DNA of 64,000 nt from Elusimicrobiota bacterium (lineage in GTDB: Bacteria; Elusimicrobiota; Elusimicrobia; F11), in contig JBJXGI010000103.1 in the NCBI GenBank assembly GCA_046153645.1, positions 1-64,000 on the forward strand, read 5' to 3'. The translations under genes were made by a program, and so were the position numbers. The notes below the pieces were generated by a model that saw nothing but the letters and a program-made list of their open reading frames with translations, searched no databases and had not been told where the DNA came from. How positions within the stretch are numbered: the first letter of the stretch is position 1; each line of letters opens with the position of its first letter. This document shows, one piece after another, positions 1 to 64,000 of the stretch.

Positions 1-1033
1 TAAGATTAATTGTTGTTGGTTGCAACATTTGTTTTCTGCTAAAGGCCAGTAATTGTTTTGTGAGCCCTGCGGCTCGCAGTGCATCTTCATTGATTTCTTT
101 AATATCTTGTTTAATAAGATTGTCCAGTTTCTTGTTTTCCAAAAGTAAACTACTGTATCCCAAAATACTGGTTAAGATATTGTTGAAATCATGAGCAATT
201 CCTCCCGCCAGATGGCCAATGGCTTCAAGTTTTCTTGAATTGAGAAGTTCTGTCTCTAACCTTTTTTGTTCGGTGATGTCAGAAGAGATAATAGCGAGAG
301 ATTCAACTTCCTCATTTTGATAGATCGGACCCACTCGACTTAAGTAAATAGATTGAGTCATTTGTGGGCCACGGGCAATGGTTTCATAGGTCCCGGGTTC
401 TCCGCTTTCAAAACATTTTTCTATCGTTGATCTTACTGAGTCGTGATATATGGGGTCGATGTAATCAAATACTGTGGAATTGAGTACTTGATCGTAAGAA
501 AGATCGCTTAGGACTCGATTAATAAAAAGGATTTTTCCATTCCTATCAATCATATAAACAAAATCAGTAACATTTTTGACGAGAGACTTCCACCCTTCCT
601 CTGATTGCCGTAAGTCTTCTATTGTATTGATTAAAAAATTTTGGGCTTGTTGTTTTTCTATCGCAAAACGGACCGCTTGAGGTAAAACATGCCTTAGGTA
701 TTCACCGAACAATAAAAAGGAATAGGCGCCGCCTTTGATAGCCTGTTGTTCTAGAAAGGGGTCATTCTTTTCAGAAATTAAGATGAGAGGTGTGTTGGGG
801 GCGCTGAATCGAATTTTGCTGAAGGTATTTAATGGATTTGTGTTGGGAAGATCTGGGTTGGCAAGGATCACGTTAAATTTTTTTTTCGCTAATTTTTTGA
901 GAGCCTCTGTTAAGTCTCTGGATTCATAAGTTTTAAACTGATATTTCCCTTTAGGTAAAAAGAACTTTTTAATTTTTCTGCTTTTGATCAAAGAGTTTTC
1001 AATAATCAGTATTTTGAATGTTGTTGAAGTCAT
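1..1033 (-). CDS. Pseudo-receiver/PAS sensor histidine kinase (CckA-like), 3' part runs off the window
   Basis: Not in the ORF track. Manual minus-strand translation from ATG 1033: MTSTTFKILIIEN...FNVILANPDLP (receiver-like), PAS-like LRQSEEGWKSLVKNVTDFVYMIDRNGKILFIN, H-box KLEAIGHLAGGIAHDFNNILTSILGY...LTKQLLAFSRKQ. Confidence 0.9.
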   Translation of the reverse strand, partial: MTSTTFKILIIENSLIKSRKIKKFFLPKGKYQFKTYESRDLTEALKKLAKKKFNVILANPDLPNTNPLNTFSKIRFSAPNTPLILISEKNDPFLEQQAIKGGAYSFLLFGEYLRHVLPQAVRFAIEKQQAQNFLINTIEDLRQSEEGWKSLVKNVTDFVYMIDRNGKILFINRVLSDLSYDQVLNSTVFDYIDPIYHDSVRSTIEKCFESGEPGTYETIARGPQMTQSIYLSRVGPIYQNEEVESLAIISSDITEQKRLETELLNSRKLEAIGHLAGGIAHDFNNILTSILGYSSLLLENKKLDNLIKQDIKEINEDALRAAGLTKQLLAFSRKQMLQPTTINL

Positions 1034-1190
1034 TGGGTTTACATGGAAACGTTTTATATAAAATAGGTAAAAGTATAAAAATATGAATATTATGATATCA
1101 TTGCAAATCGATCTTACCTTTTTTGTGGAAAAAAGAGCATGTGATGAATGGTTTAGTTAATCGTGATTGAGATAAATTAATAAGGATGAA

Positions 1191-1610
1191 ATGGGAAATT
1201 TATTAGAAAAAAATAAACTTTCATCTTCTGGAAATGAGAATTCTAAAAAGAGAATTCTCATTGTTGAGGATAACCCCGCAGAACTAAGAATGTTGCATAG
1301 ATCACTATCGTTGGAAGAGAATTTTTCTGTGAAATCGACAAATTCAGGCTATCAAGCCGGATTCTTAACCCAATCTTTTAAGCCCGACCTTATTATATTG
1401 GATATCTTCCTTGAAGATGTTGATGGTCGCGAAGTGGCAAAAACAATTCAAGCTGATAATAAATTCAAAAGGACTAAGATTGCCGCAATTACTGGTACAA
1501 CTGATCCAAAAGAAATTGAAACTTTAGAGAGCTGTTGTTTTGATGAAATTATTTATAAGCCCATTGCGCCTCATTTGTTACGTCAAAAAGTAAAAAAAAT
1601 GTTGGAATAA
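1191..1610 (+). CDS. Single-domain response regulator (receiver)
   Basis: ILIVEDN, PDLIILD, AITG, YKPI receiver motifs. Confidence 0.9.
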   Translation: MGNLLEKNKLSSSGNENSKKRILIVEDNPAELRMLHRSLSLEENFSVKSTNSGYQAGFLTQSFKPDLIILDIFLEDVDGREVAKTIQADNKFKRTKIAAITGTTDPKEIETLESCCFDEIIYKPIAPHLLRQKVKKMLE

Positions 1611-1611
1611 A

Positions 1612-1953
1612 ATGCCGCGATATTTTATAGGAACTTTTATTTATTTCTGGATTCCATGCATTGTGTTGTGGGTTTTGTTAAGAAATAAAATCGATATCCC
1701 AACTAAAAAAGCCTTTTGGATCACCCTTGCTATCTTAACACCTCTTACATTTATAATGGAATATGTTTATTTATGGGCAGATATTTGGAATTTTACCGAA
1801 GAAGTTGACCCTTTATTAGGAATTGAAATTTTTGGGGCTCCTGTTGAAGAGTTTTCATTTTGGTTTGGAGCCGGTCCTTTTATTTTGTTGCTCTATTTTT
1901 CTTTTGATCGATTATTCAAAATGAAAAGGAAATCGCATGCCGCTTCCCGATAA
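1612..1953 (+). CDS. Lycopene-cyclase-domain (CrtYc/Yd-like) small membrane protein
   Basis: About 3 TM segments; IWNF...LLGIEIFGAPVEEFSFWF motif. Confidence 0.65.
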   Translation: MPRYFIGTFIYFWIPCIVLWVLLRNKIDIPTKKAFWITLAILTPLTFIMEYVYLWADIWNFTEEVDPLLGIEIFGAPVEEFSFWFGAGPFILLLYFSFDRLFKMKRKSHAASR

Positions 1954-2311
1954 TCCACATCCCACTCGAGATCCAGAAAGTGGATTTAGTTACCGCCGTG
2001 GAAATTGGAACCCCTTGTGGGCGATTTTTTCATTACCGTTTTTGTTTGTAATGATTCCCTTGTATCGACTTATTAAACACGAAGTCAATTTAAAAGCTGC
2101 ATTCTCATCCATCGCGGTATTTGAGGTTGTGTTATTGATTGCTGAGCATTACGCCCTCATGCATGGGCATTGGGTCTATAATGAGGCGCGGATTTTGGGC
2201 CCTAAAGTTTTTGGAATTCCTATTGAAGAACCACTTATTTATTATTTTTTCTGCCCCTTCATGGTCATTATGATGTTCCATGCGGTAAAAAAATATTTGT
2301 TAAAAAAATAA
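1937..2311 (+). CDS. Lycopene-cyclase-domain (CrtYc/Yd-like) small membrane protein
   Basis: About 3 TM segments; GHWVYNEARILGPKVFGIPIEEPLIYYF motif. Confidence 0.7.
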   Translation: MPLPDNPHPTRDPESGFSYRRGNWNPLWAIFSLPFLFVMIPLYRLIKHEVNLKAAFSSIAVFEVVLLIAEHYALMHGHWVYNEARILGPKVFGIPIEEPLIYYFFCPFMVIMMFHAVKKYLLKK

Positions 2312-2332
2312 TTGCAATCCGGAGGCTTTAAA

Positions 2333-2866
2333 ATGAACCTAATCGTTTGGGAAATATGGACATATGTTCAGATTCCGATTTATGTTTTTTTGTTTAAGCG
2401 TTTTGCAAAGAGAAATATTGTTGGAGATTTAATCGCGGGAAGTATTATGGGGGTGTATATAGAATTTGCAACTGAGCCTTTGTGGGACTACCATTTCAAA
2501 CTAACTGTTTACAAAGATATTCCTCTTTCCATTATTTTCGGTTGGGGCGTCATGTTTACTTTGGTTACTTTTTTCTCAGAAAAAATGTACTGCTGGATTT
2601 TAAAGAAAAAAGCCATTATCCCTTATGACAAACGAATTTTTATTTTTGACGTGGTGGGGGCAATTCTCATCGGCTTTCCATTAGAAGCCATTGGGTTAAA
2701 ATCAGGTATTTGGGATTATCGTTATGATTTGCTTCAGTGGGATTGGGGAACCGTTCCTCTTATTCAAATGCCGCTTGAAGCCTTGGTTGGATATGGTCTT
2801 TTAATGTTGTTAGCACCTACGTTTGTTCGTTATTGGCAAGGTTCGTTTGAAGGCGACCGTGCTTAA
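2333..2866 (+). CDS. Membrane protein with two cyclase-like repeats
   Basis: GGAGG RBS before ATG 2333; repeats LWDY...IPLSIIFGWG and GIWDY...MPLEALVGYG. Confidence 0.55.
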   Translation: MNLIVWEIWTYVQIPIYVFLFKRFAKRNIVGDLIAGSIMGVYIEFATEPLWDYHFKLTVYKDIPLSIIFGWGVMFTLVTFFSEKMYCWILKKKAIIPYDKRIFIFDVVGAILIGFPLEAIGLKSGIWDYRYDLLQWDWGTVPLIQMPLEALVGYGLLMLLAPTFVRYWQGSFEGDRA

Positions 2867-2891
2867 TGAATAAATAAACCTCATTTCTTTC

Positions 2892-4238
2892 ATGTCCCCT
2901 CCACAAACCCAGCCTCAATTATCAGGGGTGGATTCTGGCGTCGTTAAAAAACAACTGCTGGCCACAAGTATCCTTACCTTTTTTGTCTTCCTTATGTATT
3001 CCTGGGCTAAAAGTCCTTTTCATCCTTTTTTCCCCTATATCGTACTCACTTCATGTGTTTTTCACTTATTGTTATATTTTTTGGTAGGTTGGATTTCATT
3101 TAAAAAACCTTCTTTTTTGGCCTTTGTGAGTGTGTTCAATATATTTCTTTTAGGTGTGGCGATTCATTTATCAGGTGGGGTTATTTCTCCTTTTATTATG
3201 AGTTTTTTTTGCATTATTCTTTCTGATGTCGCTAATGGGATTGAATATCCCATTGGAATGGTCACTTCTGTTTTAGTGTATGGATTCGTTATTATGTTGG
3301 AATATTTTAATTGGGTAAAACCAGTTAATATTTCAACGAGTGAAATATATTCAAGTGGTGTTTTGACGTTTTCTATTATTTTGGGAACCGCATTTCTTCT
3401 TATTTATACCGGACAGATTTATAAAGTTATTATGGCCAACTTGCGTTTGAAACTAGAACAAGAACATAACGAAAAAAACAAAATGGTTCATGAATTGGCG
3501 CGTCTGGAAGCGCCCTCGAATATAGGTCTAATGGTTAATAAAATCACGCATGATATTCGGGGTCCCTTGCAAGCCATTTCTAGTTTTGTCTCGATGATGC
3601 AAGACAATAACACTCTTAATAAAGAAGATCGGGAAGATTGTGCGCTTATTTTAAAGGAAATTTGCCGAGTCTCTAATCTGGTCAACCGCATGCTCAAATA
3701 TGTTAAGCCTGGGGAATTGGAAAAAATAGAGTTTTCTGCAGTTGACCTCATTGAAACCATGTTGGCTGTTATTTCTTTCTATCCTGGCGCTAAGAAAATT
3801 AGATTCAAAAATAAATTACCGCTATCAGCTGAAAATGAATATTTGTTGTTCGCTAATAAAGAAGAATTACAGCAAGTATTTTTTAATATTTATAAAAATA
3901 GCATTGAAGCGCTATCAACCAAAACGGAAAATCCTCATATTTGGACAGGTATTGTTAGAGATAATAATGATGTCATTATCACGATTTCTGATAATGGTCC
4001 CGGGATGCCTAATGAAATAAAAGACAAACTCTTTTTAGAAAATTTCTCTTCTAAAAAAGAAGGAAACGGCTTGGGATTAATGATTTCAAAACAAATTTTA
4101 CTGAGTTATCAGGGCGATTTGGTTATTCAAAATAAAGAGCAGGGAGGATTACGTGTGGTTGTTCGTTTGCCCAGTCATTCATCGGCGAAAGTCACGAATG
4201 AAAGTGAGTCAAATTTGATACATGGAATGAAGTTATGA
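2892..4238 (+). CDS. Multi-TM membrane sensor histidine kinase
   Basis: Hydrophobic N-terminal ~180 aa; H-box ITHDIRGPL; N-box QVFFNIYKNS; DNGPG and GNGLGL boxes. Confidence 0.92.
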   Translation: MSPPQTQPQLSGVDSGVVKKQLLATSILTFFVFLMYSWAKSPFHPFFPYIVLTSCVFHLLLYFLVGWISFKKPSFLAFVSVFNIFLLGVAIHLSGGVISPFIMSFFCIILSDVANGIEYPIGMVTSVLVYGFVIMLEYFNWVKPVNISTSEIYSSGVLTFSIILGTAFLLIYTGQIYKVIMANLRLKLEQEHNEKNKMVHELARLEAPSNIGLMVNKITHDIRGPLQAISSFVSMMQDNNTLNKEDREDCALILKEICRVSNLVNRMLKYVKPGELEKIEFSAVDLIETMLAVISFYPGAKKIRFKNKLPLSAENEYLLFANKEELQQVFFNIYKNSIEALSTKTENPHIWTGIVRDNNDVIITISDNGPGMPNEIKDKLFLENFSSKKEGNGLGLMISKQILLSYQGDLVIQNKEQGGLRVVVRLPSHSSAKVTNESESNLIHGMKL

Positions 4239-5482
4239 AAAAAAGATCAATGTGGGTAATATGTGCGGTGGCTTTATTAATGGTGTATGCCAATTTTTTA
4301 TTTTCAGCTGGGTATGAGTTCGAGGGTTTGGGAGGCAGACAAGTCTCGCGCGGTGGAGCGGCCATTGCCAGCGCAGATGATTGGACCGCCACTTATTGGA
4401 ATCCAGGTTCAATCTCTAAGAGCATCAAAGGTAAAAGAGGCGATGTTGGGTTAGAAGTATTTGGGGGGGAAGCTTATGGCAAAGATTCCAATTCTTTGTC
4501 AAGTTTATCTGGAGTTGGACCTAAATTTTCAAAAGATAAATTAAATTCTAATTTTATATTGGGCGCTTTGGGTGGAATTTTTCCTGTTGGCTCCAACGGA
4601 GGTATTGGATTTAGTGTGTATACCCCGTTACTTCAAGGTGTCGATTTTAAAGATATTGCCAACGATGGTTCTGGTTTGGCTCTTTCTTATAAAGGTTCAC
4701 TCGGGCTTGTCACAACAAATATTTCAGGCAGTTACAATTTCATACCAGAACTTTCGATTGGGCTTGGATTGGATATCCTTTATGGTCGATTAATGACCAA
4801 GGCCAATTTAGATAATTTTTTAATTCCAACCAATACACTGACAACCGATCTTGATGGTGACGGGATTGGATATGAGGGAATTGTGGGGATTCGTTACGAC
4901 GCTTCACAAAAAATAACAATTGGCGGTGTTTATAGATCTGGCAGCGATATTCATTTAAAAGGAAACGTGAGCGCAACGAATTCATCTCTTTTACTTCCCA
5001 GTGAAAAAAGTGATTTTACTTTTGTTCTCAGGCACCCTGCGACAGCTGGCATAGGTGTGGCTTTCAAACCCGTTTCAAAATTAAATTTTACATTTGATGT
5101 AAATCGAACTTTTTGGCACCGTTTTTCCAATGCCATTAACTATAAAACAGAAGGCACTTTATTAAGAGATGTTCCAAACTCTTTTCACTGGAAAAACACT
5201 TGGAAATTCCGATTTGGAACGGAAGTCCACCTATCTTCTAAATGGGATTTATTAGGAGGATATTCATATGACCAAGCGGCTTTAGATGCCAACAGCGTTG
5301 ACTTTGCTAACTCAGTTGATGTTCCTATGAATCGGTTGTATTGGGGCGTTTCTCGCCATTGGAATGAAGCTTGGGAATCAACTCTGGGAAGTGTAATGGG
5401 GTACGGTGAAAGAGAGGAGCAGGGTCTTCGTTATCGACTTTCTGGTTATCAAATTATGCTGGAAACTCGATTAAAATATTGA
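4235..5482 (+). CDS. OmpP1/FadL/TodX-family outer-membrane transporter for hydrophobic compounds
   Basis: Signal peptide; AGYEFEGLGGRQVSRGGAAIASADDWTATYWNPG N-terminal signature; WKNTWKFRFGTE; C-terminal aromatic residue. Confidence 0.85.
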   Translation: MKKRSMWVICAVALLMVYANFLFSAGYEFEGLGGRQVSRGGAAIASADDWTATYWNPGSISKSIKGKRGDVGLEVFGGEAYGKDSNSLSSLSGVGPKFSKDKLNSNFILGALGGIFPVGSNGGIGFSVYTPLLQGVDFKDIANDGSGLALSYKGSLGLVTTNISGSYNFIPELSIGLGLDILYGRLMTKANLDNFLIPTNTLTTDLDGDGIGYEGIVGIRYDASQKITIGGVYRSGSDIHLKGNVSATNSSLLLPSEKSDFTFVLRHPATAGIGVAFKPVSKLNFTFDVNRTFWHRFSNAINYKTEGTLLRDVPNSFHWKNTWKFRFGTEVHLSSKWDLLGGYSYDQAALDANSVDFANSVDVPMNRLYWGVSRHWNEAWESTLGSVMGYGEREEQGLRYRLSGYQIMLETRLKY

Positions 5483-5558
5483 AAATAAAAACAATGTTAC
5501 CGGCATGACGAATTAGTCAACTGAATAATCTGGGTTAAAAAAATTTATTCTCTCTGGT

Positions 5559-5574
5559 TGGCATAAATTTTGCT
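5559..5574 (+). promoter_or_regulatory. sigma54 -24/-12 promoter
   Basis: TGGCATAAATTTTGCT (GG-N10-GC), intergenic. Confidence 0.75.
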
Positions 5575-5586
5575 AAAGTCTGAAAA

Positions 5587-6204
5587 ATGGCCCGAAAAAA
5601 TAAATTATCCTCTAAAAATAACAACTCCGAAAAGTCCTACACCATAGGAGAGTTGGCCAGTATTTGCCAAGTAACGCCCACAACTATTTATAGGTGGGTT
5701 ATAAGTAAAAAAATACCTTCATTTCAAACGATGGGGAGGCATCACCGAGTATGGGAATCAGATGCTTTTACACTTTTTTCTTCTCTTGATATTCCTCACT
5801 CTCAGTTTAGAGCAAAAAGTATTATTCTAAAAGTTCTTATTGTTGATGATAAACCCTCCATTCGGCGATTGATACGCCGGTTAATTCAATCGAAATTTCC
5901 TAAAGCTCTTATTATCGAAGCTGTTGATGGTTATGAAGCCGGATTTAAAACGCGTGATGAAAAACCACAGCTGGTTATTTTGGATTTAAATCTTCCAAAA
6001 ATTGACGGTGTCAAGGTCTGTCAAATGATTAAAGAGAGTAAAGATCTCCTCCAAACCAAAGTGTTAGCCGTTACCGGAGTGGCGCCTGAAAGATCTCAAA
6101 AGATGGTGTTAAAAGCAGGGGCCGACGCCTTTCTTGCAAAACCTTTTGATAATGAAGATTTTATTTCCAAGGTACAGATGCTGTTGGTAGATTTTTTAAA
6201 CTAG
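5587..6204 (+). CDS. Excisionase/MerR-like HTH plus receiver domain regulator
   Basis: YTIGELASICQVTPTTIYRW...GRHHR HTH; VLIVDD...LVILDLNLP...AKPF receiver. Confidence 0.88.
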   Translation: MARKNKLSSKNNNSEKSYTIGELASICQVTPTTIYRWVISKKIPSFQTMGRHHRVWESDAFTLFSSLDIPHSQFRAKSIILKVLIVDDKPSIRRLIRRLIQSKFPKALIIEAVDGYEAGFKTRDEKPQLVILDLNLPKIDGVKVCQMIKESKDLLQTKVLAVTGVAPERSQKMVLKAGADAFLAKPFDNEDFISKVQMLLVDFLN

Positions 6205-6448
6205 CTATATTTTGAGTTTCTTTTATATTTTTTAGCCATACTGATAATTTTCCAATTCTTTCACTCACTTTCCTAAAGTTTTCTAAGTGTATTTTTCCGT
6301 CCGGTGTCGGAGCTATTTCTTTTTCTAATATTTGAATTCCGAGAAACATGGCGGACTGAATATTGTTTAAATCGTGACATATTGTTCCCACTAATTTTTC
6401 CAAATCAGCTAGCTGAAAAGAGAATTGTTTATTCTTGAGTTTTTTCAT
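6161..6448 (-). CDS. Stand-alone HisKA-like (H-box only) protein
   Basis: LVGTICHDLNNIQSAM H-box, no ATPase domain; probable start ATG 6448; 3' end overlaps the convergent gene by 44 nt. Confidence 0.55.
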   Translation of the reverse strand: MKKLKNKQFSFQLADLEKLVGTICHDLNNIQSAMFLGIQILEKEIAPTPDGKIHLENFRKVSERIGKLSVWLKNIKETQNIASLKNLPTASVPWK

Positions 6449-7421
6449 TTGGATTTTTTTTCGGTGGAGGATATTCATCAACCCGTCTATCAATAAAGTA
6501 GGCGGATTTTTCTTGTCGTTTAGCGACATATTTTACCTGAGCTGCGATCGTTGAAATTTCACCAATATTTTTTAATATTCTCACTTTATTTGTTACGACA
6601 CCGATGGCAAGCGATATAAGAGGGAATGAATTGAGAACCCCTTTTCTATCATGAATAGAAATGTGGCCAGCTTTAAAATCATCTTCATCATAAAATGAAG
6701 ACAGAAGGTCATCAAATCGGTTTATTAGTTTTTCACAAATAGGTGCGGCATCTTCTTCTCCAATAACAACAATAAAATCATCGCCACCGATATGGCCTAA
6801 CATTCGGTCATTTCCAGCGCAGCATGAGATGATGGCTTCGGTTGTTTGAAGGAGAACCTTATCTCCTCGAAGAAAGCCATAATAATCATTGTAAGCTTTA
6901 AAGTGACTGATATCGATGTATAAAATGGAAAAAAGTTTTTTCGATTCAAGTCGGCGAATAATTTCTCTTTCAATGAGGCCATTGCCAGGAAGGCGGCTTA
7001 GTGGATTGGCGTTCAGGGTCATCTCACTCCGCCGGATGGCTGTTTCGGTGCGAGCCAGTAATTCTTCCATATGGAATGGTTTTTCTAAATAATCGTCGCC
7101 GCCGCTTCTAAGTCCTTTAACAATATCATTTGGGGTATCCATCCCACTAAGGAAAATAACTGGGATATGTCGCAATCTGACATCCGATTTAATTTGTTCA
7201 CAAAGCCATAATCCTGAACGACCTGGAAGAATAACATCGAGCAGAATAAGATCACACCAATTGTTATTAATAATAGAGATTGCTTCAGTCGTATTTTTTG
7301 CGAGTTCCACTTCATAGGTGGAAGTGAGTACTCTTTTTATCGCAAAAGAGAACTCTTCGTGATCTTCTACCACTAACACTCTTGATCGGCGATTGGTCAT
7401 TGGAATATTCCTGTTGCTCAA
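6429..7421 (-). CDS. Receiver-GGDEF (GGDDF variant) diguanylate-cyclase-family protein
   Basis: REC (LILLDVILP), then ANPLSRLPGN, DISHFKAYNDYYGF, HIGGDDF. Confidence 0.9.
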   Translation of the reverse strand: MSNRNIPMTNRRSRVLVVEDHEEFSFAIKRVLTSTYEVELAKNTTEAISIINNNWCDLILLDVILPGRSGLWLCEQIKSDVRLRHIPVIFLSGMDTPNDIVKGLRSGGDDYLEKPFHMEELLARTETAIRRSEMTLNANPLSRLPGNGLIEREIIRRLESKKLFSILYIDISHFKAYNDYYGFLRGDKVLLQTTEAIISCCAGNDRMLGHIGGDDFIVVIGEEDAAPICEKLINRFDDLLSSFYDEDDFKAGHISIHDRKGVLNSFPLISLAIGVVTNKVRILKNIGEISTIAAQVKYVAKRQEKSAYFIDRRVDEYPPPKKNPNEKTQE

Positions 7422-8260
7422 ACCATGAGTCTCGGGAAAGATAAAACGAGAACGGGTTTGCTCCCGACTGTTTTTACAATAAACACTTTAAAAATAATGA
7501 TATCACCGAGTGCGTTGATATCAGCTGTATATTTAACGTCATGGTCATCACTGATAAGTTGTTTTAATGTTTCCAAAAATTTCTGAGGAGGGGCTAAGTT
7601 AATTCCGTGAGATCGAATTTGTAAGAGCGCGGAGTCATTTAAGTGACTTATTTTCCCTCCGACCATTTTTTCAAAAGCGTGGTTTGAATAAAGAATCTCC
7701 CAATTTTCATTTAAGATAATAATAGGAATGGCCAGTGAACCGGCGCCTAAACTAATAAATTGGCGAGCGCCTTCTTTTAAATCTCCTTCCCACAATACAT
7801 TTATCTTCCCATCGGGGGTTAGTTGTATATTAACGTCTTCGCCCTCCTTGGTTTGGGCAAAAGGAAGAAGGGGCACTGTTTTTGAATTATCCTGATGTAA
7901 TTTTTTTCGGACATCGGTTAAAATTTTCACTAACTGATGGAGATCCAATGGTTTTTTAAGGTAACTAAAGGCACCGTTTTTTAAAAGAAACTGAGCCGTT
8001 TCATTATCACCATATCCTGTTAAGACAATAACTTCCGTTTCCGGGTGATGGGTTTTCACGGCTGATAAAACCCCTCGGCCGTCAATATTTGGCATCTTAA
8101 GATCAGTGATAATGACTTCGGGACGTTCTCGTTCAAATACTTCTAATCCTTCTTTCCCATCACAAGCTTGAAAGGCGATGAATTTTTCTCTTTCCACAAT
8201 TCGTGTTATTACTTTCCGAACCGGTTCAAAATCATCAATGATTAATATCTTTTCCATCAT
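7418..8260 (-). CDS. Response regulator with C-terminal PAS-like region
   Basis: ILIIDD, ITDLKMP, LTGYG, KKP; C-terminal PIIILNENWEILYSNHAF. Confidence 0.85.
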   Translation of the reverse strand: MMEKILIIDDFEPVRKVITRIVEREKFIAFQACDGKEGLEVFERERPEVIITDLKMPNIDGRGVLSAVKTHHPETEVIVLTGYGDNETAQFLLKNGAFSYLKKPLDLHQLVKILTDVRKKLHQDNSKTVPLLPFAQTKEGEDVNIQLTPDGKINVLWEGDLKEGARQFISLGAGSLAIPIIILNENWEILYSNHAFEKMVGGKISHLNDSALLQIRSHGINLAPPQKFLETLKQLISDDHDVKYTADINALGDIIIFKVFIVKTVGSKPVLVLSFPRLMV

Positions 8261-8261
8261 G

Positions 8262-9470
8262 TTAAGCCGCCTTTTTCAAGATCAATGATTCGGTGAGAGT
8301 GAGAGGTAAAATAATAGAGAAACTGGTCCCATGGTTTAAGGAAGATTCAAACTCAATTTTTCCACCCAATTCTTCAACAATTTCTTTTGAAATGGCCAAT
8401 CCTAGTCCTGTCCCATGATCACGATCCTTGGTTGTAAATAACGGAAGGAAAATTTTTTCTTTAATAGAATCCGGGATACCGGTACCATTGTCTTTTATTG
8501 TGATCATCACAGCCGGTGTTTGATTGTCTAGAACTGTTTCTTGTGTTGATAAAACAATCGATCGGTTAGAAACTTCTGATGAAGATAAAGCGTCTCTTGC
8601 ATTTGAAAGTAAGTTCATGACGACTTGTTGAATACCAACAGGGCGACTGGTTATTTGAGGCAAGTTTTCACTTAACTTCAGAGACAATTCAATGTTATGT
8701 TTGATGAATTGATTTTCAATGAAAGTAATGGTTGTTTGAAGTAACCCATTGAGATCAAAACTTTCAGGCGCCTCATTTTCATCTCCACGAGAAAAAGATC
8801 GCATATTGCGAACGATCTTAACGATAAGATCCATTTGACCGAGCATCTCCTCTAAGTAGGTTTTCATTTCTTTCGAATTAAATTCTTTTTTTTCATCTAT
8901 TTGCATTATGAGTTCTTGGCAATTAAGAATCATGGATCCTAAGGGTTGATTGATTTCATGAACCAATCCGCCAGAGAGTTCTCCGACAGTCGCCATTTTT
9001 CGAAGATGAAAAAGCTCTTTTTTCATCAAAGTAATTTCTTCCGCTTTGGATTGGACAAGTTGATTTAAAGATTTGTTTTCTAATTTTTGATTATCTATCT
9101 CTAATTTTTTTGAAATAGCTTTATCGATAGATTTTCTGAGCTGGATGGCGCTGAATGGTTTAATCAGGAAATCAGCGGCGCCAGCTTTTAAACTTCGAAT
9201 AATAAAATCGCGAGCTGGGTTCCCGGTCATGACAATGGGAGAAAAATTCTCATCCATCTCTTTCATCTTTTCAATGGCGTTGAGTCCGTTCATCCCAGGG
9301 AGGAGAACATCGATGAGAACCAGTTCTGGTTTCTTTTCTTTAAAAATCTCTAAGGCTTGTTTTCCCTGAGTCGCCAAAAAAGGACTAAATTTCCATCGTC
9401 TTAAAATAGTGTCTAATGATTTTAAGATAGCCGGATTGTCATCAACGACTAAAACATTTTCTACAGGCAT
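8262..9470 (-). CDS. Receiver-histidine kinase hybrid
   Basis: REC; GLVHEINQPL H-box; NLLSNARDA, DNGTG, GTGLGL; ends KKAA. Confidence 0.93.
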   Translation of the reverse strand: MPVENVLVVDDNPAILKSLDTILRRWKFSPFLATQGKQALEIFKEKKPELVLIDVLLPGMNGLNAIEKMKEMDENFSPIVMTGNPARDFIIRSLKAGAADFLIKPFSAIQLRKSIDKAISKKLEIDNQKLENKSLNQLVQSKAEEITLMKKELFHLRKMATVGELSGGLVHEINQPLGSMILNCQELIMQIDEKKEFNSKEMKTYLEEMLGQMDLIVKIVRNMRSFSRGDENEAPESFDLNGLLQTTITFIENQFIKHNIELSLKLSENLPQITSRPVGIQQVVMNLLSNARDALSSSEVSNRSIVLSTQETVLDNQTPAVMITIKDNGTGIPDSIKEKIFLPLFTTKDRDHGTGLGLAISKEIVEELGGKIEFESSLNHGTSFSIILPLTLTESLILKKAA

Positions 9471-9509
9471 ATTTTTTACCTCAGCACGGTTTTTTCCTTT
9501 GTACCAGTA

Positions 9510-9537
9510 TTATCGGTATTGCAGCTGAGATGCTTGA
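9510..9537 (-). promoter_or_regulatory. sigma28 (FliA)-type promoter
   Basis: Minus strand TCAAG-N15-ACCGATAA upstream of the 9470 operon. Confidence 0.7.
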
Positions 9538-9556
9538 ATCAAAATAAAGCGTCGTT

Positions 9557-9572
9557 TGGCACGAACTTTGCT
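9557..9572 (+). promoter_or_regulatory. sigma54 -24/-12 promoter
   Basis: TGGCACGAACTTTGCT, consensus match, intergenic. Confidence 0.8.
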
Positions 9573-9584
9573 TATAAATAAGGC

Positions 9585-10232
9585 GTGAATACTATATTTT
9601 CAAAACGACTTGTTTTCTCAATCTTTTTTGGTTTAGGGCTTATTTGTTCTTCCGTTATGGGGTGGTATCACTATTTATATTTTTCTTCTGCCGTTCCCGC
9701 CGATCATTTAGAAATGAATGTAAGAGCTTTATGTCGTGAACTTGGGGAGTTTTGCGAGAGGAAAAATTTTAAAGGAGTTATTACAGAATTAGATGTGATT
9801 GAAGGCATTGAAGAAGGAGAATTCTCTTCATTTGTTATGTCACTTATAAATTCTGAATTTAGCGTCATTTTTGAAAAGATGGTAGCTGCTGGCAATGTTC
9901 GAAAGTTAGCGATATCCCAAGTCAATGAGGCTTTAAAAGATAAAGAGTGGAATGGTAAAAACCCTGATATCACCAAAATGTCGCCGGATTTTTTTCTTGT
10001 CTCTCGTTGGACTTGGATTGTTCCAAAAGAGAAATTTCAACTCTCTATTAAAATTGTTCGATGCAGTATTAATGCGGATTTTGTTGAAGGAACAAAACAG
10101 ATTGTTTTTCCACCATTTCTTGAAAAATTAAAAATAAAAAAAGAAAAAGCGCGCTGGCCTTTCATAGGATCGTTGGGATGCACCATGTTTTGTTTTTTAG
10201 GTTTCTTATGGCAACTAAGACCAACACATTAA
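9585..10232 (+). CDS. Hypothetical protein with N- and C-terminal TM segments
   Basis: 215 aa ORF after a sigma54 site; hydrophobic ends; no family recognised. Confidence 0.6.
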   Translation: MNTIFSKRLVFSIFFGLGLICSSVMGWYHYLYFSSAVPADHLEMNVRALCRELGEFCERKNFKGVITELDVIEGIEEGEFSSFVMSLINSEFSVIFEKMVAAGNVRKLAISQVNEALKDKEWNGKNPDITKMSPDFFLVSRWTWIVPKEKFQLSIKIVRCSINADFVEGTKQIVFPPFLEKLKIKKEKARWPFIGSLGCTMFCFLGFLWQLRPTH

Positions 10233-11506
10233 TTTTATTTTTACTTATTTTTGTGGTTATTGGTTGTTCAGGAATGAAGATCAAAAATTCATCACAAAAA
10301 AAAGAATTGGAAACGATTGACGCGACGGGAAGTGCGTTTATTGAAAATGGGGACGTTATTAAAGCTCAGAGAGGTGCTTTAGCTGAAGCTCAACGAAGTG
10401 CGGTTGAAAAAGCATTGGGTGTGATGGTTTATGGTCGGATTGTTGTTGATAAAGCGGTCGCGGTACAGAATCGAATTTTATCTCGTACTGAAGGTGAAGT
10501 CAAAAAATACGATATTTTAAGTGAACAAGTTGTTGGTGACGTTTATCAAATACGCATAAAAGCGTTGGTTTCTCTCAAAGAACCTAACGGGAAAAACCCC
10601 ATAGAAAGTGAAGAAAAAATTCAGTTGTTTATTGAAGGAGGGATGAAAGAACTGAATTCAAAAAATGTTTTTGAAGCGCTGAAACTTTTTTTGATGGCCG
10701 AAGCAGAAGCCTTGAATGACACAATGGCTGAAGAGGCTCGAAGTCATATAAGGGAAGTGCTTTCTCAAATAAAAGGAGAATTAAGCACCACTCAAATTCC
10801 ATTTAATGGTGAAGGTCGTCCGCTCTATCCATTCGAATTTAAATTGGTTTATGGCAGCCAAAACCTTCCATTGGTCAACTGGCCTTTGAAAGTAGATTTT
10901 ATCCAGAGTCGTGGTCGAGGGTGCGCCATAATGAAAACAAATGAGCAGGGAATAGTCGTTATTGATATCCCTTATATAGATCCTTATAAGACTCAGGCAT
11001 TACTGGGTATTTCTCCTGCTTGGAGTGAAATGGGAGGTTCTAGTCGAACTGTGGCTGCTCTTTTATGGCAGCAAACTTATGTGAAACAAACGAAATTAGC
11101 TATTAGGGTAAAAGCTACTGATCCTCAATTCTCAAAAATTGTTCAGACAACTATTAAAAAAATTGTTGGAAATTTATCGGGTGGAAGATTTGATATTCAA
11201 CCTTTAGATGAAGATAAGTTCATAGGGATGGAGGCTGATTTCTTGGTGGATAAAGACTATTTTTTAAAAATAGATATCAATTCCAAAAGTTCTAAACATC
11301 CTGTTTTGTCCTTATTTAATATGAAAACAAAGGCCTGTATAACTTTGCAACATTTATCTGATGGAGAACAACTATTTGAGGATTGTAGTTTGGCCACAGA
11401 GTCAATAGGTCCTGATGTTAATGTCTCATTTAATCAAGCTTTTTCAGAACTGGAATTAAAATTAATTAATTTTCTAAAGAAAAAAATGGAGTCAATATCG
11501 ATCTAA
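10208..11506 (+). CDS. Lipoprotein with FlgT_N/LPP20-like N-terminal domain
   Basis: Lipobox VIGC after a hydrophobic stretch (start ATG 10208); IDATGSAFIENGDVIKAQRGALAEAQRSAVEKALGVMV...GEVKKYDILSE. Confidence 0.65.
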   Translation: MATKTNTLILFLLIFVVIGCSGMKIKNSSQKKELETIDATGSAFIENGDVIKAQRGALAEAQRSAVEKALGVMVYGRIVVDKAVAVQNRILSRTEGEVKKYDILSEQVVGDVYQIRIKALVSLKEPNGKNPIESEEKIQLFIEGGMKELNSKNVFEALKLFLMAEAEALNDTMAEEARSHIREVLSQIKGELSTTQIPFNGEGRPLYPFEFKLVYGSQNLPLVNWPLKVDFIQSRGRGCAIMKTNEQGIVVIDIPYIDPYKTQALLGISPAWSEMGGSSRTVAALLWQQTYVKQTKLAIRVKATDPQFSKIVQTTIKKIVGNLSGGRFDIQPLDEDKFIGMEADFLVDKDYFLKIDINSKSSKHPVLSLFNMKTKACITLQHLSDGEQLFEDCSLATESIGPDVNVSFNQAFSELELKLINFLKKKMESISI

Positions 11507-11525
11507 CTCTGTTAATCACTAAGGC

Positions 11526-11552
11526 TCAAGATTTCAGATAGATAACCGATAA
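11526..11552 (+). promoter_or_regulatory. sigma28-type promoter
   Basis: TCAAG-N14-ACCGATAA, 10 nt before ATG 11563. Confidence 0.7.
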
Positions 11553-11562
11553 CACTTAAAGA

Positions 11563-14265
11563 ATGAAAAAGATATTTGATGCGACCAAAACAATTTTTCT
11601 CCGAGTAAAAATACTATTACCCTTATTAACTCTTTCGATCCTGGTCGGGTTTATTGATTTTAGAATAGGTGTGATATTAAGTGTTTTTTCATTTTTGGCT
11701 TATGGATTTGTGAAGTTGGCCATTGTTCGGCCTATTCAATTGTTACATCAAGCGATAGATGGAAGAGAGGGGAAAAAAAATATTAAGGCCCTCCTGACGC
11801 CGGGTCGTGATGAGATTGAACAGTTGGCTGAAACCATTAATAATATTTTAAACCAATTATCCGAAAGTGAAGAGAATTTTCGCCAAATGGCAGAAAGTAT
11901 TCATGCGGTGTTTTGGATGACAACTCCAGACCAAAAGAACATTGTTTATATTAGTCCCGCTTTTGAGAACATGTGGGGCATAAAATTAGAGGAGTTATTG
12001 AAAGATCCTAGTTTGAGGTTTAAAGCCATCCTTTCTGATGATCGCGAAATCGTTGAATCGTGTTATCGAGAAAACGCGCGAAAGAACTTCGATGTGGAGT
12101 ATCGAATCCAACGGCCTGATGGAAAAATATTATGGATTCATGATCGAGGTTATCCTGTTAAAGATGCCAAAGGCGAAATTATCAGAATCACGGGAATGTC
12201 TACGGATATTTCCGAACGTAAAAAATCTGAAGACGCGCTTATTCGAAGTGAAGCTCAAAATCAACAACTTATTAAAGATTTAGAAGTTGCCAATACCAAG
12301 GCACTGCAAGCAGCCAGGGTCAAAGGTGATTTTTTGGCCAACATGAGTCATGAAATCAGAACACCGATGAATGGGGTGATGGGAACCCTTGAATTATTAA
12401 GCGGAACAGATTTAAATCAAGAACAAAGAGAATATGTAACAACAGCAACAAAATCTGCCGAGTTTTTATTAGAAATAATTAATGATGTCTTAGATTTCTC
12501 AAAGATTGAGGCTGGAAAGCTAAACATCAACCCAACCATTATGAATTTAATGGTCGTTATTGAAGATGTGGTTGAAATGTTAGCCATGAAGGCTGAAGAG
12601 AAAGGGATTGAATTGGCTTTTCGATATGCACGAAACGTCCCTGTTAATATTATTGCTGATCCCGCCCGCATCAAACAGATTTTGGTTAATTTGATTGGTA
12701 ATGCCATTAAATTTACAGAAACAGGGCATGTGTTTATTAATGTTGAAGTCGACCAAATTAACCAGGGAAAAGGAACTTTTTTGATTTCTGTTGAAGATAC
12801 GGGGATAGGAATTCCTGAAGACCGTGTAGAGAGTATTTTTGAAACATTTACACAGGTTGACTCTTCAACTTCGAGAAAGTTTGGTGGCACCGGTCTTGGT
12901 TTAACAATTTGCCGGCAAATGGCCAAAATGATTAACGGAAGTATTGAAGTAAAAAGCAAGTTGGGAGTGGGCTCCACTTTTACATTTAGTGTTACTGTTC
13001 CCTTGGCTAAAGAGAGTGTTACGTTTGCAGAATCTCGATCTCTAAAAAATTTAAATATTGCCGTTGTTGATGATAATGAGGGGAATCAACGCATTTTGCA
13101 TGAATTAATTTCCGCCCAAGGAAATCGATGTGAAATATTTTCTTCAGGGCAACAGGCTTTTGGTGCCATTCAAAGATCTTGGAATGGCGGGGACCCGATT
13201 CACATGGTATTGATAGATAAAAAACTTCCTTTAATGGATGGGGAGTTACTGGGTCGAAAGATAAAGTCTGACCCTCAATTGTCTCAGATAGAGCTCATCA
13301 TGATGGTGACGATGGGAGATTTAGCCAACACGCAAAAATTAAAACTTTCCGGATTTTCTGGGCATATTACTAAGCCCATACGTCCATCTCAGATTATAAA
13401 TATGTTAAGTCAAATTTGGGAAAAACAAGGAAGTATAAGGACTACCATGGAACCAATCCCCGTAAATCATGAAAAGAACATTGATAAAAACAAAGATCAA
13501 ATTAACAGTGCCCAGGTTTTATTTCATTCAGATGTGTTATTGGTAGAGGATACAGTTATTAACCAACAAGTTGCTGTTCGTATGCTTGAGAAATTAGGGT
13601 GTCGTGTTGAAGTGGCGAATAATGGAGTGGAAGCAGTTAAAAAAATAAAAGATTACCCTTATTCTTTGGTTTTTATGGACTGTCAAATGCCTGAAATGGA
13701 TGGTTATCAGGCGACACAAGAAATTCGAAAATTTGAACGGGATGCAGGATGTCATCTTCCCATCATTGCTATGACGGCCCATGCCTTAGAAGGAGATCGT
13801 GAAAAGTGCTTGGAATTTGGCATGGACGATTATATTTCCAAACCAATTAAGTCTGCTATTTTTATCAAGGTACTAACTCAATGGAATATTCACTTAGATC
13901 TTGAAGTCATTGAGGGATTGGCCGAACTTAATGGAAACGATAATCAATTTCGAGAAAAATTAATGCACGATTTTCTTTCAGATACAGCCAAACGGATTAA
14001 TTCCATAAAACAAAGTGTTATCGACAAAAATTTTTCTCAAGTTCGATCCCTTGCTCATTCTATTCGTGGGTCAGCCGGTACAATGGGAGCCCGACGAATT
14101 TATAATTTATGTTCATGGATCGAATTAGCGTCTGAAGTCGAAGGATGGGATCAAAAAGCGTTAAAAGTGGTCACAGGGTTAGAAAATGAATTTTTAAGTG
14201 TAGAAAAAACTTTTAAATCATTTGAAGAAGGTAAGTTTATTCCTAAATCAGAGCGAGCAGCATAG
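11563..14265 (+). CDS. Unorthodox hybrid kinase TM-HAMP-PAS-HisKA-HATPase-REC-REC-Hpt
   Basis: FLANMSHEIRTPMNG; FGGTGLGL; two receivers (VLID, VFMDCQMP); Hpt LAHSIRGSAGTMGA; ends ERAA. Confidence 0.95.
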   Translation: MKKIFDATKTIFLRVKILLPLLTLSILVGFIDFRIGVILSVFSFLAYGFVKLAIVRPIQLLHQAIDGREGKKNIKALLTPGRDEIEQLAETINNILNQLSESEENFRQMAESIHAVFWMTTPDQKNIVYISPAFENMWGIKLEELLKDPSLRFKAILSDDREIVESCYRENARKNFDVEYRIQRPDGKILWIHDRGYPVKDAKGEIIRITGMSTDISERKKSEDALIRSEAQNQQLIKDLEVANTKALQAARVKGDFLANMSHEIRTPMNGVMGTLELLSGTDLNQEQREYVTTATKSAEFLLEIINDVLDFSKIEAGKLNINPTIMNLMVVIEDVVEMLAMKAEEKGIELAFRYARNVPVNIIADPARIKQILVNLIGNAIKFTETGHVFINVEVDQINQGKGTFLISVEDTGIGIPEDRVESIFETFTQVDSSTSRKFGGTGLGLTICRQMAKMINGSIEVKSKLGVGSTFTFSVTVPLAKESVTFAESRSLKNLNIAVVDDNEGNQRILHELISAQGNRCEIFSSGQQAFGAIQRSWNGGDPIHMVLIDKKLPLMDGELLGRKIKSDPQLSQIELIMMVTMGDLANTQKLKLSGFSGHITKPIRPSQIINMLSQIWEKQGSIRTTMEPIPVNHEKNIDKNKDQINSAQVLFHSDVLLVEDTVINQQVAVRMLEKLGCRVEVANNGVEAVKKIKDYPYSLVFMDCQMPEMDGYQATQEIRKFERDAGCHLPIIAMTAHALEGDREKCLEFGMDDYISKPIKSAIFIKVLTQWNIHLDLEVIEGLAELNGNDNQFREKLMHDFLSDTAKRINSIKQSVIDKNFSQVRSLAHSIRGSAGTMGARRIYNLCSWIELASEVEGWDQKALKVVTGLENEFLSVEKTFKSFEEGKFIPKSERAA

Positions 14266-14275
14266 AGGACATTCG

Positions 14276-15403
14276 ATGAAAGTGTTGATTGTTGAAGATG
14301 ATCAAACCACGCGTCAGTTTTATGAGAAAGTAGCCAAAACTCTCGATTTGGAGCCATACGCATTTCCAGATGCTGAATCTGCTTGGATCGCTTACGAAAA
14401 TGAATCCTTTCCGATTGTTATATTAGATTGGTTACTTCCAGGTATGAATGGTCTTCAGTTGTGCCAACAGATGCGTGCCCACTCCCTTGGTCAGTGGAGT
14501 GTGATTTTAGTTGCTACTGTCAAAAATCATACAAATGATTTAAGGGAAGTTTTAAAGGCAGGGGCGGATGATTATATAACGAAACCTTTGGATATAGAGC
14601 ATTTACAAATTCGATTGGAAATTGCCAAAAACAACGCTCAAAAATTAATGGAAAAACAAAAAACAGATGGGCAGTTGCAAGAATTGCGTGATCAAATGCT
14701 TATTGCTGAAAGGTTGGTTTCGGTTCGAGGTATGGTTTCAGGCGTTTCACATGAGCTCAATAATCCCTTACAAGGCATATTAGGAATGTCGCAAGTTTTA
14801 GTCGTTGAGGCCAAAGATCAGGGGATTAAAGCCGATATAGAGGAAATCATTCAATTGGCAAATCAGTGTAAAACAATTATTCATGACCTTCTTATATTTT
14901 CTGAAGGCGAAGAGAAAAATAAAGAAATTGTAGATATGCATCAGGCTTTAGAACGGTTTTTGAATATTTGGAAGAAAAAAATGGTTTCTGAAAATGTGCA
15001 TGTCATTAAAAAATTTGATTCTGAAGCGGCCCCTGTCAACGGCAATATGAGCAGAATAAACCAAGTATTGTTTCACTTATTTCAAAATGCGGTGCAGGCC
15101 ATGCCTCAAGGGGGACTTATCATCATTGAAACTAAAGTTGATAAGAGTGACGTTCAAAATTATTTAGAGATGAAATTCAAAGATACGGGCCAAGGAATTG
15201 CCGCAGATCAAATTAAGCAAGTTTTTGATCCATTTTTTACAACCAGAGAAGTTGGAGAAGGGAAAGGGCTTGGTCTGTCTGTTTGCCATGGAATTATTCG
15301 TGAATATGGCGGTCAAGTTAAGATTCAAAGTGAAGGACTTGGGAAAGGAACTGTTGTTACGGTTCGTTTGCCTCTTGTTTCACTTAATGAATCAAAGGTA
15401 TAA
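14276..15403 (+). CDS. Receiver-histidine kinase hybrid
   Basis: GAGG RBS; VILDWLLP; VSHELNNPL; PFFTTREVGEGKGLGL. Confidence 0.93.
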   Translation: MKVLIVEDDQTTRQFYEKVAKTLDLEPYAFPDAESAWIAYENESFPIVILDWLLPGMNGLQLCQQMRAHSLGQWSVILVATVKNHTNDLREVLKAGADDYITKPLDIEHLQIRLEIAKNNAQKLMEKQKTDGQLQELRDQMLIAERLVSVRGMVSGVSHELNNPLQGILGMSQVLVVEAKDQGIKADIEEIIQLANQCKTIIHDLLIFSEGEEKNKEIVDMHQALERFLNIWKKKMVSENVHVIKKFDSEAAPVNGNMSRINQVLFHLFQNAVQAMPQGGLIIIETKVDKSDVQNYLEMKFKDTGQGIAADQIKQVFDPFFTTREVGEGKGLGLSVCHGIIREYGGQVKIQSEGLGKGTVVTVRLPLVSLNESKV

Positions 15404-15407
15404 AAAT

Positions 15408-16944
15408 ATGGGCTCTATTATTCATGCGTCAAAAGTGTACACAAAAGAAGAACTTCGATTACTTGAAACAATTCCCGATCCTTGTTCCATTATTATTTTT
15501 GGAGCTTCTGGAGATTTGGCTTTTAGAAAACTGTTCCCTTCTATTTTTTTCCTTTTAGAACAAGGTTTAATGCCTAAAAATTTTTACGTGCTGGGCGTGG
15601 CACGTACACCACTTTCTAAAGAAGAATTTCATGGGAAGTTAATGGCTAGTTTACCTGTTGATGTGAGTTTAGATCTTAAGAAAGAATTTATTGAAAGGTG
15701 TAATTATTTATCAGGAGATTATGGAGCGTCTCAAACTTATCAAGATTTAAATGAGTGTTTAAATAGTTTGGATGTAAAGTACGGAGTGGGGAAAAAAAGA
15801 GTATTTTATTTGTCGGTGCCCCCCTTCTATATATGGAACTGTTATTCAGAATTTGGGGGAGGCGCGGCTAACAGATTTTTCTGAATCTCAAAATGAATGG
15901 TCTCGCGTTATTATAGAAAAACCATTTGGCTTTTCATTCGATTCCGCTAATAAATTAAACGAGGAAATTAAAAATGTTTTACGAGAAAAACAAATATATC
16001 GAATTGATCATTATTTAGGTAAAGAAACAGTCCAAAATATAATGATGTTTCGTTTTGCCAATATTTTATTTGAACCTGTTTGGAATAGAAATTATATCGA
16101 TCATATTCAAATCACAGCCTCGGAGAAATTAGGAGTGGAACATCGAGCTGGTTATTATGAACAAACGGGAATATTGAGAGATATGTTCCAAAATCATTTG
16201 CTTCAAATTTTGGCTTTGATTGCGATGGAGCCGCCCTCGGGCCAAGATGCCGACACGGTGCGAGATAAACGCGTTGAGGTTTTTAAATGTTTTAGATCGT
16301 TAAGCAACCCCGTGATGGAACAAAATACAATTTGCGGTCAATATGCGGCCGGTTTTATTGATGGTAATGAGGTATGTGGGTATCGCCAAGAAAAAAATGT
16401 TAATCCAAAATCGATTACACCCACCTATGCCGCTATTCGATTTGAATTGGACAATTGGCGCTGGCAAGGGGTTCCGTTTTATATGCGCGCTGGAAAAAGA
16501 CTGGAGGACCGTTTGGTTGAGGTGGTGGTTCATTTCAAGCGTGTTCCCGCTTCAATATTTACGCCGCTTTTTGCGGATCAACTGTCCGCGAATATTCTCA
16601 AATTTAGAATTCAACCCGATGAAGGAATCACCATTCAATTTGAAGCCAAACACCCTGGGCCAAAATTATGCATGAGTACGGTCACCATGGATTTTGGCTA
16701 TCAAAAAACATTTAAAACACCGCCTCCAGAATCATATGCTCGTTTATTGCACGATGCGATGGTTGGAGATCAAACCCTTTTCGCTCGGAGTGACGAAATA
16801 CTGCAATCATGGCGTATTATTGACCCTGTCATAAAATATTGGGAAGCGAAATCACACTTTGATTTGCCGCTTTATCCCGCAGGAAGCTGGGGACCTAAAG
16901 AAAGTGATATGTTGCTCGCCAAAAGCGGACGAAGTTGGTATTAA
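15408..16944 (+). pseudogene. zwf: Glucose-6-phosphate 1-dehydrogenase, split by a +1 frameshift in a C6 run (15819-15824)
   Basis: IFGASGDLAFRKLFP in the first frame; EKPFG, RIDHYLGKE, RDMFQNHLLQ, RWQGVPFY in the second; removing one C restores YLSVPPSIYGTVIQNLGEA. Confidence 0.9.
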
Positions 16945-16955
16945 AATAAGTATTA

Positions 16956-17100
16956 CTTTAGCATCCTGAGTAAATTCAACATGCGGAAGTCGTCATCCCC
17001 GAAATTTTCTATCGGGGATCTAAACTTCAACAAAAGATAGATTCCCGATAACAACATTCGGGAATGACAACCAATCCGTCGGCAACTCAAAATGTTAAAG
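16956..17100. repeat. REP/MITE-like palindromic element between convergent genes
   Basis: GTCATCCCCGA...TCGGGGATCTA...TAGATTCCCGA...TCGGGAATGAC (16992-17068) inside a 16-bp imperfect inverted repeat (13/16 match). Confidence 0.7.
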
Positions 17101-17105
17101 AGACA

Positions 17106-17471
17106 TTAAAATAACACTTCTTTAGTTTTTGTAAGGTTGCCTAAGTTTTCTCTGTTTATTTCTTCTAATTTTATTGCCAATTTTTTTTGTTTTGCCAGAA
17201 GGGCGTTGCATTCGGCGATTTGTATTTTTTCATTTATATTTTGAGGGTTTGTGAATAAGGTTTTGTGTTTTTTCCAAAAAAAATATTTTTTTAATTCGTT
17301 GATTTTAATTCTTTGAGTAAGAATGTTTTTTTGAATCAGCAATTCAGGTAATTCAGTAAATTGTTCTTTGTTAATGAGTGATTCTTCTCTCATTGAGAGT
17401 AAAATCAATTTTTTTAATTTCTTAATCTCATCTTTTAATGTCAAATTAAAAAAAAGTAAATCAGTATTCAT
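17106..17471 (-). CDS. Small helical protein, FlgN/FliT-chaperone-like
   Basis: LKDEIKKLKKLILLSMREESLINKEQFTELPELLIQKNIL...LEEINRENL pattern resembles FlgN; 11 nt downstream of glgP. Confidence 0.5.
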   Translation of the reverse strand: MNTDLLFFNLTLKDEIKKLKKLILLSMREESLINKEQFTELPELLIQKNILTQRIKINELKKYFFWKKHKTLFTNPQNINEKIQIAECNALLAKQKKLAIKLEEINRENLGNLTKTKEVLF

Positions 17472-17482
17472 TGGATTCTTTT

Positions 17483-19909
17483 TTAGGCTGCTTTTTTAAG
17501 ATGCCAAATATCTTTTGAGTATTCTTCGATTGTTCTGTCACTTGAGAAAAAGCTCATGCGACTGGTCGTTAAAATTGATTTTTCAGTCCATAATGAAGGT
17601 GTTTTGTAAAGTGCAACAGCTTCATCATGCGCTTTGGTATAAGTTTCGAAATCCGCTAAGTGAAGATAGGGATCGTTTAAGCTAAGCAACATTTGAATGA
17701 GGCTTTCAAAAATTCCTGGTTCATCTACGTTGAATCGATTGGAGCGGAGGGCTTCCATAACCCGTCTGAGTGAAGGATTCTCGGCAATAAGTGATAAGGG
17801 GAAATAAGAATGGTTATTTTTTATATGGGTAACCTCAGAGGCTTCTAAACCAAATAAAAACATGTTTTCTGCCCCAACTCGTTGGGCCATTTCTATGGTG
17901 GCGCCATCTTTTGTCCCGATGGTGAGCGCGCCATTTAAAGCGAATTTCATATTGCTTGTGCCAGAGGCTTCTGTCCCTGCTGTTGAAATTTGTTCGCTTA
18001 AGTCTGTGGCTGGAATGAGGAGTTCAGCGACTGAAACTTTATAATCGGGTATAAAAAGAACAGTAAGCCAATCTCTTGAACGACGATCTTGATTAACGAT
18101 TTGCCCAATACTGTGAATTAATTTAATGACTTGTTTGGCCGCCCAGTAGCTGGGGGCTGCTTTGCCAGAAAAAATAAAGGTTTGAGGGGCCGGTGGATGT
18201 TTTCGATCTTCCACAACTCTTAAATAGTCATGAATGATTCGAAGCGCATTTAATAATTGTCGTTTATAAATATGAATTCGTTTGGCTTGTGTATCAAACA
18301 GGGAATCGGGGTTTATATAAAAACCCATGTTTTCACGAATAGCTGCTGCCAGTTTTAATTTGTTGATTTGTTTTGCGTTTCGAAATTCTTGTTGGAAAGA
18401 TTTGTCAGTTGAGAATTTTTCTAATTCATTGAGGTGACTTAAATTTTTTATCCAGTCGGTGTTAATTTTTCGGGAAATAATTTCTGTTAATGGAGCATTT
18501 GATTTTGCCACCCATCTTCGTGGGGTCACTCCATTGGTTTTGTTATTAAATTTTTCTGGCCACAGTTCATAAAAGTCAGGAAATAACTCTTTTTTAACAA
18601 GTTCTGAGTGTAAGGCTGCCACTCCGTTAACGGAATGGCTTCCCGTCACGGCTAAATGCGCCATGCGAATTTGTTTTAATGGCCCTTCTTGAACAAGCGA
18701 CATTCGATGGAGTCGTTGTGAATCCTCGGGCCATTTGGTTGCCACCTCTTGTAGGAGACGGCGATTTATTTCATAAATAATTTGTAAGTGCCTTGGTAAA
18801 ACTCGCTCAAATAATGAAACAGGCCATTTTTCTAATGCTTCTGAAAGTAACGTGTGATTTGTATAAGCGAGAGTTTCACAAGTCATTTTCCATGCGATAT
18901 TCCACTCTAAATGATGTTCATCTACAAAGAGACGCATTAATTCCGCAACGGCTATGGCTGGGTGAGTATCATTCATTTGGATGGCTACTTTTGAAGTGAA
19001 ATCGTCAAAAGTCTTATGGTGTCGAAGATAACGTCGAAAAATGTCATGCAGCGCGCATGAAACAAAGAAATACTCTTGAATAAAACGCAATTCTTTTCCC
19101 TGCCAATCTTCATCAGAAGGGTAGAGTACCTTGGAAATTTTTTCTGATGTTATTTTTTCTTCTACCGCTTTAAAGTAATCACCTTGATTAAAAATAGAGA
19201 TATCAAAGTCATTAGAGGTTTGCGCGCTATAGAGCCTTAAGAAATTCACTGTTTGACCTTCGTATCCTATGATAGGCATATCATGAGGAACACCTAAGAT
19301 TGTTTTAGCGCCCACCCATTTGGGATTAGGATTTCCTAAACAGTCGACGCCTTCTTGCACATAACCATATAATGAGATGGAATGAGCTTTGTCGGGTCTT
19401 GAAATTTGCCAATAACTACTGTCAGCCATCCAACGATCTGGTTTTTCTTTTTGATAGCCATCTTCGATGGTTTGTTTAAAAAGGCCAAATTGATAATTGA
19501 TTCCATAACCAAATCCAGGTAAACCCAAAGTAGCTAAAGAGTCAAGAAAGCAGGCCGCTAACCTACCGAGACCTCCGTTTCCTAAAGCAGGGTCAGATTC
19601 TTCTGATATGACAGTGTCTAAATCCCACCCTAGGTTTTTTACTGCTTTTCGACATTCTTCTAACAACTTCAAGTTTAAGAGATTATTTTCTAGCGTTCGT
19701 CCTATTAAAAATTCCATGGAAAGATAATAAACGCGCTTTAGATCTTGATCTCGGTAACGGCGTTCTGTTTGGAGGAGCTGTTCTACGGCAATTCCTTTAA
19801 TAGAAAGGGAAATAGCGTGAAATACATCTTCATTCGACACATCACTTAAATCTTTAGCGAGTGTTGTTCTTAGATGATATCGAATAAGTTCTTCAAGTTT
19901 TTGTTCCAT
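17483..19909 (-). CDS. glgP: Glycogen/starch/alpha-glucan phosphorylase
   Basis: YYLSMEFLIGR, LGNGGLGRLAACFLDS, NDTHP, EASGTSNMKFALNG (PLP lysine); ends KKAA. Confidence 0.97.
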   Translation of the reverse strand: MEQKLEELIRYHLRTTLAKDLSDVSNEDVFHAISLSIKGIAVEQLLQTERRYRDQDLKRVYYLSMEFLIGRTLENNLLNLKLLEECRKAVKNLGWDLDTVISEESDPALGNGGLGRLAACFLDSLATLGLPGFGYGINYQFGLFKQTIEDGYQKEKPDRWMADSSYWQISRPDKAHSISLYGYVQEGVDCLGNPNPKWVGAKTILGVPHDMPIIGYEGQTVNFLRLYSAQTSNDFDISIFNQGDYFKAVEEKITSEKISKVLYPSDEDWQGKELRFIQEYFFVSCALHDIFRRYLRHHKTFDDFTSKVAIQMNDTHPAIAVAELMRLFVDEHHLEWNIAWKMTCETLAYTNHTLLSEALEKWPVSLFERVLPRHLQIIYEINRRLLQEVATKWPEDSQRLHRMSLVQEGPLKQIRMAHLAVTGSHSVNGVAALHSELVKKELFPDFYELWPEKFNNKTNGVTPRRWVAKSNAPLTEIISRKINTDWIKNLSHLNELEKFSTDKSFQQEFRNAKQINKLKLAAAIRENMGFYINPDSLFDTQAKRIHIYKRQLLNALRIIHDYLRVVEDRKHPPAPQTFIFSGKAAPSYWAAKQVIKLIHSIGQIVNQDRRSRDWLTVLFIPDYKVSVAELLIPATDLSEQISTAGTEASGTSNMKFALNGALTIGTKDGATIEMAQRVGAENMFLFGLEASEVTHIKNNHSYFPLSLIAENPSLRRVMEALRSNRFNVDEPGIFESLIQMLLSLNDPYLHLADFETYTKAHDEAVALYKTPSLWTEKSILTTSRMSFFSSDRTIEEYSKDIWHLKKAA

Positions 19910-19916
19910 AGATGAG

Positions 19917-19943
19917 TTATCGGCGAAATATGAAATTAGTGAA
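19917..19943 (-). promoter_or_regulatory. sigma28-type promoter of glgP (probably leaderless)
   Basis: Perfect -10 GCCGATAA 7 nt before the ATG; weak -35 TTCAC at N14; no SD. Confidence 0.6.
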
Positions 19944-19989
19944 TATATGTTCGCCTATTTTTATCTGGAATGACTGTGAATGTGTGGAT

Positions 19990-20005
19990 TGGCACCAAAT
20001 TTGCT
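19990..20005 (+). promoter_or_regulatory. sigma54 promoter of the flgF operon
   Basis: TGGCACCAAATTTGCT. Confidence 0.85.
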
Positions 20006-20049
20006 GAGGTAGAAGGTGTGGGATCTAAAGATATAAGAAGGAGAAAATC

Positions 20050-20745
20050 ATGTTGAATGGAATTCGAATTTTGGGACAAGCTAAGAATGCTCTGATTAAA
20101 CAACATGAAATTATTGCCAATAATCTGGCGAATTTAGGAACTGTTGGTTTTAAAAAAGATGCTGTCGCATTCCATAGAATTTTAGATGAAAAATCAAATG
20201 AAGTATTGGTGAGCGTTGTTAAAACCGATGCGGGTACTGGTGATTTTAAACAGACCAGTAACCCTTTAGATTTTTCTATTCAAGGTGAAGGCTACTTTTC
20301 TATTCAAACACCCCAAGGAACTCGATATACCAGGGATGGGTCATTTCAAATCAATGATAAAGGAATATTGATTGATCAAAATGGCAATCCTGTCCTTTCG
20401 GAGAAAGGAAACATTGTTATTAGTCCTGAACTCAAAGGAAAAGTGTCAGTTGGTTTGGATGGTCGTGTTTCTATCGGCACAACTGATTTGGGTAAATTGC
20501 TTATTAGCAATTTTAAAGAAGGGGCTCAGCTGATTAAAACCGGAGAAAATCTCTTTGATGTTCCCAATGCCGAATTTACACCAGGGGCCTTTCAAGTGAT
20601 TCAGGGAAGTCTAGAAATGTCGAATTCCAATTCTGTTCAGGAAATGGTGGAGATGATGGACGCTCTGCGACTTTTTGAGACCAGTCAAACCACAGCGCGG
20701 ATGGGAGATGAAGCGCTGGGAAAAGCAATTTCGCAACTCGCGTGA
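20050..20745 (+). CDS. flgF: Flagellar basal-body rod protein FlgF
   Basis: IANNLANLGTVGFKKD; YTRDGSF; QGSLEMSN; position before flgG. Confidence 0.88.
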   Translation: MLNGIRILGQAKNALIKQHEIIANNLANLGTVGFKKDAVAFHRILDEKSNEVLVSVVKTDAGTGDFKQTSNPLDFSIQGEGYFSIQTPQGTRYTRDGSFQINDKGILIDQNGNPVLSEKGNIVISPELKGKVSVGLDGRVSIGTTDLGKLLISNFKEGAQLIKTGENLFDVPNAEFTPGAFQVIQGSLEMSNSNSVQEMVEMMDALRLFETSQTTARMGDEALGKAISQLA

Positions 20746-20767
20746 AATAGAGAAAGGAGATAATAAT

Positions 20768-21556
20768 ATGATTCGAGCTTTATGGACGGCCGCATCGGGG
20801 ATGTCTGCCCAACAATTAAACGTGGATATCATTTCAAATAACTTAGCCAATGTTAACACCAATGGCTATAAAAAAGCCCGCGCAGAATTTCAGGATCTTT
20901 TTTATCAAACTATTCAAGAACCTCAGGTTGATGAGGCTTCAGGTCGGCAAGTACCTGTTGGCCTTCAAGTGGGTATGGGAACTCGACCGGTTGCGGTACA
21001 AAAAATGTTTTCTCAAGGAGAACATCAGCAAACAGATAATCCTATGGATTTTGCTATTGAGGGAAATGGATTTTTTCAAGTAAAAATGAAAGATGACACA
21101 ATTGGGTACACTCGTTCTGGCGCTTTTAAAATTGATGGAACAGGTCAAATGGTTAACTCGGAGGGAAACCCTCTAGAGCCTAGTATTGTTATTCCAGAAA
21201 ATGCGACCTCTATTAATATTTCTGCAGATGGAGTGGTATCTGTTAAATTGCCCGGACAAACCGATTCTCAGACTGTTGGGACAATTGAATTGGCCCAGTT
21301 TTTAAATCCCGCGGGATTAAAAAGTTTGGGGCATAATCTCTATGAAGTCACCGTGGCTTCTGGTGCCCCTAGAACAGGAGCTCCTGGCGTTGATGGGAAC
21401 GGGCAACTTTTACAAGGGGCTTTAGAGATGTCTAACGTTCGAGTGGTTGATGAAATGGTGCAAATGATTATGGCTCAACGTTCCTACGAAATTAATTCAA
21501 AAGCAATTCAAACGGCTGATGAAATGATTCGAATTGCCAATAATATCCGAGCCTGA
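20768..21556 (+). CDS. flgG: Flagellar distal rod protein FlgG
   Basis: MIRALWTAASGMSAQQ...SNNLANVNT; QRSYEINSKAIQTADEM. Confidence 0.96.
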   Translation: MIRALWTAASGMSAQQLNVDIISNNLANVNTNGYKKARAEFQDLFYQTIQEPQVDEASGRQVPVGLQVGMGTRPVAVQKMFSQGEHQQTDNPMDFAIEGNGFFQVKMKDDTIGYTRSGAFKIDGTGQMVNSEGNPLEPSIVIPENATSINISADGVVSVKLPGQTDSQTVGTIELAQFLNPAGLKSLGHNLYEVTVASGAPRTGAPGVDGNGQLLQGALEMSNVRVVDEMVQMIMAQRSYEINSKAIQTADEMIRIANNIRA

Positions 21557-21561
21557 TAAAG

Positions 21562-22305
21562 ATGAAAAATTATTTTTCTAAAGACATGGCACCATTTGTA
21601 GGGTTCCTTTTTTTGGGGCAGATGTCTTGGGCAACAATTCCTCCAAAGGCCACTCAGATTGAAGGAGCTCGTGTTGTAAAAGATGCCAAGAATCTTATTT
21701 TGAAAAATTGGAAACAAGAAGGACTTGAAGTGCAAATTGAAATATTGAAAGGTGTTGAAGATATGGTAGTTGACTCAGGAGATGTGAAATGGAGTATTCA
21801 ATGGTCAGGTCTCAAACCTTTTTCAGGCCTTATGTCTCTTCCTGTTGTTATTACTCGAGATGGAAAAGTAATTAAACGAATTATGTTGGCCATAAAAACA
21901 AAGATATTTCGACAAGTTCTTGTCCCGATTAAAAGTATTGATCGCCATGATTTATTAAAGAAAGAATCATTTGTCGTTGTGAAATGTGAAATTCCCTCAT
22001 CCAGTGAGTCGTTTCTTCAGGATTCAAGTCTTCTTCATAATATGCGCGCCACTCGCCGATTATTGGCCCAAAACCCGGTGTTGGAAAGTTTTGTGGAAGA
22101 AGTTCCGCTCGTTAAAAAAGGAGATCAAGTTGCGATTGTTAACAAAAATGGGTCCTTGGAGATTTCTGCTAATGGAATTGCCAAAACAGATGGGCACTCA
22201 GGAGACTATATTCCGGTAACCAACTTACACACAGGAAAAACAGTCACAGCCTTCATTAATACGAAGGGTCAACTAGAAATTTCTCAAAAAGGAATGATTC
22301 AATGA
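21562..22305 (+). CDS. flgA: P-ring formation chaperone FlgA
   Basis: SAF-like region; PLVKKGDQV...GIAKTDGHSGDYIPVTN; synteny. Confidence 0.88.
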   Translation: MKNYFSKDMAPFVGFLFLGQMSWATIPPKATQIEGARVVKDAKNLILKNWKQEGLEVQIEILKGVEDMVVDSGDVKWSIQWSGLKPFSGLMSLPVVITRDGKVIKRIMLAIKTKIFRQVLVPIKSIDRHDLLKKESFVVVKCEIPSSSESFLQDSSLLHNMRATRRLLAQNPVLESFVEEVPLVKKGDQVAIVNKNGSLEISANGIAKTDGHSGDYIPVTNLHTGKTVTAFINTKGQLEISQKGMIQ

Positions 22306-22910
22306 GAATGAGACTTGGAGGAATCATTGGATTTTCAATGGTGTTGATGTGTTCTGGATGTTTTGGACATAAAAAAATAGCTCCGGTTGTGCAGGCTCCA
22401 CCGGCAGGGCCAAACATTATTTCATTTTTTTCAGATTCAAAAATAACGCCAAAAGTAGGAGATCTCATAACAGTACAAGTTGTTGAAAATGCCTCAGGTT
22501 CTAAAAAAAGTACTTCAAGTGCGGATAAGAACACTGATATTTCAGCAGATATGAAAATGGACACAACTGACAAAACCTATGATGGAAAACTGGGCATGAA
22601 AACAAAAAATAAATATGACGCGGACAATCGATATGTAAAACAAGGTAGTTTGGTGGCTAATGTGACGGCGGTGGTTGAAGAGGTTTATCCCAATGGCAAT
22701 GCCCGTATTTCGGGGACCCAAGAAATTTCTATAGATAAAGGGATGCAAGTTATTACTCTCACTGGGATCGCTCGTCCGGAAGATATTTCAAATACAAATA
22801 CGATTTTATCCACACGACTGGCCAAAGCAAAGATTTCTTATAGATCAAAAAATGAGCCCGCCATCCATCGTCAAAGTTTATTGGGATGGTTGGTAGGGTT
22901 GGTGTTCTGA
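22302..22910 (+). CDS. flgH: L-ring protein FlgH
   Basis: Lipoprotein signal; VGDLITVQVVE, PNGN, GIARPEDI. Confidence 0.92.
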   Translation: MRMRLGGIIGFSMVLMCSGCFGHKKIAPVVQAPPAGPNIISFFSDSKITPKVGDLITVQVVENASGSKKSTSSADKNTDISADMKMDTTDKTYDGKLGMKTKNKYDADNRYVKQGSLVANVTAVVEEVYPNGNARISGTQEISIDKGMQVITLTGIARPEDISNTNTILSTRLAKAKISYRSKNEPAIHRQSLLGWLVGLVF

Positions 22911-23914
22911 TGAATTTTTTAAAACCACTCTTTTTGATAACGTTTATTTCTTTTTTTTCTGGTTCTGTTGATGCGCGTGTGAGAATCAAAGATATTGCCA
23001 GTGTTGGAGGAAACCGTGAAATTGAACTCATCGGTTATGGTTTGGTCACTGGGCTCGAGGGAACTGGTGATAAGGCAGGAACACGCCCGACGGCTCAATC
23101 CTTGGGAAGTTTATTAAAGAAAATGGGAGTGACTGTATCTCCTGAAAGTTTGGCATCAAATAATGTCGCGGCGGTGGCGGTAACGGCGCGCATATCAGGT
23201 TTTTCTTCTATTGGGAGTATCGTAGATGGGAGTGTTTCTTCATTGGGAAATGCCACCAGTTTAGAGGGGGGTACTTTGTTGGTGACTCCTTTGATGGGAG
23301 TTGATGGAAATATTTATGGTTCAGCTCAAGGAAAAATTCAAGTTGAAAATGGCGAATCCAAAAAAAGAACAATAAAGTCAGTGGCAACATCTGGTTCTGT
23401 TTTAGGAGGTGTTATTTTGGAGAGAGATGTTTCATCCCAAGTTGTTCAAAATGAAAATGAAATCCTTATTCGACTGAATCAACCTGATTTTGTAACGGCG
23501 GAAAGAATTATGGACGTTGTAAAATCTGCTTTTTCTTCTCCTTGTTTAGCAAAAGACCCTGCTCGGATTCATGTCACAATTCCCGAAGACTTTAGAAATG
23601 ATCCAATCGGATTTTCGGCAAGATTAGAAAGTTTAACTTTGGATATTGATAATGTGGCTCGTGTTGTCATAAATGAAAAAACGGGAACGGTGATATCAGG
23701 AAAAGATGTGCGCATTTCAGCTGTTACAATAGCGCATGGGAATTTAGAAATTAAAATTGATGGAAAGTCTAATCTTCAGGTTCCAGATTCTTCTACAGTA
23801 ACAACCATGGTTTCTATGCTGAGCAATATGGGTGCCAGTGCATGGGATATTGTGACTATTTTTAAGGCCTTAAAAAAAGCAGGTGCCTTAAATGCTGATT
23901 TGGTGATCATGTAA
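22910..23914 (+). CDS. flgI: P-ring protein FlgI
   Basis: RIKDIA...LIGYGLVTGLEGTGD; ALKKAGALNADL. Confidence 0.95.
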   Translation: MNFLKPLFLITFISFFSGSVDARVRIKDIASVGGNREIELIGYGLVTGLEGTGDKAGTRPTAQSLGSLLKKMGVTVSPESLASNNVAAVAVTARISGFSSIGSIVDGSVSSLGNATSLEGGTLLVTPLMGVDGNIYGSAQGKIQVENGESKKRTIKSVATSGSVLGGVILERDVSSQVVQNENEILIRLNQPDFVTAERIMDVVKSAFSSPCLAKDPARIHVTIPEDFRNDPIGFSARLESLTLDIDNVARVVINEKTGTVISGKDVRISAVTIAHGNLEIKIDGKSNLQVPDSSTVTTMVSMLSNMGASAWDIVTIFKALKKAGALNADLVIM

Positions 23915-24213
23915 TGGTTGAAAGAATAAATATCAATACTCCTTTGACCCCAAAAAGTGAGCTTAAAAAAGCCGCACAAGATTTTGAAGCACTTTTTTTA
24001 CATCAGCTATTGCAAGAAATGCGCAAATCATTAAATCAGTCCTGGGATATTGCTGGTGGGGGATTTGGTTCAAATATGGTGAGAGATTTATTCGATGGCG
24101 AATTAGCCAGCTATATGGCCAAAGCCAAAGGGTTGGGGATTGCCGATATTATAACCAAGCAATTGAGCCCTAAAGTGCAAAATTTTAGCGAAAAATCAGA
24201 TCATTTAGATTAA
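23914..24213 (+). CDS. flgJ: Rod-binding protein FlgJ (no muramidase domain)
   Basis: LKKAAQDFEALFLHQLLQEMRKS; GLGIADIITKQL. Confidence 0.9.
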   Translation: MVERININTPLTPKSELKKAAQDFEALFLHQLLQEMRKSLNQSWDIAGGGFGSNMVRDLFDGELASYMAKAKGLGIADIITKQLSPKVQNFSEKSDHLD

Positions 24214-24237
24214 AGATTATGGATTTTTTGCCGATAA
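24211..24237 (+). promoter_or_regulatory. sigma28 promoter of flgM
   Basis: TAAA-N15-GCCGATAA, consensus match. Confidence 0.9.
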
Positions 24238-24264
24238 CTAAATCGAGAGTAGGGAGGTGAAATT

Positions 24265-24567
24265 ATGTTGTATTCAATAAACCCTTCTGATCCAAAAAAT
24301 CGGATCAATCCTAAGGATCTGGAGTCCTTGAAGGAAGTGGCTTCATCAAAAACAAAAATGACCAAGGAAAAACCTGTTAACAATAGCGATGAAGTGGTGT
24401 TGTCTTCACTGGCGAAAGATATTCAGATAGTAAAAAGTCATTTAGAAGACATGTCTTTAGAACGCTTAAATAAACTGAAGGATCTAGAGACAAAAATCGC
24501 TCAAGGTCAATACCACGTGAGTGCTCAAGATATCGCGAAGAAAATAATTGAGAGTACCAACTCATGA
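24265..24567 (+). CDS. flgM: Anti-sigma28 factor FlgM
   Basis: DEVVLSSLA...KIAQGQYHVSAQDIAKKI. Confidence 0.9.
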   Translation: MLYSINPSDPKNRINPKDLESLKEVASSKTKMTKEKPVNNSDEVVLSSLAKDIQIVKSHLEDMSLERLNKLKDLETKIAQGQYHVSAQDIAKKIIESTNS

Positions 24568-25073
24568 TAAAAAAAATAGAGGCCTATTCTGGTTTAGAAG
24601 AAACTCTTCAGAATATCGTTAGCATTTGCCGAATTCTGGTGGGAGTGCTGAAAGATGAACAAGATCATCTTGTCCGAAAAAAGAATACCGATTGGGACTC
24701 TATTCTTGATTGTAAACAAAAAGCCTTGAAAAATTTGGGGCAAGCCGAACAAGAATGGCGGAGAAAATTTTACGAAATTGCGTTATCAAGCGGTTTTCAG
24801 AAAATGAATTGCTCTCTTACCGAATTTCTAGAAGACCTGAGTGATTCAGAGGGTTATCAACTCCGAGAAATTCAAAAAGAATTATTAGATTCGCTGCATG
24901 ATATCTGTGTGCTTAATCGCCAGAATGCTTCTTTATTGCGGCATGCGCTTTATTATAACCAGAGCTTTTTATCTTTGATGCACGCTTTTGTTGATCGAAC
25001 CAAGTCTCTCATTTATGGTCCGCAGGGGAAGCCTGAACCATTTTCAATTCAACTAATAGGAAAAAGAATCTAG
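24564..25073 (+). CDS. flgN: Export chaperone FlgN
   Basis: Between flgM and flgK; LNRQNASLL and terminal YGPQG. Confidence 0.85.
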   Translation: MIKKIEAYSGLEETLQNIVSICRILVGVLKDEQDHLVRKKNTDWDSILDCKQKALKNLGQAEQEWRRKFYEIALSSGFQKMNCSLTEFLEDLSDSEGYQLREIQKELLDSLHDICVLNRQNASLLRHALYYNQSFLSLMHAFVDRTKSLIYGPQGKPEPFSIQLIGKRI

Positions 25074-25076
25074 TCC

Positions 25077-26702
25077 ATGTCACTTTTTTCAACTTTAATC
25101 ATGGGAGCCAGATCGTTAAAAGCCTTTCAGGCTGCGATCCAAACAACTTCCCATAATATTTCTAATGCCAATACACCTGGATATTCAAGGCAAAGAGCTA
25201 TTTTAAGCACGGTTCAGCCAGATCAAACCGATGCCTTTCTTTTTGGAAGAGGAGTGCAACTCGAAGGAATTGAACGTTTGCGTTTGGGGTTTCTTGATAA
25301 GCAATTGCGCGTGGAAACAGCCGGTCTCGGAGCCACAGATGCGAAAATGACGACTTATCAATTAATGGAATCTATTTTTCAAGAACCCTCTGATCAGGGA
25401 CTGTCCGCAGCACTTAATAAATTTTGGAACGCATGGCAGGAACTATCCAATGATCCACCTAGTTTGCCGCTTCGCGCTAACCTTCGCGCCAATGCCGCAA
25501 ATTTGTCGAGCGCGTTCAACCGATTGAACACAGGACTAAACGGACTTAAGCAAAGCTTAAACGAAGATGTGAAATCAGAAGTGACTCAAATAAATAATCT
25601 AGGGGCCAATTTGGCCGATCTTAATAAACAGATCAGAACCTTCATTTTTCGAGGAGAAAATCCTGTTGATTTGTTAGATCAGCGAGATCTGATTCTTGAT
25701 CAACTTTCACAAAAACTTAATATTTCAGTTATTGATAAGGGTGCTGGACAAATGAATGTTCACGTAGAAGGAACTCTGTTGGTAGATGAAAATGGTTTCC
25801 ATTCATTAAAAACAGCTCCACGTATAGGAGATACTTTGGGGCTTGTTGATGTTCAGTGGAAAGAAACAAATAATCTTGTTGATTTAAGATCGGGTTCACT
25901 AAGTGGTCTCATTGAATCAAGAGATCAGATTATTCCCGGGTATTTGAATCAATTACATGAGATAGCTTCAGGTATGATGAGTCAGATTAATACCATTCAT
26001 GGCCAGGGAATGGGAATTGATGGAACAAGGAAAATAATGGGGGCTCTTCCCTTTACAAGCACTCTTTTAAGCAATCAATCATTAGGAATTAATGGAATAA
26101 ATATCTCATTATTTTCAGGAGATGGATTGATTGATATTGTTGGCAGAATTAATGCCGCCACAATTACCACAGGAGTTGAAGCTTCCATTGAGAACAATCG
26201 CCTTGTTCTCAAACCTTCCATTACCAATCCTCAGACAATTCAAATTACCAGCGATACCGGAGGAGTCACTAAACTTTTAGGAATAAAAGGGGATTTTTTT
26301 TCCGGAACGAACGCATCTGATATGCGTGTTTCTGATGCTGTCTTGAGCGATTTAAATTTTATTGCTGCTTCTCAAACAGGTGCTCCCGGGGATAATAACA
26401 ATGCCAGAGCCATTAGTCATTTAAAAGATGCTCTCACTCTACAAGGGAACACCATCGGTTTTAATCAATATTATCGTTTGATGATGACCAATTTGGGAAG
26501 TGAGTCACAATCTGTTGGTTTTGATCAATCAAATCAGAAAAAAATTCTTGAACAGATGGATAATACGCGTGAGTCAGTATCGGGGGTTTCATTAGACGAA
26601 GAAATGACTGACTTAATTAAATATCAAAGATCTTATGAAATGGCTGCTAAGGTTATTCAAACTGCAGATGAAATGTTAGCGAAACTTTTGGAGATTGCTT
26701 AA
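25077..26702 (+). CDS. flgK: Hook-associated protein FlgK
   Basis: HNISNANTPGYSRQR; SGVSLDEEMTDLIKYQRSY. Confidence 0.96.
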   Translation: MSLFSTLIMGARSLKAFQAAIQTTSHNISNANTPGYSRQRAILSTVQPDQTDAFLFGRGVQLEGIERLRLGFLDKQLRVETAGLGATDAKMTTYQLMESIFQEPSDQGLSAALNKFWNAWQELSNDPPSLPLRANLRANAANLSSAFNRLNTGLNGLKQSLNEDVKSEVTQINNLGANLADLNKQIRTFIFRGENPVDLLDQRDLILDQLSQKLNISVIDKGAGQMNVHVEGTLLVDENGFHSLKTAPRIGDTLGLVDVQWKETNNLVDLRSGSLSGLIESRDQIIPGYLNQLHEIASGMMSQINTIHGQGMGIDGTRKIMGALPFTSTLLSNQSLGINGINISLFSGDGLIDIVGRINAATITTGVEASIENNRLVLKPSITNPQTIQITSDTGGVTKLLGIKGDFFSGTNASDMRVSDAVLSDLNFIAASQTGAPGDNNNARAISHLKDALTLQGNTIGFNQYYRLMMTNLGSESQSVGFDQSNQKKILEQMDNTRESVSGVSLDEEMTDLIKYQRSYEMAAKVIQTADEMLAKLLEIA

Positions 26703-26706
26703 TTTT

Positions 26707-27582
26707 ATGAGAATTACAGAAAAAATGGTCATTCATGGCATGATGGACGATATTCAAAGTCACCTGGTTCAAATTGCTCATATGCAAGAACAAGTTTCAA
26801 CGGGGAAGAGAATCCATCGTGTTTCTGATGACCCGAACGCGGCTTCCAAAACAATCGATATTAAATTTACGATTAGTGGATTAGAGCAATATAAGAAAAA
26901 TGCTGACGAAGCATCTGCTTGGATGTCTAATACTCTCACGAATTTGGGACAAGTCAGAGGAATTATTAACGAAGCAAAAGTTCTTGCCTTGCAAGGAGGC
27001 ACCGATACTTTGACGCCAGAAGCAAGGCAAACTTCCGCGCGTGTTATTGAACGATTAGCTGCCCGACTGTATGACGTTGCCAATTCTAAATGGGAAGGCC
27101 AAACTGTTTTTGGTGGACATAAGACGTCAACCGCCGCTTTTACACAAACTGGGGTTTATCAAGGTGATGATGGTGTGATGAGAAGATCAATCGGACCGGG
27201 GGAATTTGTACAAGTAAATTATGGCGGAGAACAAGTATTCAAAGACGGTGTTGATATTTTTCAAGCGTTAAATGATTTGAAAACAGCTTTTGAAAATAAT
27301 GATATCCCTGCTATTTCAGCGACTTTAGATGATTGGGATGAGGCCCTAGGAAATGTTTTGAAATTAGAAGCGGTGATGGGATCCGATTCAGAACGAGTGG
27401 AAGCGGCCAAAACACGATTAGAGGAAGGACAATTCACCTTAAAAGAACTTTTATCCAAGAATGAAGATGTCGATTTAGCCCAAGCTATAGTGCAATTACA
27501 AAGTCTTCAAAATGTATATCAAGCAGCACTTTCAGTCGGTTCTCAATTACTACAACAGTCTCTCTTGAGGTTTTTAAAATAA
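26707..27582 (+). CDS. flgL: Hook-associated protein FlgL
   Basis: MRIT...STGKRIHRVSDDP; EDVDLAQAI...YQAAL...SLLRFL. Confidence 0.95.
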   Translation: MRITEKMVIHGMMDDIQSHLVQIAHMQEQVSTGKRIHRVSDDPNAASKTIDIKFTISGLEQYKKNADEASAWMSNTLTNLGQVRGIINEAKVLALQGGTDTLTPEARQTSARVIERLAARLYDVANSKWEGQTVFGGHKTSTAAFTQTGVYQGDDGVMRRSIGPGEFVQVNYGGEQVFKDGVDIFQALNDLKTAFENNDIPAISATLDDWDEALGNVLKLEAVMGSDSERVEAAKTRLEEGQFTLKELLSKNEDVDLAQAIVQLQSLQNVYQAALSVGSQLLQQSLLRFLK

Positions 27583-27584
27583 TT

Positions 27585-28049
27585 ATGATGACAAAAACTG
27601 AATCTCCACTCTCTATTGAACCAACACTGAATACATCTCGGTTTGGCCAAGTAAAAATAATCACTGACAATGTGCTTACTTTCCCTGAAGGGTTGGTGGG
27701 TTTTTCGGACTTTAAGCGATACATCTTGTTAGAACACGGAGACAGTCAAGGAATATTTTATTGGTTACAAAGTATGGATGATATGAGTTTGGCTTTCCCG
27801 GTTGTTAACCCTGCACCCTTTAACCAAAACTACAAGATTAAAATTTCAATACCAGATTTATCATCTATTGAATTAACAGATGAAAAAGACGCGCAAGTTT
27901 TAGCGATTGCCACCATTCCCATTGGGGACGAAAAAAAAATGTGGCTTAATTTACAAGCCCCTCTTATTATTAACAAAATGAAAAAATGTGGGAAACAGGT
28001 CATTTTGGATGGAACTCATCATCCCCTCCGGTTTCAGGTTACCTTTTAA
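27585..28049 (+). CDS. fliW: Flagellar assembly factor FliW
   Basis: TSRFG, FPEGLVGF, WLQS, NLQAPLIIN, GKQVIL. Confidence 0.95.
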   Translation: MMTKTESPLSIEPTLNTSRFGQVKIITDNVLTFPEGLVGFSDFKRYILLEHGDSQGIFYWLQSMDDMSLAFPVVNPAPFNQNYKIKISIPDLSSIELTDEKDAQVLAIATIPIGDEKKMWLNLQAPLIINKMKKCGKQVILDGTHHPLRFQVTF

Positions 28050-28285
28050 TGCTTTTATTAACCCGACGTCGTCGTCAAAGTATTGTCATTGGCGATGATA
28101 TTGAAATTACTGTTTTAAAAATTGAGAAATCTCAAGTACATATAGGAATTAAAGCCCCTAAAACACTTCCCATTTTTCGTCAAGAAATTTATCAAGTTTT
28201 AAAATTAGAGAATCAAGCCTCAGCCAATAGTTCTCCAACCTCAATTCAAAAAGCCATTCAATTCTTTCGAAAAAAACCGCTGTAA
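28049..28285 (+). CDS. csrA: Translational regulator CsrA
   Basis: MLLLTRR...IVIGDDIEITVL...IGIKAPK...FRQEIY with C-terminal extension. Confidence 0.95.
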   Translation: MLLLTRRRRQSIVIGDDIEITVLKIEKSQVHIGIKAPKTLPIFRQEIYQVLKLENQASANSSPTSIQKAIQFFRKKPL

Positions 28286-28306
28286 CTATAGTCACATTTT
28301 TTCTTC

Positions 28307-28334
28307 TTCAGATTCTTTCTTATTCCGCCGATAA
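28307..28334 (+). promoter_or_regulatory. sigma28 promoter of flagellin
   Basis: TTCAG-N15-GCCGATAA. Confidence 0.8.
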
Positions 28335-28363
28335 ATGAGTTGTGAGGAGAATTGTTCTCCCAC

Positions 28364-28397
28364 CTCGAGAAATGGAATTCTCGAGATTTATAGGAGG
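28364..28397 (+). promoter_or_regulatory. Putative CsrA operator in the flagellin 5' UTR
   Basis: Hairpin CTCGAGAA-ATGGAA-TTCTCGAG with ANGGA in the loop, followed by SD AGGAGG. Confidence 0.7.
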
Positions 28398-28404
28398 AAA
28401 AGAC

Positions 28405-29811
28405 ATGTCTAGTATATTGAATAACAGTAGTGCATTAAATGCTTTCCGTCATTTGGATCAAGCTAACAAAATGTACGGTAAATCATTGCAGAAATTATCC
28501 AGCGGCCTTCGCATCAACAATGCGTTTGATGATCCCGCTGGTCTTGTGATCTCGGAAAAATTGAGAGCACAAATTAAAGGTCTCAATCAAGCCACACTTA
28601 ACACTCAAGATGCTCTTTCCATGATTCAAACCGCGGAAGGCGCATTAAATGAGCAAGCGAATTTGTTAAACCAAATTCGTGCATTGGCTTTGCACGCGGC
28701 CAATACAGGGGTTGTCGGTCCAGATTCAATCGCCGCTGACCAAGCTCAAGTGGACGAAGCGGTGGCTTCTATTGATCGTATTGCCACTCAAGCTGACTTC
28801 GCTGGTAAAAAATTATTGGATGGAACATCAGGAAACAAGGGTATTGTCGTTTTAGGCGCAACCTTATCTTCTGTTGTTATTGGGAGCACAGCCCCCACGG
28901 GAACCAATAATGTAAATACCATTCTTACAACAGCAGCCACTCGCGCAACCTTAGCGGGAAATGTTGATAGAAGTGCTGCTGTTTCAGGGGATCATGTTGT
29001 GAGCGTCAATGGAATTAACATCACAATCACTAATGGTTCTACTCAAGCAACTGTAGTTAACACGTTAAACAGTTCGTTTGGTGCCAATGGTCTTGATTTA
29101 ACGGCTGTTGCCAATGGTGTCAATATTGATATCAGAAACAACAAATATGGATCAGCCTTTAAAGTTTCATTGGTTGATGGAGACAACATTCTCAATAGTG
29201 CTGACACTGCTTCGGCTTCTGGCACAGATACCGCTGGAACCATTAATGGTGAAGCTGCCACAGGAAAAGGATTAGAGTTAACGGCCAATGTTGGAACATC
29301 ATACGCCGGAACTAAAATTACTTTCCAAGCGTCTGCAACAGCTGCTACTTACAACAGCGCTTTCCAAGTTGTTCAAGGTCAATTGAAATTCCAAGTAGGC
29401 GCGAATGCCACTGACTCTGTTTCTGCGAGCATTGGTGATTTAAGAGCCAATCAATTGGGCGTAAGTGCTGGTGGTGTGACAGGTCTTAATTCCATTAAAA
29501 CAGGTGGAACCTATGCCCTGGCCACAAATCCCGGTCAAGCTCTTGCTGTTATTGACGCTGCGATTGCAGACGTTTCTAACGCACGCGCTAAATTGGGTGC
29601 TCTTGGAAGTTATGTTCTTGAGACACAATTAAACAGCATTAGTATTGCCGTTGAAAACATTCAAGCTTCTGAATCACGTATTCGCGATGTAGACATGGCT
29701 GCGGAAACGACCAACTTGACGAAGCATCAAATCCTTCTTCAAGCGTCTACTGCAATGTTGGCTCAGGCCAATGCGGCTCCTCAGACTGTTCTTCGTTTGC
29801 TTCAACAGTAA
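28405..29811 (+). CDS. fliC: Flagellin
   Basis: AGGAGG RBS; KLSSGLRINNAFDDPAGL; ESRIRDVDMAAE...AMLAQAN. Confidence 0.97.
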   Translation: MSSILNNSSALNAFRHLDQANKMYGKSLQKLSSGLRINNAFDDPAGLVISEKLRAQIKGLNQATLNTQDALSMIQTAEGALNEQANLLNQIRALALHAANTGVVGPDSIAADQAQVDEAVASIDRIATQADFAGKKLLDGTSGNKGIVVLGATLSSVVIGSTAPTGTNNVNTILTTAATRATLAGNVDRSAAVSGDHVVSVNGINITITNGSTQATVVNTLNSSFGANGLDLTAVANGVNIDIRNNKYGSAFKVSLVDGDNILNSADTASASGTDTAGTINGEAATGKGLELTANVGTSYAGTKITFQASATAATYNSAFQVVQGQLKFQVGANATDSVSASIGDLRANQLGVSAGGVTGLNSIKTGGTYALATNPGQALAVIDAAIADVSNARAKLGALGSYVLETQLNSISIAVENIQASESRIRDVDMAAETTNLTKHQILLQASTAMLAQANAAPQTVLRLLQQ

Positions 29812-29825
29812 ATTATTGACGTTAT

Positions 29826-29846
29826 CGGCCCCCCAAAAGGGGGCCG
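29826..29846 (+). terminator. GC-rich hairpin after flagellin (leaky terminator or mRNA stabiliser)
   Basis: CGGCCCCC/GGGGGCCG stem with no following U tract. Confidence 0.55.
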
Positions 29847-29870
29847 GTGGGCGTCTTTTGGGAGAAGACC

Positions 29871-30170
29871 GTGGATATTAAGCCCTTAAATAGTGAAAAC
29901 GAAAAATTTTTTAACTCAACTGAATCAACAAAAAAATCTGTTCGTCCAACTGGAAAATCCGATAATAAAATTGAGTCTTTCTTGTTGTTTGATCGACAAG
30001 AAGGAGTCTCTAAAAGTTATCGAGTAGATGAAAGTGTCCGCAAAATAAATATTTCACTTATCGATAGAGAAACCGGAGAAATTATTCAACAACTCTCTCC
30101 GATGGAAGCCGTGTTGTATGTTCGGCATTTAAATGAAGCCATTGAAAATATGCTTAATGAAATAGCCTAA
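29871..30170 (+). CDS. flaG: FlaG-family protein
   Basis: YRVDES...ISLIDRETGEIIQQLSP; between fliC and fliD; probable GTG start after GGAG. Confidence 0.85.
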   Translation: MDIKPLNSENEKFFNSTESTKKSVRPTGKSDNKIESFLLFDRQEGVSKSYRVDESVRKINISLIDRETGEIIQQLSPMEAVLYVRHLNEAIENMLNEIA

Positions 30171-30187
30171 TGTGATAGGGGGATAAC

Positions 30188-32614
30188 TTGCCAAATATTA
30201 ATGTCGGTGGACTCGTCTCAGGATTAAACACAAATGACATCATTGCGAAGTTAGGCGAAGCGGCGCGTATTCCGATTCAACGTCTCGAATTAAGAAAAGC
30301 TGAATTCAATACAAAATTGGATGCTTGGCAAAAAATTGCCTTAAAGTTGGTGGGGTTTCGACTCAGCGCCGTTTCTGTTTCGCAATCTTTGACAGCGGGG
30401 ACCAAAAAAGTTTCTTCGAGCGATGAAAATATTTTAACCACAACGGTGACCGGGAGTCCGAGTGCGGGAGCCAGAACAATAACAGTCACTAAATTGGCTC
30501 AATCAGAAGAAAGTTTATCGCAAGGCTTTCAAAATGTTGATACGAAAGTGATCGGAACAGGGAACTTTCAAATTGTTTCTGGAAATGGAACAGATGATCA
30601 TGATGTTAATGAAACAACAAAACTCTCTTTTTTAAATAACGGAACGGGAATTAATTTGGGATCAATCCAAATCACTGATCGTAGTGGCGCTGTGGCGACA
30701 ATTGATTTATCACAGGCAGATGACATTCAAGATGTGTTAGATGCCATCTCCAGTAATACGACGATTAAAGTAACAGCCAAAATAAATAAAAATGGAAATG
30801 GAATTTCTATTCAAGATGATTCTGGTTCCACTAATGGAAATCTCAAAATCTTAGAAAGTGGGGGAACGACCGCTTCGACTCTTGGGATACTAACGGCTTC
30901 ATCAGGGGTTTCTCAGAATGAAGTACAGGGAACAGATTTATATCCAAAGTATAACCTGAATATTGACGCAACAAATAACACGTTAAATGGGATACGAGAT
31001 GCCATTAATAATTTGAAAGGACCTTTTGTGGCCAGTATCATTAATGACGGCTCTCCTACCGCGCCTTATCGTTTGTCGATAACAAATAGGAATACGGGGA
31101 CTATTGGGCAATTGGCCCTTACCTCAACTTCAACCCCCATTGCCAATGAATTAGTGGGAACTGGCGATGGATCCAAAGGGGCGGTGTTGGGTGACTATAA
31201 ATTAGCAGTGTCTCCTATGAATAATATCGCTGACATAACGAGTCTCACTGTTGGTGGAGTTGCGTATAGTGTACGTGCCATTGGGGCCCACACAGGTGTG
31301 GGGTTAGAAGTTGAAATCGATATTAACAATGGAAAAATTCAATTTTTTAATAATAACCTTGCGCAGAATGTAACCGGTGAAATTCGTGCCAGTTATACGC
31401 CGGCCGCGTTTAGTTTTTCTGAAATTCAAACCGCCCAAGATGCGGAAATATTAATGGGGGCCACCAATCCGGTTATTGTCAAAAGTCATACCAACACGTT
31501 AAATCAAGCCATTGCCGGATTAAAAATCGATTTACTGAAAGCGGATGCTGGAAAACCAGTCACAATCAGCGTTGAAAATGATGTCACCGCCATGACAGAG
31601 ACCATTATCAAATTCATCACGGATTATAATGACATCGTTTCCGCGATCCAATCACAGAATGCTTATAACGCAGAAAAAAAAGAACGAGGGGGGCCTTTAT
31701 TTGGTGATGGCACGCTGCGTATTATTTTAAGTGGTTTACAAAAAGGACTCGTCGATGTCGTTCCAGAACTGGCCTCCAGTGGAAATTCTATTTTCCAAAT
31801 TGGAATTAAGCCAGGTGAAAATGGAACTTTGGCTGTTGATAAAGAGGCGCTTCAAAAAAATTTGATCGATAATATGGATGTCGTTAAAAAAATATTTTCA
31901 AACAATAAAAACGTGGCTAATAACGCTTTGGTAACGGCTTCTAGTTCAGCGGCCGGTTTTAATATTTCAAGTCTTACTGATGGTCAGACTACTTCGGAAG
32001 GGTTTGGCCCTGGTGTTGGTTGGCAAGACAATACACCAAATTCTTTTCCCGATGATGTGACCTTACAATTTCAAAATCCAAAATATTTCAATAAGGTTGT
32101 CGTTCATACGGTTAACTCAGTGACTCAACCAGCGTCTAGTTTTGGGATTAAAGATTATGATCTTCAATATCTCAAAATTGGCGGGAATCCTGTTTTAGAT
32201 GCTGATTGGCTGACAGCCGCAACCGTAACCAACAATACCCAGGGTCAAATAACTCATTCTGTAAATGTCCAAACAGAGCGTTTTAGAATTCGCATAAAAG
32301 GGACGAATGCCGCTGATGGGTATTCAAAATTAGTTGAAGTAGAAACTTTTGAAGATAACGCCATTGGGGCTCGAATTAAAAATGAGTTGACAGCCTCAAC
32401 TGATGCCACAAGTGGGGCGATTTTTTTCAGACAAGATGGTATTAAAAATTCAATTAAGTCAATCGACGGTCAAATGCAGCGCTTGGAAGAAAGAGTAAAG
32501 AGTCAGGAAATTCTCTTATTAAAAAAGTTTGCTGAAATGGAAAGAATTTTAGGCCAACTTCAAACCACGAGCAGTACTTTGACCAATCAGATTGCGTCTT
32601 TAAACGCAAAGTAG
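30188..32614 (+). CDS. fliD: Filament cap protein FliD, enlarged, with discoidin-like insertion
   Basis: GLVSGLNTNDII; TKLAQ; AQDA; GPLFGDGTLR; KKFAEME; TTG start. Confidence 0.93.
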   Translation: MPNINVGGLVSGLNTNDIIAKLGEAARIPIQRLELRKAEFNTKLDAWQKIALKLVGFRLSAVSVSQSLTAGTKKVSSSDENILTTTVTGSPSAGARTITVTKLAQSEESLSQGFQNVDTKVIGTGNFQIVSGNGTDDHDVNETTKLSFLNNGTGINLGSIQITDRSGAVATIDLSQADDIQDVLDAISSNTTIKVTAKINKNGNGISIQDDSGSTNGNLKILESGGTTASTLGILTASSGVSQNEVQGTDLYPKYNLNIDATNNTLNGIRDAINNLKGPFVASIINDGSPTAPYRLSITNRNTGTIGQLALTSTSTPIANELVGTGDGSKGAVLGDYKLAVSPMNNIADITSLTVGGVAYSVRAIGAHTGVGLEVEIDINNGKIQFFNNNLAQNVTGEIRASYTPAAFSFSEIQTAQDAEILMGATNPVIVKSHTNTLNQAIAGLKIDLLKADAGKPVTISVENDVTAMTETIIKFITDYNDIVSAIQSQNAYNAEKKERGGPLFGDGTLRIILSGLQKGLVDVVPELASSGNSIFQIGIKPGENGTLAVDKEALQKNLIDNMDVVKKIFSNNKNVANNALVTASSSAAGFNISSLTDGQTTSEGFGPGVGWQDNTPNSFPDDVTLQFQNPKYFNKVVVHTVNSVTQPASSFGIKDYDLQYLKIGGNPVLDADWLTAATVTNNTQGQITHSVNVQTERFRIRIKGTNAADGYSKLVEVETFEDNAIGARIKNELTASTDATSGAIFFRQDGIKNSIKSIDGQMQRLEERVKSQEILLLKKFAEMERILGQLQTTSSTLTNQIASLNAK

Positions 32615-32636
32615 GTTGAAAAGGAGGGTTCAATTA

Positions 32637-33008
32637 ATGGAAAAACAAACAGCTTATCTTCAAACCAAAGTGGAAACAGCTTCTCCTTCTCAATTAATAT
32701 TAATTCTATATGACGAATTAATAAAAACCTTAATTCAAGCTGGTGATTGCATTAAAGAAAAACGTTATGAGCCATCTCACCTTAAGCTAATTAAAGCGCA
32801 AAATATTGTTAGTGAGTTAACCAGTTCAATTAATAAGGACGCGGGCCCTATTGCAAGCAATTTACTCAGTCTCTATCAATTTATCGTTGATGAATTGATT
32901 CAAGCCAATGTTTTAAAAGATGAAAAAAGATTGGCTCCGGTCTTAGACATTGTTGGCAATTTGAGAAAAGCCTGGTGGACGGGTGTCATCATGGCTTCTG
33001 GAAAGTGA
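32637..33008 (+). CDS. fliS: Flagellin chaperone FliS
   Basis: TASPSQLILILYD; IASNLLSLY; LRKAW. Confidence 0.95.
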   Translation: MEKQTAYLQTKVETASPSQLILILYDELIKTLIQAGDCIKEKRYEPSHLKLIKAQNIVSELTSSINKDAGPIASNLLSLYQFIVDELIQANVLKDEKRLAPVLDIVGNLRKAWWTGVIMASGK

Positions 33009-33096
33009 TTTTTTCTCAGCCACAAAATCAGGACATTCGTCTCACTTAAGTTATTTAAACCAAATTATTCAACTGTACTCTACCCTTTGGATACGA

Positions 33097-33170
33097 AATC
33101 CAGGGTCTAGGTTCTAGACTTTTTTTACAGAAGGTTTGAGACCTGGATGCCGGCCTTCGCCGGGATGACG
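33097..33170. repeat. Degenerate REP-like palindrome between convergent genes
   Basis: ATCCAGGGTCT...AGACCTGGATGCCGGCCTTCGCCGGGATGACG; 3' half resembles the 16992 element. Confidence 0.55.
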
Positions 33171-33176
33171 AATGGC

Positions 33177-33899
33177 TTAGTCGTATTTTTCGAAATGAAT
33201 TTGATCTTTGGGGATGCCGAGGTCTAATAATTTGGATTGGACATCATTAATCATGTCGGAGAGGCCGCAAATATAGAAATCTTTATTGATAGGGTCTGGA
33301 ATGAATTCCTTTATTTTGTCACCCACATACCCTTTGGGGCCTTGCCATTTTTCTGGGCGACTTAACGTAAGGCAAATTTTAAAGTTGTCGTGTTCTTTTT
33401 CTAAAGATTCCCATTCGTTTTTATAAATAATGTCGTTGTCGTAACGATTCCCGTACAACAAGTAAAGAGATTTGTCTAAGTTTTTATCAATGAGATTGTC
33501 GATCATACTTCTCATGGGTGCAATTCCAGACCCTGTGGCAATAAAGACCAGGTCGCGTGTAATTTTTTCAGGATAAGAAAATTTGCCGAGTGGCCCCATC
33601 ACCTGTACTTTTTGACCCGGTTTTAGCGAATGTAAATAGCTTGATCCTTTTCCGCCATCTACCAAGGTTACGCATAACTCAAACCAACGAGGATCTTTCG
33701 GGGCCGAAGCAATTGAATAGGATCTGCGAAGAGGTTTATCTGCCTCCTGCGGGACAAAAATCTGTACAAATTGGCCTGATTTATAGTTCATTTCTTTCCC
33801 TTCAGGTAATCGGAAACGAAGATGAATATTTCGCGGAGTTAGTAACTCAGCCACTTCAACGGTTGTTTCGTATGTATCAAATGAGCGCTTGTTTTCCAT
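33177..33899 (-). CDS. FNR-family FAD/NAD(P)-binding oxidoreductase
   Basis: RRSYSIAS, GKGSSYL, GPLGKF, ATGSGIAP, YICG; probable start ATG 33899. Confidence 0.9.
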   Translation of the reverse strand: MENKRSFDTYETTVEVAELLTPRNIHLRFRLPEGKEMNYKSGQFVQIFVPQEADKPLRRSYSIASAPKDPRWFELCVTLVDGGKGSSYLHSLKPGQKVQVMGPLGKFSYPEKITRDLVFIATGSGIAPMRSMIDNLIDKNLDKSLYLLYGNRYDNDIIYKNEWESLEKEHDNFKICLTLSRPEKWQGPKGYVGDKIKEFIPDPINKDFYICGLSDMINDVQSKLLDLGIPKDQIHFEKYD

Positions 33900-33906
33900 A
33901 TTGAGT

Positions 33907-33934
33907 TTATCGGCCACTTTTCAAAAAAACTTAA
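33907..33934 (-). promoter_or_regulatory. sigma28-type promoter of the oxidoreductase (probably leaderless)
   Basis: TTAAG-N15-GCCGATAA, then 7 nt to the ATG. Confidence 0.72.
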
Positions 33935-33968
33935 CAGAAACTTCAGGGATGACTGAATTTCACATTAT

Positions 33969-33996
33969 TAAAGATCTTCTCCGTGTTCTCCGATAA
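33969..33996 (+). promoter_or_regulatory. sigma28-type promoter of motAB (probably leaderless)
   Basis: TAAAG-N15-TCCGATAA, then 7 nt to ATG 34004. Confidence 0.78.
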
Positions 33997-34003
33997 CAAA
34001 GAT

Positions 34004-34771
34004 ATGAAACCAGATATAGCGTCATTTGCAGGTATTTTATCGGCTGTTGGCTTTATTTTAGTGGGGCAACATTTAGAAGGTGGTCATGTTGGTTCTATCA
34101 TTCAGTTTACCGCTTTTTTGATTGTTATTGGAGGAACGATTGGAGCAACCATGTTGCAATTCCCGCTTTCAGTTTCAATTGGAGCTGCTAAAAAGTTACT
34201 GGAAGTATTTATGGGGCATGAAGCCAATCTGCCTGCTCTTATTAAAGAGCTTCTTCAATTCTCAGAGACAAGTCGCAAAGAAGGTTTATTGGCGCTACAG
34301 GCTCCCGCTGAAAGTACCAAAGAACCATTTTTAAAAAGGGCTCTTCAATTGGTTGTAGACGGAACGGAAGAAAAAGTCATCAGAGAAATGCTTGAAAATG
34401 ATATTGCCTCTATTGAAGAAGCTGAAGAAAGATTTGTTAAGTATTTTGAAGCGGCTGGAGGTTATTGCCCCACGGTCGGAATTATCGGCGCTGTTTTGGG
34501 ACTTATTCACGTTATGGAAAACCTCGACAAACCCGAACAATTAGGAACAGGAATTGCAGCCGCTTTCGTGGCAACAATTTATGGAGTGGCTGCCGCCAAT
34601 TTATTGTTTCTACCGGCTTCCAGTAAGTTAAAACAAAAAAATGAACAACACGCGAAATCATTCACCATTATTATTGAAGCCATGTCGGGCATTCAAAGGG
34701 GAGAAAACCCAAATCAACTCAAAGAGAGATTAAGAGGATATCTGCCTCCCAATCTAAAGAACTCAATATGA
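34004..34771 (+). CDS. motA: Stator protein MotA
   Basis: AFLIVIGGTIGA; SRKEGLLAL; AGGYCPTVGIIGAVLGLI; AFVATIYG. Confidence 0.96.
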   Translation: MKPDIASFAGILSAVGFILVGQHLEGGHVGSIIQFTAFLIVIGGTIGATMLQFPLSVSIGAAKKLLEVFMGHEANLPALIKELLQFSETSRKEGLLALQAPAESTKEPFLKRALQLVVDGTEEKVIREMLENDIASIEEAEERFVKYFEAAGGYCPTVGIIGAVLGLIHVMENLDKPEQLGTGIAAAFVATIYGVAAANLLFLPASSKLKQKNEQHAKSFTIIIEAMSGIQRGENPNQLKERLRGYLPPNLKNSI

Positions 34772-34786
34772 AATAAGGTTTAGAAT

Positions 34787-35563
34787 ATGGCCAAAAAACA
34801 TAAATGCCCTGAACATGTTAATCATGAAAGATGGTTGGTATCGTATGCCGACTTTATTACGCTTCTTTTTGCTTTTTTTACCGTTTTATATGCCATTTCT
34901 AATACCGATTCCAAAAAAGTAGAAAAATTTGTTGGTTCGGCTGAGCGCTCTTTTAATGAGGGTATTTTTGCTGCCGGAAGCCAATCTTTGACATTGGGAG
35001 AAGTGAGTATCGCTTCGGGTAACGGAATGTATGACATGGGAATAAATATGACGGATGTTGAAGATAGTTTGAAATCATCTATGACAAGTGAAGAAAAAGA
35101 AGGAAAAGTTTCCATCGAGAAAAATGAAGATGGACTTCTCATTACATTAAAAACATTCGGTTTTTTTGAATCAGGTTCTGATCAATTAAATGCGGGGTCT
35201 GCGGATGTTATTAAAAAAATTGGTCAAGATTTGAAAAGAATTCCCAATAATATTCGCATCAATGGTCATACCGATAACACGCCCATTACCAGTGGCCGCT
35301 TTTCTTCGAATTGGGAGCTTTCGACAGCGCGATCTGTGGCTGTGTTAAAGAGTTTGCTTGAAACAGGAATTTCCGCTGATCGATTTATTGTTAGTGGATA
35401 TGCCGAATTTTACCCGGTAGCTTCTAATCGTTATGCTCAAGGACGGGCGAAGAACCGGCGAGTTGAAATATTTGTAGCAGAGAAACCAGATAAAAAGAAG
35501 CGCTTTAATCTCATGGATTTAGAAAAAGAAGAGCGCCCCTTAGAGGTGAAATCAAATGGATAA
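34787..35563 (+). CDS. motB: Stator protein MotB
   Basis: HERWLVSYADFITLLFAFFTVLY (Val at Asp+11, as in H+-type stators); GHTDN, NWELSTARS, NRRVEI. Confidence 0.96.
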   Translation: MAKKHKCPEHVNHERWLVSYADFITLLFAFFTVLYAISNTDSKKVEKFVGSAERSFNEGIFAAGSQSLTLGEVSIASGNGMYDMGINMTDVEDSLKSSMTSEEKEGKVSIEKNEDGLLITLKTFGFFESGSDQLNAGSADVIKKIGQDLKRIPNNIRINGHTDNTPITSGRFSSNWELSTARSVAVLKSLLETGISADRFIVSGYAEFYPVASNRYAQGRAKNRRVEIFVAEKPDKKKRFNLMDLEKEERPLEVKSNG

Positions 35564-36077
35564 AGAAAATCGTCGAGGGAGTTTGAGGGTTAATACTTAT
35601 CTTCCGCTTTGGTTTCAAATCTTAACCGAAGAAGAAAAAAAGATAATTCGGTCTCAAATTGCAGATTATTCCGTTCAGCGTCACGTGGTTGATCATGAAA
35701 ATGAAAATGAATTACCGGAAGATGGGGATTTAAAATTAGTATTTCAAAAAATAAATAGATTTCAGAAAAATGTGCGTTATTACTTAGAGCAAATTCAAGT
35801 CGCTGAAAAACATCCTTATCAAACCCAAGCCATTACCTTAAGTTCAAATGGCTGTGTCTTTTTAGACGAAACCTCAGCCGCCTTGTTAAAGGAAGGGCAA
35901 TCGGTTGCCTTGCATTTACGTTTGCCGACACACCCCTCCGATATTTTTGTTTTGGGAAATGTTATTAAGCCAGCCACATTGTCTTTTGAGGTTTTGGCGC
36001 CAGATCAGGAAGATTGGATCATTGAATATTTAATTCATCGACAACAAGAAGACATTCGACTTGGAAACATTGGATAA
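35556..36077 (+). CDS. PilZ-like protein
   Basis: ENRRGSLRV (RxxxR), degenerate TLSSNG, C-terminal IIEYLIHRQQEDIR; overlaps motB. Confidence 0.65.
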   Translation: MDKENRRGSLRVNTYLPLWFQILTEEEKKIIRSQIADYSVQRHVVDHENENELPEDGDLKLVFQKINRFQKNVRYYLEQIQVAEKHPYQTQAITLSSNGCVFLDETSAALLKEGQSVALHLRLPTHPSDIFVLGNVIKPATLSFEVLAPDQEDWIIEYLIHRQQEDIRLGNIG

Positions 36078-36090
36078 AGAATTGTTTTTA

Positions 36091-37389
36091 TCACGCCGCT
36101 TTAAATAGGCCTATTTGATTGGTTGGTAGATAAACTGTAAAAGTTGCGCCCTTCCCTAATTCACTGCTCAATTCAATTTTCCCTTGATGTTTTTGAGTAA
36201 TCTCATAGACAAGCGAAAGTCCAAGCCCTGTTCCTTTGCCTACTTCTTTGGTGGTAAAAAAAGGTTCAAAAATATTTTTTTTAATGTCTTCAGGGATTCC
36301 GGGGCCAGTATCTGAAATTTGTATCGCAACTGATTCGACGTTTTGAAAATGACTGGTGAATGTTTTGACTGATAAGGTCCCATTTTCTTTCATGGCATCG
36401 ATAGCGTTGTTACATAAATTAATAACAACTTGTTGGATTTGGTTTTTATTGGCCAAAATCGTTGGGAGAGAATTGTCTAAATCTTTTATCAGTTCAATGG
36501 TGTTAAATTTGCTTTGAGCTTGAATAAGGAAGAAAGCGTCTTCAATAGCCGAATTAATTGAAATACTTTCAAATTGACTCGCAATAGGAGTTCTGGAAAA
36601 AGTCAGTAGGTTTTGGACAAGGTTTTTGCACCGGCCTGCTTCTCTTTCAATATGTTCGACGGGGATATAAAGAGGGTTATCCAAAGCAATTCTGGATTTA
36701 AGGCTTTGGGCAAAACCGAGAATAACACCCAGTGGGTTATTGATTTCATGGGCGACCCCACCTGCCAGTTGACCTACGGCTGACATTTTTTCACTTTGAA
36801 TAAATTTATTTTCTAAATTTTTTCTCTCTGTAATATCTCGAAAACTCCAGACTCTTCCAATAATTTTATTTCCGCTAAACTGTGCTTGGGAATACCTTTC
36901 AAAAACTCGACCATCTTTAAAATACAGGACATCAAAACTAGTGGCCTCTGGTTGAGAATACAGTTCTTTGACTTTGGCAACAAAAGTCTCAGGGTCCTTG
37001 AGTTGTGAGGTAGCAAATTCGATGACTTTTGCGTCATCTTTTTGGGTCACAAGAGTTAATGGCAAATGCCACATTTCAACAAACTTCTGATTAAAATCAG
37101 AGATATGACAATCTTTATCTACCACCAAAATCCCATCAGCGGTAGAATCTAATGTGGCTCGTAATAGAGACATCGATTTTTCTAATTTTTGTAAAAGAGA
37201 ATGCATTTCTCCGTTGGCTTTAACGAGCTCTTCTGAACTTATTTCCATTGATCGTTCTAACATAAGGCGGTCTTCATCAAATTGACGGTAAGATTGGCCA
37301 ACAGCTTTAATAAATTCAATACAAGAAAATGAAATTTCTTCAAAACTGCCAAAATGTCGTTTGATTTGACGATTTAAAAGACTATGCAT
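36091..37389 (-). CDS. PAS sensor histidine kinase (FIST-associated)
   Basis: [15 protein letters not shown]-terminus; [32 protein letters not shown]; ends FKAA. Confidence 0.93.
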
Positions 37390-37395
37390 AACGAC

Positions 37396-38532
37396 TCATT
37401 TTTCTTCTGAAAACGTGGTAATCGTCATGGTTTGATTGTGTAGTTCACATTTAAAATTGGCAATAAATGGCGCAATTTCACCGTAGGAATAAAAGCCAGT
37501 GAGAATCGTACTTTCTCCTTGAATCTCTCTGACTGCCTCCACTTCTTCTTCGGTTCGTTGTTTTAAAATTAATTTCCGACCCACGCAGCTGATAAGTATG
37601 GCTAATTCTGCTGGTTGATTTATCGCTTGTTGACATATCTTAGCCGCACCTTGAGCGCCATCAATTAATCTGTCGAAATTGGCGCGCATCAAAAAAGCAA
37701 ATTCGCCTTCTGGAATGTCGCCTGCAAAAGTCATGCTTTTTTCAGACTCATTGACTGATAAGATAGTTCGAACCACTCCTTTTTCATTATTTTCTGTCAT
37801 GAGACAAAGTGGAAATAAAAGTCCTGTGGCTGGAAGGCCCGAGGCATGTTCTCCTAAGTATGATTTGTACAAATCAAGGGCCGATTTTCCATCAAGCTCG
37901 AAAAGGACATTTCCTTTTGATTTGGTAATTTTTCTTTTTGGACCAAAGGTGTCCCATCCGCCGAGTGAACCAAAACCAATTTTTAATTTATCTCCATAAA
38001 ACCCAATCACGCAAATAGTTCCTGATTCGGCACTTCCATGAGATAGCACAATTGTTTCAGTAAATCGTGCTCCATCTCCTGATAAACCACCTGTTACTTG
38101 TACATTGGAGGGAAGGTTTTTCGTTAAACCTTTGACAAGATCGCTCCCATTGACTTTAAGTCCATCCGATAAAACAAAAACATGCACTAAGCCTTTCTTT
38201 TCTAATTTTTGAGCTAGTTTTTCTCCAACCGTCGTGCTTTGGCTGGGTTCAGATATTTTTTCCTTTTCAACTTGGATCGTCGATTTTTCAAAGTGTGCTG
38301 CTGTGACAACCAACGAGTCATCATATACTCTGGTTCCACAAATTTCTCCTGCAGTAGAACAACCAATGATTTCTGATTGAGGGTAAAAGTCTTTAATTTC
38401 TTTAAGACGTTTTAAATCTTTTATGGTATTTGTTGCACCAAAAACAAATACCAATTGAGCCTTTTTAGTCAAAGGGTCGCCTTCTAAAATCCATCCAGAT
38501 TCGGTTTCCCATCTTCGTTGTTCAATTTTCAT
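37396..38532 (-). CDS. FIST N/C-domain signal protein (NosP-like)
   Basis: IIGCSTAGEI, TGGLSGDG, ISCVGRK, GFYSYGEI, LHNQTMT. Confidence 0.93.
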   Translation of the reverse strand: MKIEQRRWETESGWILEGDPLTKKAQLVFVFGATNTIKDLKRLKEIKDFYPQSEIIGCSTAGEICGTRVYDDSLVVTAAHFEKSTIQVEKEKISEPSQSTTVGEKLAQKLEKKGLVHVFVLSDGLKVNGSDLVKGLTKNLPSNVQVTGGLSGDGARFTETIVLSHGSAESGTICVIGFYGDKLKIGFGSLGGWDTFGPKRKITKSKGNVLFELDGKSALDLYKSYLGEHASGLPATGLLFPLCLMTENNEKGVVRTILSVNESEKSMTFAGDIPEGEFAFLMRANFDRLIDGAQGAAKICQQAINQPAELAILISCVGRKLILKQRTEEEVEAVREIQGESTILTGFYSYGEIAPFIANFKCELHNQTMTITTFSEEK

Positions 38533-40121
38533 ATGTGAGCTCCTGTGTTTACATTTATTGGAAAACTTAAGTTAAAACTTGTTCCGATTCCCAGCTGACT
38601 TTCAACTTTAATAGATCCACCAAAGCGTTCAACGACGTCTTTGCAAATAGAAAGGCCCAATCCGGTTCCTTCACCGATAGGTTTGGTGGTAAAAAAAGGT
38701 TCAAATATTTTCGAAATGTTTTCTGGCGCAATGCCTGATCCACTATCTTTTATTTGGAGTTCAATGGATGTAGATTTTTTTTCAGCTTTTATAAGAATGG
38801 TTTTATTTAAAGAGTCTTTCATGGCCTGCCGAGCGTTGTTGATGAGATTTAAAATAACTTGTGACAATTGAGTGGGATCTCCTACAAGATTGGGAAGGTC
38901 TTCAGGAATGGAACAGGTAACGTTCACCTGTGAACCTTCTAAATCATGCTTGAGCATTTTTAATGCCATCTCCACTAATTGGCCTATTTGGAGCGTGTCT
39001 TGTTTGGGAGTTCTCTTACCGCTGAATTGCAAGAGGTTTTGAATGACTTCATTACAGTGTTTACTTTGGTTGACAATAATATTCAAATCCTCTTTTTGTT
39101 CTTCCGTTAGGCCATCGTTATCAAGGAACAATTGGGCAGAGAGTAAAATACCGTTAAGTGGGTTATTTAGATCATGAATAACGCCAGCAGTCATTTTTCC
39201 AATAGTGGCCAATTTATCTGAATGAATAAGTTGTTGTTCTGTTTCTTCGAGCTTTTTTATGGTGTTGGTTAACTCACCTACTTTATTATTAAGTTTTTCA
39301 TACATTTGAACGTTATGAAAAACTTGAGTAATTTGTGTGCCGTATAAGGGGACGCTGATAAGATCTGTGTTTGAAAATGAATCTTTTGAATCGGTTCGAT
39401 TTAAATTGAAAACACCAATTATTTTATTTTCAATTATTAAAGGGAAGAAAATAGATGAGTTTATGTTGTTAATCCCATTAATAAGGAGAGCCTGATTCCA
39501 ATCAGGTGTTTTTATTAAAAGTTGTTTACAAGTATCAGCTCGAATATCACGATCTCTGGGGTCAGAATATTCTGTGCTAATGATCGAAGGGTTATTTGTA
39601 TCAGCACATAAGTAGATCATGACGTCATTGGCTTTAACAGTTTTCTTGCAGAGAAGCGCGATTTGTAAGAGAAGCGTATCCAACTTATCAGTGGAAAAAA
39701 CAATTTTACTCGCTTCATAAACGCCCATAAGGGTTTTTAACTCGCTTCGGTCCAAAGCTTTTTCAATGAGGGAAAAAATATCAACCAAGTTGAAAGGTTT
39801 TTGAATGAAATCAAAGGCCCCTTTTTTCATGGCATCTACAGCTGTTTCAATGGTGCCAAATCCCGTGGCTAAAATAACTTCAATGTCCGGGGCTATTTTT
39901 TTAACTGTATCTAAGAATTCAACACCGCCCAGTTTGGGCATTTTGACATCGCTAATAATAAGTTGAAATTTTCCTTGCGATAGTTTTTCGAGAGCCTCTT
40001 GTCCATTGTTCGCAGTTGTCACTTGATATCCTTTTGATCCCAATTCATAGGATAAAAGTTCTCTTATGCCCATTTCATCATCAACAACAAGAATTTTAAC
40101 GTTTGATTGTATTTCCGTCAT
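38529..40121 (-). CDS. Receiver-GAF-like-histidine kinase
   Basis: IISDVKMP receiver; central FFPLIIENKIIGVFNL; VIHDLNNPL; GEGTGLGL. Confidence 0.92.
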   Translation of the reverse strand: MTEIQSNVKILVVDDEMGIRELLSYELGSKGYQVTTANNGQEALEKLSQGKFQLIISDVKMPKLGGVEFLDTVKKIAPDIEVILATGFGTIETAVDAMKKGAFDFIQKPFNLVDIFSLIEKALDRSELKTLMGVYEASKIVFSTDKLDTLLLQIALLCKKTVKANDVMIYLCADTNNPSIISTEYSDPRDRDIRADTCKQLLIKTPDWNQALLINGINNINSSIFFPLIIENKIIGVFNLNRTDSKDSFSNTDLISVPLYGTQITQVFHNVQMYEKLNNKVGELTNTIKKLEETEQQLIHSDKLATIGKMTAGVIHDLNNPLNGILLSAQLFLDNDGLTEEQKEDLNIIVNQSKHCNEVIQNLLQFSGKRTPKQDTLQIGQLVEMALKMLKHDLEGSQVNVTCSIPEDLPNLVGDPTQLSQVILNLINNARQAMKDSLNKTILIKAEKKSTSIELQIKDSGSGIAPENISKIFEPFFTTKPIGEGTGLGLSICKDVVERFGGSIKVESQLGIGTSFNLSFPINVNTGAHI

Positions 40122-42331
40122 GCGGCCACTCCAAATAAGTTATTGAAAGATTCATGCCCCGAATCTTTTTTCCTTTTCAAAAGACTTTTAACTCTTCCCA
40201 CGACGGTCGTGGGACTCGAAGGTTTAATAAGATAGTCGTCGGCGCCTAGGGTGAGTATTTCATTTTTAATTTTCTCATCGGTGACAGCGGTTAGGACAAT
40301 CACCGGAATATCTTCAAAACCCATAATTTGACGCAAACTTTTTAACACCTCGCTTCCATTCATGGTGGGCATCATCAGATCCAATAAAATTAGATCGAAT
40401 TTAAAGTTAACCATCGTATTGATTGCTTCAAGTCCATTTTGAACACTGGTAACTTGAAACCCCTCATTTTCAAGGATGGAAGTGTACACTTGGCGAATGG
40501 TCTGATCATCATCTACAATTAAAATATGGTTTTGATTCTCATTTTTTTTGGGAAAAGAAGGAATTGTTGTTGAAACTTGAGGAATTGGTAACATTTCTTC
40601 CTCATCATCAAAACTTCCTAAGATATTTAGAAAAGAACGTACCTCATCTAATGATGTGTTTCCTTGTGATATTTGCCAGAGGGCATCTTTCCATAGAAGT
40701 TGAAGTGATTTATTTGCTAAGGCGCATTCTTGAAGGGTACTTTGAATATCTCCGGCCGCAATTGACTTCTTAACGTCATTGTCTAAATCCCATAGTTCTA
40801 AAAGTGGAATTTGCCCTTTATATCCAGTGAAATGACATTGTTTGCATCCTTTGTGTTTGAAAACAATAGGTTTAAGATTTTCACCCAAAAGTGCAGTGCG
40901 GAGAGTTGAATTTATTTTTTCAGAAGGTATCTCTACCTTACAGTGAGGACATAATCGTCTCACTAGTCTTTGCGCGGTCACTCCTAAGAGGCAAGAGGCG
41001 ATTTTATAGGGTTCAATGCCGATATCGCGGAGTCTCTCTATCGTAGACATGGCGTCATTGGTGTGAAGAGTTGAGAAAACGAGATGTCCCGTCATGGCAG
41101 CTTGAATGGCAATCTTGGCTGTTTCAAGATCTCGAATTTCACCAACCAAAATAATATCAGGATCTTGTCGTAAAACGGACCGAAGGACATTGGGGAAAGT
41201 GAGGCCTTGTTTTTCATTGACTTGAACTTGGTTAATGCCTTCTAATCTATATTCAATGGGATCTTCAACCGTTGTAATGTTAGTGTGCTCAGCTTTTAAT
41301 TTATTCAAAGCTGAATATAGAGTGGTGGTTTTTCCGGAACCCGTAGGTCCTGTGACAAGAATAATACCTTGTTCCGATTTGACCATTTGAGAAAGGCGAT
41401 CACTTAAAGTAGGACTAAATCCTAATCCCTCAAAGGGAACTTCCGCAGCCCTTTTATCCAGTAACCGCATAACGACTTTCTCGCCATTATTTGTTGGCAG
41501 AATAGACACTCTAAACCCAATTTCCGCGTTTTGAAATCTGAAGATGGCTCGCCCATCTTGAGGACGATAATGATCAGCGATATCTAAATTAGAAATAATT
41601 TTAATTCGGGCGACAACAGATCCTGTTCCTAAATCTTTTGGCAAGACCAAAATGTTCTTAAGTAAGCCGTCAATTCGAAATCGCACCATGCTTTTGTTGT
41701 CTTCATGTTCGAGGTGGATATCTGAAGCCCTCATGGTGATGGCTTTTTTAATAATTAATTCAACCAATCTAATGATAGAGGATTCGCCGTCTTTAAGGCC
41801 GGGTGTATCTTTTGACTCAATAGCTTCTTGTATTTCTTTGTCTTGCAGTTCGTCGGGTTTTTCTAGGCGGTTTAAAACATCCTGGAGATAAAACTCAGGA
41901 GAAAATATTAAATTAAATAGTGAATTTATTTGACTGGGTAGACAAAAGTGTGGGGTGGGGGTTCTCCCGGAAAATGTTTGAACATCAGCCAGGGCGTCAA
42001 CATCAAGGGGGGTAAGCATGGCAACATGCAAGTTCTCTCGTTCTAGTCGAAAAGGAATTAATTGTCGACGTCGGCAAACTTTTTCGGGGACCAATGATAA
42101 GGCCATTTTGTCGATGTCTTCAACTTTTAGCGCAGTGACTGGCACCCGGTAGGTATCCTGAATAATGCGTGTTAACGTTTCTAGCGATAAAATGCCTGCT
42201 TGAAGCGTGGCTTCAGAGAGTGATGGTTTTTTCGTTTTGCGAAACCATTCAATTTTTTCAAGCGGCAATTCAGGGAACCCTTTGAGCGCCCTTATTAACC
42301 ATTCATCTGAGAAAATGTATTTTTCTTCCAT
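40118..42331 (-). CDS. PilB/GspE-family ATPase with C-terminal receiver domain
   Basis: RASDIHLE, PQDGR, GPTGSGKTTTLY, LRQDPDIILVGEIRD, CPHC/CKQC; then ILIVDDD...ILLDLMMP...IKP; ends GVAA. Confidence 0.93.
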   Translation of the reverse strand: MEEKYIFSDEWLIRALKGFPELPLEKIEWFRKTKKPSLSEATLQAGILSLETLTRIIQDTYRVPVTALKVEDIDKMALSLVPEKVCRRRQLIPFRLERENLHVAMLTPLDVDALADVQTFSGRTPTPHFCLPSQINSLFNLIFSPEFYLQDVLNRLEKPDELQDKEIQEAIESKDTPGLKDGESSIIRLVELIIKKAITMRASDIHLEHEDNKSMVRFRIDGLLKNILVLPKDLGTGSVVARIKIISNLDIADHYRPQDGRAIFRFQNAEIGFRVSILPTNNGEKVVMRLLDKRAAEVPFEGLGFSPTLSDRLSQMVKSEQGIILVTGPTGSGKTTTLYSALNKLKAEHTNITTVEDPIEYRLEGINQVQVNEKQGLTFPNVLRSVLRQDPDIILVGEIRDLETAKIAIQAAMTGHLVFSTLHTNDAMSTIERLRDIGIEPYKIASCLLGVTAQRLVRRLCPHCKVEIPSEKINSTLRTALLGENLKPIVFKHKGCKQCHFTGYKGQIPLLELWDLDNDVKKSIAAGDIQSTLQECALANKSLQLLWKDALWQISQGNTSLDEVRSFLNILGSFDDEEEMLPIPQVSTTIPSFPKKNENQNHILIVDDDQTIRQVYTSILENEGFQVTSVQNGLEAINTMVNFKFDLILLDLMMPTMNGSEVLKSLRQIMGFEDIPVIVLTAVTDEKIKNEILTLGADDYLIKPSSPTTVVGRVKSLLKRKKDSGHESFNNLFGVAA

Positions 42332-42363
42332 AGGTTTTGTTTTGGCTTTTTACCTCAATAATC

Positions 42364-42391
42364 TTATCGGTTGTAGATTGATTTCCCTTGA
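42364..42391 (-). promoter_or_regulatory. sigma28-type promoter of the ATPase-REC/FIST operon
   Basis: TCAAG-N15-ACCGATAA. Confidence 0.7.
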
Positions 42392-42500
42392 GAGGTTTTT
42401 TATGAAAGGGTCTTGAAATTGCTTGGGTATTCTGCGAATATCAATAACAATACAATCAATACAATTAAATCATACATATCAAGGGCTTCTTTTTTTGAGT

Positions 42501-42516
42501 TCGCATGAAATTTGCT
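42501..42516 (+). promoter_or_regulatory. Variant sigma54-like site (CG instead of GG at -24)
   Basis: TCGCATGAAATTTGCT upstream of the basal-body operon. Confidence 0.4.
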
Positions 42517-42578
42517 GAAAGAGAAGTTTGGAAACAAGTGAAGTAAAAAGATACCAAGGTCGTTCCCGAGAGGTATGT

Positions 42579-42956
42579 ATGGAAGATAAAAATAAAGTTA
42601 TTAAAGGAATAACAGGAATTATTCTGGATATATTAGCTGATGAGAAAAGTTGCATTCTTTCGGCTAACTGGCCGAAGTTGGATATCTTGATTCGGCGAAA
42701 GTCAAAATTATTGATGAAGCTAGAAAATATCGGCTTTGAGCATTTAAATGATTTATATGTCTTTGACCCCAGAGTTGTGGAAATTAAGGCTGTCATTCAG
42801 CAAATAGTCAATGCTGAAGATGAAAACGCAACCCTTTTAAAGGTTCAAATGTTAGAGATTAAAAACCAATTAGCGCATGTGAAGGATGTACTGAAAACCG
42901 CCATTTATGGATCCGTTGATGATAAATCAACGGCCATTTTACGTCAAAGCTACTAG
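42579..42956 (+). CDS. FliT/FlgN-like helical protein
   Basis: GAGG RBS; NWPKLDILIRRKSKLL...IQQIVNAEDENATLL...AIYG. Confidence 0.55.
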   Translation: MEDKNKVIKGITGIILDILADEKSCILSANWPKLDILIRRKSKLLMKLENIGFEHLNDLYVFDPRVVEIKAVIQQIVNAEDENATLLKVQMLEIKNQLAHVKDVLKTAIYGSVDDKSTAILRQSY

Positions 42957-42980
42957 TTTTAATTAAACAAGGAGTTTATC

Positions 42981-44204
42981 GTGGAGAAAGAGAAAGTATT
43001 AGTTGTTGATCAAGATGAAGAAATTAAAAAAACCATTCGACGTCTTTTAGATAAAACTCGTTATCAAATTTTTACCGCCGCCGAACAAGAAGAAGCATTG
43101 TCCTTGGTCAAACGTCGTCTTCCAAAATTAATCATCATGGATTTACATACTCCGAGAATTAGAGGAGTTGAACTTATTCAAACCATGAAAGATGTTCATA
43201 GAGATGTAAGAACCATTGTTTTCGCTGGACGTTCGAGCGATGAATCCGGTGCGTTGGCATCAGAACTAGGAGTTGATGGTTGTTTGGTTAAACCAGTTAA
43301 TATCCAGAAATTATCTTCATTACTCAATCAATTATTAAATGATTCAAACTCAACGGGGATTCACGGTTCAAGCGCCGATCATTTTTTAAGGCCCATTATT
43401 GGAGAATCTCCAAAATTGGCGGAAGTGATGAATCTTGTGAAAAAAGTGGCGGCCAGTTCAGCTACGGTATTACTTCAAGGAGCCAGTGGAACTGGAAAAG
43501 AATCCGTTGCCCGAGCTATTCATTATTATTCGCCAAGAAGAAGTAACCCTTTTCTTACTGTTAATTGCGCGGCATTGCCTGATGGCCTTTTGGAGAGTGA
43601 ATTATTCGGTGTTTGCCAAGGAGCCTATACGGGCGCTTTTGCTAACCGCCCGGGGAAAATGCAATTGGCTGATGGAGGATCGTTAATACTAGATGAAATT
43701 AGTGAAATGCCTTTGTCGCTTCAAGCAAAATTATTAAGAGCCATTCAGGAAAAAGAAGTAACTCCTTTGGGAGGAGGGTATCCCCTCAAAGTCAATGTGC
43801 GTTTTGTGGCAGTTACTAACCAAGACTTAGCTAAAAAAGTCCGAGAGGGAAAATTTCGGGAAGACCTGTTTTTTCGATTGAACGTTGTTCCTATTAATTT
43901 GCCGGCATTAAAAGAACGAAGAAGTGATGTTCGTCTTTTGGTTGATCACTTTGTTAAGAAGTTTGGCGCCGCCAATGGAAAACCGGTCATGAAAGTTGAC
44001 GATGAAATGATACGAATTCTTGAAGATTACGACTGGCCTGGCAATATTCGTGAATTGGAAAATTTAGTTGAGAGGCTTATTATCTTAAGTGAAAAAGATC
44101 GTTTAACAATAGAAGATTTACCTTTTTCAATGACAGAAAAAGTAAATACTTTTCCAAAATTGACGACAGCACTCCCAATTGTTCAAACCGATGTGATGAA
44201 TTGA
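42981..44204 (+). CDS. sigma54-dependent activator (REC-AAA+), no C-terminal HTH, FlgR-like
   Basis: IIMD receiver; GASGTGKE, ELFG...GAYTGA, LDEISEM, WPGNIRELEN; ends ~25 aa after EDLP. Confidence 0.9.
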   Translation: MEKEKVLVVDQDEEIKKTIRRLLDKTRYQIFTAAEQEEALSLVKRRLPKLIIMDLHTPRIRGVELIQTMKDVHRDVRTIVFAGRSSDESGALASELGVDGCLVKPVNIQKLSSLLNQLLNDSNSTGIHGSSADHFLRPIIGESPKLAEVMNLVKKVAASSATVLLQGASGTGKESVARAIHYYSPRRSNPFLTVNCAALPDGLLESELFGVCQGAYTGAFANRPGKMQLADGGSLILDEISEMPLSLQAKLLRAIQEKEVTPLGGGYPLKVNVRFVAVTNQDLAKKVREGKFREDLFFRLNVVPINLPALKERRSDVRLLVDHFVKKFGAANGKPVMKVDDEMIRILEDYDWPGNIRELENLVERLIILSEKDRLTIEDLPFSMTEKVNTFPKLTTALPIVQTDVMN

Positions 44205-44208
44205 GAAT

Positions 44209-44571
44209 ATGAGCGACTCAATAAAAAACATAGCGGGTTTAGGAATAGAGCAGCACCTGGCTTTAACTTGGGCCAATCAAAGATCTATTGCCAATAACAT
44301 TGCCAATGGCAATACTGCTAACTTTCAGGCAAAACGGATGGAATTAATTTCCAAAGATCAAGACTATCAACTGATATTAAATCAGTCTGATTCCAAGCAT
44401 TTAACTCTTCATGTTGAAGAAAATTCAATTCTCAAGGAAGTTCCTGTTAAAGACTTTAGTTTGGATTCTGAAATGGGAGAAATGACGAAGAATAATTTGT
44501 TTTATCAAACTTTACTTGAAACTGTTGTTCGAAGAAATCAAATGGCAAGGTCAGTTATTGAAGGCCGATAG
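44209..44571 (+). CDS. flgB: Rod protein FlgB
   Basis: IANNIANGNT; SLDSEMGEMTKNNLFYQ. Confidence 0.9.
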   Translation: MSDSIKNIAGLGIEQHLALTWANQRSIANNIANGNTANFQAKRMELISKDQDYQLILNQSDSKHLTLHVEENSILKEVPVKDFSLDSEMGEMTKNNLFYQTLLETVVRRNQMARSVIEGR

Positions 44572-44582
44572 GGTAAAAATAT

Positions 44583-45008
44583 ATGGACCAATTTAAAAAT
44601 CTTGATGTCAGCGCTTCCGGAATACGGGCCAACCGAGAATGGATGGAAGTCATCTCAAGTAATATAGCCAACTCTAAAACAACAAAGACACCAGACGGGG
44701 GACCCTATAAAGGAAAAATCGTTAGTTTTGCCGAAACTTTGAACACAGTTAATCAACAGAATCCTAACGTTTCTAAGGGCGCAGGGGTCAAAGTGGCTTC
44801 AGTCACTCCAGATGAATCTCCTTTTATTTCACTGTATTATCCTTCTCATCCCGATGCCAATAAAGAAGGGTATGTGCTTTTCCCAAATGTAAACCCCATG
44901 CAAGAAATGGCCAATATGGTCATGGCGACCCGTTCTTATGAAGCCAATGTAAGTGCCTTCAGCACAAGCAAAAATATGTATTTGAAAGCGTTGGAAATTG
45001 GGCGATAA
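44583..45008 (+). CDS. flgC: Rod protein FlgC
   Basis: SSNIANS; YPSHPDANKEGYVLFPNVN; RSYEAN. Confidence 0.96.
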   Translation: MDQFKNLDVSASGIRANREWMEVISSNIANSKTTKTPDGGPYKGKIVSFAETLNTVNQQNPNVSKGAGVKVASVTPDESPFISLYYPSHPDANKEGYVLFPNVNPMQEMANMVMATRSYEANVSAFSTSKNMYLKALEIGR

Positions 45009-45025
45009 AAATGAGGATTTTTTAA

Positions 45026-45328
45026 GTGGAACCGATTCATATTTCTCCAAAAGTCACCGAAGCTGGGGTTCCCAATTTAAAACCAGTTGATAACTCCTCT
45101 TCCAATCAAATTTCTTTTAATCATTTATTTTCTGAGATTATTGACCAAACCAATAACAATATTACCGATGCGGACAAAACAGTTAAAGATTTCGTTCAGG
45201 GTAAGATTGATAATCCACATGAAGTGATGATTCGCTTAGAAGAAGCCCATTTAGCTTTACAATTCACTGTTCAAATGAGGAATAAAGTCGTTGAAGCTTA
45301 TCAAGAGTTGATGCGAATGCAGCTGTAG
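45026..45328 (+). CDS. fliE: Hook-basal body protein FliE
   Basis: HEVMI...MRNKVVEAYQELMRMQ. Confidence 0.95.
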   Translation: MEPIHISPKVTEAGVPNLKPVDNSSSNQISFNHLFSEIIDQTNNNITDADKTVKDFVQGKIDNPHEVMIRLEEAHLALQFTVQMRNKVVEAYQELMRMQL

Positions 45329-45381
45329 TGGCTGGACCTGAGAGCGAATCTTTCAAAAGAAACGCTTGACGTAGGAAGCCA
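45329..45381 (+). promoter_or_regulatory. Structured leader motif upstream of fliF
   Basis: TGGCT-GGA-CCT...AGG-A-AGCCA; same architecture as 53540-53565. Confidence 0.55.
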
Positions 45382-45432
45382 ATGTTTCCAGATGATGAAA
45401 GGAAACCTTCCCGATAAGAGGGAGAACGAACA

Positions 45433-47022
45433 GTGGATTTTTTCGCACAGTTAAAGCAGTATTTTGACAAGCTATCGCTTGGACAAAAATTAATGACCGT
45501 TGGGGTTTTTATTAGTGTCTCAGCGGCTGTTTTTTTACTTTCGTATGTTTTAAAACAAGATGGTTACACTGTCTTGTTTGCCCGTCTTTCCCCTGAAGAC
45601 GCTTCTCAAATTGTTGAGCAGTTGAAGAATGAGAATATCCCTTATCGCCTGAGCGATTCTGGTCGCACTGTTAATGTTCCTACCGCTCAAGTTTATGACC
45701 TTCGTCTCAAAATGTCTGGGGCTGGTTTACCAAAAGGAGGGCATTCCGGTTTAGAGTTGTTTGATAAAGGCAGTGTCGGAATGACTGACTTTACTCAACA
45801 AGTTAATTATCAAAGAGCGATTCAAGGGGAATTGAGTCGAACGATTAGTGAATTGCAAAATATTCAACACGCCAGAGTTCATATTACTTTTCCTGATGAG
45901 TCCTCTTTTCTAGAGGAAGAAAAAGCCGCTTCAGCTTCCGTCGTTTTAACTCTTCAACCAGGCGCTGTTTTAGATCAAAAACAAATACAAGGTATTGTGA
46001 ATTTGGTTTCTGGCGCTGTGAAAGGATTAAAACCGGAAAATGTCACTTTAGTTGATACTTATGGGAATTTATTAACCAAAAGTGGAGATGATCAATCTCT
46101 CTTTACCGGGGCCGATAATTCACTGAACTTGCGAAAAACCGTTGAAAATTATTTGGAAGGAAAGGCACTTTCCCTTTTGGAAAAAGTTTTAGGGCCAGGA
46201 AAATCTGTGGTTAAAGTAACAGCCATATTAAACAATCAACGCATTCATGAACAAACAGAAAGCTACGATCCCAATGGCACAGTTCGAAGTGAACAAGTTT
46301 CAAAAGAAGCGGCGGGAACTTCGCTCAAAAATTACGAAGTGGGAAAAACCGTCCGTGAAGTGGTGGGAACTGCTGGGAATATTGAAAAACTTTATATTTC
46401 CGTTGTGATTGATGGAATCGTTAAAGTCGATGATGAAAATAAAAGTAATACAACGGTTATTCCACGAACAGAAGAAGAATTAAACAACTATAAACAATTG
46501 GTCATGCAGGCCGTCGGTTTTAGTGAAGAGCGTGAAGATCAAATTGATATTAAATCCATTCCATTCGATCGTGAGCATAAAGACAATATTTCCAAACAAA
46601 TGGAAGAACAAGAGAAAGCAGTTGCAAAAACAAAATCGCAAGAAAAAATAATGTCTTTGGCGGGAAAAGGAATTATTTCTCTTTCAATGATCGTGATTGT
46701 TTTCATGACGTTAAAAACCATGAAGAAGTCAGTATCAGAGCAAAAGTCATCAATTCCTGCTTCCTCGGTTCCGCAACTAGGAAATGTTCCTGTTTCTGCA
46801 CCAGCGTTGGCAGGATCTCGTGATGTCTCTATCCCGGTTTCAGCATCGACGCCCTCAATGCAAATGGAAAGTTCTAGGCAAGAGCCTTTGGCTTTGGAAG
46901 CGCCTGTACAAGAGCAAAGAATCCCTGTATCAGCGGAATTGGGCATTGAAATTTTGAAAGCGGCAAAAGAAAACCCGGAAGAAGTAGCTCGCACTATGCA
47001 GCGAGCTTGGATAAAAAAATAA
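45433..47022 (+). CDS. fliF: MS-ring protein FliF
   Basis: GLELFD...TDFTQQVNYQRAIQGELSRTI; ASASVVL; AVGFSEEREDQI. Confidence 0.96.
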   Translation: MDFFAQLKQYFDKLSLGQKLMTVGVFISVSAAVFLLSYVLKQDGYTVLFARLSPEDASQIVEQLKNENIPYRLSDSGRTVNVPTAQVYDLRLKMSGAGLPKGGHSGLELFDKGSVGMTDFTQQVNYQRAIQGELSRTISELQNIQHARVHITFPDESSFLEEEKAASASVVLTLQPGAVLDQKQIQGIVNLVSGAVKGLKPENVTLVDTYGNLLTKSGDDQSLFTGADNSLNLRKTVENYLEGKALSLLEKVLGPGKSVVKVTAILNNQRIHEQTESYDPNGTVRSEQVSKEAAGTSLKNYEVGKTVREVVGTAGNIEKLYISVVIDGIVKVDDENKSNTTVIPRTEEELNNYKQLVMQAVGFSEEREDQIDIKSIPFDREHKDNISKQMEEQEKAVAKTKSQEKIMSLAGKGIISLSMIVIVFMTLKTMKKSVSEQKSSIPASSVPQLGNVPVSAPALAGSRDVSIPVSASTPSMQMESSRQEPLALEAPVQEQRIPVSAELGIEILKAAKENPEEVARTMQRAWIKK

Positions 47023-47034
47023 GAGAGGTCAGTT

Positions 47035-48063
47035 ATGGTAGAGAATAATTATTACAAAGCAGCAGTTTTTTTGAGCAATCTTCCTGATGAACAATGCGTT
47101 GAAATATTGAGAAGTTTTGAAGAAGATGATGTTGAGAAAATTTGCCAAGAAATGCTTTCTTTAGCTGAAGTGAATGAAGAAACCAAAGCGGGAATCATTA
47201 AAGAATTTCAAGAGACGATGAAGGGGAATAATTCTCCGATGAAAGCGGGGGCAGAGTATGTTCAAGGGATTTTGGCCAGGGTTTATGGGGTTCGCCGCTC
47301 TGAATCGATGTTGAGTCACATGAAAGAACATTCAGAATCAAAAGTAGATTTGGATACGCTCATAGGAGAGATAGGGACTGCTTTTGCTGTTGAAGAAATA
47401 AAAGAAGAACATCCTCAGGTGGTGGCGGCTATTTTAACTTCTATTTCTTATCAAAAAGCATCTACCGTTGTCGCCGCTTTACCAGAAGATATGCAGTGCG
47501 AAGTATTTAGAGCCATGGGCCTTTCAAAACCAATGCCAGCTGATTTGGCTAATAAAATTAAACAAGGCCTCATTCAAAAACTACTGAAAAGAAAAAATAG
47601 TGGGACGTCTTTTAAAAAAGAAGGAATTCAAGGGTCCGCTGAAATATTGAGTTTATTGCCTTCTGAAAAGTCTCGAAAAATTATTGAGTCTATTAAGAGT
47701 AAAGATCAAGATTTGGGAATTTCTATTGAGAGCGCTATTTTTTCTATAGATGATCTTGTGAAATTAGAAGATCGTGACGTTCAAAAAATTCTGGCCAAAG
47801 CCGACCAAAACGCGATGAAATTATCACTTCGATTATGCGCAGAAGAAACCAAAGAAAAAGTATTTAAGAATATGTCAGAGCGCGCGGCAGGAATGTTAAG
47901 AGATGATATTTCAGTGATGGCCCCACAAAAAAGAGACGTTATCATTGAGGCACAACAAAAATTAATCGACATTATTCGGAAGTTAGATGAGGCCGGAGAA
48001 ATTAAGATTCCAAGACCACAACAAGCCAATAGTAGCCAGCCCGCGGAATCTACTTTGGTGTAA
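47035..48063 (+). CDS. fliG: Motor switch protein FliG
   Basis: KAAVFL, EHPQ, NMSERAAGML, AQQKLI. Confidence 0.93.
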   Translation: MVENNYYKAAVFLSNLPDEQCVEILRSFEEDDVEKICQEMLSLAEVNEETKAGIIKEFQETMKGNNSPMKAGAEYVQGILARVYGVRRSESMLSHMKEHSESKVDLDTLIGEIGTAFAVEEIKEEHPQVVAAILTSISYQKASTVVAALPEDMQCEVFRAMGLSKPMPADLANKIKQGLIQKLLKRKNSGTSFKKEGIQGSAEILSLLPSEKSRKIIESIKSKDQDLGISIESAIFSIDDLVKLEDRDVQKILAKADQNAMKLSLRLCAEETKEKVFKNMSERAAGMLRDDISVMAPQKRDVIIEAQQKLIDIIRKLDEAGEIKIPRPQQANSSQPAESTLV

Positions 48064-48065
48064 AT

Positions 48066-48377
48066 GTGAGTTTAGATATGAATATAAAAAAAGAAGAAGA
48101 ATTAACCGGTCGGATCATGAAAAAGGTTCAAATTATGGAGGTTCCTTATGTTTTTGGAGAGAAGGAACAACAAAAGTGTTTATGTTCTCCCCACTCTTTA
48201 GAATCGTTTAAACAACTTGAAGAGAAAATTAAAACGCTTGAATTAAAAATTTATGACCTTGAACACAGTCGTTCCATAACAATCCATAAAACCAAAGAAA
48301 AATTTTCACCGGAGCTCATCCGAAAAATAAAACCGTTGATCAAAAGACAGAGAAGAAAAGCTTTGGAGTGGAGATAG
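48066..48377 (+). CDS. Small protein resembling the N-terminus of the adjacent FliH
   Basis: GRIMKKVQIMEVPYVFG versus ARIVKKTEITSDPYKVG; followed by a coiled coil. Confidence 0.5.
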   Translation: MSLDMNIKKEEELTGRIMKKVQIMEVPYVFGEKEQQKCLCSPHSLESFKQLEEKIKTLELKIYDLEHSRSITIHKTKEKFSPELIRKIKPLIKRQRRKALEWR

Positions 48378-49006
48378 ATTTTGTGTTTGCTCGAATTGTC
48401 AAAAAAACTGAAATTACTTCAGATCCATATAAAGTGGGGCATGTTGAAGTCAAAAAAAAAGGACTTCTTTTACAGGTTCTAGAAAAGCATCGTCCAAATG
48501 AAAATCCCCATGAATATGTTAAAGCCATGGAAGAAAAAATTATTGATTTAGGTTTGAGATATCTGGAAACAAAAGCCAGTCAAGCCATTGAGTTTGAAAA
48601 AAATCAAATGATCATTCAGTTACAAGAACAAATGGAAAGTGCTTTAGATGAAATGAATGAGGGTTTGGTTGATCTGGTTATGGATATAGCTGAAAAATTT
48701 TGCCGAAAAAAAGCATCAGAAGATAAATCAATTATTCAGGCATGGGTCAAAGAAGCGTTGTCTCGTTTGGGTCAAGAAAAATCAGTGACAATGCGATTAA
48801 ATCCTTCTGAGGCCGAAATTATTCAAACCATGAAACAAGAAATTCTTGAGTCCCGAGAAGGATTGAAAGAATTAATAATTCAGTTTGATCCTGAAATGGA
48901 ACAAGGAGGGGTGGTTGTGACGGGTGAAACGATGGTTGTTGATTCAAGTGTCAAAACGCGCCTCAAAGAAATCAGGCACAATTTAAAAGGTCAGCATGAA
49001 AGTTAA
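48368..49006 (+). CDS. fliH: Export ATPase regulator FliH
   Basis: LVDLVMDIAEK, MRLNPSE, DPEMEQGGVVV; precedes fliI. Confidence 0.85.
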   Translation: MEIDFVFARIVKKTEITSDPYKVGHVEVKKKGLLLQVLEKHRPNENPHEYVKAMEEKIIDLGLRYLETKASQAIEFEKNQMIIQLQEQMESALDEMNEGLVDLVMDIAEKFCRKKASEDKSIIQAWVKEALSRLGQEKSVTMRLNPSEAEIIQTMKQEILESREGLKELIIQFDPEMEQGGVVVTGETMVVDSSVKTRLKEIRHNLKGQHES

Positions 49007-50315
49007 TTTAGAAAAGTTAAGAACACAATTACAAAAAGTTGACCCTGTTCGGTCTTTTGGTCGAGTCAAACGTGTTATTGGTGGAATGATTGAGGGTAAA
49101 GGATTGAATTTGTCTATCGGAGATCTTTGTGAGATACACTCACAAAGTGAAGATCGATTTATTCTAGCCGAAGCCGTTGGCTTTAGAGACGATAATATTT
49201 TTCTCATGCCTTTAGGAGAATTACGTGGAATTAGTCCTGGTTGCTTATTTGAAAAATCTAAGGGAATGGCCAAAGTCTCTGTTGGCCCACAACTATTGGG
49301 TCGTGTCCTCAATGAATTCGGTCAGCCTATCGATAATAAAGGTCCCCTTGTCTGCGATGAGCGTCGCCCCTTTTATAGATTTTCATCCAATCCGCTAAAA
49401 CGGATTCCCATTCGAGAGCCACTTTTGACAGGTGTTCGAGCTATCGATGGTGTTCTTACTTGTGGAAAGGGGCAACGTTTAGGAATTTTTGCGGGGAGCG
49501 GGGTTGGAAAAAGTGTTTTGATGGGAATGTTAGCGAGGAATACATCTGCTGATGTGAATGTGATTGCCATGATTGGAGAAAGAGGGCGAGAAATTCGGGA
49601 ATTTATTGAAAACAATTTAAAAGAAGAAGGCCTTAAAAGATCGGTCATTGTCGCGGTTCCTTCTGATCGGCCTCCGATGGCGCGTATTTATGCGGCATTG
49701 GCCGCTACTTCCATTTCGGAGTATTTCTGTGAACAGGGAAAAGATGTCATGTTAATGATGGATTCTTCCACCCGTGTTGCGATGGCCTTAAGAGAAGTGG
49801 GACTGGGAATGGGAGAAGCACCCACGTCGAGGGGATACACCCCATCTGTGTTTACGTTTTTGCCAAAACTATTGGAACGCTCAGGAAATTTTGAAACAGG
49901 CAGCATCACCGCTTTTTATACTGTTCTTGTAGAAGGAGATGATATGGACGAGCCAGTTGCTGATACCATGCGTTCTATTCTTGATGGTCATATCGTGTTA
50001 TCAAGAAAAATCGCTTCGCAGAATCATTTTCCTGCCATTGATATTTTACAGAGTATTAGTCGTTGTATGACGGACGTGACATCGATAGCTCACAGAAAAT
50101 CAGCCAATCGTTTAAAAGAGTTGTTGGCCATTTATCATGACACAGAAGACTTAATTAAAGTTGGGGCTTATGTGAAGGGCAACCAAAGTAAAGTTGATGA
50201 AGCGATTTCAAAAATCGACCGGATCAACTCTTTTTTAATGCAAGGGATTGAAGAAAAAATGGAATTTAAAAATTGCTTACAACAAATGGCGGACCTTTCA
50301 AATGAAAAAATTTAA
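48996..50315 (+). CDS. fliI: Flagellar export ATPase FliI
   Basis: GIFAGSGVGKS, IGERGRE, GSITAFYTVLVEGDD. Confidence 0.97.
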   Translation: MKVNLEKLRTQLQKVDPVRSFGRVKRVIGGMIEGKGLNLSIGDLCEIHSQSEDRFILAEAVGFRDDNIFLMPLGELRGISPGCLFEKSKGMAKVSVGPQLLGRVLNEFGQPIDNKGPLVCDERRPFYRFSSNPLKRIPIREPLLTGVRAIDGVLTCGKGQRLGIFAGSGVGKSVLMGMLARNTSADVNVIAMIGERGREIREFIENNLKEEGLKRSVIVAVPSDRPPMARIYAALAATSISEYFCEQGKDVMLMMDSSTRVAMALREVGLGMGEAPTSRGYTPSVFTFLPKLLERSGNFETGSITAFYTVLVEGDDMDEPVADTMRSILDGHIVLSRKIASQNHFPAIDILQSISRCMTDVTSIAHRKSANRLKELLAIYHDTEDLIKVGAYVKGNQSKVDEAISKIDRINSFLMQGIEEKMEFKNCLQQMADLSNEKI

Positions 50316-50766
50316 CTTTCGTCTTGATCGATTTCTCAAGATTAAACTGGCATTGGAAAAAAATCAATCCTTTGCTATCCAACGCATAGAAAATCATGTG
50401 AATCAAAAGAAACAAGAACAGGTAACACTTGAGAAAATATTAGAGGATTATCAAAGAATTGAACAATCTCAATCTAACAGCGATATTAACCTTCCTAAAA
50501 TTGTCGCCATGATGGCTTATATGGAATTAATAGACACGCGTGTTTCTTCAAAAAAAGAAGAAATAAATAAACTTCAAGCAGGTCTTATTTCTGAAAGAAA
50601 AAAATTACTTTATTTAATGCGTGAGAGAAGAGCTTTAGAAAGTTTAAAAGATAATTTTTTCCTCACCTATAAAAAAGAAATTTCCAAAGAATTTCAAAAA
50701 AGACTGGATGATTCCTGTAAAAACAAATCACAGGAAGAAGAGCAGAGGTTAAAAACCAATGGATAG
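50302..50766 (+). CDS. fliJ: Export chaperone FliJ
   Basis: MKKFNFRLDRFLKIK; ERRALESLK; EFQKRLDD. Confidence 0.88.
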   Translation: MKKFNFRLDRFLKIKLALEKNQSFAIQRIENHVNQKKQEQVTLEKILEDYQRIEQSQSNSDINLPKIVAMMAYMELIDTRVSSKKEEINKLQAGLISERKKLLYLMRERRALESLKDNFFLTYKKEISKEFQKRLDDSCKNKSQEEEQRLKTNG

Positions 50767-51490
50767 TTTAAAGAGTTTAGCGCCGAGGGTTCTTTTGTGG
50801 ATTTTATGTGTTTGTGTTCCTGCTTCTGTGGGTCTAAGGTTATTTGATCCTCCGAAAATGCAGGTCATCATTCCAACGGTCAATCCTCTATTGGAAGTCA
50901 ACCTTGAAGAAGAAATTCATTCAGAAGAAAGTGAACCAGAAACAATGACTCCTGGAAAAGCGCTTAGCATGAAAATTGCTGAAGAGAAAAGTGTAGCGGA
51001 ACAGTTAAAAGATAAGGGGTTATCCCCTGAGATTGATAAGTTGGTGGCCTATCTTTCTCAATCGCACGCGGAACAAATGGTGACACTAAAAAAGTATTTA
51101 GAGCAAGCGGATATTTTAAGGAAACAATTAGACGCACAAAATAAAAAATGGGAAGAAAATAAAGGAAAGATTGAAATGATCTTGGCAGTTCAAAAACAAC
51201 ATGACGAGCAGTTTAAAACACTTCTCCAAAAAATTAATGAAACCGATTCCAAAGTGGGAGAAAAAGTGAAAGGTGATCAAGCTAATATGGATAAGATCAC
51301 AAAAATGTATTCAACCATGCCCGCAGAAAATGTGGCCAAAATAACTGAAGATATGGACATGGATTCTGTTGTCGAAATATTTTCTCAAATTAAAGACAAG
51401 GATTTGGTCAAAATTATTCAGGCACTCCCGCCTAAGCGAGCTGCATCGATCACTTTAAAAATGGCGGACTTTTCAAGGAAAAAGAAATGA
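50759..51490 (+). CDS. MotE/FlbB/YlxF-like protein (TM, coiled coil, MgtE_N-like repeat)
   Basis: KMYSTMPAENVAKI...IIQALPPKRAASIT; after fliJ. Confidence 0.8.
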   Translation: MDSLKSLAPRVLLWILCVCVPASVGLRLFDPPKMQVIIPTVNPLLEVNLEEEIHSEESEPETMTPGKALSMKIAEEKSVAEQLKDKGLSPEIDKLVAYLSQSHAEQMVTLKKYLEQADILRKQLDAQNKKWEENKGKIEMILAVQKQHDEQFKTLLQKINETDSKVGEKVKGDQANMDKITKMYSTMPAENVAKITEDMDMDSVVEIFSQIKDKDLVKIIQALPPKRAASITLKMADFSRKKK

Positions 51491-52839
51491 AATTAGAAAA
51501 TTCAGAAATCATTTCAATATCACCACAGATTTTGGCACCCTCTAAAAATTTTGATAATTCCTTAAATAAAAATGAGAAGTTTGAAACATCTTTTAAAACT
51601 GTTGTTGAAAAACAAGAAATGAAACCTTCCAATGCTCAAGCCGAAACATCAGAAAGACCTCGTGGACTTAAAAATTCACCCAGAGCGGAGAAAGATAATG
51701 AATCTCATGAGCCCGCGACTGATGATCAATTAACCGTTTCAATAATTCCAGTGATTACTCCGATGATTATTCCAGTCCAAGAGGTTTCAGTTGATCTTAT
51801 TGTGGCGGCGACTCTGCTTTTAGAAATAACCCCCGTTCAGAATGTCATTGGTGAAGAGAAAGACGCCCTAAATTTAAATACTTCAACACTCCTCATGATG
51901 AACATCAATAATGAAGCTGAGACTGTTCATTTGCAACAAAAAGTAGCTGAAGGTAATCAAGTCGGTCTTGCGCTTGTTTCTGAACAGAAAAATCCGGTGA
52001 TGGAGAGTATAAATAAATTATCCGCTAAGACAGATTCTGAAAAAGTTTCTTTAGAAACAACGAATGTGGATGAGATTGTGATTCCACAAAAAACCTCGTC
52101 TAGCCAAGCGGTTTTGGATCAGTTAAGAATCTTTGAACCTGAAACCGAAAATAGCTTGCCCAGTAATAAAAAAATAAAAAACGAAGAACAAGGTGAAATC
52201 GAACCTTCAGTTGAGTTTCAAAATGTCGACATGAAAGTTGAGGGGGCCACTTTAAGAGAGTTTAATAAAACTGATTTTGATTTTTCATTTCTGAATCAAA
52301 ATAAAAATACTTCTTCTGAAATTTCACATTTTCTCTTTCAAACTCCCAATCCCATAAAAGAGAATTCGGTTTTTTCGTCCCCTGCTTCAGGTGAAGTTAT
52401 GATTAAAAGTCATCTGCCAACTGAACAGAAAGTTGTAGATCAAATTATTCAAAAGTTTTCTGTTATTCAACAAGCAGGACAATCTCAAGCGCAAATTGAG
52501 TTAGAACCCAAAGAACTAGGAAAGTTAAAGATGGTTTTAACAATGGATCAAGACTCCGTGATCGTAAAATTCAATGTCGAAAGTCAAAGAGTTAAAGAAA
52601 TTGTTCAGGCTCATTTACCGCAATTGAAAGATTCTTTGTTAGAGCGGGGGTTTACCGTTGAAAGATTTGATGTCGCGATGATGGCCAGTGGTCACAACAT
52701 GGATCACTCAGGTGATAAACATCAAGGGCCAAAGATGCCAATCCCCTACCGAAAGTTTGATGTTAATGAATTTGTTAACAATGAAATGATGAGCGGAGTT
52801 GTTAATTTTGAAAATCGCAGAGTAAATGTTTTTGCTTAA
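51487..52839 (+). CDS. fliK: Hook-length control protein FliK
   Basis: Low-complexity N-terminus; IELEPKELGKL...LPQLKDSLLERG. Confidence 0.92.
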   Translation: MKLENSEIISISPQILAPSKNFDNSLNKNEKFETSFKTVVEKQEMKPSNAQAETSERPRGLKNSPRAEKDNESHEPATDDQLTVSIIPVITPMIIPVQEVSVDLIVAATLLLEITPVQNVIGEEKDALNLNTSTLLMMNINNEAETVHLQQKVAEGNQVGLALVSEQKNPVMESINKLSAKTDSEKVSLETTNVDEIVIPQKTSSSQAVLDQLRIFEPETENSLPSNKKIKNEEQGEIEPSVEFQNVDMKVEGATLREFNKTDFDFSFLNQNKNTSSEISHFLFQTPNPIKENSVFSSPASGEVMIKSHLPTEQKVVDQIIQKFSVIQQAGQSQAQIELEPKELGKLKMVLTMDQDSVIVKFNVESQRVKEIVQAHLPQLKDSLLERGFTVERFDVAMMASGHNMDHSGDKHQGPKMPIPYRKFDVNEFVNNEMMSGVVNFENRRVNVFA

Positions 52840-52857
52840 TTTTAATAGGAGGAAAAT

Positions 52858-53250
52858 ATGATTGATTCACTTAATGGGTTTACACCCTCAATACCAGATG
52901 CTCCCAACCCAGGCAGAGAGCTTGATAAGGATGCTTTTTTAAAATTGTTGACTGCCCAAATTCAACATCAAGATCCTCTCAACCCCACTGATCAAAATGA
53001 AATGTTTGGCACATTGTCGCAAATGACTCAAGTTGAGCAGATCACCAATTTGAATAGCAATGTTTCGAGCCTTCTTCATACCAATCAGTTGAATTTAATT
53101 GGGAAAGAAGTAGCTGCTTTAGATGATGAAGGAAAAGCCATTCAAGGAATCGTTCAAGAGATTGCCTTTGTGGAAGGAGATTCTTTTATGTTGATTGATG
53201 GGAAAACTGTTTCAATCAAAAACCTCTTAAGTGTGACAATTCCAAAATGA
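52858..53250 (+). CDS. flgD: Hook-capping protein FlgD
   Basis: LDKDAFLKLLTAQIQHQDPLNP. Confidence 0.95.
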   Translation: MIDSLNGFTPSIPDAPNPGRELDKDAFLKLLTAQIQHQDPLNPTDQNEMFGTLSQMTQVEQITNLNSNVSSLLHTNQLNLIGKEVAALDDEGKAIQGIVQEIAFVEGDSFMLIDGKTVSIKNLLSVTIPK

Positions 53251-53531
53251 TAGACGGAATTTTACCATCATTAAGTGGTGCCATACGATTTACACAGCAC
53301 GCGCAACAAAGATTAAAGTCTGATCAAGTAAATCTAACAGTATCCGAAATAAATCGCATTCAAGGAGGAATGGATAAAGCGGCAGAAAAAGGAGCCAAAG
53401 AATCACTTTTGTTAATGGAAGATAAAGCTTTTATCGTCAATGCCAAAGATCGTGTAGTGATTACGTCTATTAATCGAGAGCGTCTGAGAGAAAATGTTTT
53501 TACGAATATTGACAGTGCAGTAATAATTTAA
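53247..53531 (+). CDS. Flagellar operon protein (TIGR02530-like)
   Basis: IRFTQHAQQRL...KAAEKGAKESLLL...NVFTNIDSAVI, between flgD and flgE. Confidence 0.9.
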   Translation: MIDGILPSLSGAIRFTQHAQQRLKSDQVNLTVSEINRIQGGMDKAAEKGAKESLLLMEDKAFIVNAKDRVVITSINRERLRENVFTNIDSAVII

Positions 53532-53539
53532 AAAATAAA

Positions 53540-53565
53540 AGGGCCGGACCCATCTGGGAGGCCCT
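53540..53565 (+). promoter_or_regulatory. Structured leader motif upstream of flgE
   Basis: AGGGCC-GGA-CCC-ATCT-GGG-A-GGCCCT. Confidence 0.6.
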
Positions 53566-53586
53566 CCAATACAGGAGGAAGTTCAT

Positions 53587-55611
53587 ATGATGCCAGCACT
53601 ATTTTCAGGAGTTTCAGGTCTTAAGAACCATCAATTCCGTTTAAATGTTATCGGTAATAATCTGTCAAACGTTAATACCATCGGTTATAAATACAACCGG
53701 GTTACGTTTAGTGATCTTGTATATCAAAATGTCCGTGACGCTTCCGCTGCGCAAAATGGTTTGGGTGGAACCAATCCTGTTCAAATGGGCTTGGGAGCGT
53801 TGGTTAATACTGTTGACATGATTAATTCTCAGGGGAATTTAGAGTCAACTGGCAAATCAACTGATTTGGCCATTCAGGGAAATGGTTATTTTGTTTTAGG
53901 TGATGATTCCAATCGTTATTACACCCGCGCTGGAAACATGGCCATTGGTGTTGACGGCACACTTTTTAATCCTTCCAATGGTTTAAAATTTATGGGTTGG
54001 AAAGCTTCTAATGGCGCCATTGATACTTCTAATCAAGTTGAAGATGTGAGTATCCCCATCGGGCAAGCGTTAGCCGCTCAACCTACTTCAAATCTTGTGA
54101 TGGCAGGGAATTTAGATGCGACAGGAACTATTTCTCTTGGAACAATCACTCAAACCCCTGTTTTATTGGCAAAAGCAACGGGTAGTGATTTAGCCACACT
54201 TGCTAAAAATGGTCGTGGGATAAGTCTTGGTTTAAACGTTGGCGATGTTATTAACATTACAGGAAATGTGGGAGGAACTGCGATAACAGGTCAAACATTA
54301 ACCGTGACAGCTTTAACGAGTGTTGATGATATTGCCGCCGCTTTACAAGCAGCTCTTCAAAGTGTTCCAGATGGTGACGCAAGTGAAACCGCCACAGTTC
54401 AGGCCGATGGTTCAATTCAAGTGGTATCGGATGGATCCAATGACATTACAGCACTTCGAATGGGAATTTCCGGGAATAGTGTTTTAAATGGCGCTTTTGC
54501 CTTTCCTTCAACAATTGTTGGCGGTGGCAGCACTGGAAATTCTGATACTTTAATGGCAGCAGCTGATGGGACCGATGCACTTGTTGATTTGTTTGATGCG
54601 ACAGGAAACAGTATTGGTTTGGTTGCAGGGGATGATGTCACTCTTATTAGCGCCATTTCAAAAGGTTCATTGATAACCAATGTCAATATTCTCAGTGATA
54701 TTACCAACGGAACAACCTATGAAACCTACAAAGATGCATTGAAATCAGCGCTCTTCACTAGTTTCCCCTTATTTGGGGAGGATATGACGGTTGAATCGGA
54801 TGGATCTTTAAAATTAACGGGTGCCGTTGGAGCTAGCAATGCTGTGACAGGGCTTGAACTGGGTGCCGGCCCAACTCCTGGGGGCGATGTCCGAGATACG
54901 TTCGGAGCTTCTCAAGTATTTGTTCAATCTCAAGCCGCTGTTGACGCCACTTCATTTCGTACAACAGGACAGGTTTTTGACTCTTTAGGAAACACTCATA
55001 CCGTAAATATTACTTTCACTAAAACAGTTAACAATACTTGGGATTGGTCCGCGAGTACGGGGGGAGCGACAGTTGGTTCAGGGGTATTAAATTTCTCAAG
55101 TACTGGAGAAATTTTAAACTCAACTGGTGCGCTAACGCTCAATTTGAATAACGGAGCAACAACCCCGTTGGTTATTTCGATTGATTTTGGTACCGCTACA
55201 CAATTCGGTGGAAACTCTTCTCTTGTTGTGACAAGTCAAAATGGAAACGAATCAGCAACTTTAAATAATTTCTCTGTTGGTCAAGGGGGAGATATTACCG
55301 GGATATTTTCTAATGGAAAAAATATTTTATTGGGGCAATTATCCGTCGCTACTTTCCAAAATCCAACCGGTCTTATTCGAGAAGGAAGAAATTTACTTTC
55401 TGAATCACCCAACTCAGGAGTGGCGTTTGTTGGAGTCCCAGGGGTGGGTGGGAGAGGAACATTTGTCGCTGGAACATTAGAAATGTCTAACGTGGACGTG
55501 GCGCGTGAATTTACTGACATGATCATCACTCAGCGTGGGTTTCAAGCCAATGCGAGAGTGATTTCAACGTCGAATGAGATGTTAGAAGAGCTGGTCAACC
55601 TGAAAAGGTAA
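53587..55611 (+). CDS. flgE: Hook protein FlgE (long form)
   Basis: LFSGVSGL...GNNLSNVNTIGYK; FDSLGNTH; LEMSNVD...QRGFQANARVI. Confidence 0.96.
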   Translation: MMPALFSGVSGLKNHQFRLNVIGNNLSNVNTIGYKYNRVTFSDLVYQNVRDASAAQNGLGGTNPVQMGLGALVNTVDMINSQGNLESTGKSTDLAIQGNGYFVLGDDSNRYYTRAGNMAIGVDGTLFNPSNGLKFMGWKASNGAIDTSNQVEDVSIPIGQALAAQPTSNLVMAGNLDATGTISLGTITQTPVLLAKATGSDLATLAKNGRGISLGLNVGDVINITGNVGGTAITGQTLTVTALTSVDDIAAALQAALQSVPDGDASETATVQADGSIQVVSDGSNDITALRMGISGNSVLNGAFAFPSTIVGGGSTGNSDTLMAAADGTDALVDLFDATGNSIGLVAGDDVTLISAISKGSLITNVNILSDITNGTTYETYKDALKSALFTSFPLFGEDMTVESDGSLKLTGAVGASNAVTGLELGAGPTPGGDVRDTFGASQVFVQSQAAVDATSFRTTGQVFDSLGNTHTVNITFTKTVNNTWDWSASTGGATVGSGVLNFSSTGEILNSTGALTLNLNNGATTPLVISIDFGTATQFGGNSSLVVTSQNGNESATLNNFSVGQGGDITGIFSNGKNILLGQLSVATFQNPTGLIREGRNLLSESPNSGVAFVGVPGVGGRGTFVAGTLEMSNVDVAREFTDMIITQRGFQANARVISTSNEMLEELVNLKR

Positions 55612-55617
55612 TAGTCC

Positions 55618-55650
55618 ACCCAAAGGTGGGGAATTCCCCCACCTTCGGGT
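55618..55650 (+). terminator. Strong hairpin after flgE
   Basis: ACCC-A-AAGGTGGGG...CCCCACCTT-C-GGGT, no clear U tract. Confidence 0.55.
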
Positions 55651-55682
55651 TGATTAAATTTAAATAAGGAAAAGAAACTTTT

Positions 55683-56264
55683 ATGTCGTTACCAGAAACA
55701 ATAAAAAAAGTTGGAGTAGAAATTGTGGTTTTTTCCCTCTCAGGAGTTATTAGTGTCGTGGGGTCTTATGTGTTGATTAAACGCGTGTTGCCTCAGGCTT
55801 GGTTTCAGGGTGAAACTGTTGCCGTGGTGGCGGCTCCAGCAGACGCACATGCCGCAGAAGGCCAGAAGGCTGCCGAGAGCCATAAAGAGGGAACAAAACC
55901 AAAAGAAGATCATGGAAAAGAAAAACCTAAAGGACATGGCGAAGGAAAAGAAGAGAAGGAGGAAGGCGTTAATGTCCCATTGAAATCTGTCATTGTTAAT
56001 TTGGCAGATACCAATGTTCGTCGGTTTGGAAAAGTTTCTTTGTCTTTACAAGTGAAAGATCCCAAAGTTGTGGAAGACTTGAAAAAAGTGGATCCGCAAA
56101 TATATGACACTTTGATTAAAGTGTTGAGCCATTTCAAATATGAAGAGATTAGCTCTCTCGATGGAAAAGAACTGTTCAAAGAAGAAGTGAAGAATAGAAT
56201 TAATGTCATTTTAAAAGATGATGTTGTTACAAGTGTATTTATCACCGAATTGATTGTGCAATAG
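55683..56264 (+). CDS. fliL: Basal-body-associated protein FliL
   Basis: N-terminal TM; IVNLAD; GKELFKEEV; VFITELIVQ. Confidence 0.92.
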   Translation: MSLPETIKKVGVEIVVFSLSGVISVVGSYVLIKRVLPQAWFQGETVAVVAAPADAHAAEGQKAAESHKEGTKPKEDHGKEKPKGHGEGKEEKEEGVNVPLKSVIVNLADTNVRRFGKVSLSLQVKDPKVVEDLKKVDPQIYDTLIKVLSHFKYEEISSLDGKELFKEEVKNRINVILKDDVVTSVFITELIVQ

Positions 56265-56275
56265 GGAAAATAGTT

Positions 56276-57151
56276 ATGGTCGCCACTTTTGATGCTCGTC
56301 AAACAATTCTCTCCAAAAAGAAAAAAGAATTTCTTAAAAAGATATATATCGAATTTTCTTCTGCTTTAGAAAAAACACTCTTGAGTTATATTTCACTTCC
56401 TATTCATGTCTCTATAAAGGACATTAATTATTTTTCATATGAAAATTATCAAAAAGGGACCGAGGGTTCATTTTTGTGGAATTTGTTTGCCATTGAGCCA
56501 GTGGGAACTTTAGGCTTATTAAAAATACAAAACAATTTGGTGTTGGTGGCTTTAGACCGCATTTTAGGTGGGCCGGGCAAATTAAGCGCGGAAAAAAAAG
56601 AACAACTTTCATTGATCGAATTAAAAATGTCTGAAGCCTTGGTTAATCAGATATTAAACCGGTTGAATGCGGTATTAGAAACCTATGGCGAATGTAGTTT
56701 TCATGCTCAAGCAATGGCACAAAATAACAAAGACTTAAAATTTCTTTCGGCGGATGACCCTGTGATTGTGGTGAGCTTTGAAACAAGTTTTGGAGAATTA
56801 CAAGGAAAAATGGACGTTTGTTTCCCGGTTACTTTTCTTGATCCTATTTTGGCCACCGTTGATAAACAAGATCAACAATCATTTGGGAATTTGAGCGACC
56901 CAAAAATTGCGCATATTGTTAAAGAAAAAATGGGTCCGTTGCTCGTCCCTGTCTGTGCTTATTTAGGTGAATTGAAACTTCCTCTAGAAGAGTTGTTGGC
57001 TCTAGAGCCGGGCCATGTGATTTGTTTGGGGCCTATTCACAAAGATTTGGTTGTAAAAGTGGCCAATGTTCCAGTTTTTTTAGGTTCTCCTGGTGTATCA
57101 AATGAGAATTTGGCTGTTCAAGTGCGCGTGGAAGTCCCATGCAAAAAGTAA
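56276..57151 (+). CDS. fliM: Switch protein FliM, N-terminally truncated
   Basis: DRILGGPG, LSLIE, MDVCFP, C-terminal SpoA domain; no LSQxEID segment. Confidence 0.88.
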   Translation: MVATFDARQTILSKKKKEFLKKIYIEFSSALEKTLLSYISLPIHVSIKDINYFSYENYQKGTEGSFLWNLFAIEPVGTLGLLKIQNNLVLVALDRILGGPGKLSAEKKEQLSLIELKMSEALVNQILNRLNAVLETYGECSFHAQAMAQNNKDLKFLSADDPVIVVSFETSFGELQGKMDVCFPVTFLDPILATVDKQDQQSFGNLSDPKIAHIVKEKMGPLLVPVCAYLGELKLPLEELLALEPGHVICLGPIHKDLVVKVANVPVFLGSPGVSNENLAVQVRVEVPCKK

Positions 57152-57163
57152 GGAGTAAGTTTT

Positions 57164-57556
57164 ATGTCCAATGACTTAACGCCTCCAGAAGAACAGGGGC
57201 AAAATGAAATGGTGGTTGGTCAACCATCAGGTATCGATAATATAACAACGGTTCAAAAAGCTGAGTTACCTCCTTTGGTTTCAAATCCCAAGGCGCCTGT
57301 TAATTTAAAAATTGCGCCACTTATGGATGTGAATTTAAATGTGAGTGTTTTGTTGGGGAAAACCATGATGACTTTGGGAGATCTTCTGAAACTGGGATCT
57401 GGATCTGTGATTGAACTAAGTCGTCCCACAGGAGAACCTGTTGACATTCTTGTGAATGATCGTTTTTTTGCCAGAGGAGAAATCGTGGTTGTTGAAGAAT
57501 CTTTTGGCGTAAGAATTTTAGAAGTGGCTGACAATCAGAGAGCGGAGGCAGCGTGA
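57164..57556 (+). CDS. fliN: Switch protein FliN
   Basis: LMDVNLNVSVLLG...GSVIEL...ARGEIVVVEESFGVRI; ends AEAA. Confidence 0.95.
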   Translation: MSNDLTPPEEQGQNEMVVGQPSGIDNITTVQKAELPPLVSNPKAPVNLKIAPLMDVNLNVSVLLGKTMMTLGDLLKLGSGSVIELSRPTGEPVDILVNDRFFARGEIVVVEESFGVRILEVADNQRAEAA

Positions 57557-58068
57557 GTAAACTTAAATCTGTAATAAAGATTTTCGTATTTTATTTTTTA
57601 TTTGGGATTTTACCAAACCCCGTTTTTTCTGTGACGGTTGATGAGCCTATTAATACTGAAATGCTTCTTGATAGCTTGGAATCCAATTCCACTGAAAAAC
57701 CAATGGCCCCAGAAACAAGTTTTTTCTCCATATTATTGAGAACAGGTTGCGCGCTTTTAATTGTTTTGGCTTTGGGTTGTGTCGCGATTAAAGTGATGAA
57801 AATGTTGCGGTTTTCACCCGCAGTGAAAACTTCTTCTATTCAAATTATTCAACGGTTACCCCTCTCGGGCAGGAAAGCTCTTTATGTTGTGAAAGTAGCA
57901 GAGAAAGCCTTGATCCTGGGAGTATCCGAACAAGCCATATCAAAAATTTGTTTTATGAATTTATCTGATTTCCCTGATACAGAAGCAATGGCATCTGCCC
58001 CTGCTGGAAGGTTCGGTGAAATGTTGGCTCAAAAAATGAGAAGTGTGATTGGGAAAAATGAAAATTAA
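57553..58068 (+). CDS. fliO: FliO/FliZ-family protein
   Basis: TM, then IQIIQRLPLSGRKALYVVKVAEKALILGVSE. Confidence 0.85.
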   Translation: MSKLKSVIKIFVFYFLFGILPNPVFSVTVDEPINTEMLLDSLESNSTEKPMAPETSFFSILLRTGCALLIVLALGCVAIKVMKMLRFSPAVKTSSIQIIQRLPLSGRKALYVVKVAEKALILGVSEQAISKICFMNLSDFPDTEAMASAPAGRFGEMLAQKMRSVIGKNEN

Positions 58069-58825
58069 TTTTGAAAAGTTGAAGACTTGGTTTCCTGTTT
58101 TTACCGGAATGATGGTTTTATTTGTTGCCAATTCAGTTTTGGCGGCAGGGCCTTCAGCTTCTCCTGTCATGGCGTTACCTTCGTGGGCGGAACCTAAGCG
58201 ACTTTCCGTTTTATTGGAAACGCTCTTTGTATTGACCTTTGTTTCATTTGTCCCTTTTTTGCTTTTGATGACAACTTGTTTTCTTCGCATTGTTATTGTT
58301 TTAAGTTTTTTAAGACACGCTTTGGGAACCCAACAAATTCCACCTACCAATATTTTGGTGGGATTGGGTTTGGTTCTTACTTTTTTTCTTATGTCACCGA
58401 CAATTCAGAAAATTAATGAAAATGCTTTTGAGCCCTATAATAATAAAGCCATTTCCTGGAATGAAGCCTTAGAAAAAGGTTCTCAACCGCTTCGTGATTT
58501 TATGCTCCGTCAAACGCGGAAAAAAGATTTGGCCCTTTCCATAAAATTAGGGCACATCAAAAAAATTGAGAACGTTAAAGATTTACCCTTTTTTGTGGTA
58601 ATGACAGCTTTTGTTATTAGCGAATTAAAAACTGCTTTTATTATTGGGTTTCTCATTTTTATTCCTTTTGTTGTGGTTGATATGGTCGTGGCGACTGTTC
58701 TTATGTCACTGGGTATGATGATGGTTCCTCCCACGACGTTATCACTTCCTTTAAAAATTCTTTTGTTTGTTCTCATGGATGGGTGGAATCTCCTTATTCA
58801 AGGATTGGTGGAGAGTATTCGTTAA
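58058..58825 (+). CDS. fliP: Export gate protein FliP
   Basis: TCFLRIVIVLSFLRHALGTQQIPP; ISELKTAF; KILLFVLMDGW. Confidence 0.96.
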   Translation: MKINFEKLKTWFPVFTGMMVLFVANSVLAAGPSASPVMALPSWAEPKRLSVLLETLFVLTFVSFVPFLLLMTTCFLRIVIVLSFLRHALGTQQIPPTNILVGLGLVLTFFLMSPTIQKINENAFEPYNNKAISWNEALEKGSQPLRDFMLRQTRKKDLALSIKLGHIKKIENVKDLPFFVVMTAFVISELKTAFIIGFLIFIPFVVVDMVVATVLMSLGMMMVPPTTLSLPLKILLFVLMDGWNLLIQGLVESIR

Positions 58826-59094
58826 TGGATCTTGCAACCGCTATCTCAATTATGCAAGACGCTATTTTTGTGTCTCTGCGAGTTCCAGCCCCCATTCTCA
58901 TAGCGGTATTGGTTGTCGGGGTTGTTATCACATTATTTCAGGCCGCGACTCAAATTCACGAAATGACGTTGGTGTTTGTCCCTAAGATGATTGTGACGTA
59001 CGCGCTCTTATGTATTTTCGGAAATTGGATGCTTTTTACATTGATCAATTTTGGACATCGATTATTCGCCAGTATTCCATCGATGATTCGTTAA
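58825..59094 (+). CDS. fliQ: Export gate protein FliQ
   Basis: FQAATQIHEMTLVFVPK. Confidence 0.95.
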   Translation: MDLATAISIMQDAIFVSLRVPAPILIAVLVVGVVITLFQAATQIHEMTLVFVPKMIVTYALLCIFGNWMLFTLINFGHRLFASIPSMIR

Positions 59095-59865
59095 GTGAAA
59101 AATATGAATATTTTTAATATCGAATATTTTTTGCCGGTCCTGGTAAGAGTCAGTGGGCTTTTCCTGTTTACTCCTTTTTTTAACGGAAAAATGATTCCCA
59201 TGTTGGTGAAAGTGGGGGCCTCTATTGGACTTTCTTTTATTGTTTTTTCAGTGATGAAGTGGGATGTGGTTTTGCCAGATTCCAGTGTTGGATACAGTAT
59301 GTTGCTTATCAATGAAAGTATGGTTGGATTTGTAATGGGAACATTTTTGGGTGTTTTGTTTGCTGGCGTTCAGGCGGCCGGCAATATCATTGGATATCAA
59401 ATTGGGTTTAGCATGGTGTCATCTTATGATCCCAATTTCGGACAGATGGAAGTGATCAGTCAGTTAAAGTCGCTTCTTGCGATGACTTTATTTATTTTGA
59501 TGAATGGTCATCATAAATTAATTGAAGCCATGGCGAAAAGTTATGAGGTGATTCCATTGGGTCAGGCTCTCTTTTCTCCGGCATTGGTATTTAAGTTGGT
59601 CGGATCAGGGGGGCTTATTTTTGACTTGGCGTTAAAGGTTGGCGCGCCCGTTATTGTCACACTATGGATGAGTTCAATTTGCCTGGCCATTTTAAACCGC
59701 ATGATTCCTCAGATGAATATTTTTATGATCGATTTTCCTGTTCGAATTAGTATTGGGCTAATGTCTTTATCATTATCACTTCCCTTCATTTCAAATCAAT
59801 TTGGATTCATGTTAAAAGCACTTATGAAAGATCTCTCGATGGCATTTGTTTCGATGCGAGGCTAA
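59095..59865 (+). CDS. fliR: Export gate protein FliR
   Basis: RVSGLFLFTPFF; AGNIIGYQIGF; NGHH; PQMNIF (start may be ATG 59104). Confidence 0.95.
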   Translation: MKNMNIFNIEYFLPVLVRVSGLFLFTPFFNGKMIPMLVKVGASIGLSFIVFSVMKWDVVLPDSSVGYSMLLINESMVGFVMGTFLGVLFAGVQAAGNIIGYQIGFSMVSSYDPNFGQMEVISQLKSLLAMTLFILMNGHHKLIEAMAKSYEVIPLGQALFSPALVFKLVGSGGLIFDLALKVGAPVIVTLWMSSICLAILNRMIPQMNIFMIDFPVRISIGLMSLSLSLPFISNQFGFMLKALMKDLSMAFVSMRG

Positions 59866-59868
59866 AAA

Positions 59869-60957
59869 ATGGCTGAATCAAGCGGACAAGAAAAATCAGA
59901 AAAGCCCACACCGAGGCGATTGCAAAAAGCCCAGGAGAGGGGGGAAATTGCCCAGAGTCGTGAATGGCCAGCGACGTTGGTTCTTTTTGGTGGTTTATTT
60001 GTCTTGCTAAGTTTTAAGTTGGAAATTTTCAATGAATGGCGTGAATTGTTCCAAACTATTGTCCATGAAATACCTAAGGTGTTGTGGCAGGATGAAAAGT
60101 TGGCTCCAACCGTTCACATTGCCGGTCGCCAGATATCTAGTATTTTACTGCCTGTGTTTTTGGTGACTTTTTTTATGGGCCTTTTTGGTGGTTGGAGCCA
60201 AAATGGAATTATTTTTACAATGGATGCTCTTAAACCACAGTTTTCTCGTCTCAATCCTTTGGCGGGTTTTAAAAATTTATTTTCTGGTCGTGTTGTATCT
60301 GAAGTTTTAAAAACAATTTTTAAGGGATCCGTTGTTGCCATTATTGCCGCTTTTCATATCAAGTCAATTGTGAATCATGCTTTCATTTATGAAGGGATGT
60401 CAGCCGGAGCACTTTTTTTAGATACAGCTCAATTAATGTATCGTTTCGCGGTTCATGTCGCCATATTTATGGTCGTTTTTTCTGGATTCGATTATTTTTT
60501 ACAGAGAAAACAATGGCTTCAACGTTTAATGATGTCTCGCCAAGAAATAAAAGAAGAATTAAAAGAATCTGAAGGTAATCCCCAAATCAAATCCAAAATT
60601 AAAAGCATGATGCGTAAATTAAGAGGTAAACGCATGATGAGCCAAGTGAAGGATGCTCAAGTTGTAATTACCAACCCCACTCACTTCGCTATCGCTTTGC
60701 AATATAAAAAAGATATGAAAGCCCCCATTGTCTTAGCCAAAGGGGCGGATTTAATCGCTAAAAAAATTATTCAAACAGCTCGGCTTCATAATGTTCCTGT
60801 TGTTGAAAATAAACCTTTGGCGCGCCTTTTATATCGATGGGTTGAAATTGGGGATGATGTCCCGTCAAATCTGTATCAAGCCGTCGCGGAAGTATTGGCT
60901 TATGTTTATCGATTAAGACAAAAGGTGTGGAATTATGATAGCGCAAAGCAGTCCTAA
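59869..60957 (+). CDS. flhB: Export switch protein FlhB
   Basis: EKSEKPTPRRL; EGNPQIK; NPTH autocleavage motif. Confidence 0.97.
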   Translation: MAESSGQEKSEKPTPRRLQKAQERGEIAQSREWPATLVLFGGLFVLLSFKLEIFNEWRELFQTIVHEIPKVLWQDEKLAPTVHIAGRQISSILLPVFLVTFFMGLFGGWSQNGIIFTMDALKPQFSRLNPLAGFKNLFSGRVVSEVLKTIFKGSVVAIIAAFHIKSIVNHAFIYEGMSAGALFLDTAQLMYRFAVHVAIFMVVFSGFDYFLQRKQWLQRLMMSRQEIKEELKESEGNPQIKSKIKSMMRKLRGKRMMSQVKDAQVVITNPTHFAIALQYKKDMKAPIVLAKGADLIAKKIIQTARLHNVPVVENKPLARLLYRWVEIGDDVPSNLYQAVAEVLAYVYRLRQKVWNYDSAKQS

Positions 60958-63046
60958 AAAAAGTTTTGAAGCGTTAAGTGCCATTGGTGTTATTGGCATT
61001 TTGATGATGATGTTGGTTCCTCTTCCGACATGGTTGATTAGTTTTTTGATTGTCTTAAACCTTGCACTTTCAATGACAGTGTTGTTGATGACGACTTACA
61101 TTAAAGATGTATTGGAGTTTTCTGTTTTTCCAACACTGTTATTGGGGTTGACTTTATTCCGTCTGGCTTTAAGTGTGGCCAGTACCAAACTTATTCTTTT
61201 ACAGGCGGATGCAGGGTCGGTGTTACAGGCTTTTGGGGAAGTGGTTGTTAAGGGAAATGCGGTTGTTGGATTCATCGTTTTTCTCATCTTAATTATTGTT
61301 CAGTTCATCGTTATCACGAAAGGTGCCGAACGCGTTTCTGAAGTAGCGGCCCGATTTACTTTGGATGCCATGCCGGGAAAACAAATGGGTGTTGATGCAG
61401 AGTTGAATGCTGGAATAATAAATGACGAACAAGCCAAAACTCGACGGTCGATGATTCAGCGTGAAGCGGATTTTTATGGCGCAATGGACGGTGCCAGTAA
61501 ATTTGTACGCGGAGACGCGATTGCATCGATCATTGTTGTTATTGTCAATATTGTCGGTGGAGTTTCAATTGGATTCATGCAAAAAAGCATGGATTGGATG
61601 GACATCATTAAAACTTACACTATTTTATCCATTGGGGATGGATTGGTTCATCAGATTCCAGCGCTCATTGTTTCAACGGCCACTGGTATTTTGGTCACAC
61701 GCTCTGGTGACAAAGCGACGTTGGGGCAGGAATTGGGTTCTCAGTTTTCGTTGAACCCAAGATCTTTGGGGATGACCGGTGGAATTCTCGGGCTATTAGG
61801 TGGTATTGGTTTATTTACCGGGTTGCCGGCTTTTCCATTTCTTTTTGTATCAGGGTTAACCTCTGGATTGGCTTATGTTCTTTCAAAAGCTCGTAAAGAA
61901 GCTGACGAAAAACCGGTTAAAACATCTGATAAAAACCTTCCGAAAACACCAGAAGATGTGATGCCTTTACTCAATGTAGAAGCTTTGGAAATTGAATTGG
62001 GGTATGGATTACTCTATCTTGTCGACGAAACTCAAGGTGGAGATTTATTAGAGCGAGTGGCCATGGTTCGAAAACAGTGTGCCAAGGATTTGGGGATTGT
62101 CGTTCCTCCCGTAAGAATTCGTGACAATGGCCTTATTTCAAATAATACCTACGCTGTCAAAGTTCGAGGTCTCGTTGTAGCGAAGGGAGAACTTTTGCCC
62201 AAGCATTATCTTGCTATGAGCACTGGTTTGGAAGAGCGTCCCATAGAAGGCATCTCAACGAAAGAACCTACTTATGGATTGCCGGCTTTGTGGGTTAAAG
62301 AAAATATGAAAAGAGAAGCCGAAGTGAGTGGTTACACGGTGGTTGATAACGCCTCGGTTATTGCGACGCATTTAACTGAGATTGTCAAATCACACGCCCA
62401 TGAACTTTTAGGACGGCAAGAAGTTCAGGCGCTTATTAATGACTTAAAAACCAAAGGGTTCACGGCAATTTGTGATGAATTAATTCCTGGTGTTCTCAGT
62501 CTCGGCATGATCCAAAAAGTTTTACAGAATTTATTGCGTGAGCGAGTTTCTATTCGGAATCTCCTGACTATTTTGGAAAGTTTAGGTGATACAGCGCCTT
62601 CGACAAAAGATATTGATGTTTTAACCGAGTATTCTCGTGCCAGTTTGGCTCGTCAAATTTCACAGCAGTATCGCGATCGTGAGGGCGTTTTGTATTGCGT
62701 TACGTTCTCACCAGAAACTGAAAAAGTTCTTTTCCAAAGCATTCAGCGCAATGATCGTAACGCCCATTTGATTTTAGATCCAGCTTATTACGATAGGTTG
62801 GTACAACAAATCAGTGAACAATTGAATTCTCCCATGGCCGCGGGAACGCCTGTTTTATTGTGTTCACCTAGTATTCGTCCTTATCTTAAAAAGCAATTAG
62901 ATCGGTCTATCAGTAATGTTGTTGTGTTGTCTTATAACGAGGTGACTCCTGATACGTCAGCAAAATCTATTGGGATGATTTCGACCTCTCAATCAATGCC
63001 TTTAAATAACGCCCCGGAAATGGAAAAAATTGGAGTAAAACTATGA
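60935..63046 (+). CDS. flhA: Export protein FlhA
   Basis: ITKGAERVSEVAARFTLDAMPGKQM; FYGAMDGASKFVRGDA. Confidence 0.97.
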   Translation: MIAQSSPKKSFEALSAIGVIGILMMMLVPLPTWLISFLIVLNLALSMTVLLMTTYIKDVLEFSVFPTLLLGLTLFRLALSVASTKLILLQADAGSVLQAFGEVVVKGNAVVGFIVFLILIIVQFIVITKGAERVSEVAARFTLDAMPGKQMGVDAELNAGIINDEQAKTRRSMIQREADFYGAMDGASKFVRGDAIASIIVVIVNIVGGVSIGFMQKSMDWMDIIKTYTILSIGDGLVHQIPALIVSTATGILVTRSGDKATLGQELGSQFSLNPRSLGMTGGILGLLGGIGLFTGLPAFPFLFVSGLTSGLAYVLSKARKEADEKPVKTSDKNLPKTPEDVMPLLNVEALEIELGYGLLYLVDETQGGDLLERVAMVRKQCAKDLGIVVPPVRIRDNGLISNNTYAVKVRGLVVAKGELLPKHYLAMSTGLEERPIEGISTKEPTYGLPALWVKENMKREAEVSGYTVVDNASVIATHLTEIVKSHAHELLGRQEVQALINDLKTKGFTAICDELIPGVLSLGMIQKVLQNLLRERVSIRNLLTILESLGDTAPSTKDIDVLTEYSRASLARQISQQYRDREGVLYCVTFSPETEKVLFQSIQRNDRNAHLILDPAYYDRLVQQISEQLNSPMAAGTPVLLCSPSIRPYLKKQLDRSISNVVVLSYNEVTPDTSAKSIGMISTSQSMPLNNAPEMEKIGVKL

Positions 63047-63876
63047 GCCATACAACTGCCGCCGTTGAAAAAAATAATATCGAAAAAACAGGAAATCCCA
63101 CGCGAAGTCTCAGTACTCAGGAACTCGAAAGGTGCTGGAGTGAATATGTCAAATCGAGGTCACCACAGTTAAAAGAAACATTGCTGGCAAGATACAGCTA
63201 TTTGGTGCGATATGTATTAGGTCGGATGAAGGTAAGTCTGGTTCCTAACTTAGATCACGACGACCTTGAAAGTGCGGGGATTATTTGTCTTATTCAAACG
63301 CTTGACCGATTTGATCCCTCTCGTGGAATTAAATTTGAAACCTATGCTTATCAGCGAATTCAAGGCGGAATTCTTGATTATCTGAGGAAAATGGATTTTT
63401 TGAGTCGATCTTCTCGAGATCGAATAAAAAAATTCAAAGTTGTTTTAGAAAAGCTTACCGAAAAATTAGGAAAAACACCGAGTGATGATGAACTCATGGT
63501 GGCCATGAAATTAGATGCCGATGGATTAAAACAAGTGTATTTTGAAATGAGTTGTGAAAGTCCAGTATCTCTAGAATCAACAGGAGATTTTTCTGACGCT
63601 TCTGAAGGGACTTGGAATAATGATGGGGGAATTGATCTCAATGAGCCTGAGGTTTTTGATCAATTAATTAAAAAAGAAACAGCGGAAATTTTAGGGCAAG
63701 TCATCGACAGTTTGCCTGAGCGAGATCGCAATTTAATTTCACTCTACTATTATGAGAATTTGACATTTAAAGAAATTGGGACGATATTAAAGGTCTCTGA
63801 GTCAAGAATTTGTCAAATGCACTCGAAAGCGCTTTTAGATATCGAAAGTGGCCTTAAGAAGAAGGGGCTTCGTTAG
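63043..63876 (+). CDS. fliA: RNA polymerase sigma28 factor FliA/WhiG
   Basis: RFDPSRGIKFETYA...ILDYLRKMD; LYYYENLTFKEIG...VSESRICQMH. Confidence 0.96.
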   Translation: MSHTTAAVEKNNIEKTGNPTRSLSTQELERCWSEYVKSRSPQLKETLLARYSYLVRYVLGRMKVSLVPNLDHDDLESAGIICLIQTLDRFDPSRGIKFETYAYQRIQGGILDYLRKMDFLSRSSRDRIKKFKVVLEKLTEKLGKTPSDDELMVAMKLDADGLKQVYFEMSCESPVSLESTGDFSDASEGTWNNDGGIDLNEPEVFDQLIKKETAEILGQVIDSLPERDRNLISLYYYENLTFKEIGTILKVSESRICQMHSKALLDIESGLKKKGLR

Positions 63877-64000
63877 CGGATACTTCTTTTGTTTTGTAGT
63901 TGATGGATCGTTCATAAACATTGGCAATCCCAAGATCAGCTCTGTATTTAGCGACGGTTCGAACCGCCACTCCCATTTGATATTCTACCTTGAGCAAATT
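63854..64000 (-). CDS. rpoN: RNA polymerase sigma54 factor, C-terminal fragment (gene continues beyond the window)
   Basis: Not in the ORF track. Minus-strand translation NLLKVEYQMGVAVRTVAKYRADLGIANVYER...PSS* contains an RpoN-box variant. Confidence 0.85.
   Translation of the reverse strand, partial: NLLKVEYQMGVAVRTVAKYRADLGIANVYERSINYKTKEVSANEAPSS

What the first reader, a model, noticed from the sequence alone, without database searches (positions are those of the whole stretch)
1191..5482. Three cyclase-like membrane proteins, a membrane kinase and a FadL porin: candidate lipophilic-signal module
Seen: a tightly packed unit of receiver, two small proteins with W-x-[FY]...G-x-P-[VI]-E-E motifs, a third with two related repeats, a multi-TM kinase, and an overlapping FadL/TodX porin. 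No phytoene synthase, desaturase or prenyltransferase is in the window. Known: PxEE is the motif of CrtYc/Yd-type membrane lycopene cyclases; FadL porins pass hydrophobic molecules across the outer membrane. Inference: the cyclase-like proteins modify or bind a lipid/terpenoid cue that enters via FadL and is read by the intramembrane kinase, or they act as kinase co-receptors. I do not recognise this arrangement as a described system.
Basis: partly seen in the sequence, partly recalled or inferred. Interest (0 to 1): 0.8.

Follow-up and report, generated by a model that had tools for sequence, protein, structure and literature searches.

The report
Cyclase-like membrane proteins wired to kinase
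A gene cluster conserved in Elusimicrobiota joins small membrane proteins related to carotenoid cyclases to a membrane-embedded sensor kinase and an outer-membrane channel for greasy molecules, in genomes that mostly cannot make carotenoids, so it probably handles or senses some other membrane lipid.

Summary
Window 1191-6204 encodes a receiver, two small lycopene-cyclase-domain proteins (CycA, CycB), a third two-repeat protein of a family without Pfam or NCBIfam matches (CycC), a multi-TM histidine kinase, an overlapping FadL-family porin and an HTH_17-receiver regulator.

The linkage is not chance. Among 35 further loci from Elusimicrobiota genomes, the kinase sits beside the Cyc genes in 32 of 34 informative loci. 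FadL follows in 24 of 30.

It is not the cell's carotenoid cyclase. This genome has a separate crtY-crtE-crtI-crtB cluster. Only 3 of 18 module-bearing genomes have a CrtI-family desaturase above cut-off, and 3 of 3 from other classes have no squalene/phytoene synthase.

CycC is a distant, internally duplicated relative of the cyclase domain. Predicted models of CycC and of the fused relative CycD both best match the Insig lipid-sensor fold. The kinase membrane domain carries an invariant GGxxSP(F) loop reminiscent of RegB's quinone site.

Best reading, about 40%: membrane enzymes acting on a non-carotenoid hydrophobic, probably isoprenoid, lipid that FadL moves and the kinase monitors. Rivals are Insig-like co-receptors and a self-made lipid signal. 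Function is inferred, not shown. I found no description in print.

The parts
1191..1610 (+). RR1: stand-alone receiver domain (139 aa), no DNA-binding domain
   Evidence: PF00072, E 1.6e-18. The upstream regulators in 5 of 5 relatives tested are HTH_17 plus receiver. RR1 is 47-51% identical to their receiver parts but lacks the HTH.
1612..1953 (+). CycA: 113-aa membrane protein, CrtYc/Yd-like lycopene-cyclase domain
   Evidence: PF18916 20.7 bits (cut-off 27) and TIGR03462 34.1 bits (cut-off 39.4). hhalign to CycB gives probability 96%. M-E-Y, I-W-x-F and P-x-E-E-F are invariant in 7 of 7 sequences.
1937..2311 (+). CycB: 124-aa membrane protein, lycopene-cyclase domain; overlaps CycA by 17 nt
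   Evidence: PF18916 30.9 bits, above cut-off. Its 20 database relatives are nearly all tagged PF18916, and the sources name them lycopene cyclase domain-containing. W-x-x-N-E-A-R-I and P-I-E-E-P-L are invariant in 20 of 20.
2312..2866 (+). CycC: 184-aa (probably 177-aa, ATG at 2333) polytopic membrane protein of a family without Pfam or NCBIfam matches; two divergent cyclase-like repeats
   Evidence: No Pfam or NCBIfam hit. It has 120 close homologues, all hypothetical proteins from Elusimicrobiota MAGs. Only 66 clusters among 1.84 billion proteins match at E <= 1e-3. The AF2 model has pLDDT 91.5. The broadened family HMM hits CycB and CycA in register. The best structural match is the Insig homologue 4xu4_A, Z 7.9.
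2892..4238 (+). HK: histidine kinase with an N-terminal multi-TM sensor domain (about residues 1-195) carrying the loop H-L-S-G-G-V-I-S-P-F
   Evidence: HisKA plus HATPase_c. About 5 hydrophobic segments. G95, G96, S99 and P100 are invariant in 14 of 14 module kinases. The N-terminus alone gives weak collinear hits to NF033792 ActS/PrrB/RegB, E 0.012.
4235..5482 (+). FadL/OMPP1/TodX-family outer-membrane channel; its start overlaps the HK stop by 4 nt
   Evidence: PF03349 103.9 bits (cut-off 29.7). N-terminal hydrophobic segment at residues 8-26. 37-52% identical to the FadL genes that follow the kinase in relatives.
5587..6204 (+). RR2: HTH_17 plus receiver response regulator, the likely DNA-binding output of the unit
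   Evidence: PF12728 and PF00072. It has the same architecture as the regulators upstream of CycA in relatives and is 32-46% identical to them.

Best explanation
This is a self-contained envelope module specific to Elusimicrobiota. CycA and CycB, read as a heterodimer by analogy with CrtYc/Yd, together with CycC, are integral-membrane proteins of the lycopene-cyclase-domain fold. Relatives add a fused CycD or a PF04240 protein. They keep the buried acidic motifs of that family. They therefore most likely catalyse proton-initiated cyclisation, hydration or isomerisation at the end of a hydrophobic, probably isoprenoid, chain that is NOT the cell's own carotenoid. The FadL channel carries that compound across the outer membrane; import is the known direction for the family. 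The kinase's RegB-like membrane domain binds substrate or product within the bilayer. It signals through the receiver RR1 and the HTH_17-receiver RR2 to control expression.

Shown: the gene content, the homologies, the conserved linkage and the independence from carotenoid genes. Inferred: catalysis, the ligand, the direction of transport and the kinase-lipid contact.
For: 1. Linkage. In 35 further loci the kinase abuts the Cyc genes in 32 of 34 informative cases and FadL follows in 24 of 30. This holds across families f1, f2, f9, f14, f25 and f28, and despite rearrangements such as CycA-CycB-HK-FadL-CycC in L043.
2. Coupling. Gaps and overlaps are +1, -17, 0, +25 and -4 nt. The HK/FadL 4-nt overlap recurs in L026, L029 and L063.
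3. Enzyme-like conservation. P-I-E-E and a TM glutamate are invariant in CycA and CycB. In CycC, 19 columns are invariant, including E14, E51, D106, D113, E125, E156 and R173. Its identity between families is 58-69%, against 21-44% for the kinase.
4. Paralogue stacking. Relatives add CycD, which has two PF18916 stretches and passes TIGR03462 at 50.2 bits, in 7 of 35 loci. They add a PF04240 'carotenoid biosynthesis' protein in 8 of 35.
5. Not carotenoid-dependent. This genome has a CrtY-type cyclase in its own crt cluster. CrtI family above cut-off was found in 3 of 18 module genomes. SQS_PSY was found in 0 of 3 module genomes from other classes, which are 100, 91 and 81% complete. CrtY-type cyclase was found in 4 of 41 relatives and overlaps the module only in G000.
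6. Kinase domain. The GGxxSP loop lies between hydrophobic segments and is invariant. It is collinear with weak RegB-model hits. In RegB the GGXXNPF loop between TM3 and TM4 binds ubiquinone (PMC3000548, passages read). The same membrane domain is fused to a GAF domain elsewhere in this genome, as expected of a portable sensor module.
Against: - No biochemical or expression data exist. No RNA run holds the locus.
- CycA and, on TIGR03462, CycB score below curated cut-offs. CycC's link to the cyclase domain rests on E-values of 1e-3 to 1e-4.
- The operon has no enzyme that would supply a substrate. Six of 30 informative loci lack an adjacent FadL. Two loci (L035, L072) have Cyc genes without a kinase.
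- The best structural analogue of CycC and CycD is Insig, a lipid-sensing regulator and not an enzyme. This favours the co-receptor rival.
- The kinase loop has Ser where RegB has the Asn needed for quinone binding. The RegB model scores 67.5 bits against a cut-off of 350.
- All comparison genomes are metagenome bins, and related genomes are not independent samples.
Confidence: 0.4

Rival explanations
1. The Cyc proteins are not enzymes but Insig-like lipid-binding membrane partners of the kinase. When they bind a membrane lipid they associate with, or release, the kinase's membrane domain and so set its activity. This would parallel Insig acting on Scap, or accessory membrane proteins acting on intramembrane-sensing kinases.
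For: - Predicted models of CycC and of the true two-domain cyclase protein CycD were each compared with 48,161 chains. Both pick the mycobacterial Insig homologue 4xu4_A first: Z 7.9 over 133 residues, and Z 9.6 over 176 of 189 residues.
- Human Insig 6m49_A ranks 6th (Z 5.0) for CycC and 2nd (Z 7.4) for CycD.
- CycC or CycD directly precedes the kinase in nearly all loci.
- No substrate-supplying enzymes are in the operon.
- Type II loci carry two paralogous kinases flanking the Cyc genes.
Against: - Z below about 13 for helical bundles can reflect a common packing only (tool notes).
- Strict retention of the PxEE acidic pair and of many buried charges argues for catalysis.
- Three to five different cyclase-like genes per operon is odd for a co-receptor.
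Confidence: 0.2
2. The module is a cell-to-cell signalling cassette. The Cyc enzymes make a hydrophobic terpenoid-type autoinducer from a common membrane isoprenoid. FadL lets it cross the outer membrane. The multi-TM kinase is its receptor. This would work like CqsA/CqsS, LqsA/LqsS or RpfF/RpfC (those systems are recalled, not tested here).
For: - The content is enzymes, a membrane kinase, regulators and a channel, with no catabolic genes.
- Distribution is patchy among close relatives: 14 of 301 genomes, and 3 of 6 in genus g40. This is typical of accessory signalling systems.
- The module sits in a dense signalling-gene neighbourhood in the window.
Against: - No precedent is known to me for cyclase-domain proteins as signal synthases.
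- Six of 30 informative loci lack FadL.
- No evidence of density-dependent regulation.
- FadL-family proteins are known as importers.
Confidence: 0.15
3. The adjacency of HK-FadL to the Cyc genes is inherited synteny without shared function. The Cyc proteins act on some housekeeping lipid and the two-component system regulates something else.
For: - All loci come from one phylum, so common descent inflates the counts.
- A B12 transporter that also follows the module in family f14 proved to be a separate riboswitch-controlled unit.
- L035 and L072 have Cyc genes without the kinase.
Against: - Adjacency survives rearrangement of gene order (L043, L044), gain and loss of CycD, CycC duplicates and PF04240, and spans different classes.
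- Overlapping stop/start codons link the genes.
- Flanking genes outside the module differ from locus to locus.
Confidence: 0.1
4. CycA and CycB are an ordinary heterodimeric CrtYc/CrtYd lycopene beta-cyclase serving this organism's carotenoid pathway.
For: - Domain homology.
- A complete crtE-crtI-crtB pathway exists on contig C85 of this genome.
Against: - That cluster already encodes a CrtY-type cyclase (PF05834, E 1e-76).
- 15 of 18 module genomes have no CrtI-family protein above cut-off.
- G099, G158 and G201 have no SQS_PSY at E <= 0.01.
- No crt gene lies next to the module in any of the 11 loci whose flanks were scanned against Pfam, apart from the PF04240 protein in L036.
Confidence: 0.05

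Closest known systems
Heterodimeric lycopene cyclase CrtYc/CrtYd and fused archaeal/fungal forms (Pfam PF18916, TIGR03462)
   Same: Two adjacent, overlapping genes encode proteins of about 110-125 aa with 2-3 hydrophobic segments. They share the domain homology and an invariant P-x-E-E motif. CycD in relatives is a fused two-domain form, like archaeal CrtY.
   Different: No crt genes are adjacent. Most host genomes lack phytoene desaturase, and some lack any phytoene/squalene synthase. Scores are at or below curated cut-offs. The genes are always linked to a membrane kinase and usually to FadL, and come with extra paralogues (CycC, CycD).
RegB/PrrB/ActS redox-sensing histidine kinases (NF033792)
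   Same: A polytopic membrane domain sits directly in front of HisKA/HATPase_c. It carries an invariant GG-x-x-(S)-P-F loop in the position of RegB's GGXXNPF ubiquinone site. Weak collinear HMM hits are limited to that family.
   Different: The full-length score is 67.5 bits against a cut-off of 350. Ser replaces the Asn that RegB needs for quinone binding. RegB's R31 and Q38 are not recognisably conserved. No RegA-type partner is present.
Insig / mycobacterial MvINS (PDB 4xu4, 6m49)
   Same: It is the best structural match of both the CycC and CycD models, covering up to 176 of 189 residues. It is a polytopic lipid-binding fold.
   Different: Sequence identity is 6-14%, and the Z scores (5.0-9.6) lie in the range where helical bundles can match by packing alone. 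Insig has no known catalytic role and lacks the PxEE motif as far as I recall.
FadL/TodX outer-membrane channels encoded with two-component systems (e.g. the tod operon TodX with TodST; FadL-dependent uptake of long-chain AHLs) - recalled, not tested here
   Same: A FadL-family channel for hydrophobic molecules is encoded beside a sensor kinase and response regulator.
   Different: There the partner genes are catabolic enzymes or the kinase is soluble. Here the partners are cyclase-like membrane proteins and a polytopic kinase, and no catabolic genes are present.
CruF-type carotenoid 1,2-hydratase family (Pfam PF04240 Caroten_synth)
   Same: A PF04240 protein (45.6 bits, cut-off 25) follows FadL in 8 of 35 loci. 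A few distant CycC relatives give sub-threshold PF04240 hits.
   Different: The window has no PF04240 gene. hhalign of CycC against the module's PF04240 proteins gives probability 0.3%.

Membership tests
CrtYc/CrtYd-type lycopene cyclase (PF18916 / TIGR03462) | Match to the family HMM above the curated cut-off | tested here: inconclusive
   CycB: PF18916 30.9 bits (cut-off 27) but TIGR03462 35.6 bits (cut-off 39.4). CycA: 20.7 and 34.1 bits, both below. CycC: no hit. CycD of relatives passes both models (29.9 and 50.2 bits).
CrtYc/CrtYd-type lycopene cyclase (PF18916 / TIGR03462) | Two small adjacent membrane subunits, each with the conserved P-x-E-E motif (motif recalled as family-typical) | tested here: met
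   The genes overlap by 17 nt. PVEE in CycA and PIEE in CycB are invariant in their alignments. hhalign of CycA against CycB gives 96%.
CrtYc/CrtYd-type lycopene cyclase (PF18916 / TIGR03462) | Operates in a lycopene-producing pathway (CrtB plus CrtI in the same genome or cluster) | tested here: not met
   CrtI family above cut-off in 3 of 18 module genomes. SQS_PSY in 0 of 3 module genomes from other classes. This genome's crt cluster has its own CrtY-type cyclase.
CrtYc/CrtYd-type lycopene cyclase (PF18916 / TIGR03462) | Converts lycopene to cyclic carotenes | not testable with these tools
   Needs expression in a lycopene-producing host.
RegB/PrrB/ActS kinase (NF033792) | HMM score above the curated cut-off | tested here: not met
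   67.5 bits against 350 for the full length. The N-terminal 195 aa alone give E 0.012, 14.5 bits, collinear.
RegB/PrrB/ActS kinase (NF033792) | GGXXNPF quinone-binding loop between TM3 and TM4 (PMC3000548) | tested here: not met
   The loop is GG[IV]xSP[FLY]. G95, G96, S99 and P100 are invariant in 14 of 14 sequences, and Asn is replaced by Ser. The position between hydrophobic segments is similar.
FadL/OMPP1/TodX outer-membrane transport protein (PF03349) | HMM above cut-off plus an N-terminal export signal | tested here: met
   103.9 bits (cut-off 29.7). Hydrophobic N-terminal segment at residues 8-26. It is not the E. coli FadL equivalog: NF007988 gives 30.1 bits against 585.
Insig fold | Structural superposition well above background | tested here: inconclusive
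   CycC: 4xu4_A Z 7.9, rmsd 3.5 over 133 residues; next unrelated hit Z 6.0. CycD: Z 9.6 over 176 residues and 6m49_A Z 7.4; next Z 5.7. Foldseek found nothing at E <= 1e-3.
CruF / Caroten_synth (PF04240) | HMM match of CycC | tested here: not met
   No hit for the window's CycC. Two of 36 family members and 3 of 32 distant relatives give sub-threshold hits. hhalign against the module's own PF04240 proteins gives 0.3%.

The most novel reading that the evidence does not exclude
The lycopene-cyclase domain and Insig share one ancient lipid-binding membrane fold. In this module the cyclase-fold proteins act as lipid-gated partners, or ligand makers, for a RegB-like membrane kinase. That would be a bacterial counterpart of Insig-type lipid sensing, wired to a two-component system and fed by a FadL channel.
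Probability: 0.17. Interest if true: 0.85.

Novelty: new variant of a known kind. Interest (0 to 1): 0.6.

Why it matters
Lycopene-cyclase-domain proteins are known only as carotenoid enzymes. Here a conserved set of them sits in genomes without carotenoid precursors, locked to a membrane kinase and a hydrophobic-molecule channel.

If they are enzymes, they point to an unknown class of modified membrane isoprenoids, or lipid signals, in a phylum with few cultured members. If they are sensors, they would give the first regulatory role for this fold and a link to eukaryotic Insig-type lipid sensing.

Either way the module yields a defined, small set of genes (3-5 membrane proteins, one kinase, one regulator, one porin) that can be tested in E. 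coli. It also provides a candidate lipid-binding site (the GGxxSPF loop) in a portable bacterial sensor domain.

Tried and rejected
1. Complex prediction of two copies of the kinase membrane domain (residues 1-200) with CycC gave 'no answer', score 0.00. It counts neither way.

2. Quinone or haem salvage idea.
- In family f14 a Peripla_BP_2/FecCD/ABC importer follows the module in 10 loci. Its best matches are BtuF/BtuC. A cobalamin riboswitch precedes it in 9 of 9 loci tested. It is therefore a separate B12 uptake unit.
- The futalosine pathway (PF02621) was found in 17 of 301 genomes and overlaps the module only in G000 and G005. In genus g40 the pattern is complementary: 3 genomes with the module and 3 with Mqn.
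- MenD was above cut-off in 0 of 30 genomes.
- Cytochrome bd is strong in 12 of 17 module genomes, but also in 4 of 13 genomes without the module.
- This is suggestive of quinone dependence, but G000 and G005 have both pathway and module, and the samples are phylogenetically dependent. I kept it only as a lead.

3. Squalene as substrate. SQS_PSY is near-universal in the window's class (156 of 301 genomes, including 87 of 88 in the module-free family f7) and is missing from module genomes of other classes. No squalene-hopene cyclase was found in G000. There is no correlation.

4. Foldseek against the PDB found nothing at E <= 1e-3.

5. The two ESM Atlas calls gave only unnamed clusters, best score 0.90.

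6. A word-index search with the kinase membrane region found only the query itself.

7. Promoter and terminator scans were no better than shuffles: 20 against 18.3 and 4 against 4.2.

8. No RNA holder was listed.

9. Earlier findings of this scan: three look-ups, nothing returned.

10. Literature. No paper combined the lycopene cyclase domain with histidine kinase or FadL; the listed papers held only histidine kinase plus FadL (listing only). The Elusimicrobia plus carotenoid search led only to PMC7306690, where I read passages on hpnCDE. 'PLEE' found nothing. Insig plus lycopene cyclase gave 2 unrelated papers by title. PMC3153474 held none of the motif terms I searched for.

I used A1 instead.

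Full report
**1. What is in the window**

Seven genes lie on the + strand from 1191 to 6204.

| Gene | Coordinates | Length | Family evidence |
|---|---|---|---|
| RR1 | 1191-1610 | 139 aa | receiver only |
| CycA | 1612-1953 | 113 aa | PF18916 20.7 bits, TIGR03462 34.1 bits, both below cut-off |
| CycB | 1937-2311 | 124 aa | PF18916 Lycopene_cyc 30.9 bits (cut-off 27) |
| CycC | 2312-2866 | 184 aa | no Pfam or NCBIfam hit |
| HK | 2892-4238 | 448 aa | HisKA plus HATPase_c |
| FadL | 4235-5482 | 415 aa | PF03349 103.9 bits (cut-off 29.7) |
| RR2 | 5587-6204 | 205 aa | HTH_17 plus receiver |

- The gaps between RR1 and FadL are +1, -17, 0, +25 and -4 nt. RR2 follows after 104 nt.
- A public record starts CycC at its eighth codon, the ATG at 2333.
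- The kinase domains sit behind about five hydrophobic segments.
- I scanned 61 of the window's 67 ORFs of 110 aa or more. The six left out are shadow ORFs overlapping longer ones. None is a phytoene synthase, desaturase or prenyltransferase. The rest of the window is signalling genes and a large flagellar cluster.

**2. The organism and its own carotenoid genes**

- The window is contig C58 of a 2.63-Mb genome that is 99.7% complete.
- Its relatives are named Elusimicrobia or Elusimicrobiota MAGs by their sources.
- Contig C85 carries a compact crt cluster. It holds a CrtY-type FAD cyclase (PF05834, E 1e-76), a polyprenyl synthase, CrtI, CrtB, an unknown 198-aa membrane protein and a family-2 glycosyltransferase.
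That pathway, however, already has its own cyclase.

**3. The linkage is conserved**

CycC is the most specific marker of the module.
- It occurs in 7 of 41 close relatives.
- It occurs in 14 of 301 genomes sampled across the phylum. None was found in the small-genome families f7 (0 of 88) or f17 (0 of 89).

I collected 35 distinct loci besides the window. Thirty came from named species-representative contigs and five more from the genome search.

| Feature | Count | Notes |
|---|---|---|
| Kinase next to the Cyc genes, or separated only by CycD | 32 of 34 informative loci | L064 is cut by the contig end; exceptions are L035 and L072 |
| FadL gene next to the kinase | 24 of 30 loci with enough sequence beyond the kinase | without it: L033, L051, L052, L055, L056, L058 |

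- In L035 an ABC exporter follows CycC.
- L072 is a 2.7-kb contig binned as Acidobacteriota.
- Gene order varies. L043 reads CycA-CycB-HK-FadL-CycC, and in L044 FadL is divergent and upstream. Genes outside the module differ between loci.
- These variations argue against mere inherited synteny.

Two sub-types appear.
- Type I is the window's kind: an HTH_17-receiver regulator, CycA, CycB, one or two CycC, CycD, HK and FadL.
- Type II, in family f14, has an extra paralogous kinase upstream. It often has a PF04240 'carotenoid biosynthesis' protein after FadL, in 8 of 35 loci.

CycD is about 250 aa with two PF18916 stretches, and reaches 50.2 bits on TIGR03462.
- It is present in 7 of 35 loci.
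- It is absent from this genome by tblastn; the best hits, at E about 1e-3, fall on CycA and CycB themselves.

In the window the upstream regulator has lost its HTH. The regulators upstream of CycA in 5 of 5 relatives tested have HTH_17 plus receiver. That architecture is supplied here by RR2.

**4. What the Cyc proteins are**

- CycA and CycB are homologous (hhalign 96%).
- Both keep an invariant TM glutamate, a W-x-[YF] turn and P-[IV]-E-E.
- The N-terminal half of CycD matches CycB at 96%.

CycC forms a tight family.
- It has 120 close homologues, all unnamed.
- Only 66 clusters at E <= 1e-3 were found in an exhaustive scan of 1.84 billion representatives.
- It has 19 invariant columns, many of them acidic.

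CycC's kinship to the cyclase domain is weak by any single test.
- hhalign gives probability 8-18%, E about 1e-3, in register.
- Its two halves align at probability 20%.

An HMM of the broadened family (A5) gives more.
- Among all 2,948 ORFs of this genome it finds only CycB (E 2e-4) and CycA (E 5e-4) besides CycC.
- It aligns E...WxY...PxE column for column.

Structure adds an independent line.
- The CycC model (pLDDT 91.5) and the CycD model (pLDDT 74.5) were each compared with 48,161 chains.
- Both pick the mycobacterial Insig homologue 4xu4_A first. The values are Z 7.9 with rmsd 3.5 over 133 residues, and Z 9.6 over 176 of 189 residues.
- Human Insig 6m49_A ranks 6th (Z 5.0) for CycC and 2nd (Z 7.4) for CycD.
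- Such Z values are within the range helical bundles can reach by packing alone. The coincidence of the two top hits is the informative part.
- I read it as showing that CycC shares the cyclase-domain fold, and that this fold resembles Insig.
- A whole-word search for Insig with lycopene cyclase returned two papers, unrelated by title.

**5. Not the carotenoid cyclase**

- CrtY-type cyclase was found in 4 of 41 relatives. It overlaps the module only in G000.
- CrtI family above cut-off was found in 3 of 18 module genomes: G000, G141 and G204. G276 and G012 have sub-threshold hits (an earlier protein query gave the same picture).
- SQS_PSY occurs in nearly every genome of the window's class, whether or not it has the module.
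- SQS_PSY was not found at E <= 0.01 in the three module genomes of other classes: G099 (100% complete), G158 (91%) and G201 (81%).
- No squalene-hopene cyclase was found in G000.
- So neither self-made carotenoids nor squalene can be the general substrate.

**6. The kinase**

- Fourteen module kinases share only 21-42% identity with the window's kinase.
- They keep an invariant G-G-x-x-S-P loop inside H-x-[ST]-G-G-[IV]-x-S-P-[FLY], between hydrophobic segments.
- The N-terminal 195 residues alone give weak hits to the ActS/PrrB/RegB model. These are the top hits and are collinear, in 3 of 4 kinases tested, best E 0.012.
- In RegB the GGXXNPF loop between TM3 and TM4 binds ubiquinone, and N110 and F112 are required (PMC3000548, passages read).
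- Here Ser replaces that Asn. The kinase is therefore RegB-like in layout but not a member of the family.
- The same membrane domain, with GGMNSPL, is fused to a GAF domain on contig C85. It is a portable sensor module.

**7. Mechanism**

I commit to the following reading at about 40%.
- The Cyc proteins are membrane enzymes that use buried acids to protonate a terminal double bond of a hydrophobic, probably isoprenoid, chain, as their carotenoid relatives are thought to do.
- FadL carries the compound across the outer membrane.
- The kinase's membrane domain reads substrate or product.
- RR1 and RR2 give the output.

Every step beyond homology and linkage is inference.

| Rival reading | Weight |
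|---|---|
| Insig-like co-receptors of the kinase | 20% |
| Self-made lipid autoinducer cassette | 15% |
| Synteny without shared function | 10% |
| Ordinary lycopene cyclase | 5% |

The single complex prediction gave no verdict.

**8. Leads that failed or stay open**

- The B12-type ABC importer next to type II modules sits behind a cobalamin riboswitch in 9 of 9 loci tested. It is a separate unit.
- There is a hint that the module and menaquinone synthesis are complementary. Genus g40 splits 3 against 3. Cytochrome bd is strong in 12 of 17 module genomes. MenD was above cut-off in 0 of 30.
- That hint is undercut by G000 and G005, which have both, and by the relatedness of the genomes.
- No RNA data are available.

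**9. Novelty**

- The parts belong to known families. The arrangement, the CycC family and the Insig-like fold of the cyclase domain were not found in print by my searches.
- I rate the finding a new variant of a known kind, with interest 0.6.

Noticed in passing
G000 contig C85:164703-170981 (locus L012:2704-8982): A complete carotenoid cluster: CrtY-type cyclase (PF05834), polyprenyl synthase, CrtI, CrtB, an unknown 198-aa membrane protein without Pfam or NCBIfam hits, and a family-2 glycosyltransferase. It suggests a glycosylated cyclic carotenoid in this Elusimicrobiota genome.
   Followed up: partly
L053, L054, L066, L070, L047, L061, L059, L069, L062 (e.g. L070:11241-11399): A cobalamin riboswitch (RF00174, 31.8-38.6 bits) precedes a BtuF/BtuC-like ABC importer directly downstream of the module in 9 of 9 family-f14 loci tested. 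No TonB-dependent receptor gene was seen between them.
   Followed up: yes
window 15198-16944: Glucose-6-phosphate dehydrogenase is split over two overlapping ORFs in different frames. G6PD_N positions 1-120 lie in 15198-15884. Positions 133-183 plus G6PD_C lie in 15853-16944. This is a frameshift or an assembly error near 15853-15884.
   Followed up: no
G000 contig C85:65862-67538 (L074:911-2539): A 543-aa protein joins the same membrane sensor domain as the module kinase (loop IHLTGGMNSPL) to a C-terminal GAF domain and has no kinase core. The domain is therefore portable between outputs.
   Followed up: partly
window 20050-63876: A near-complete flagellar gene set (flgFG, flgAHI, flgNKL, fliW, flagellins, fliDS, motAB, fliFGHIJ, fliK, flgDE, fliLMNOPR, flhBA, a FliA-like sigma factor). 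It is interrupted at 36091-44204 by a signalling island with a FIST protein, hybrid kinases, a T2SSE ATPase fused to a receiver, and a sigma-54 activator.
   Followed up: no
models me0dbf5066999 (CycC) and m80026c1c8df3 (CycD of L028): The predicted fold of a true two-domain lycopene-cyclase protein best matches Insig (4xu4_A Z 9.6, 6m49_A Z 7.4). My literature search did not find this resemblance described.
   Followed up: partly
L036:6868-8145 and equivalents in L059, L060, L061, L066: Type II modules carry a second, paralogous kinase with the same GGxxSPF membrane domain directly upstream of CycA, and no adjacent response regulator.
   Followed up: no
L035 (G158:C38): The genome-wide match to this CycC copy was flagged with 2 in-frame TAA stops, and the locus contains masked (X) residues. 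Here CycC is followed by an ABC_tran/ABC_tran_2 pair instead of a kinase. It may be a decaying or rearranged second copy.
   Followed up: partly

Follow-up and report, generated by a model that had tools for sequence, protein, structure and literature searches.

Gene content of the flagellar cluster

The window, a stretch of 64,000 nucleotides, comes from an Elusimicrobiota genome whose assembly is 99.7% complete in 105 contigs, and it holds a complete flagellum gene cluster. The forward strand carries flgF-G-A-H-I-J, flgM-N-K-L, fliW, csrA, fliC, flaG, fliD and fliS (20050..33008), motA, motB and the gene of a PilZ-like protein (33983..36077), and flgB-C, fliE-K, flgD-E, fliL-R, flhB and flhA (44209..63046). 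The last group includes FliM (56276..57151), the only copy found and missing its N-terminal CheY-binding segment, and FliN (57164..57556), which ends AEAA. FliA, the sigma28 factor (63043..63876, forward), matches TIGR02479 with 216 bits against a cut-off of 189.6, and the FlgM of the FliA/FlgM pair matches PF04316.

The accessory units lie beside and between these genes. On the reverse strand, a REC-histidine kinase ending LKKAA (8262..9470), whose orthologue in the relative G015 also ends Ala-Ala, is followed by a 280-aa REC-domain protein (7418..8260), a REC-GGDEF protein with a GGDDF motif (6429..7421) and a 122-aa open reading frame with no Pfam family (6161..6529). The forward strand then encodes a PAS-HK-REC-REC-Hpt hybrid kinase ending ERAA (11563..14265), a REC-histidine kinase that lacks the Ala-Ala end (14222..15403; its G015 orthologue ends PAAA) and zwf (15408..16944), which is frameshifted in a C run near 15819-15824. 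Glycogen phosphorylase GlgP (17483..19909, reverse; ends LKKAA) is the only copy found. Next to it, a 121-aa helical protein (17106..17471, reverse) resembles FlgN/FliT in its predicted structure; the TM score of 0.81 is below the bar for naming, hence a lead. Its possible homology to a 150-aa protein at the equivalent position in family f10 stands at E=0.13. An FNR-like FAD/NAD oxidoreductase (33177..33917, reverse) has a paralogue (56%) on contig C91. Another reverse-strand group comprises an MshEN-PilB/GspE ATPase-REC fusion ending GVAA (40118..42331), a 530-aa REC-histidine kinase (38529..40121), a FIST sensor that is NosP-like, below the NCBIfam cut-off (37396..38532), and a PAS-histidine kinase ending LFKAA (36091..37389).

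The contents originally predicted for these units, made from the sequence alone, are borne out for the REC, histidine kinase and Hpt proteins, the REC-GGDEF protein, GlgP and the FAD/NAD oxidoreductase. The zwf copy is broken, and its proposed part in a fuel supply is not supported; contig C33 carries an intact copy. The PilZ-like protein (35556-36077) has an Atlas score of 0.94 to PilZ clusters and TM values of 0.65-0.69, with no Pfam or NCBIfam match. Of the PilZ motifs for c-di-GMP binding, RxxxR is present and D/NxSxxG is imperfect.

The cluster appears to belong to its genome. Misbinning was rejected, the contig (C58) being 14th closest of 57 long contigs by tetranucleotide profile. For families f1, f5 and f10, the export-gene tree does not conflict with the RpoB tree, although the order among the three is poorly supported (42-63) in the former. 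The FlhA-based search for related loci returned only distant Ignavibacteria/Bacteroidota loci, which served as the outgroup, and a plasmid tblastn gave no match reaching 60%. An integrase and half a tRNA adjoin the outer edge of the cluster. Despite these, a horizontal island is unsupported given the compatible trees.

Sigma28- and sigma54-type promoters

In the class 3/4 FliA regulons of enteric bacteria, Pseudomonas and Bacillus, FliA and FlgM control fliC, motAB, che genes, a PilZ motor brake and c-di-GMP enzymes, from promoters near TAAA-N15-GCCGATAA. The regulon described here has the same FliA/FlgM pair and a similar promoter. It differs in a -35 element that is mostly TCAAG, in the absence of a che tier and of the FliM N-terminal peptide, and in the inclusion of glgP. 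It is best seen as a variation on an established kind of regulation, not as a new system.

Sigma28 -10 boxes lie at eight unit starts: 9517(-), 11545(+), 19924(-), 24230(+), 28327(+), 33914(-), 33989(+) and 42371(-). Three belong to the promoters of flgM (24211..24237, forward), fliC (28307..28334, forward) and motA-motB-pilZ (33969..33996, forward), which have the same sites in relatives. A matrix was trained on 12 flagellar promoters only, these three and nine from relatives. It scores the promoter ahead of the REC-HK/REC/REC-GGDEF/122-aa unit at 19.8 bits (9510..9537, reverse), that of the FNR-like gene at 19.3 bits (33907..33934, reverse), and those at 11526..11552 (forward) and 42364..42391 (reverse) at 22.4 bits each, jointly the best in the genome. 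The box before glgP (19917..19924, reverse) is perfect and stands 7 nt from the ATG; its -35 is weak, and the site totals 8.5 bits, rank 37 of 836.

The original count of eight sites, five before non-flagellar genes, holds, and when 836 unit starts across the genome are ranked, seven of the eight are among the first eight. At a threshold of 17 bits, the matrix selects 7/16 unit heads in the window against 3/820 elsewhere; without the training sites the counts are 4/13 against 3/820 (Fisher p=1.2e-6, post hoc). The sites before non-flagellar units thus exceed chance in the matrix scan, and they recur in kind in relatives. Two further candidates in the window were rejected: the one at 17044 falls in a family of palindromic repeats, the other, at 29829, in a terminator-like hairpin. 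A wider regulon was also rejected. Two of the three outside heads at or above 17 bits lie inside upstream coding sequence (on C68 and C33; what looked like a site for gnd-zwf on C33 was discarded for this reason), and the third has a poor -10. Simple pattern counts over whole genomes, with matches in 16/16, did not separate flagellated from non-flagellated genomes. The accessory units, with their signalling genes and glgP, appear to be under control of the late-flagellar sigma factor.

By a loose pattern, a sigma28-like -10 precedes glgP in 7/7 flagellated genomes and in 0/17 others, and two distinct lineages of glgP show it. Completion of the flagellum may thus be tied by transcription to glycogen mobilisation, a link open to test in two lineages. 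No title or abstract opening returned by a literature search reports FliA control of glgP, and the two-gene sigma28 regulon of Chlamydia, as given in the excerpted text of PMC10597470, does not include glycogen genes. For the FNR-like gene, the counterpart in the relative G194 has no sigma28 site of at least 11 bits before it.

Sigma54-type sites head four units of the window, all four of them additions to the original prediction. A -24/-12-type site (9557..9572, forward) diverges from the sigma28 site at 9517; another precedes flgF (19990..20005, forward), as it also does in G015 and G028; and a third, with one mismatch (42501..42516, forward), heads the unit of a REC-AAA+ sigma54 activator, FleR/FlbD/FlgR-like (42981..44204, forward), and basal-body genes. 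In relatives, such sites stand before flgF, flgE or fliF. The last positions of the window (63854..64000, reverse) hold the 3' end of a cluster-linked RpoN-like gene (C58:63854-65041) that flagellated relatives have too; the DNA-binding domain model is the protein's only match. The parts of a sigma54-to-sigma28 hierarchy are thus in place: besides RpoN and an activator for it, there are -24/-12 sites ahead of early genes.

Chemotaxis genes and the FliM peptide

CheW, MCP, CheA (CheA-dimer), CheB and CheR gave 0 matches in the whole genome, and the controls matched; tblastn with the CheW, MCP, CheR and CheX of G015 returned nothing. The absence of che genes first noted for 64 kb thus extends to the entire 99.7% complete assembly, although a che-bearing contig could still be missing from its 105 contigs. 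Relatives carry che operons inside the equivalent flagellar cluster, often behind sigma28 sites: before cheA in G028 and G423 (17.7 bits), before cheR in G429 (19.3 bits) and before the che operon of G394 (17.4 bits). Sites also precede a REC-CheX-HK-FIST-HK unit in G015 (24.5 bits) and an HK-REC-PilB-REC unit in G194 (20.2 bits). The G015 site before the REC-HK orthologue scores 11.7 bits, within background (46 matches of at least 11 bits in 400 kb). The che block of G015 sits between the orthologues of the REC-HK/REC pair and of the hybrid kinase/REC-HK pair. The programme had been proposed as an alternative to chemotaxis; the sigma28 regulon of relatives takes in cheA-cheW-MCP operons, so the cascade here is better described as one that lost its che block.

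The match of FliM to TIGR01397 begins at profile position 40, residue 8. No LSQxEID-like motif, the form of the CheY-binding peptide at the N-terminus of FliM and FliY, occurs in the proteome, and no second FliM or FliY was found. The predicted lack of the peptide is therefore upheld, though not as a mark of independence from chemotaxis: the peptide is missing in 10/11 clusters of flagellated relatives, and eight of these ten are che-positive, so its loss is not tied to che loss. The FliM of lateral flagella reportedly lacks the peptide as well. No paper on that point was found, and the available parts of PMC4481668 and PMC7534056 are silent on it. E. coli motors without the peptide still respond to high CheY (excerpt of PMC7957414). 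Natural motors that lack this tether and yet co-encode che systems bear on how CheY switches motors.

The missing che genes could also mark a decaying cluster, in which zwf is broken and the accessory promoters and the Ala-Ala ends would be leftovers of an ancestral regulon heading for complete loss of flagella, the state of the other genomes in the family. FlhA is present in 9/401 genomes of the phylum and 0/11 of the same family; the zwf frameshift is spanned gap-free by a contig from a run that may be that of the source study; and the relative G020, in which CheW, MCP, CheA and CheB are absent too, keeps an orphan CheR. Decay is nevertheless quite improbable. Family matches show the structural, export and motor genes of the window to be open and of full length. 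No unit start of the genome scores higher than two of the accessory promoters, and losing zwf costs little because its paralogue is intact.

Ala-Ala ends and the proposed cascade

The prediction that five accessory proteins end in Ala-Ala is correct: these are the proteins at 8262-9470, 11563-14265, 36091-37389 and 40118-42331 and GlgP, and FliN ends likewise. The 5/15 among accessory proteins compare with 46/2030 elsewhere (p=2e-5, post hoc), in a genome where such ends are already enriched about 5-fold (2.4% against 0.44% expected from composition). ClpX, ClpP and tmRNA, with the tag ADQELALAA, were found in the genome. In Caulobacter, the C-terminal Ala-Ala of CtrA is recognised by ClpXP. 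The terminal Ala-Ala appears selected at the level of the protein, and ClpXP is encoded; the ends probably serve as signals to ClpXP, giving some of the unit proteins a shorter life. Compared with the ssrA-like degrons in the excerpted text of PMC10862746, the shared features are ClpX, ClpP, the tag and the enrichment; the residues upstream of Ala-Ala are mostly K/R-rich here (KKAA, ERAA) and not Leu-rich. The same excerpt reports that in E. coli a terminal Ala-Ala is not enough by itself to cause degradation. Neither an adaptor nor a timing signal was identified for the Ala-Ala-ending proteins.

It is very improbable that the ends are a DNA by-product of a stop/start overlap combined with a ribosome-binding site. 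The stops of the PilB-REC and FliN genes do overlap the next start (fliO in the latter case) by 4 nt, and such an origin is possible for two of the six window cases. Genome-wide it is largely refuted: last or orphan genes and genes with 4-nt overlaps end in Ala-Ala equally often (28/841 and 9/273), each of the four Ala codons occurs, and genes without an overlap carry the ends too.

The ends had been proposed as a reset of these units. In relatives, individual genes do not keep them. GlgP ends Ala-Ala in 1/22 complete ends, and in seven other relatives the signalling sets show no excess (3/118 signalling and che genes against 9/274 others). Nor are the ends specific to cluster units, since 3/4 signalling proteins outside the cluster of G015 carry them. 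Ala-Ala thus looks like a habit of the lineage that affects signalling proteins and others, and a dedicated reset is putative.

These data bear on the original model of a transient dispersal state that is triggered by hook completion, self-fuelled, erased by ClpXP and a replacement for chemotaxis. The first gene ends Ala-Ala in four of the five accessory units, the genome encodes the proteolytic machinery and a tmRNA tag that ends in LAA, glgP is coupled in all seven flagellated genomes by the loose pattern, and the che-poor G020 retains sigma28-type sites ahead of its glgP and hemerythrin genes. Neither a full che system nor a second FliM or FliY with the LSQ motif turned up, the Ala-Ala ends exceed background, and the promoters have counterparts in relatives. 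The model is unlikely all the same. The block richest in Ala-Ala ends (10/34 against 13/377) belongs to the che-positive G015 and includes CheW, MCP and CheA, so the ends are no replacement for chemotaxis. In the che-less G020, 0/9 signalling proteins have them. FliA itself lacks the end, as do all eight unit heads of at least 12 bits outside the window (0/8), and the zwf of the supposed fuel supply is broken.

The preferred reading, at a probability of roughly 0.6, is a vertically inherited supercluster with a sigma54-then-sigma28 cascade that lost its che block and kept its accessory signalling. The genes, the sites with their ranking and the che absence are observed; the cascade and its timing are inferred from what known families do. 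The cluster-linked RpoN and the REC-AAA+ activator would switch on rod, basal-body and export genes. FliA, freed from FlgM once the hook is complete, would then transcribe the filament and stator genes and the five accessory units, and glycogen would be mobilised by GlgP upon flagellum completion. The chemosensory block would have been lost while the neighbouring phosphorelays, REC-GGDEF protein, PilZ-like protein and MshEN-PilB-REC were retained, so that cells most likely swim without receptor-guided steering, with motor on/off or swim-to-stick control by phosphorelay and c-di-GMP signals.

For a sigma28 motile phase without che, Legionella pneumophila offers a precedent: it is flagellated, lacks chemotaxis genes and runs from RpoN/FleQ/FleSR to FliA, whose non-flagellar targets include a GGDEF/EAL-PAS protein (excerpt of PMC5655016). 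FliA also participates in its switch to the transmissive form (excerpt of PMC13227487). The likeness extends to the order of regulators and to the non-flagellar sigma28 targets. Unlike in Legionella, the accessory tier, which comprises multi-step phosphorelays, MshEN-PilB-REC, FIST and GlgP, sits in a single 64-kb cluster; the che genes were apparently lost from inside that cluster; and one in three accessory proteins has an Ala-Ala end.

A joint reading across the class is tentative and on balance doubtful. The motor of the class may ancestrally have lost the FliM CheY peptide and kept sigma28 che operons, whose output might go to a non-canonical site or to the PilB-REC ATPase encoded alongside. 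Sigma28 might twice have recruited glgP, whose product could fuel swimming. In the present genome, where che is gone, a self-limiting swimming phase might be controlled by nothing but the ClpXP-tagged phosphorelay and c-di-GMP tier.

In its available part, a survey of Elusimicrobiota motility (bioRxiv 10.1101/2022.07.08.499144) does not discuss sigma28 regulons, truncated FliM, the coupling of glgP or Ala-Ala ends. It reports a full flagellar set in few genomes only, and che, type IV pilus, motAB, flbD and fliG homologues in the absence of flagella; the present analysis adds a sequence-level regulatory map of flagellar motility for an uncultured lineage with few flagellated genomes.

The predicted sigma28 tier of the flagellar cluster

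The window, positions 1-64000 of contig C58 in the studied genome G000, carries a complete set of flagellar genes, among which signalling and metabolic genes are scattered. In tetranucleotide profile it resembles the rest of the genome. According to a survey of Elusimicrobiota (bioRxiv 10.1101/2022.07.08.499144), flagella are rare in the phylum and motAB occurs stand-alone. FlhA was found in 9 of 401 phylum genomes and in none of the 11 belonging to the same family as G000. Vertical descent with many losses is consistent with both the RpoB tree and the export-gene tree, the order of the genome families f1, f5 and f10 being weakly supported.

Eight sigma28 -10 boxes at unit starts, five of them before non-flagellar genes, were confirmed as predicted. 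A matrix trained on only 12 flagellar-gene promoters (nine from relatives, three from the window) was scanned across 836 unit heads genome-wide. Window sites took ranks 1, 2, and 4–8, seven of the top eight, and the two highest are non-flagellar, lying upstream of a MshEN-PilB-REC fusion gene and a hybrid kinase gene. With training sites left out, at least 17 bits was reached by 4 of 13 window heads versus 3 of 820 others (p=1.2e-6), and the regulon hardly seems to extend beyond the flagellar cluster.

Sigma54-type sites head four other window units. At 9510-9572, 19917-20005, and 42364-42516, such a site is paired back-to-back with a sigma28 site that points the opposite way. A sigma54 activator gene is present, as is a second, cluster-linked RpoN-like gene on the minus strand, convergent on fliA (window 63854-64000 and locus L180:358-1542), for which only the DNA-binding domain model matched. 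It is ~40% identical to its counterparts in five flagellated relatives, and its identity to the other rpoN, on contig C20, is 28%. The layout is sigma54-to-sigma28, with the cascade itself inferred from known families. Gene and promoter tests place the system among the FliA/FlgM regulons; it is not a classical chemotaxis system. Legionella pneumophila (PMC5655016) is flagellated without che genes, uses RpoN/FleQ/FleSR/FliA control, and has non-flagellar FliA targets, a GGDEF/EAL protein among them; the window system would work in the same way.

At glgP (19917-19924), the FNR-like gene (33907-33914), and motA (33989-33996), exactly 7 nt separate the end of the sigma28 -10 box from an in-frame ATG, a spacing that suggests leaderless transcripts. 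The motA sites of relatives sit 32–44 nt upstream. In the window, flhA is followed directly by fliA (60935-63876) and flhF and flhG are absent, whereas G148, G333, and G339 carry an extra gene after flhA. Just past the cluster (C58 ~65210-67228, L180), a stretch resembling a tRNA 5' half precedes a tyrosine integrase gene and an excisionase-like HTH gene. Palindromic intergenic repeats at 16976-17085 and 33086-33180 have related copies on ~15 and 5 other contigs, respectively.

Chemotaxis genes and FliM

The absence of che genes, originally noted within 64 kb, appears to extend to the whole genome. No CheW, MCP, CheA dimerisation domain, CheR, or CheB was matched in G000 (2.63 Mb, 105 contigs, 99.7% complete, 1.7% contamination), while 6–8 of 14 control genomes match; FliM, FliN, and FliA are each single-copy. 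The phylum FlhA search gave eight further flagellated genomes. Seven of these carry CheW; the eighth, G020, lacks CheW, MCP, CheA, and CheB and retains CheR. Three flagellated genomes found later include two with CheA and one, 85% complete, with no match. In G015, a full che block is sandwiched by orthologues of window accessory genes, and sigma28-type sites stand upstream of che genes in G028, G423, G429, and G394. The best reading of the che-less state is that che genes once belonging to a sigma28 tier were deleted.

At the position of the G015 che block, the window (9585-11506) encodes proteins of 215 and 442 aa behind a sigma54 site, with weak FlgT_N and LipL46 matches; a homologue of the 215-aa protein adjoins cheR in G028. 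In several relatives, the MshEN-PilB-REC fusion is found within or next to che or kinase operons (L170, G394:C188; L044, G028:C63; L031, G194), and is a candidate target of che systems whose motor has no FliM peptide.

The match of G000 FliM to TIGR01397 begins only at position 40 of the profile and residue 8 of the protein, and none of the upstream in-frame starts adds a CheY-binding peptide. An LSQxEID-like pattern, which we take to be the FliM N-terminal CheY-binding motif, was found in 1 of 11 clusters scanned, that of G148, the sole one from another class; in G339, where no FliM matched the window's protein, motif absence is by pattern alone. CheW or CheA is present in 8 of the 10 motif-less cases, and the truncation therefore predates che loss and is independent of it. 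The missing peptide was correctly observed, but fails as evidence of chemotaxis-independence. In E. coli, motors without the FliM segment can still bind CheY, and they switch at ~tenfold higher CheY (PMC7957414). The truncation is nonetheless a real oddity of the clade. Its clade-wide occurrence alongside che operons is apparently new, as are the sigma28-glgP coupling and the signalling block rich in Ala-Ala ends described below, within a literature search that reached few subscription papers.

Fuel genes

A fuel supply of its own had been proposed for the motile phase, and the gene content fits this in part: glgP is present with a sigma28-type -10 upstream, but a frameshift near 15819-15824 breaks zwf in two. 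In run X4, a single contig spans the frameshift gap-free; all four runs come from one study, possibly the assembly's source, so this support is not independent. An intact zwf paralogue lies on C33, a paralogue of the FNR-like gene is found on C91, and glgP is single-copy.

Upstream of glgP, the -10 is perfect and the -35 weak (8.5 bits in total); a perfect sigma28 -10 within 60 nt occurs at only 5 of 1928 genes elsewhere. Among the 24 of 121 class genomes carrying the window's glgP type, a loose -10 pattern, with a background of 139 of 1928 genes (7%), lies upstream of glgP in 7/7 with FlhA and 0/17 without. Matrix scores in these seven are 16–19.5 bits in four, 8.5 in G000, and only 0.5 in two. 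Six of these seven genomes are closely related, and G000 GlgP forms a separate clade together with the GlgP of two non-flagellated genomes (100/100), so the coupling amounts to at most two independent cases. Given the FlgN/FliT-like ORF after glgP in G000 (a lead only), and the sigma28 site divergent from flgF that drives other genes in four relatives, glgP may have been inserted behind a pre-existing sigma28 promoter.

A phosphofructokinase gene stands immediately ahead of the G015 che genes. In f10, sigma28-type sites of 13.7–21.6 bits precede hemerythrin genes (L024:11791-12366, L142, and L158 of G020 and G429), and one of 21.6 bits precedes a malic enzyme gene in G028 (L146).

Ala-Ala ends and the proposed programme

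Ala-Ala ends occur on 5 of 15 window accessory proteins versus 46 of 2030 proteins in the rest of the genome (post hoc p=2e-5), in line with the original observation; against 3 of 45 signalling proteins elsewhere, the excess is modest (p=0.02–0.03). Genome-wide, 2.4% of proteins end this way versus 0.44% expected. Since the Ala codons are mixed and last genes are as often Ala-Ala-ended as overlapping genes, selection operates on the protein. The genome also has a gene for ClpX, two for ClpP, and a tmRNA with the tag ADQELALAA. In G015, the matching block has such ends on 10 of 34 proteins, CheW, MCP, and CheA among them, versus 13 of 377 in 400 kb plus flanks of the same contig, with 3 of 4 background signalling proteins also so ended. 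In sampled regions of seven other relatives, the count is only 3 of 118 for signalling and che proteins, versus 9 of 274 for other genes. Of the 22 genomes whose GlgP terminus is complete, 1 has the end, 2 of 24 being cut off by contig ends. In an E. coli screen (PMC10862746), ClpXP needed a terminal Ala-Ala, which did not suffice by itself. A putative, lineage-restricted ClpXP degron is plausible. The stronger claim that a dedicated proteolytic reset takes the place of chemotaxis seems unlikely.

Built on the observed genes, sites, che absence, Ala-Ala excess, and synteny, the mechanism that we favour, at a probability of roughly 0.6, is a FliA-switched tier. Hook completion would release FliA, turning on the filament, stator, and accessory units. 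With no receptors, classical steering would not occur; the phosphorelays, REC-GGDEF protein, PilZ-like protein (encoded behind motB), and MshEN-PilB-REC would most likely govern a swim-or-stick choice via c-di-GMP. GlgP would supply carbon, and ClpXP would limit the lifetime of several components.

Two more motA-motB loci lie outside the flagellar cluster (C81:3772-12563 and C40:7424-11290), and four of the first five proteins of the C81 unit end in Ala-Ala. Many giant proteins of 1300–4400 aa are likewise ended, e.g., VLVAA and SLIAA (C15, C17, C18, C29, C33, C39, C71, C78, C79, C80, and C103), as are several small antitoxin-like proteins of G000.

Follow-up and report, generated by a model that had tools for sequence, protein, structure and literature searches.

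Two hairpins in the flagellar leaders of the window

The window (the whole 64,000-nt stretch of Elusimicrobiota DNA analyzed here) carries, on its + strand, fliE (45026–45328; TIGR00205, 90.2 bits), fliF for the MS-ring protein (45433–47022, with a GTG start at 45433; TIGR00206, 309.5 bits), flgD for the hook cap (52858–53250), a 94-aa member of TIGR02530 / Pfam Flagellar_put (53247–53531), and flgE for the hook protein (53587–55611, 674 aa). The stop of flgD overlaps the start of the TIGR02530 gene, whose product scores 94.7 bits against TIGR02530 (cut-off 83.2) and 37.4 bits against PF12611 (cut-off 21.1). Profile matches bear out the names that a first-pass annotation of this DNA had given to these five genes. 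The window also holds csrA (28049–28246, + strand; TIGR00202, 78.9 bits), whose product is an alternative candidate reader of GGA motifs.

Two related hairpins lie upstream of fliF and flgE, and their sequences (45329–45381 and 53540–53565, both + strand) agree with the first-pass description, including two C-G to U-A exchanges, at the last outer-stem pair and the third inner-stem pair. In the fliF leader, the UAG stop codon of fliE (45326–45328) adjoins the first hairpin, H1 (45329–45381), without a gap. Sequence, fold, and alignment to our covariance model R1 give this H1 an outer stem UGGCU/AGCCA, a 5′ bulge GGA, an inner stem CCU(G)/(C)AGG, and a 3′ bulge A, with a self-folding apical insertion of 33 nt. 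It is followed on the same strand by a second hairpin, H2 (45384–45406; fold and R1 alignment), with stem GUUUCC/GGAAAC and the loop AGAUGAUGAAA, which fits the consensus GAnnGAnnGA. A small hairpin at 45408–45424 (+), predicted from the minimum free energy (MFE) fold of this single sequence only, would pair the fliF ribosome-binding site (RBS) GGGAG (45420–45424) with UUCCC. The flgE leader has H1 as its sole hairpin, without H2, in the form AGGGCC-GGA-CCC-AUCU-GGG-A-GGCCCU; this H1 starts 9 nt past the TAA stop of the TIGR02530 gene and ends 7 nt before the RBS AGGAGGA (53573–53579). The first-pass annotation had placed both hairpins just upstream of the RBS, which holds for the flgE copy and fails for the fliF copy, where H1 ends ~38 nt away because H2 and the RBS-pairing hairpin intervene. 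The RBS regions read AGGAGGAAG before flgE and GAGGGAGAA before fliF, neither of the GGAGGUC form common elsewhere. Upstream of the flgE-leader H1, and ending 4 nt short of it, is a promoter-like TTGACA-16-AAAAAT.

Taken alone, the fold energy of the two window hairpins is not striking, with MFE values of −16.9 kcal/mol (z −2.6) for the fliF leader and −15.8 kcal/mol (z −1.7) for the flgE leader. With both strands of the 2.6-Mb genome counted, the sequence GGCYGGACCY is present four times, and it closes into a hairpin in these two copies only. When the whole genome was scanned with R1, which was built from 39 other organisms with the window left out, the window copies ranked first and second, at 27.1 bits (fliF leader, with H2) and 22.3 bits (flgE leader), and genome-wide E values of 0.0014 and 0.024, respectively. 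Part of the window also occurs in four DNA sequencing runs from a single study, and no RNA run containing it was listed.

A conserved and covarying leader RNA

Both hairpins are copies of a conserved, widespread, folded leader RNA of flagellar structural genes. In its H1, an inner stem is set off from an outer stem by a GGA bulge on the 5′ side and one unpaired A (or G) on the 3′ side; H2, with its GAnnGAnnGA loop, usually lies 3′ of H1 and is followed by the RBS GGAGGUC. Of 80 TIGR02530 loci, 60 have the motif (E<0.05) in the spacer that separates the TIGR02530 gene from flgE, including 21 that did not contribute to the seed alignment; the loci bear more than ten depositor phylum labels.

Covariation, which the first-pass annotation had seen between its two copies, extends across the family. 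Among the 39 seed leaders, compensatory changes occur at 13 of 15 pairs; G-U pairs are tolerated in the stems. In the 66 R1 matches, 96.1% of cells are paired versus 70.3% after shuffling, and the covariation score is 0.719 versus 0.21 when shuffled (0 of 500 shuffles reach 0.719), falling to 0.06–0.12 when the pairing partners are slid. Since MAFFT misaligned the 3′ arms of H1 alone, we used a model-independent descriptor instead of a second, H1-only covariance model: a GGA/[A,G] two-stem hairpin is present in 54 of 80 TIGR02530–flgE spacers, versus 3.8 ± 2.0 (maximum 10) in shuffles. The unpaired bases (GGA, A, and the GAnnGAnnGA loop) are fixed while the stems vary freely, and in Armatimonadota-labeled loci the inner stem is wholly different with GGA and A kept.

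All 63 matches at E<0.05 (1.37 Mb scanned) lie on the sense strand. DNA-level readings (a sigma-54 or sigma-28 promoter, or a palindromic operator) were rejected by reasoning, on account of the variable loop length from GG to GC, the covariation of the stems with its G-U pairs, and the sense-strand position of all matches. Neither window hairpin appears in a terminator scan or has a U-run downstream, and without a U-tract they are not intrinsic terminators. Among the stop codons of TIGR02530 genes, UGA is depleted (8/58 versus 321/955) and UAG is not significantly enriched, a pattern that can result from pairing inside H1. In many loci, although not all, the H2 loop (AA)UGAC could pair with GUCA(UU) past the RBS; a pairing of this loop with the first flgE codons looked inconsistent by eye, and we dropped it.

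The motif is apparently undescribed. The Rfam search that the first-pass annotation called for found no Rfam 15 family on it, either in window positions 42000–58000 (E≤10) or in eight loci (E≤1), at least six of them motif-bearing. Our literature search on TIGR02530, PF12611, and "flagellar operon protein", and on the flgE leader, mRNA, or UTR, found neither the RNA nor the function of the protein described, and a flagellar-gene survey from June 2026 still gives TIGR02530/Flagellar_put as "function unknown" in a table (PMC13277936). The nearest described RNAs are Termite-flg (RF01729) and flg-Rhizobiales (RF01736), which resemble our motif in being structured RNAs with a candidate cis-regulatory role that lie upstream of flagellar genes (Weinberg et al. 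2010, PMC2864571). Neither model matched window positions 42000–58000 at E≤10 or the eight loci at E≤1. We rejected Termite-flg as the identity of the motif on inspection of its seed sequences, which look unrelated: in supplement file 5 of that paper they are ~105-nt multi-stem RNAs without the H1 or H2 signatures.

The motif travels with the TIGR02530 gene

The gene arrangement is nearly constant, with flgE after TIGR02530 in 82 of 84 loci, and motif and gene co-occur. Among flagellated Bacilli, the motif was found in 60 of 69 genomes with TIGR02530 versus 1 of 44 without it, and among Clostridia in 38 of 41 versus 0 of 6, counts in which related genomes are not independent. The lone TIGR02530-less match in Bacilli is false, lying inside a GC-rich open frame. 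On inspection by eye, the motif of G063 has GGC in the bulge and keeps a canonical H2; in G122, H2 is canonical too, and H1, with GGU, is less clear. The first-pass idea of a regulatory RNA element is thus supported on conservation, covariation, and co-occurrence with the protein alike. Because the gene adjoins the motif, however, both may be gained or lost as one cassette without interacting.

Copies remote from the gene bear on how a reader might act. In one genome, which has just one TIGR02530 gene, additional motif copies precede flgG and two flgE paralogues, G287 is similar, and the fliF copy in the window lies 8 kb from the TIGR02530 gene. From these distant copies, we infer that a reader factor would act in trans. 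Protein and RNA also appear to diverge together. A divergent Bacilli subfamily of TIGR02530, scoring below the family cut-off, has a remodeled single-hairpin leader, and one of its members (G158) has a 34-nt spacer without a hairpin. In the window clade, three nearly invariant TIGR02530 residues (R26, N68, and T70) are replaced by D, D, and V, and the flgE-leader motif is lost or reduced; the closest relatives of the window have TIGR02530 and lack the flgE-leader motif.

A RelE/ParE-like model for the TIGR02530 protein

Across phyla, the TIGR02530 family has 11 invariant residues, among them H18, K48, T73, and D89, and 13 nearly invariant ones, among them R22. The first-pass annotation had suggested that this small protein might bind or cleave RNA, and its fold lends the suggestion some support. 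An AlphaFold2 model (pLDDT 82.5) has a beta-alpha-alpha-beta-beta-beta topology, and its top 16 VIA structural matches are RelE, ParE, HigB, YafQ, and YoeB toxins or close kin, with Z of 4.6–5.6, where values below 8 can reflect a common arrangement of elements. The Foldseek check proposed in the first-pass annotation, run with the first protein model, returned nothing significant, and a profile search against PDB sequences returned nothing relevant for TIGR02530. We consider the match to a RelE/ParE-like (BECR) fold, as modeled, to be of middling strength.

A second line leads to Pfam DUF4258 (PF14076), which 52 of 74 TIGR02530 members touch, at 12–16 bits against a cut-off of 25 and over profile positions 1 to 16–20 of 71 only. 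An hhalign comparison gave 80.9% probability over the 17 columns of the FSxHAxxRLxxRxI signature; the window's own protein had no DUF4258 match at E≤1. DUF4258 is classed among the BECR-fold toxin families, with no function on record in the consulted parts of the sources (PMC11980606; bioRxiv 10.64898/2026.08.28.747851). TIGR02530 would share its modeled topology with DUF4258 and the RelE/ParE superfamily, and the N-terminal H-A-x-x-R signature is common to it and DUF4258. In contrast to these families, it does not reach the Pfam cut-off, comes without an antitoxin-like partner, and keeps a fixed position between flgD and flgE in many phyla.

The nearest mechanistic precedent would be phage T4 RegB, a small RNase of the RelE-like class, which cleaves GGAG within the RBS of early mRNAs. 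RegB (2hx6) is among the fold matches of the TIGR02530 model (Z 3.5), and the putative action of TIGR02530 would resemble it in the small size of the protein, the RelE-like fold class, and GGA(G) in translation-initiation regions. The structural match is weak and comes without a sequence relation, and whereas RegB inactivates phage mRNAs, our motif sits in a cellular assembly operon and is defined by structure.

Readings of the element

We favor a cis-acting leader element with TIGR02530 as its post-transcriptional reader, by binding or cleavage, and give this reading a probability of roughly 0.5 on comparative sequence data and the protein model. The main alternatives dispense with the protein or put CsrA in its place.

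One protein-independent possibility, which we regard as unlikely, is a switch in which the H1 5′ arm (GGACCUC) pairs either its own 3′ arm or the RBS GGAGGUC. Translation of flgE would then be coupled to the upstream ORF, as a ribosome terminating at a stop in or beside H1 would cover the 5′ arm and free the RBS, and TIGR02530 would matter only as a translated ORF. The GGA bulge and inner arm are complementary to GGAGGUC, so the Bacillota-type conservation could be explained without a protein, and UC indeed comes after GGAGG in 25 of the 46 flgE genes that bear the motif, versus 9 of 412 other GGAGG-preceded ORFs in the same loci. The RBS pairs the H1 5′ arm in the MFE fold of 16 of 47 leaders, and the median energy gap to the H1-enforced fold is 0. 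Spacing speaks both ways: in 31 of 51 loci, the distance between the start of H1 and the first stop-codon base is 0–7 nt (0 nt in 12), and the fliE stop adjoins H1 in the window, but in the other 20 loci the distance is 11–93 nt, and the copies before flgG and an flgE paralogue are 57 and 38 nt away from the preceding stop. The Armatimonadota-type inner stem is not CC-rich, yet keeps GGA and A, and the window copies lack UC after the RBS. Coupling also leaves unexplained the conserved H2 loop and the invariant and nearly invariant residues of the upstream ORF.

Could CsrA be the reader, as the first-pass annotation offered as an option? Its sites would be the GGA of the H1 bulge, the inner-stem GG with the bulged A, and the GGA in the RBS, making the element a hook-gene counterpart of the CsrA-repressed flagellin leaders. 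In Bacillus subtilis hag and its relatives, these CsrA/FliW-controlled leaders hold several GGA motifs, one of them in the RBS, and couple subunit synthesis to assembly after transcription. Our motif likewise places several GGA motifs in the leader of a flagellar structural gene, with GGA as the invariant core of H1, and csrA is present in the window and in 33 of 38 motif-bearing Clostridia. However, the targets are flgE, fliF, or flgG rather than flagellin, and CsrA sites generally sit in hairpin loops, whereas this GGA occupies an internal loop between two stems and the second hairpin, with its GAnnGAnnGA loop, usually has no GGA there. The gene csrA tracks flagella rather than the motif, being present in 5 of 6 flagellated motif-less Clostridia and undetected in 5 of 38 motif-bearing ones (genomes that may be incomplete), and the control B. 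subtilis has csrA and flgE without TIGR02530. The GGA motifs and the presence of csrA thus stand, but csrA predicts the motif less well than TIGR02530 does, and we think a CsrA target quite improbable. Least probable of all is a passive element without a dedicated reader, in which hairpins would stabilize or punctuate the polycistronic mRNA as an exonuclease barrier (5′ or 3′), a general-RNase site, or an internal transcript 5′ end; stable GC-rich hairpins directly 5′ of high-copy structural genes and the promoter-like sequence before the flgE H1 would suit it, but a mere barrier needs no fixed unpaired bases, the missing U-tract excludes terminators, and the tight link to one accessory gene stays unexplained.

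TIGR02530 as candidate reader, and what it would mean

Under the reading with TIGR02530 as reader, the element would act as RNA on the next cistron, normally flgE, and here fliF (full form, H1 and H2) and flgE (H1 only). It would be read by the small protein encoded next to it, with its RelE/ParE-like model and its conserved His, Lys, and near-invariant Arg. By binding to the GGA/A loop or to that of H2, TIGR02530 might determine whether the RBS is free or paired; alternatively, it might cut the polycistronic RNA so that the downstream cistron keeps a protective 5′ hairpin. By either route, the level of the downstream structural gene would differ from that of its operon neighbors. As the leader RNA precedes structural genes and travels with a RelE-like protein, the pair probably sets the amount of hook and ring protein, in line with the first-pass proposal that the element tunes subunit stoichiometry; the contact between protein and RNA, the direction of the effect, and any cleavage are what we infer from these associations.

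A bolder form, which we hold to be doubtful, makes TIGR02530 a domesticated RelE/colicin-like endoribonuclease whose own target is the GGA/A hairpin (plus the GAnnGAnnGA loop). Its cleavage of the long flagellar transcript would fall on or next to the stop codon of the preceding gene, in most carriers 0–7 nt from H1, and would release the hook cistron (here the MS-ring cistron too) with a protective 5′ hairpin and a remodeled RBS. If true, a dedicated operon-internal mRNA-processing system would set flagellar subunit ratios, one common to more than ten phylum labels and hence old.

In Bacillota and numerous further phyla, flagellar genes lie in long polycistronic operons whose products are needed in very different amounts, and we know of little beyond the CsrA–flagellin case on how this is achieved post-transcriptionally. 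The leader motif adds a well-supported RNA family absent from Rfam. As a hook-gene leader tied to one orphan protein across many phyla, it gives TIGR02530/Flagellar_put a testable function, and it may exemplify the recruitment of a toxin-type RNase fold for housekeeping gene control.

Results

The flagellar operon in the window (44209-56264, forward strand) opens with flgB and flgC, followed on the same strand by fliE (45026-45328), fliF (45433-47022), fliG, fliH, fliI and fliJ, a 243-aa open reading frame (50759-51490), fliK, flgD (52858-53250), the TIGR02530 gene (53247-53531), flgE (53587-55611) and, last listed, fliL. TIGR02530 (Pfam Flagellar_put), a small flagellar-operon protein encoded directly before flgE, scores 94.7 bits here against a cut-off of 83.2. 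The sole match of the 243-aa frame is an MgtE_N domain in its C-terminal part (26.9 bits), and the NCBIfam profile search returned none. FlgE is long (674 aa) and, because the family profile covers only its two ends, carries a large central insertion. At the flgE-fliL junction (55592-55640, forward strand), a sub-threshold Rfam match to DUF3800-XI (23.6 vs 37.8 bits) is probably merely a hairpin after flgE.

The first-pass annotation had described matching hairpins before fliF and flgE, and its sequences are correct: UGGCU-GGA-CCU...AGG-A-AGCCA at 45329-45381 and AGGGCC-GGA-CCC-AUCU-GGG-A-GGCCCU at 53540-53565. As it claimed, two C-G to U-A exchanges set them apart. Folded on its own, this hairpin, hereafter H1, is unremarkable (z of -2.6 in the fliF leader and -1.7 in the flgE leader). 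Of the four sites in the 2.6-Mb genome with the shared 10-mer GGCYGGACCY, only those in the two leaders close into the hairpin. The two leaders are also the best two matches genome-wide, at 27.1 and 22.3 bits, to R1, a covariance model built from the leaders of 39 other organisms. The copy before fliF is complete: H1 has a 33-nt apical insertion and is followed by a second hairpin, H2 (45384-45406, loop AGAUGAUGAAA); 3' of H2, a further predicted hairpin pairs the ribosome-binding site. The flgE leader has H1 alone. In the nearest relatives, an H1-like hairpin precedes fliF and none precedes flgE.

Two other features lie near the flgE leader. A weak H2-like hairpin (53228-53263, forward strand; AAUUCC / loop AAAAUGAUAGAC / GGAAUU; 10.3 bits, E 0.11) covers the stop codon of flgD and the start of TIGR02530. 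A promoter-like TTGACA-16-AAAAAT (53509-53536, forward strand), with 10/12 matches the top of a 16-kb scan, ends 4 nt 5' of H1; if used, the transcript would start inside or at the flgE-leader hairpin.

Across organisms, the motif has a common RNA structure, a common position and an association with the TIGR02530 gene. Just three of 40 relatives have TIGR02530, and the flgE spacers of these three lack the hairpin; we therefore gathered 80 TIGR02530 loci more widely from one-per-species genomes, all at most 59% identical to the window protein. Depositors label them as Bacillota, Actinomycetota, Armatimonadota, Bacteroidota/Ignavibacteria, Calditrichia, Fibrobacter, Eremiobacterota, Dormibacterota, Sericytochromatia, FCPU426, and Elusimicrobia. 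The cultivable species Paenibacillus amylolyticus, Sporomusa malonica and [Clostridium] ultunense are among the carriers. Of 84 loci, 82 have flgE after TIGR02530, and the other two stop at a contig edge. Most of the intervening spacers contain H1, usually followed by H2, whose loop fits YGAMYGAYNGA. RNAalifold on the 39-sequence seed alignment found compensatory changes at 13 of 15 pairs. Searching 1.37 Mb on both strands, R1 gave 63 matches at E<0.05, every one on the sense strand. Of these, 60 fell between TIGR02530 and flgE in the 80 loci (21 of them outside the seed), two were the copies in the window, and the last was an additional site in locus L007. In the 66-hit alignment, which was fitted to R1 so that its figures are favoured, 96.1% of cells were paired (70.3% in shuffles) and the covariation score was 0.719 (0.21 shuffled, with 0/500 reaching 0.719), dropping to 0.06-0.12 when pairing partners were slid. 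A descriptor that does not use R1, and asks for three inner pairs flanked by GGA on the 5' side and by A or G on the 3' side, all enclosed by four outer pairs, matched 54 of the 80 spacers vs 3.8 +/- 2.0 in dinucleotide shuffles. Loci missed by R1, largely labelled Armatimonadota, keep the GGA and the A on entirely different inner stems. Weak H1-like hairpins also occur ~1.5-2 kb 5' of TIGR02530, possibly preceding fliK, in L007 (7889-7951, 22.5 bits) and, as descriptor matches only, in L080 (1981-2003) and L044 (8560-8581).

Because related genomes are not independent, the following counts are descriptive: among 151 Bacilli scored, 113 have FlgE/F/G, 69 TIGR02530 and 61 an R1 match, with TIGR02530 and motif together in 60; among 120 Clostridia, the corresponding numbers are 47, 41 and 38, with TIGR02530 in all 38 motif carriers and the motif in 0/6 flagellated genomes without TIGR02530. 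The R1 match of the sole motif-only Bacilli genome (G065) lies inside long open frames in GC-rich DNA. Nine Bacilli have TIGR02530 but no R1 match, and two of these are likely filter misses: in G063 the motif is visible on inspection, its bulge reading GGC and its H2 canonical, and G122 has a canonical H2 with H1 parsed only partly. The other seven form a divergent subfamily scoring below the cut-off; five have a remodelled leader of one nested hairpin with an H2-type loop, G183 has a simple H2-type hairpin, and the G158 spacer, 34 nt long, contains no hairpin. Loci of this subfamily (L102-L107, from G075, G171, G144, G050, G114 and G130) score 60-73 bits with reading frames of 183-220 aa, and their remodelled leader is a single hairpin with GGACCGACUGAA-type loops inside a GCC/GGC outer stem.

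Some copies stand apart from the TIGR02530 gene. In G042, which has only one TIGR02530, copies precede flgG and two flgE paralogues, and in G287 a copy precedes the second flgE; together with the window's fliF copy, these point to a factor that acts in trans. The extra copies in G042 (L090, L092, L093) are full, and its flgE paralogues follow flgD with no TIGR02530 between.

In 74 TIGR02530 homologues, H18, A19, K48, G49, T73, N83, F85, T86, I88, D89 and A91 are invariant and S16, R22, R26, N68 and T70 nearly so; changes at R26, N68 and T70 are confined to the protein of the window and those of its two closest relatives. The AlphaFold2 model from this alignment (pLDDT 82.5) has a predicted beta-alpha-alpha-beta-beta-beta topology, and its top 16 matches among 48,161 PDB representatives are RelE, ParE, HigB, YafQ and YoeB toxins or close kin, at Z 4.6-5.6 over 61-81 residues, values that a common arrangement can also give. 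Foldseek on a first, weaker model found no significant match. Pfam DUF4258 was touched by 52 of the 74 members at E<=1 (best 4.3e-4), within the first 15-20 profile positions and at 12-16 bits, and hhalign against four DUF4258 proteins gave 80.9% probability over 17 columns. The relevant passages of PMC11980606 and bioRxiv 10.64898/2026.08.28.747851 place DUF4258 among BECR-fold toxin families and record no function for it.

Discussion

Given the co-occurrence, the copies located in trans, the way protein and leader have diverged together, and the RNase-type fold, we infer that the TIGR02530 protein reads the motif RNA. Three rival explanations, not mutually exclusive, have to be considered. 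The motif could act as an anti-ribosome-binding-site switch that needs no protein and is linked to termination at the end of the preceding reading frame; such coupling is favoured by 31 of 51 loci, in which H1 begins 0-7 nt from the stop. Of 46 motif-bearing flgE genes preceded by GGAGG, 25 have UC next, vs 9 of 412 other GGAGG-preceded reading frames in the same loci, whose commonest continuation is the 16S-complementary UG. The resulting GGAGGUC, a third conserved element besides H1 and H2, is complementary to the H1 bulge and inner 5' arm. Of 47 leaders, 16 pair the two in the minimum-free-energy fold and 35 have the ribosome-binding site mostly paired; enforcing H1 changes the fold energy by a median of 0. 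Neither window copy has UC after its ribosome-binding site. The motif could instead be a CsrA target: csrA lies in the same window (28049-28246, forward strand, 78.9 bits) and in 33 of 38 motif-bearing Clostridia, and also in five of the six flagellated Clostridia without TIGR02530. Finally, the motif could be a passive stabiliser of the transcript.

No Rfam family lies over either leader hairpin in the window, the motif had no match at E<=1 in eight loci (at least six motif-bearing), and no family in Rfam 15 matches it; the seed sequences of Termite-flg, on inspection, look unrelated. Our literature search found no description of the motif RNA or of TIGR02530 function, and the relevant passage of PMC13277936 gives TIGR02530/Flagellar_put as function unknown. 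New here are the full motif copy before fliF, counts that tie the motif to TIGR02530 rather than to csrA, the GGAGGUC element, the leader remodelling in the divergent TIGR02530 subfamily, and the predicted RelE-like fold of the TIGR02530 protein.
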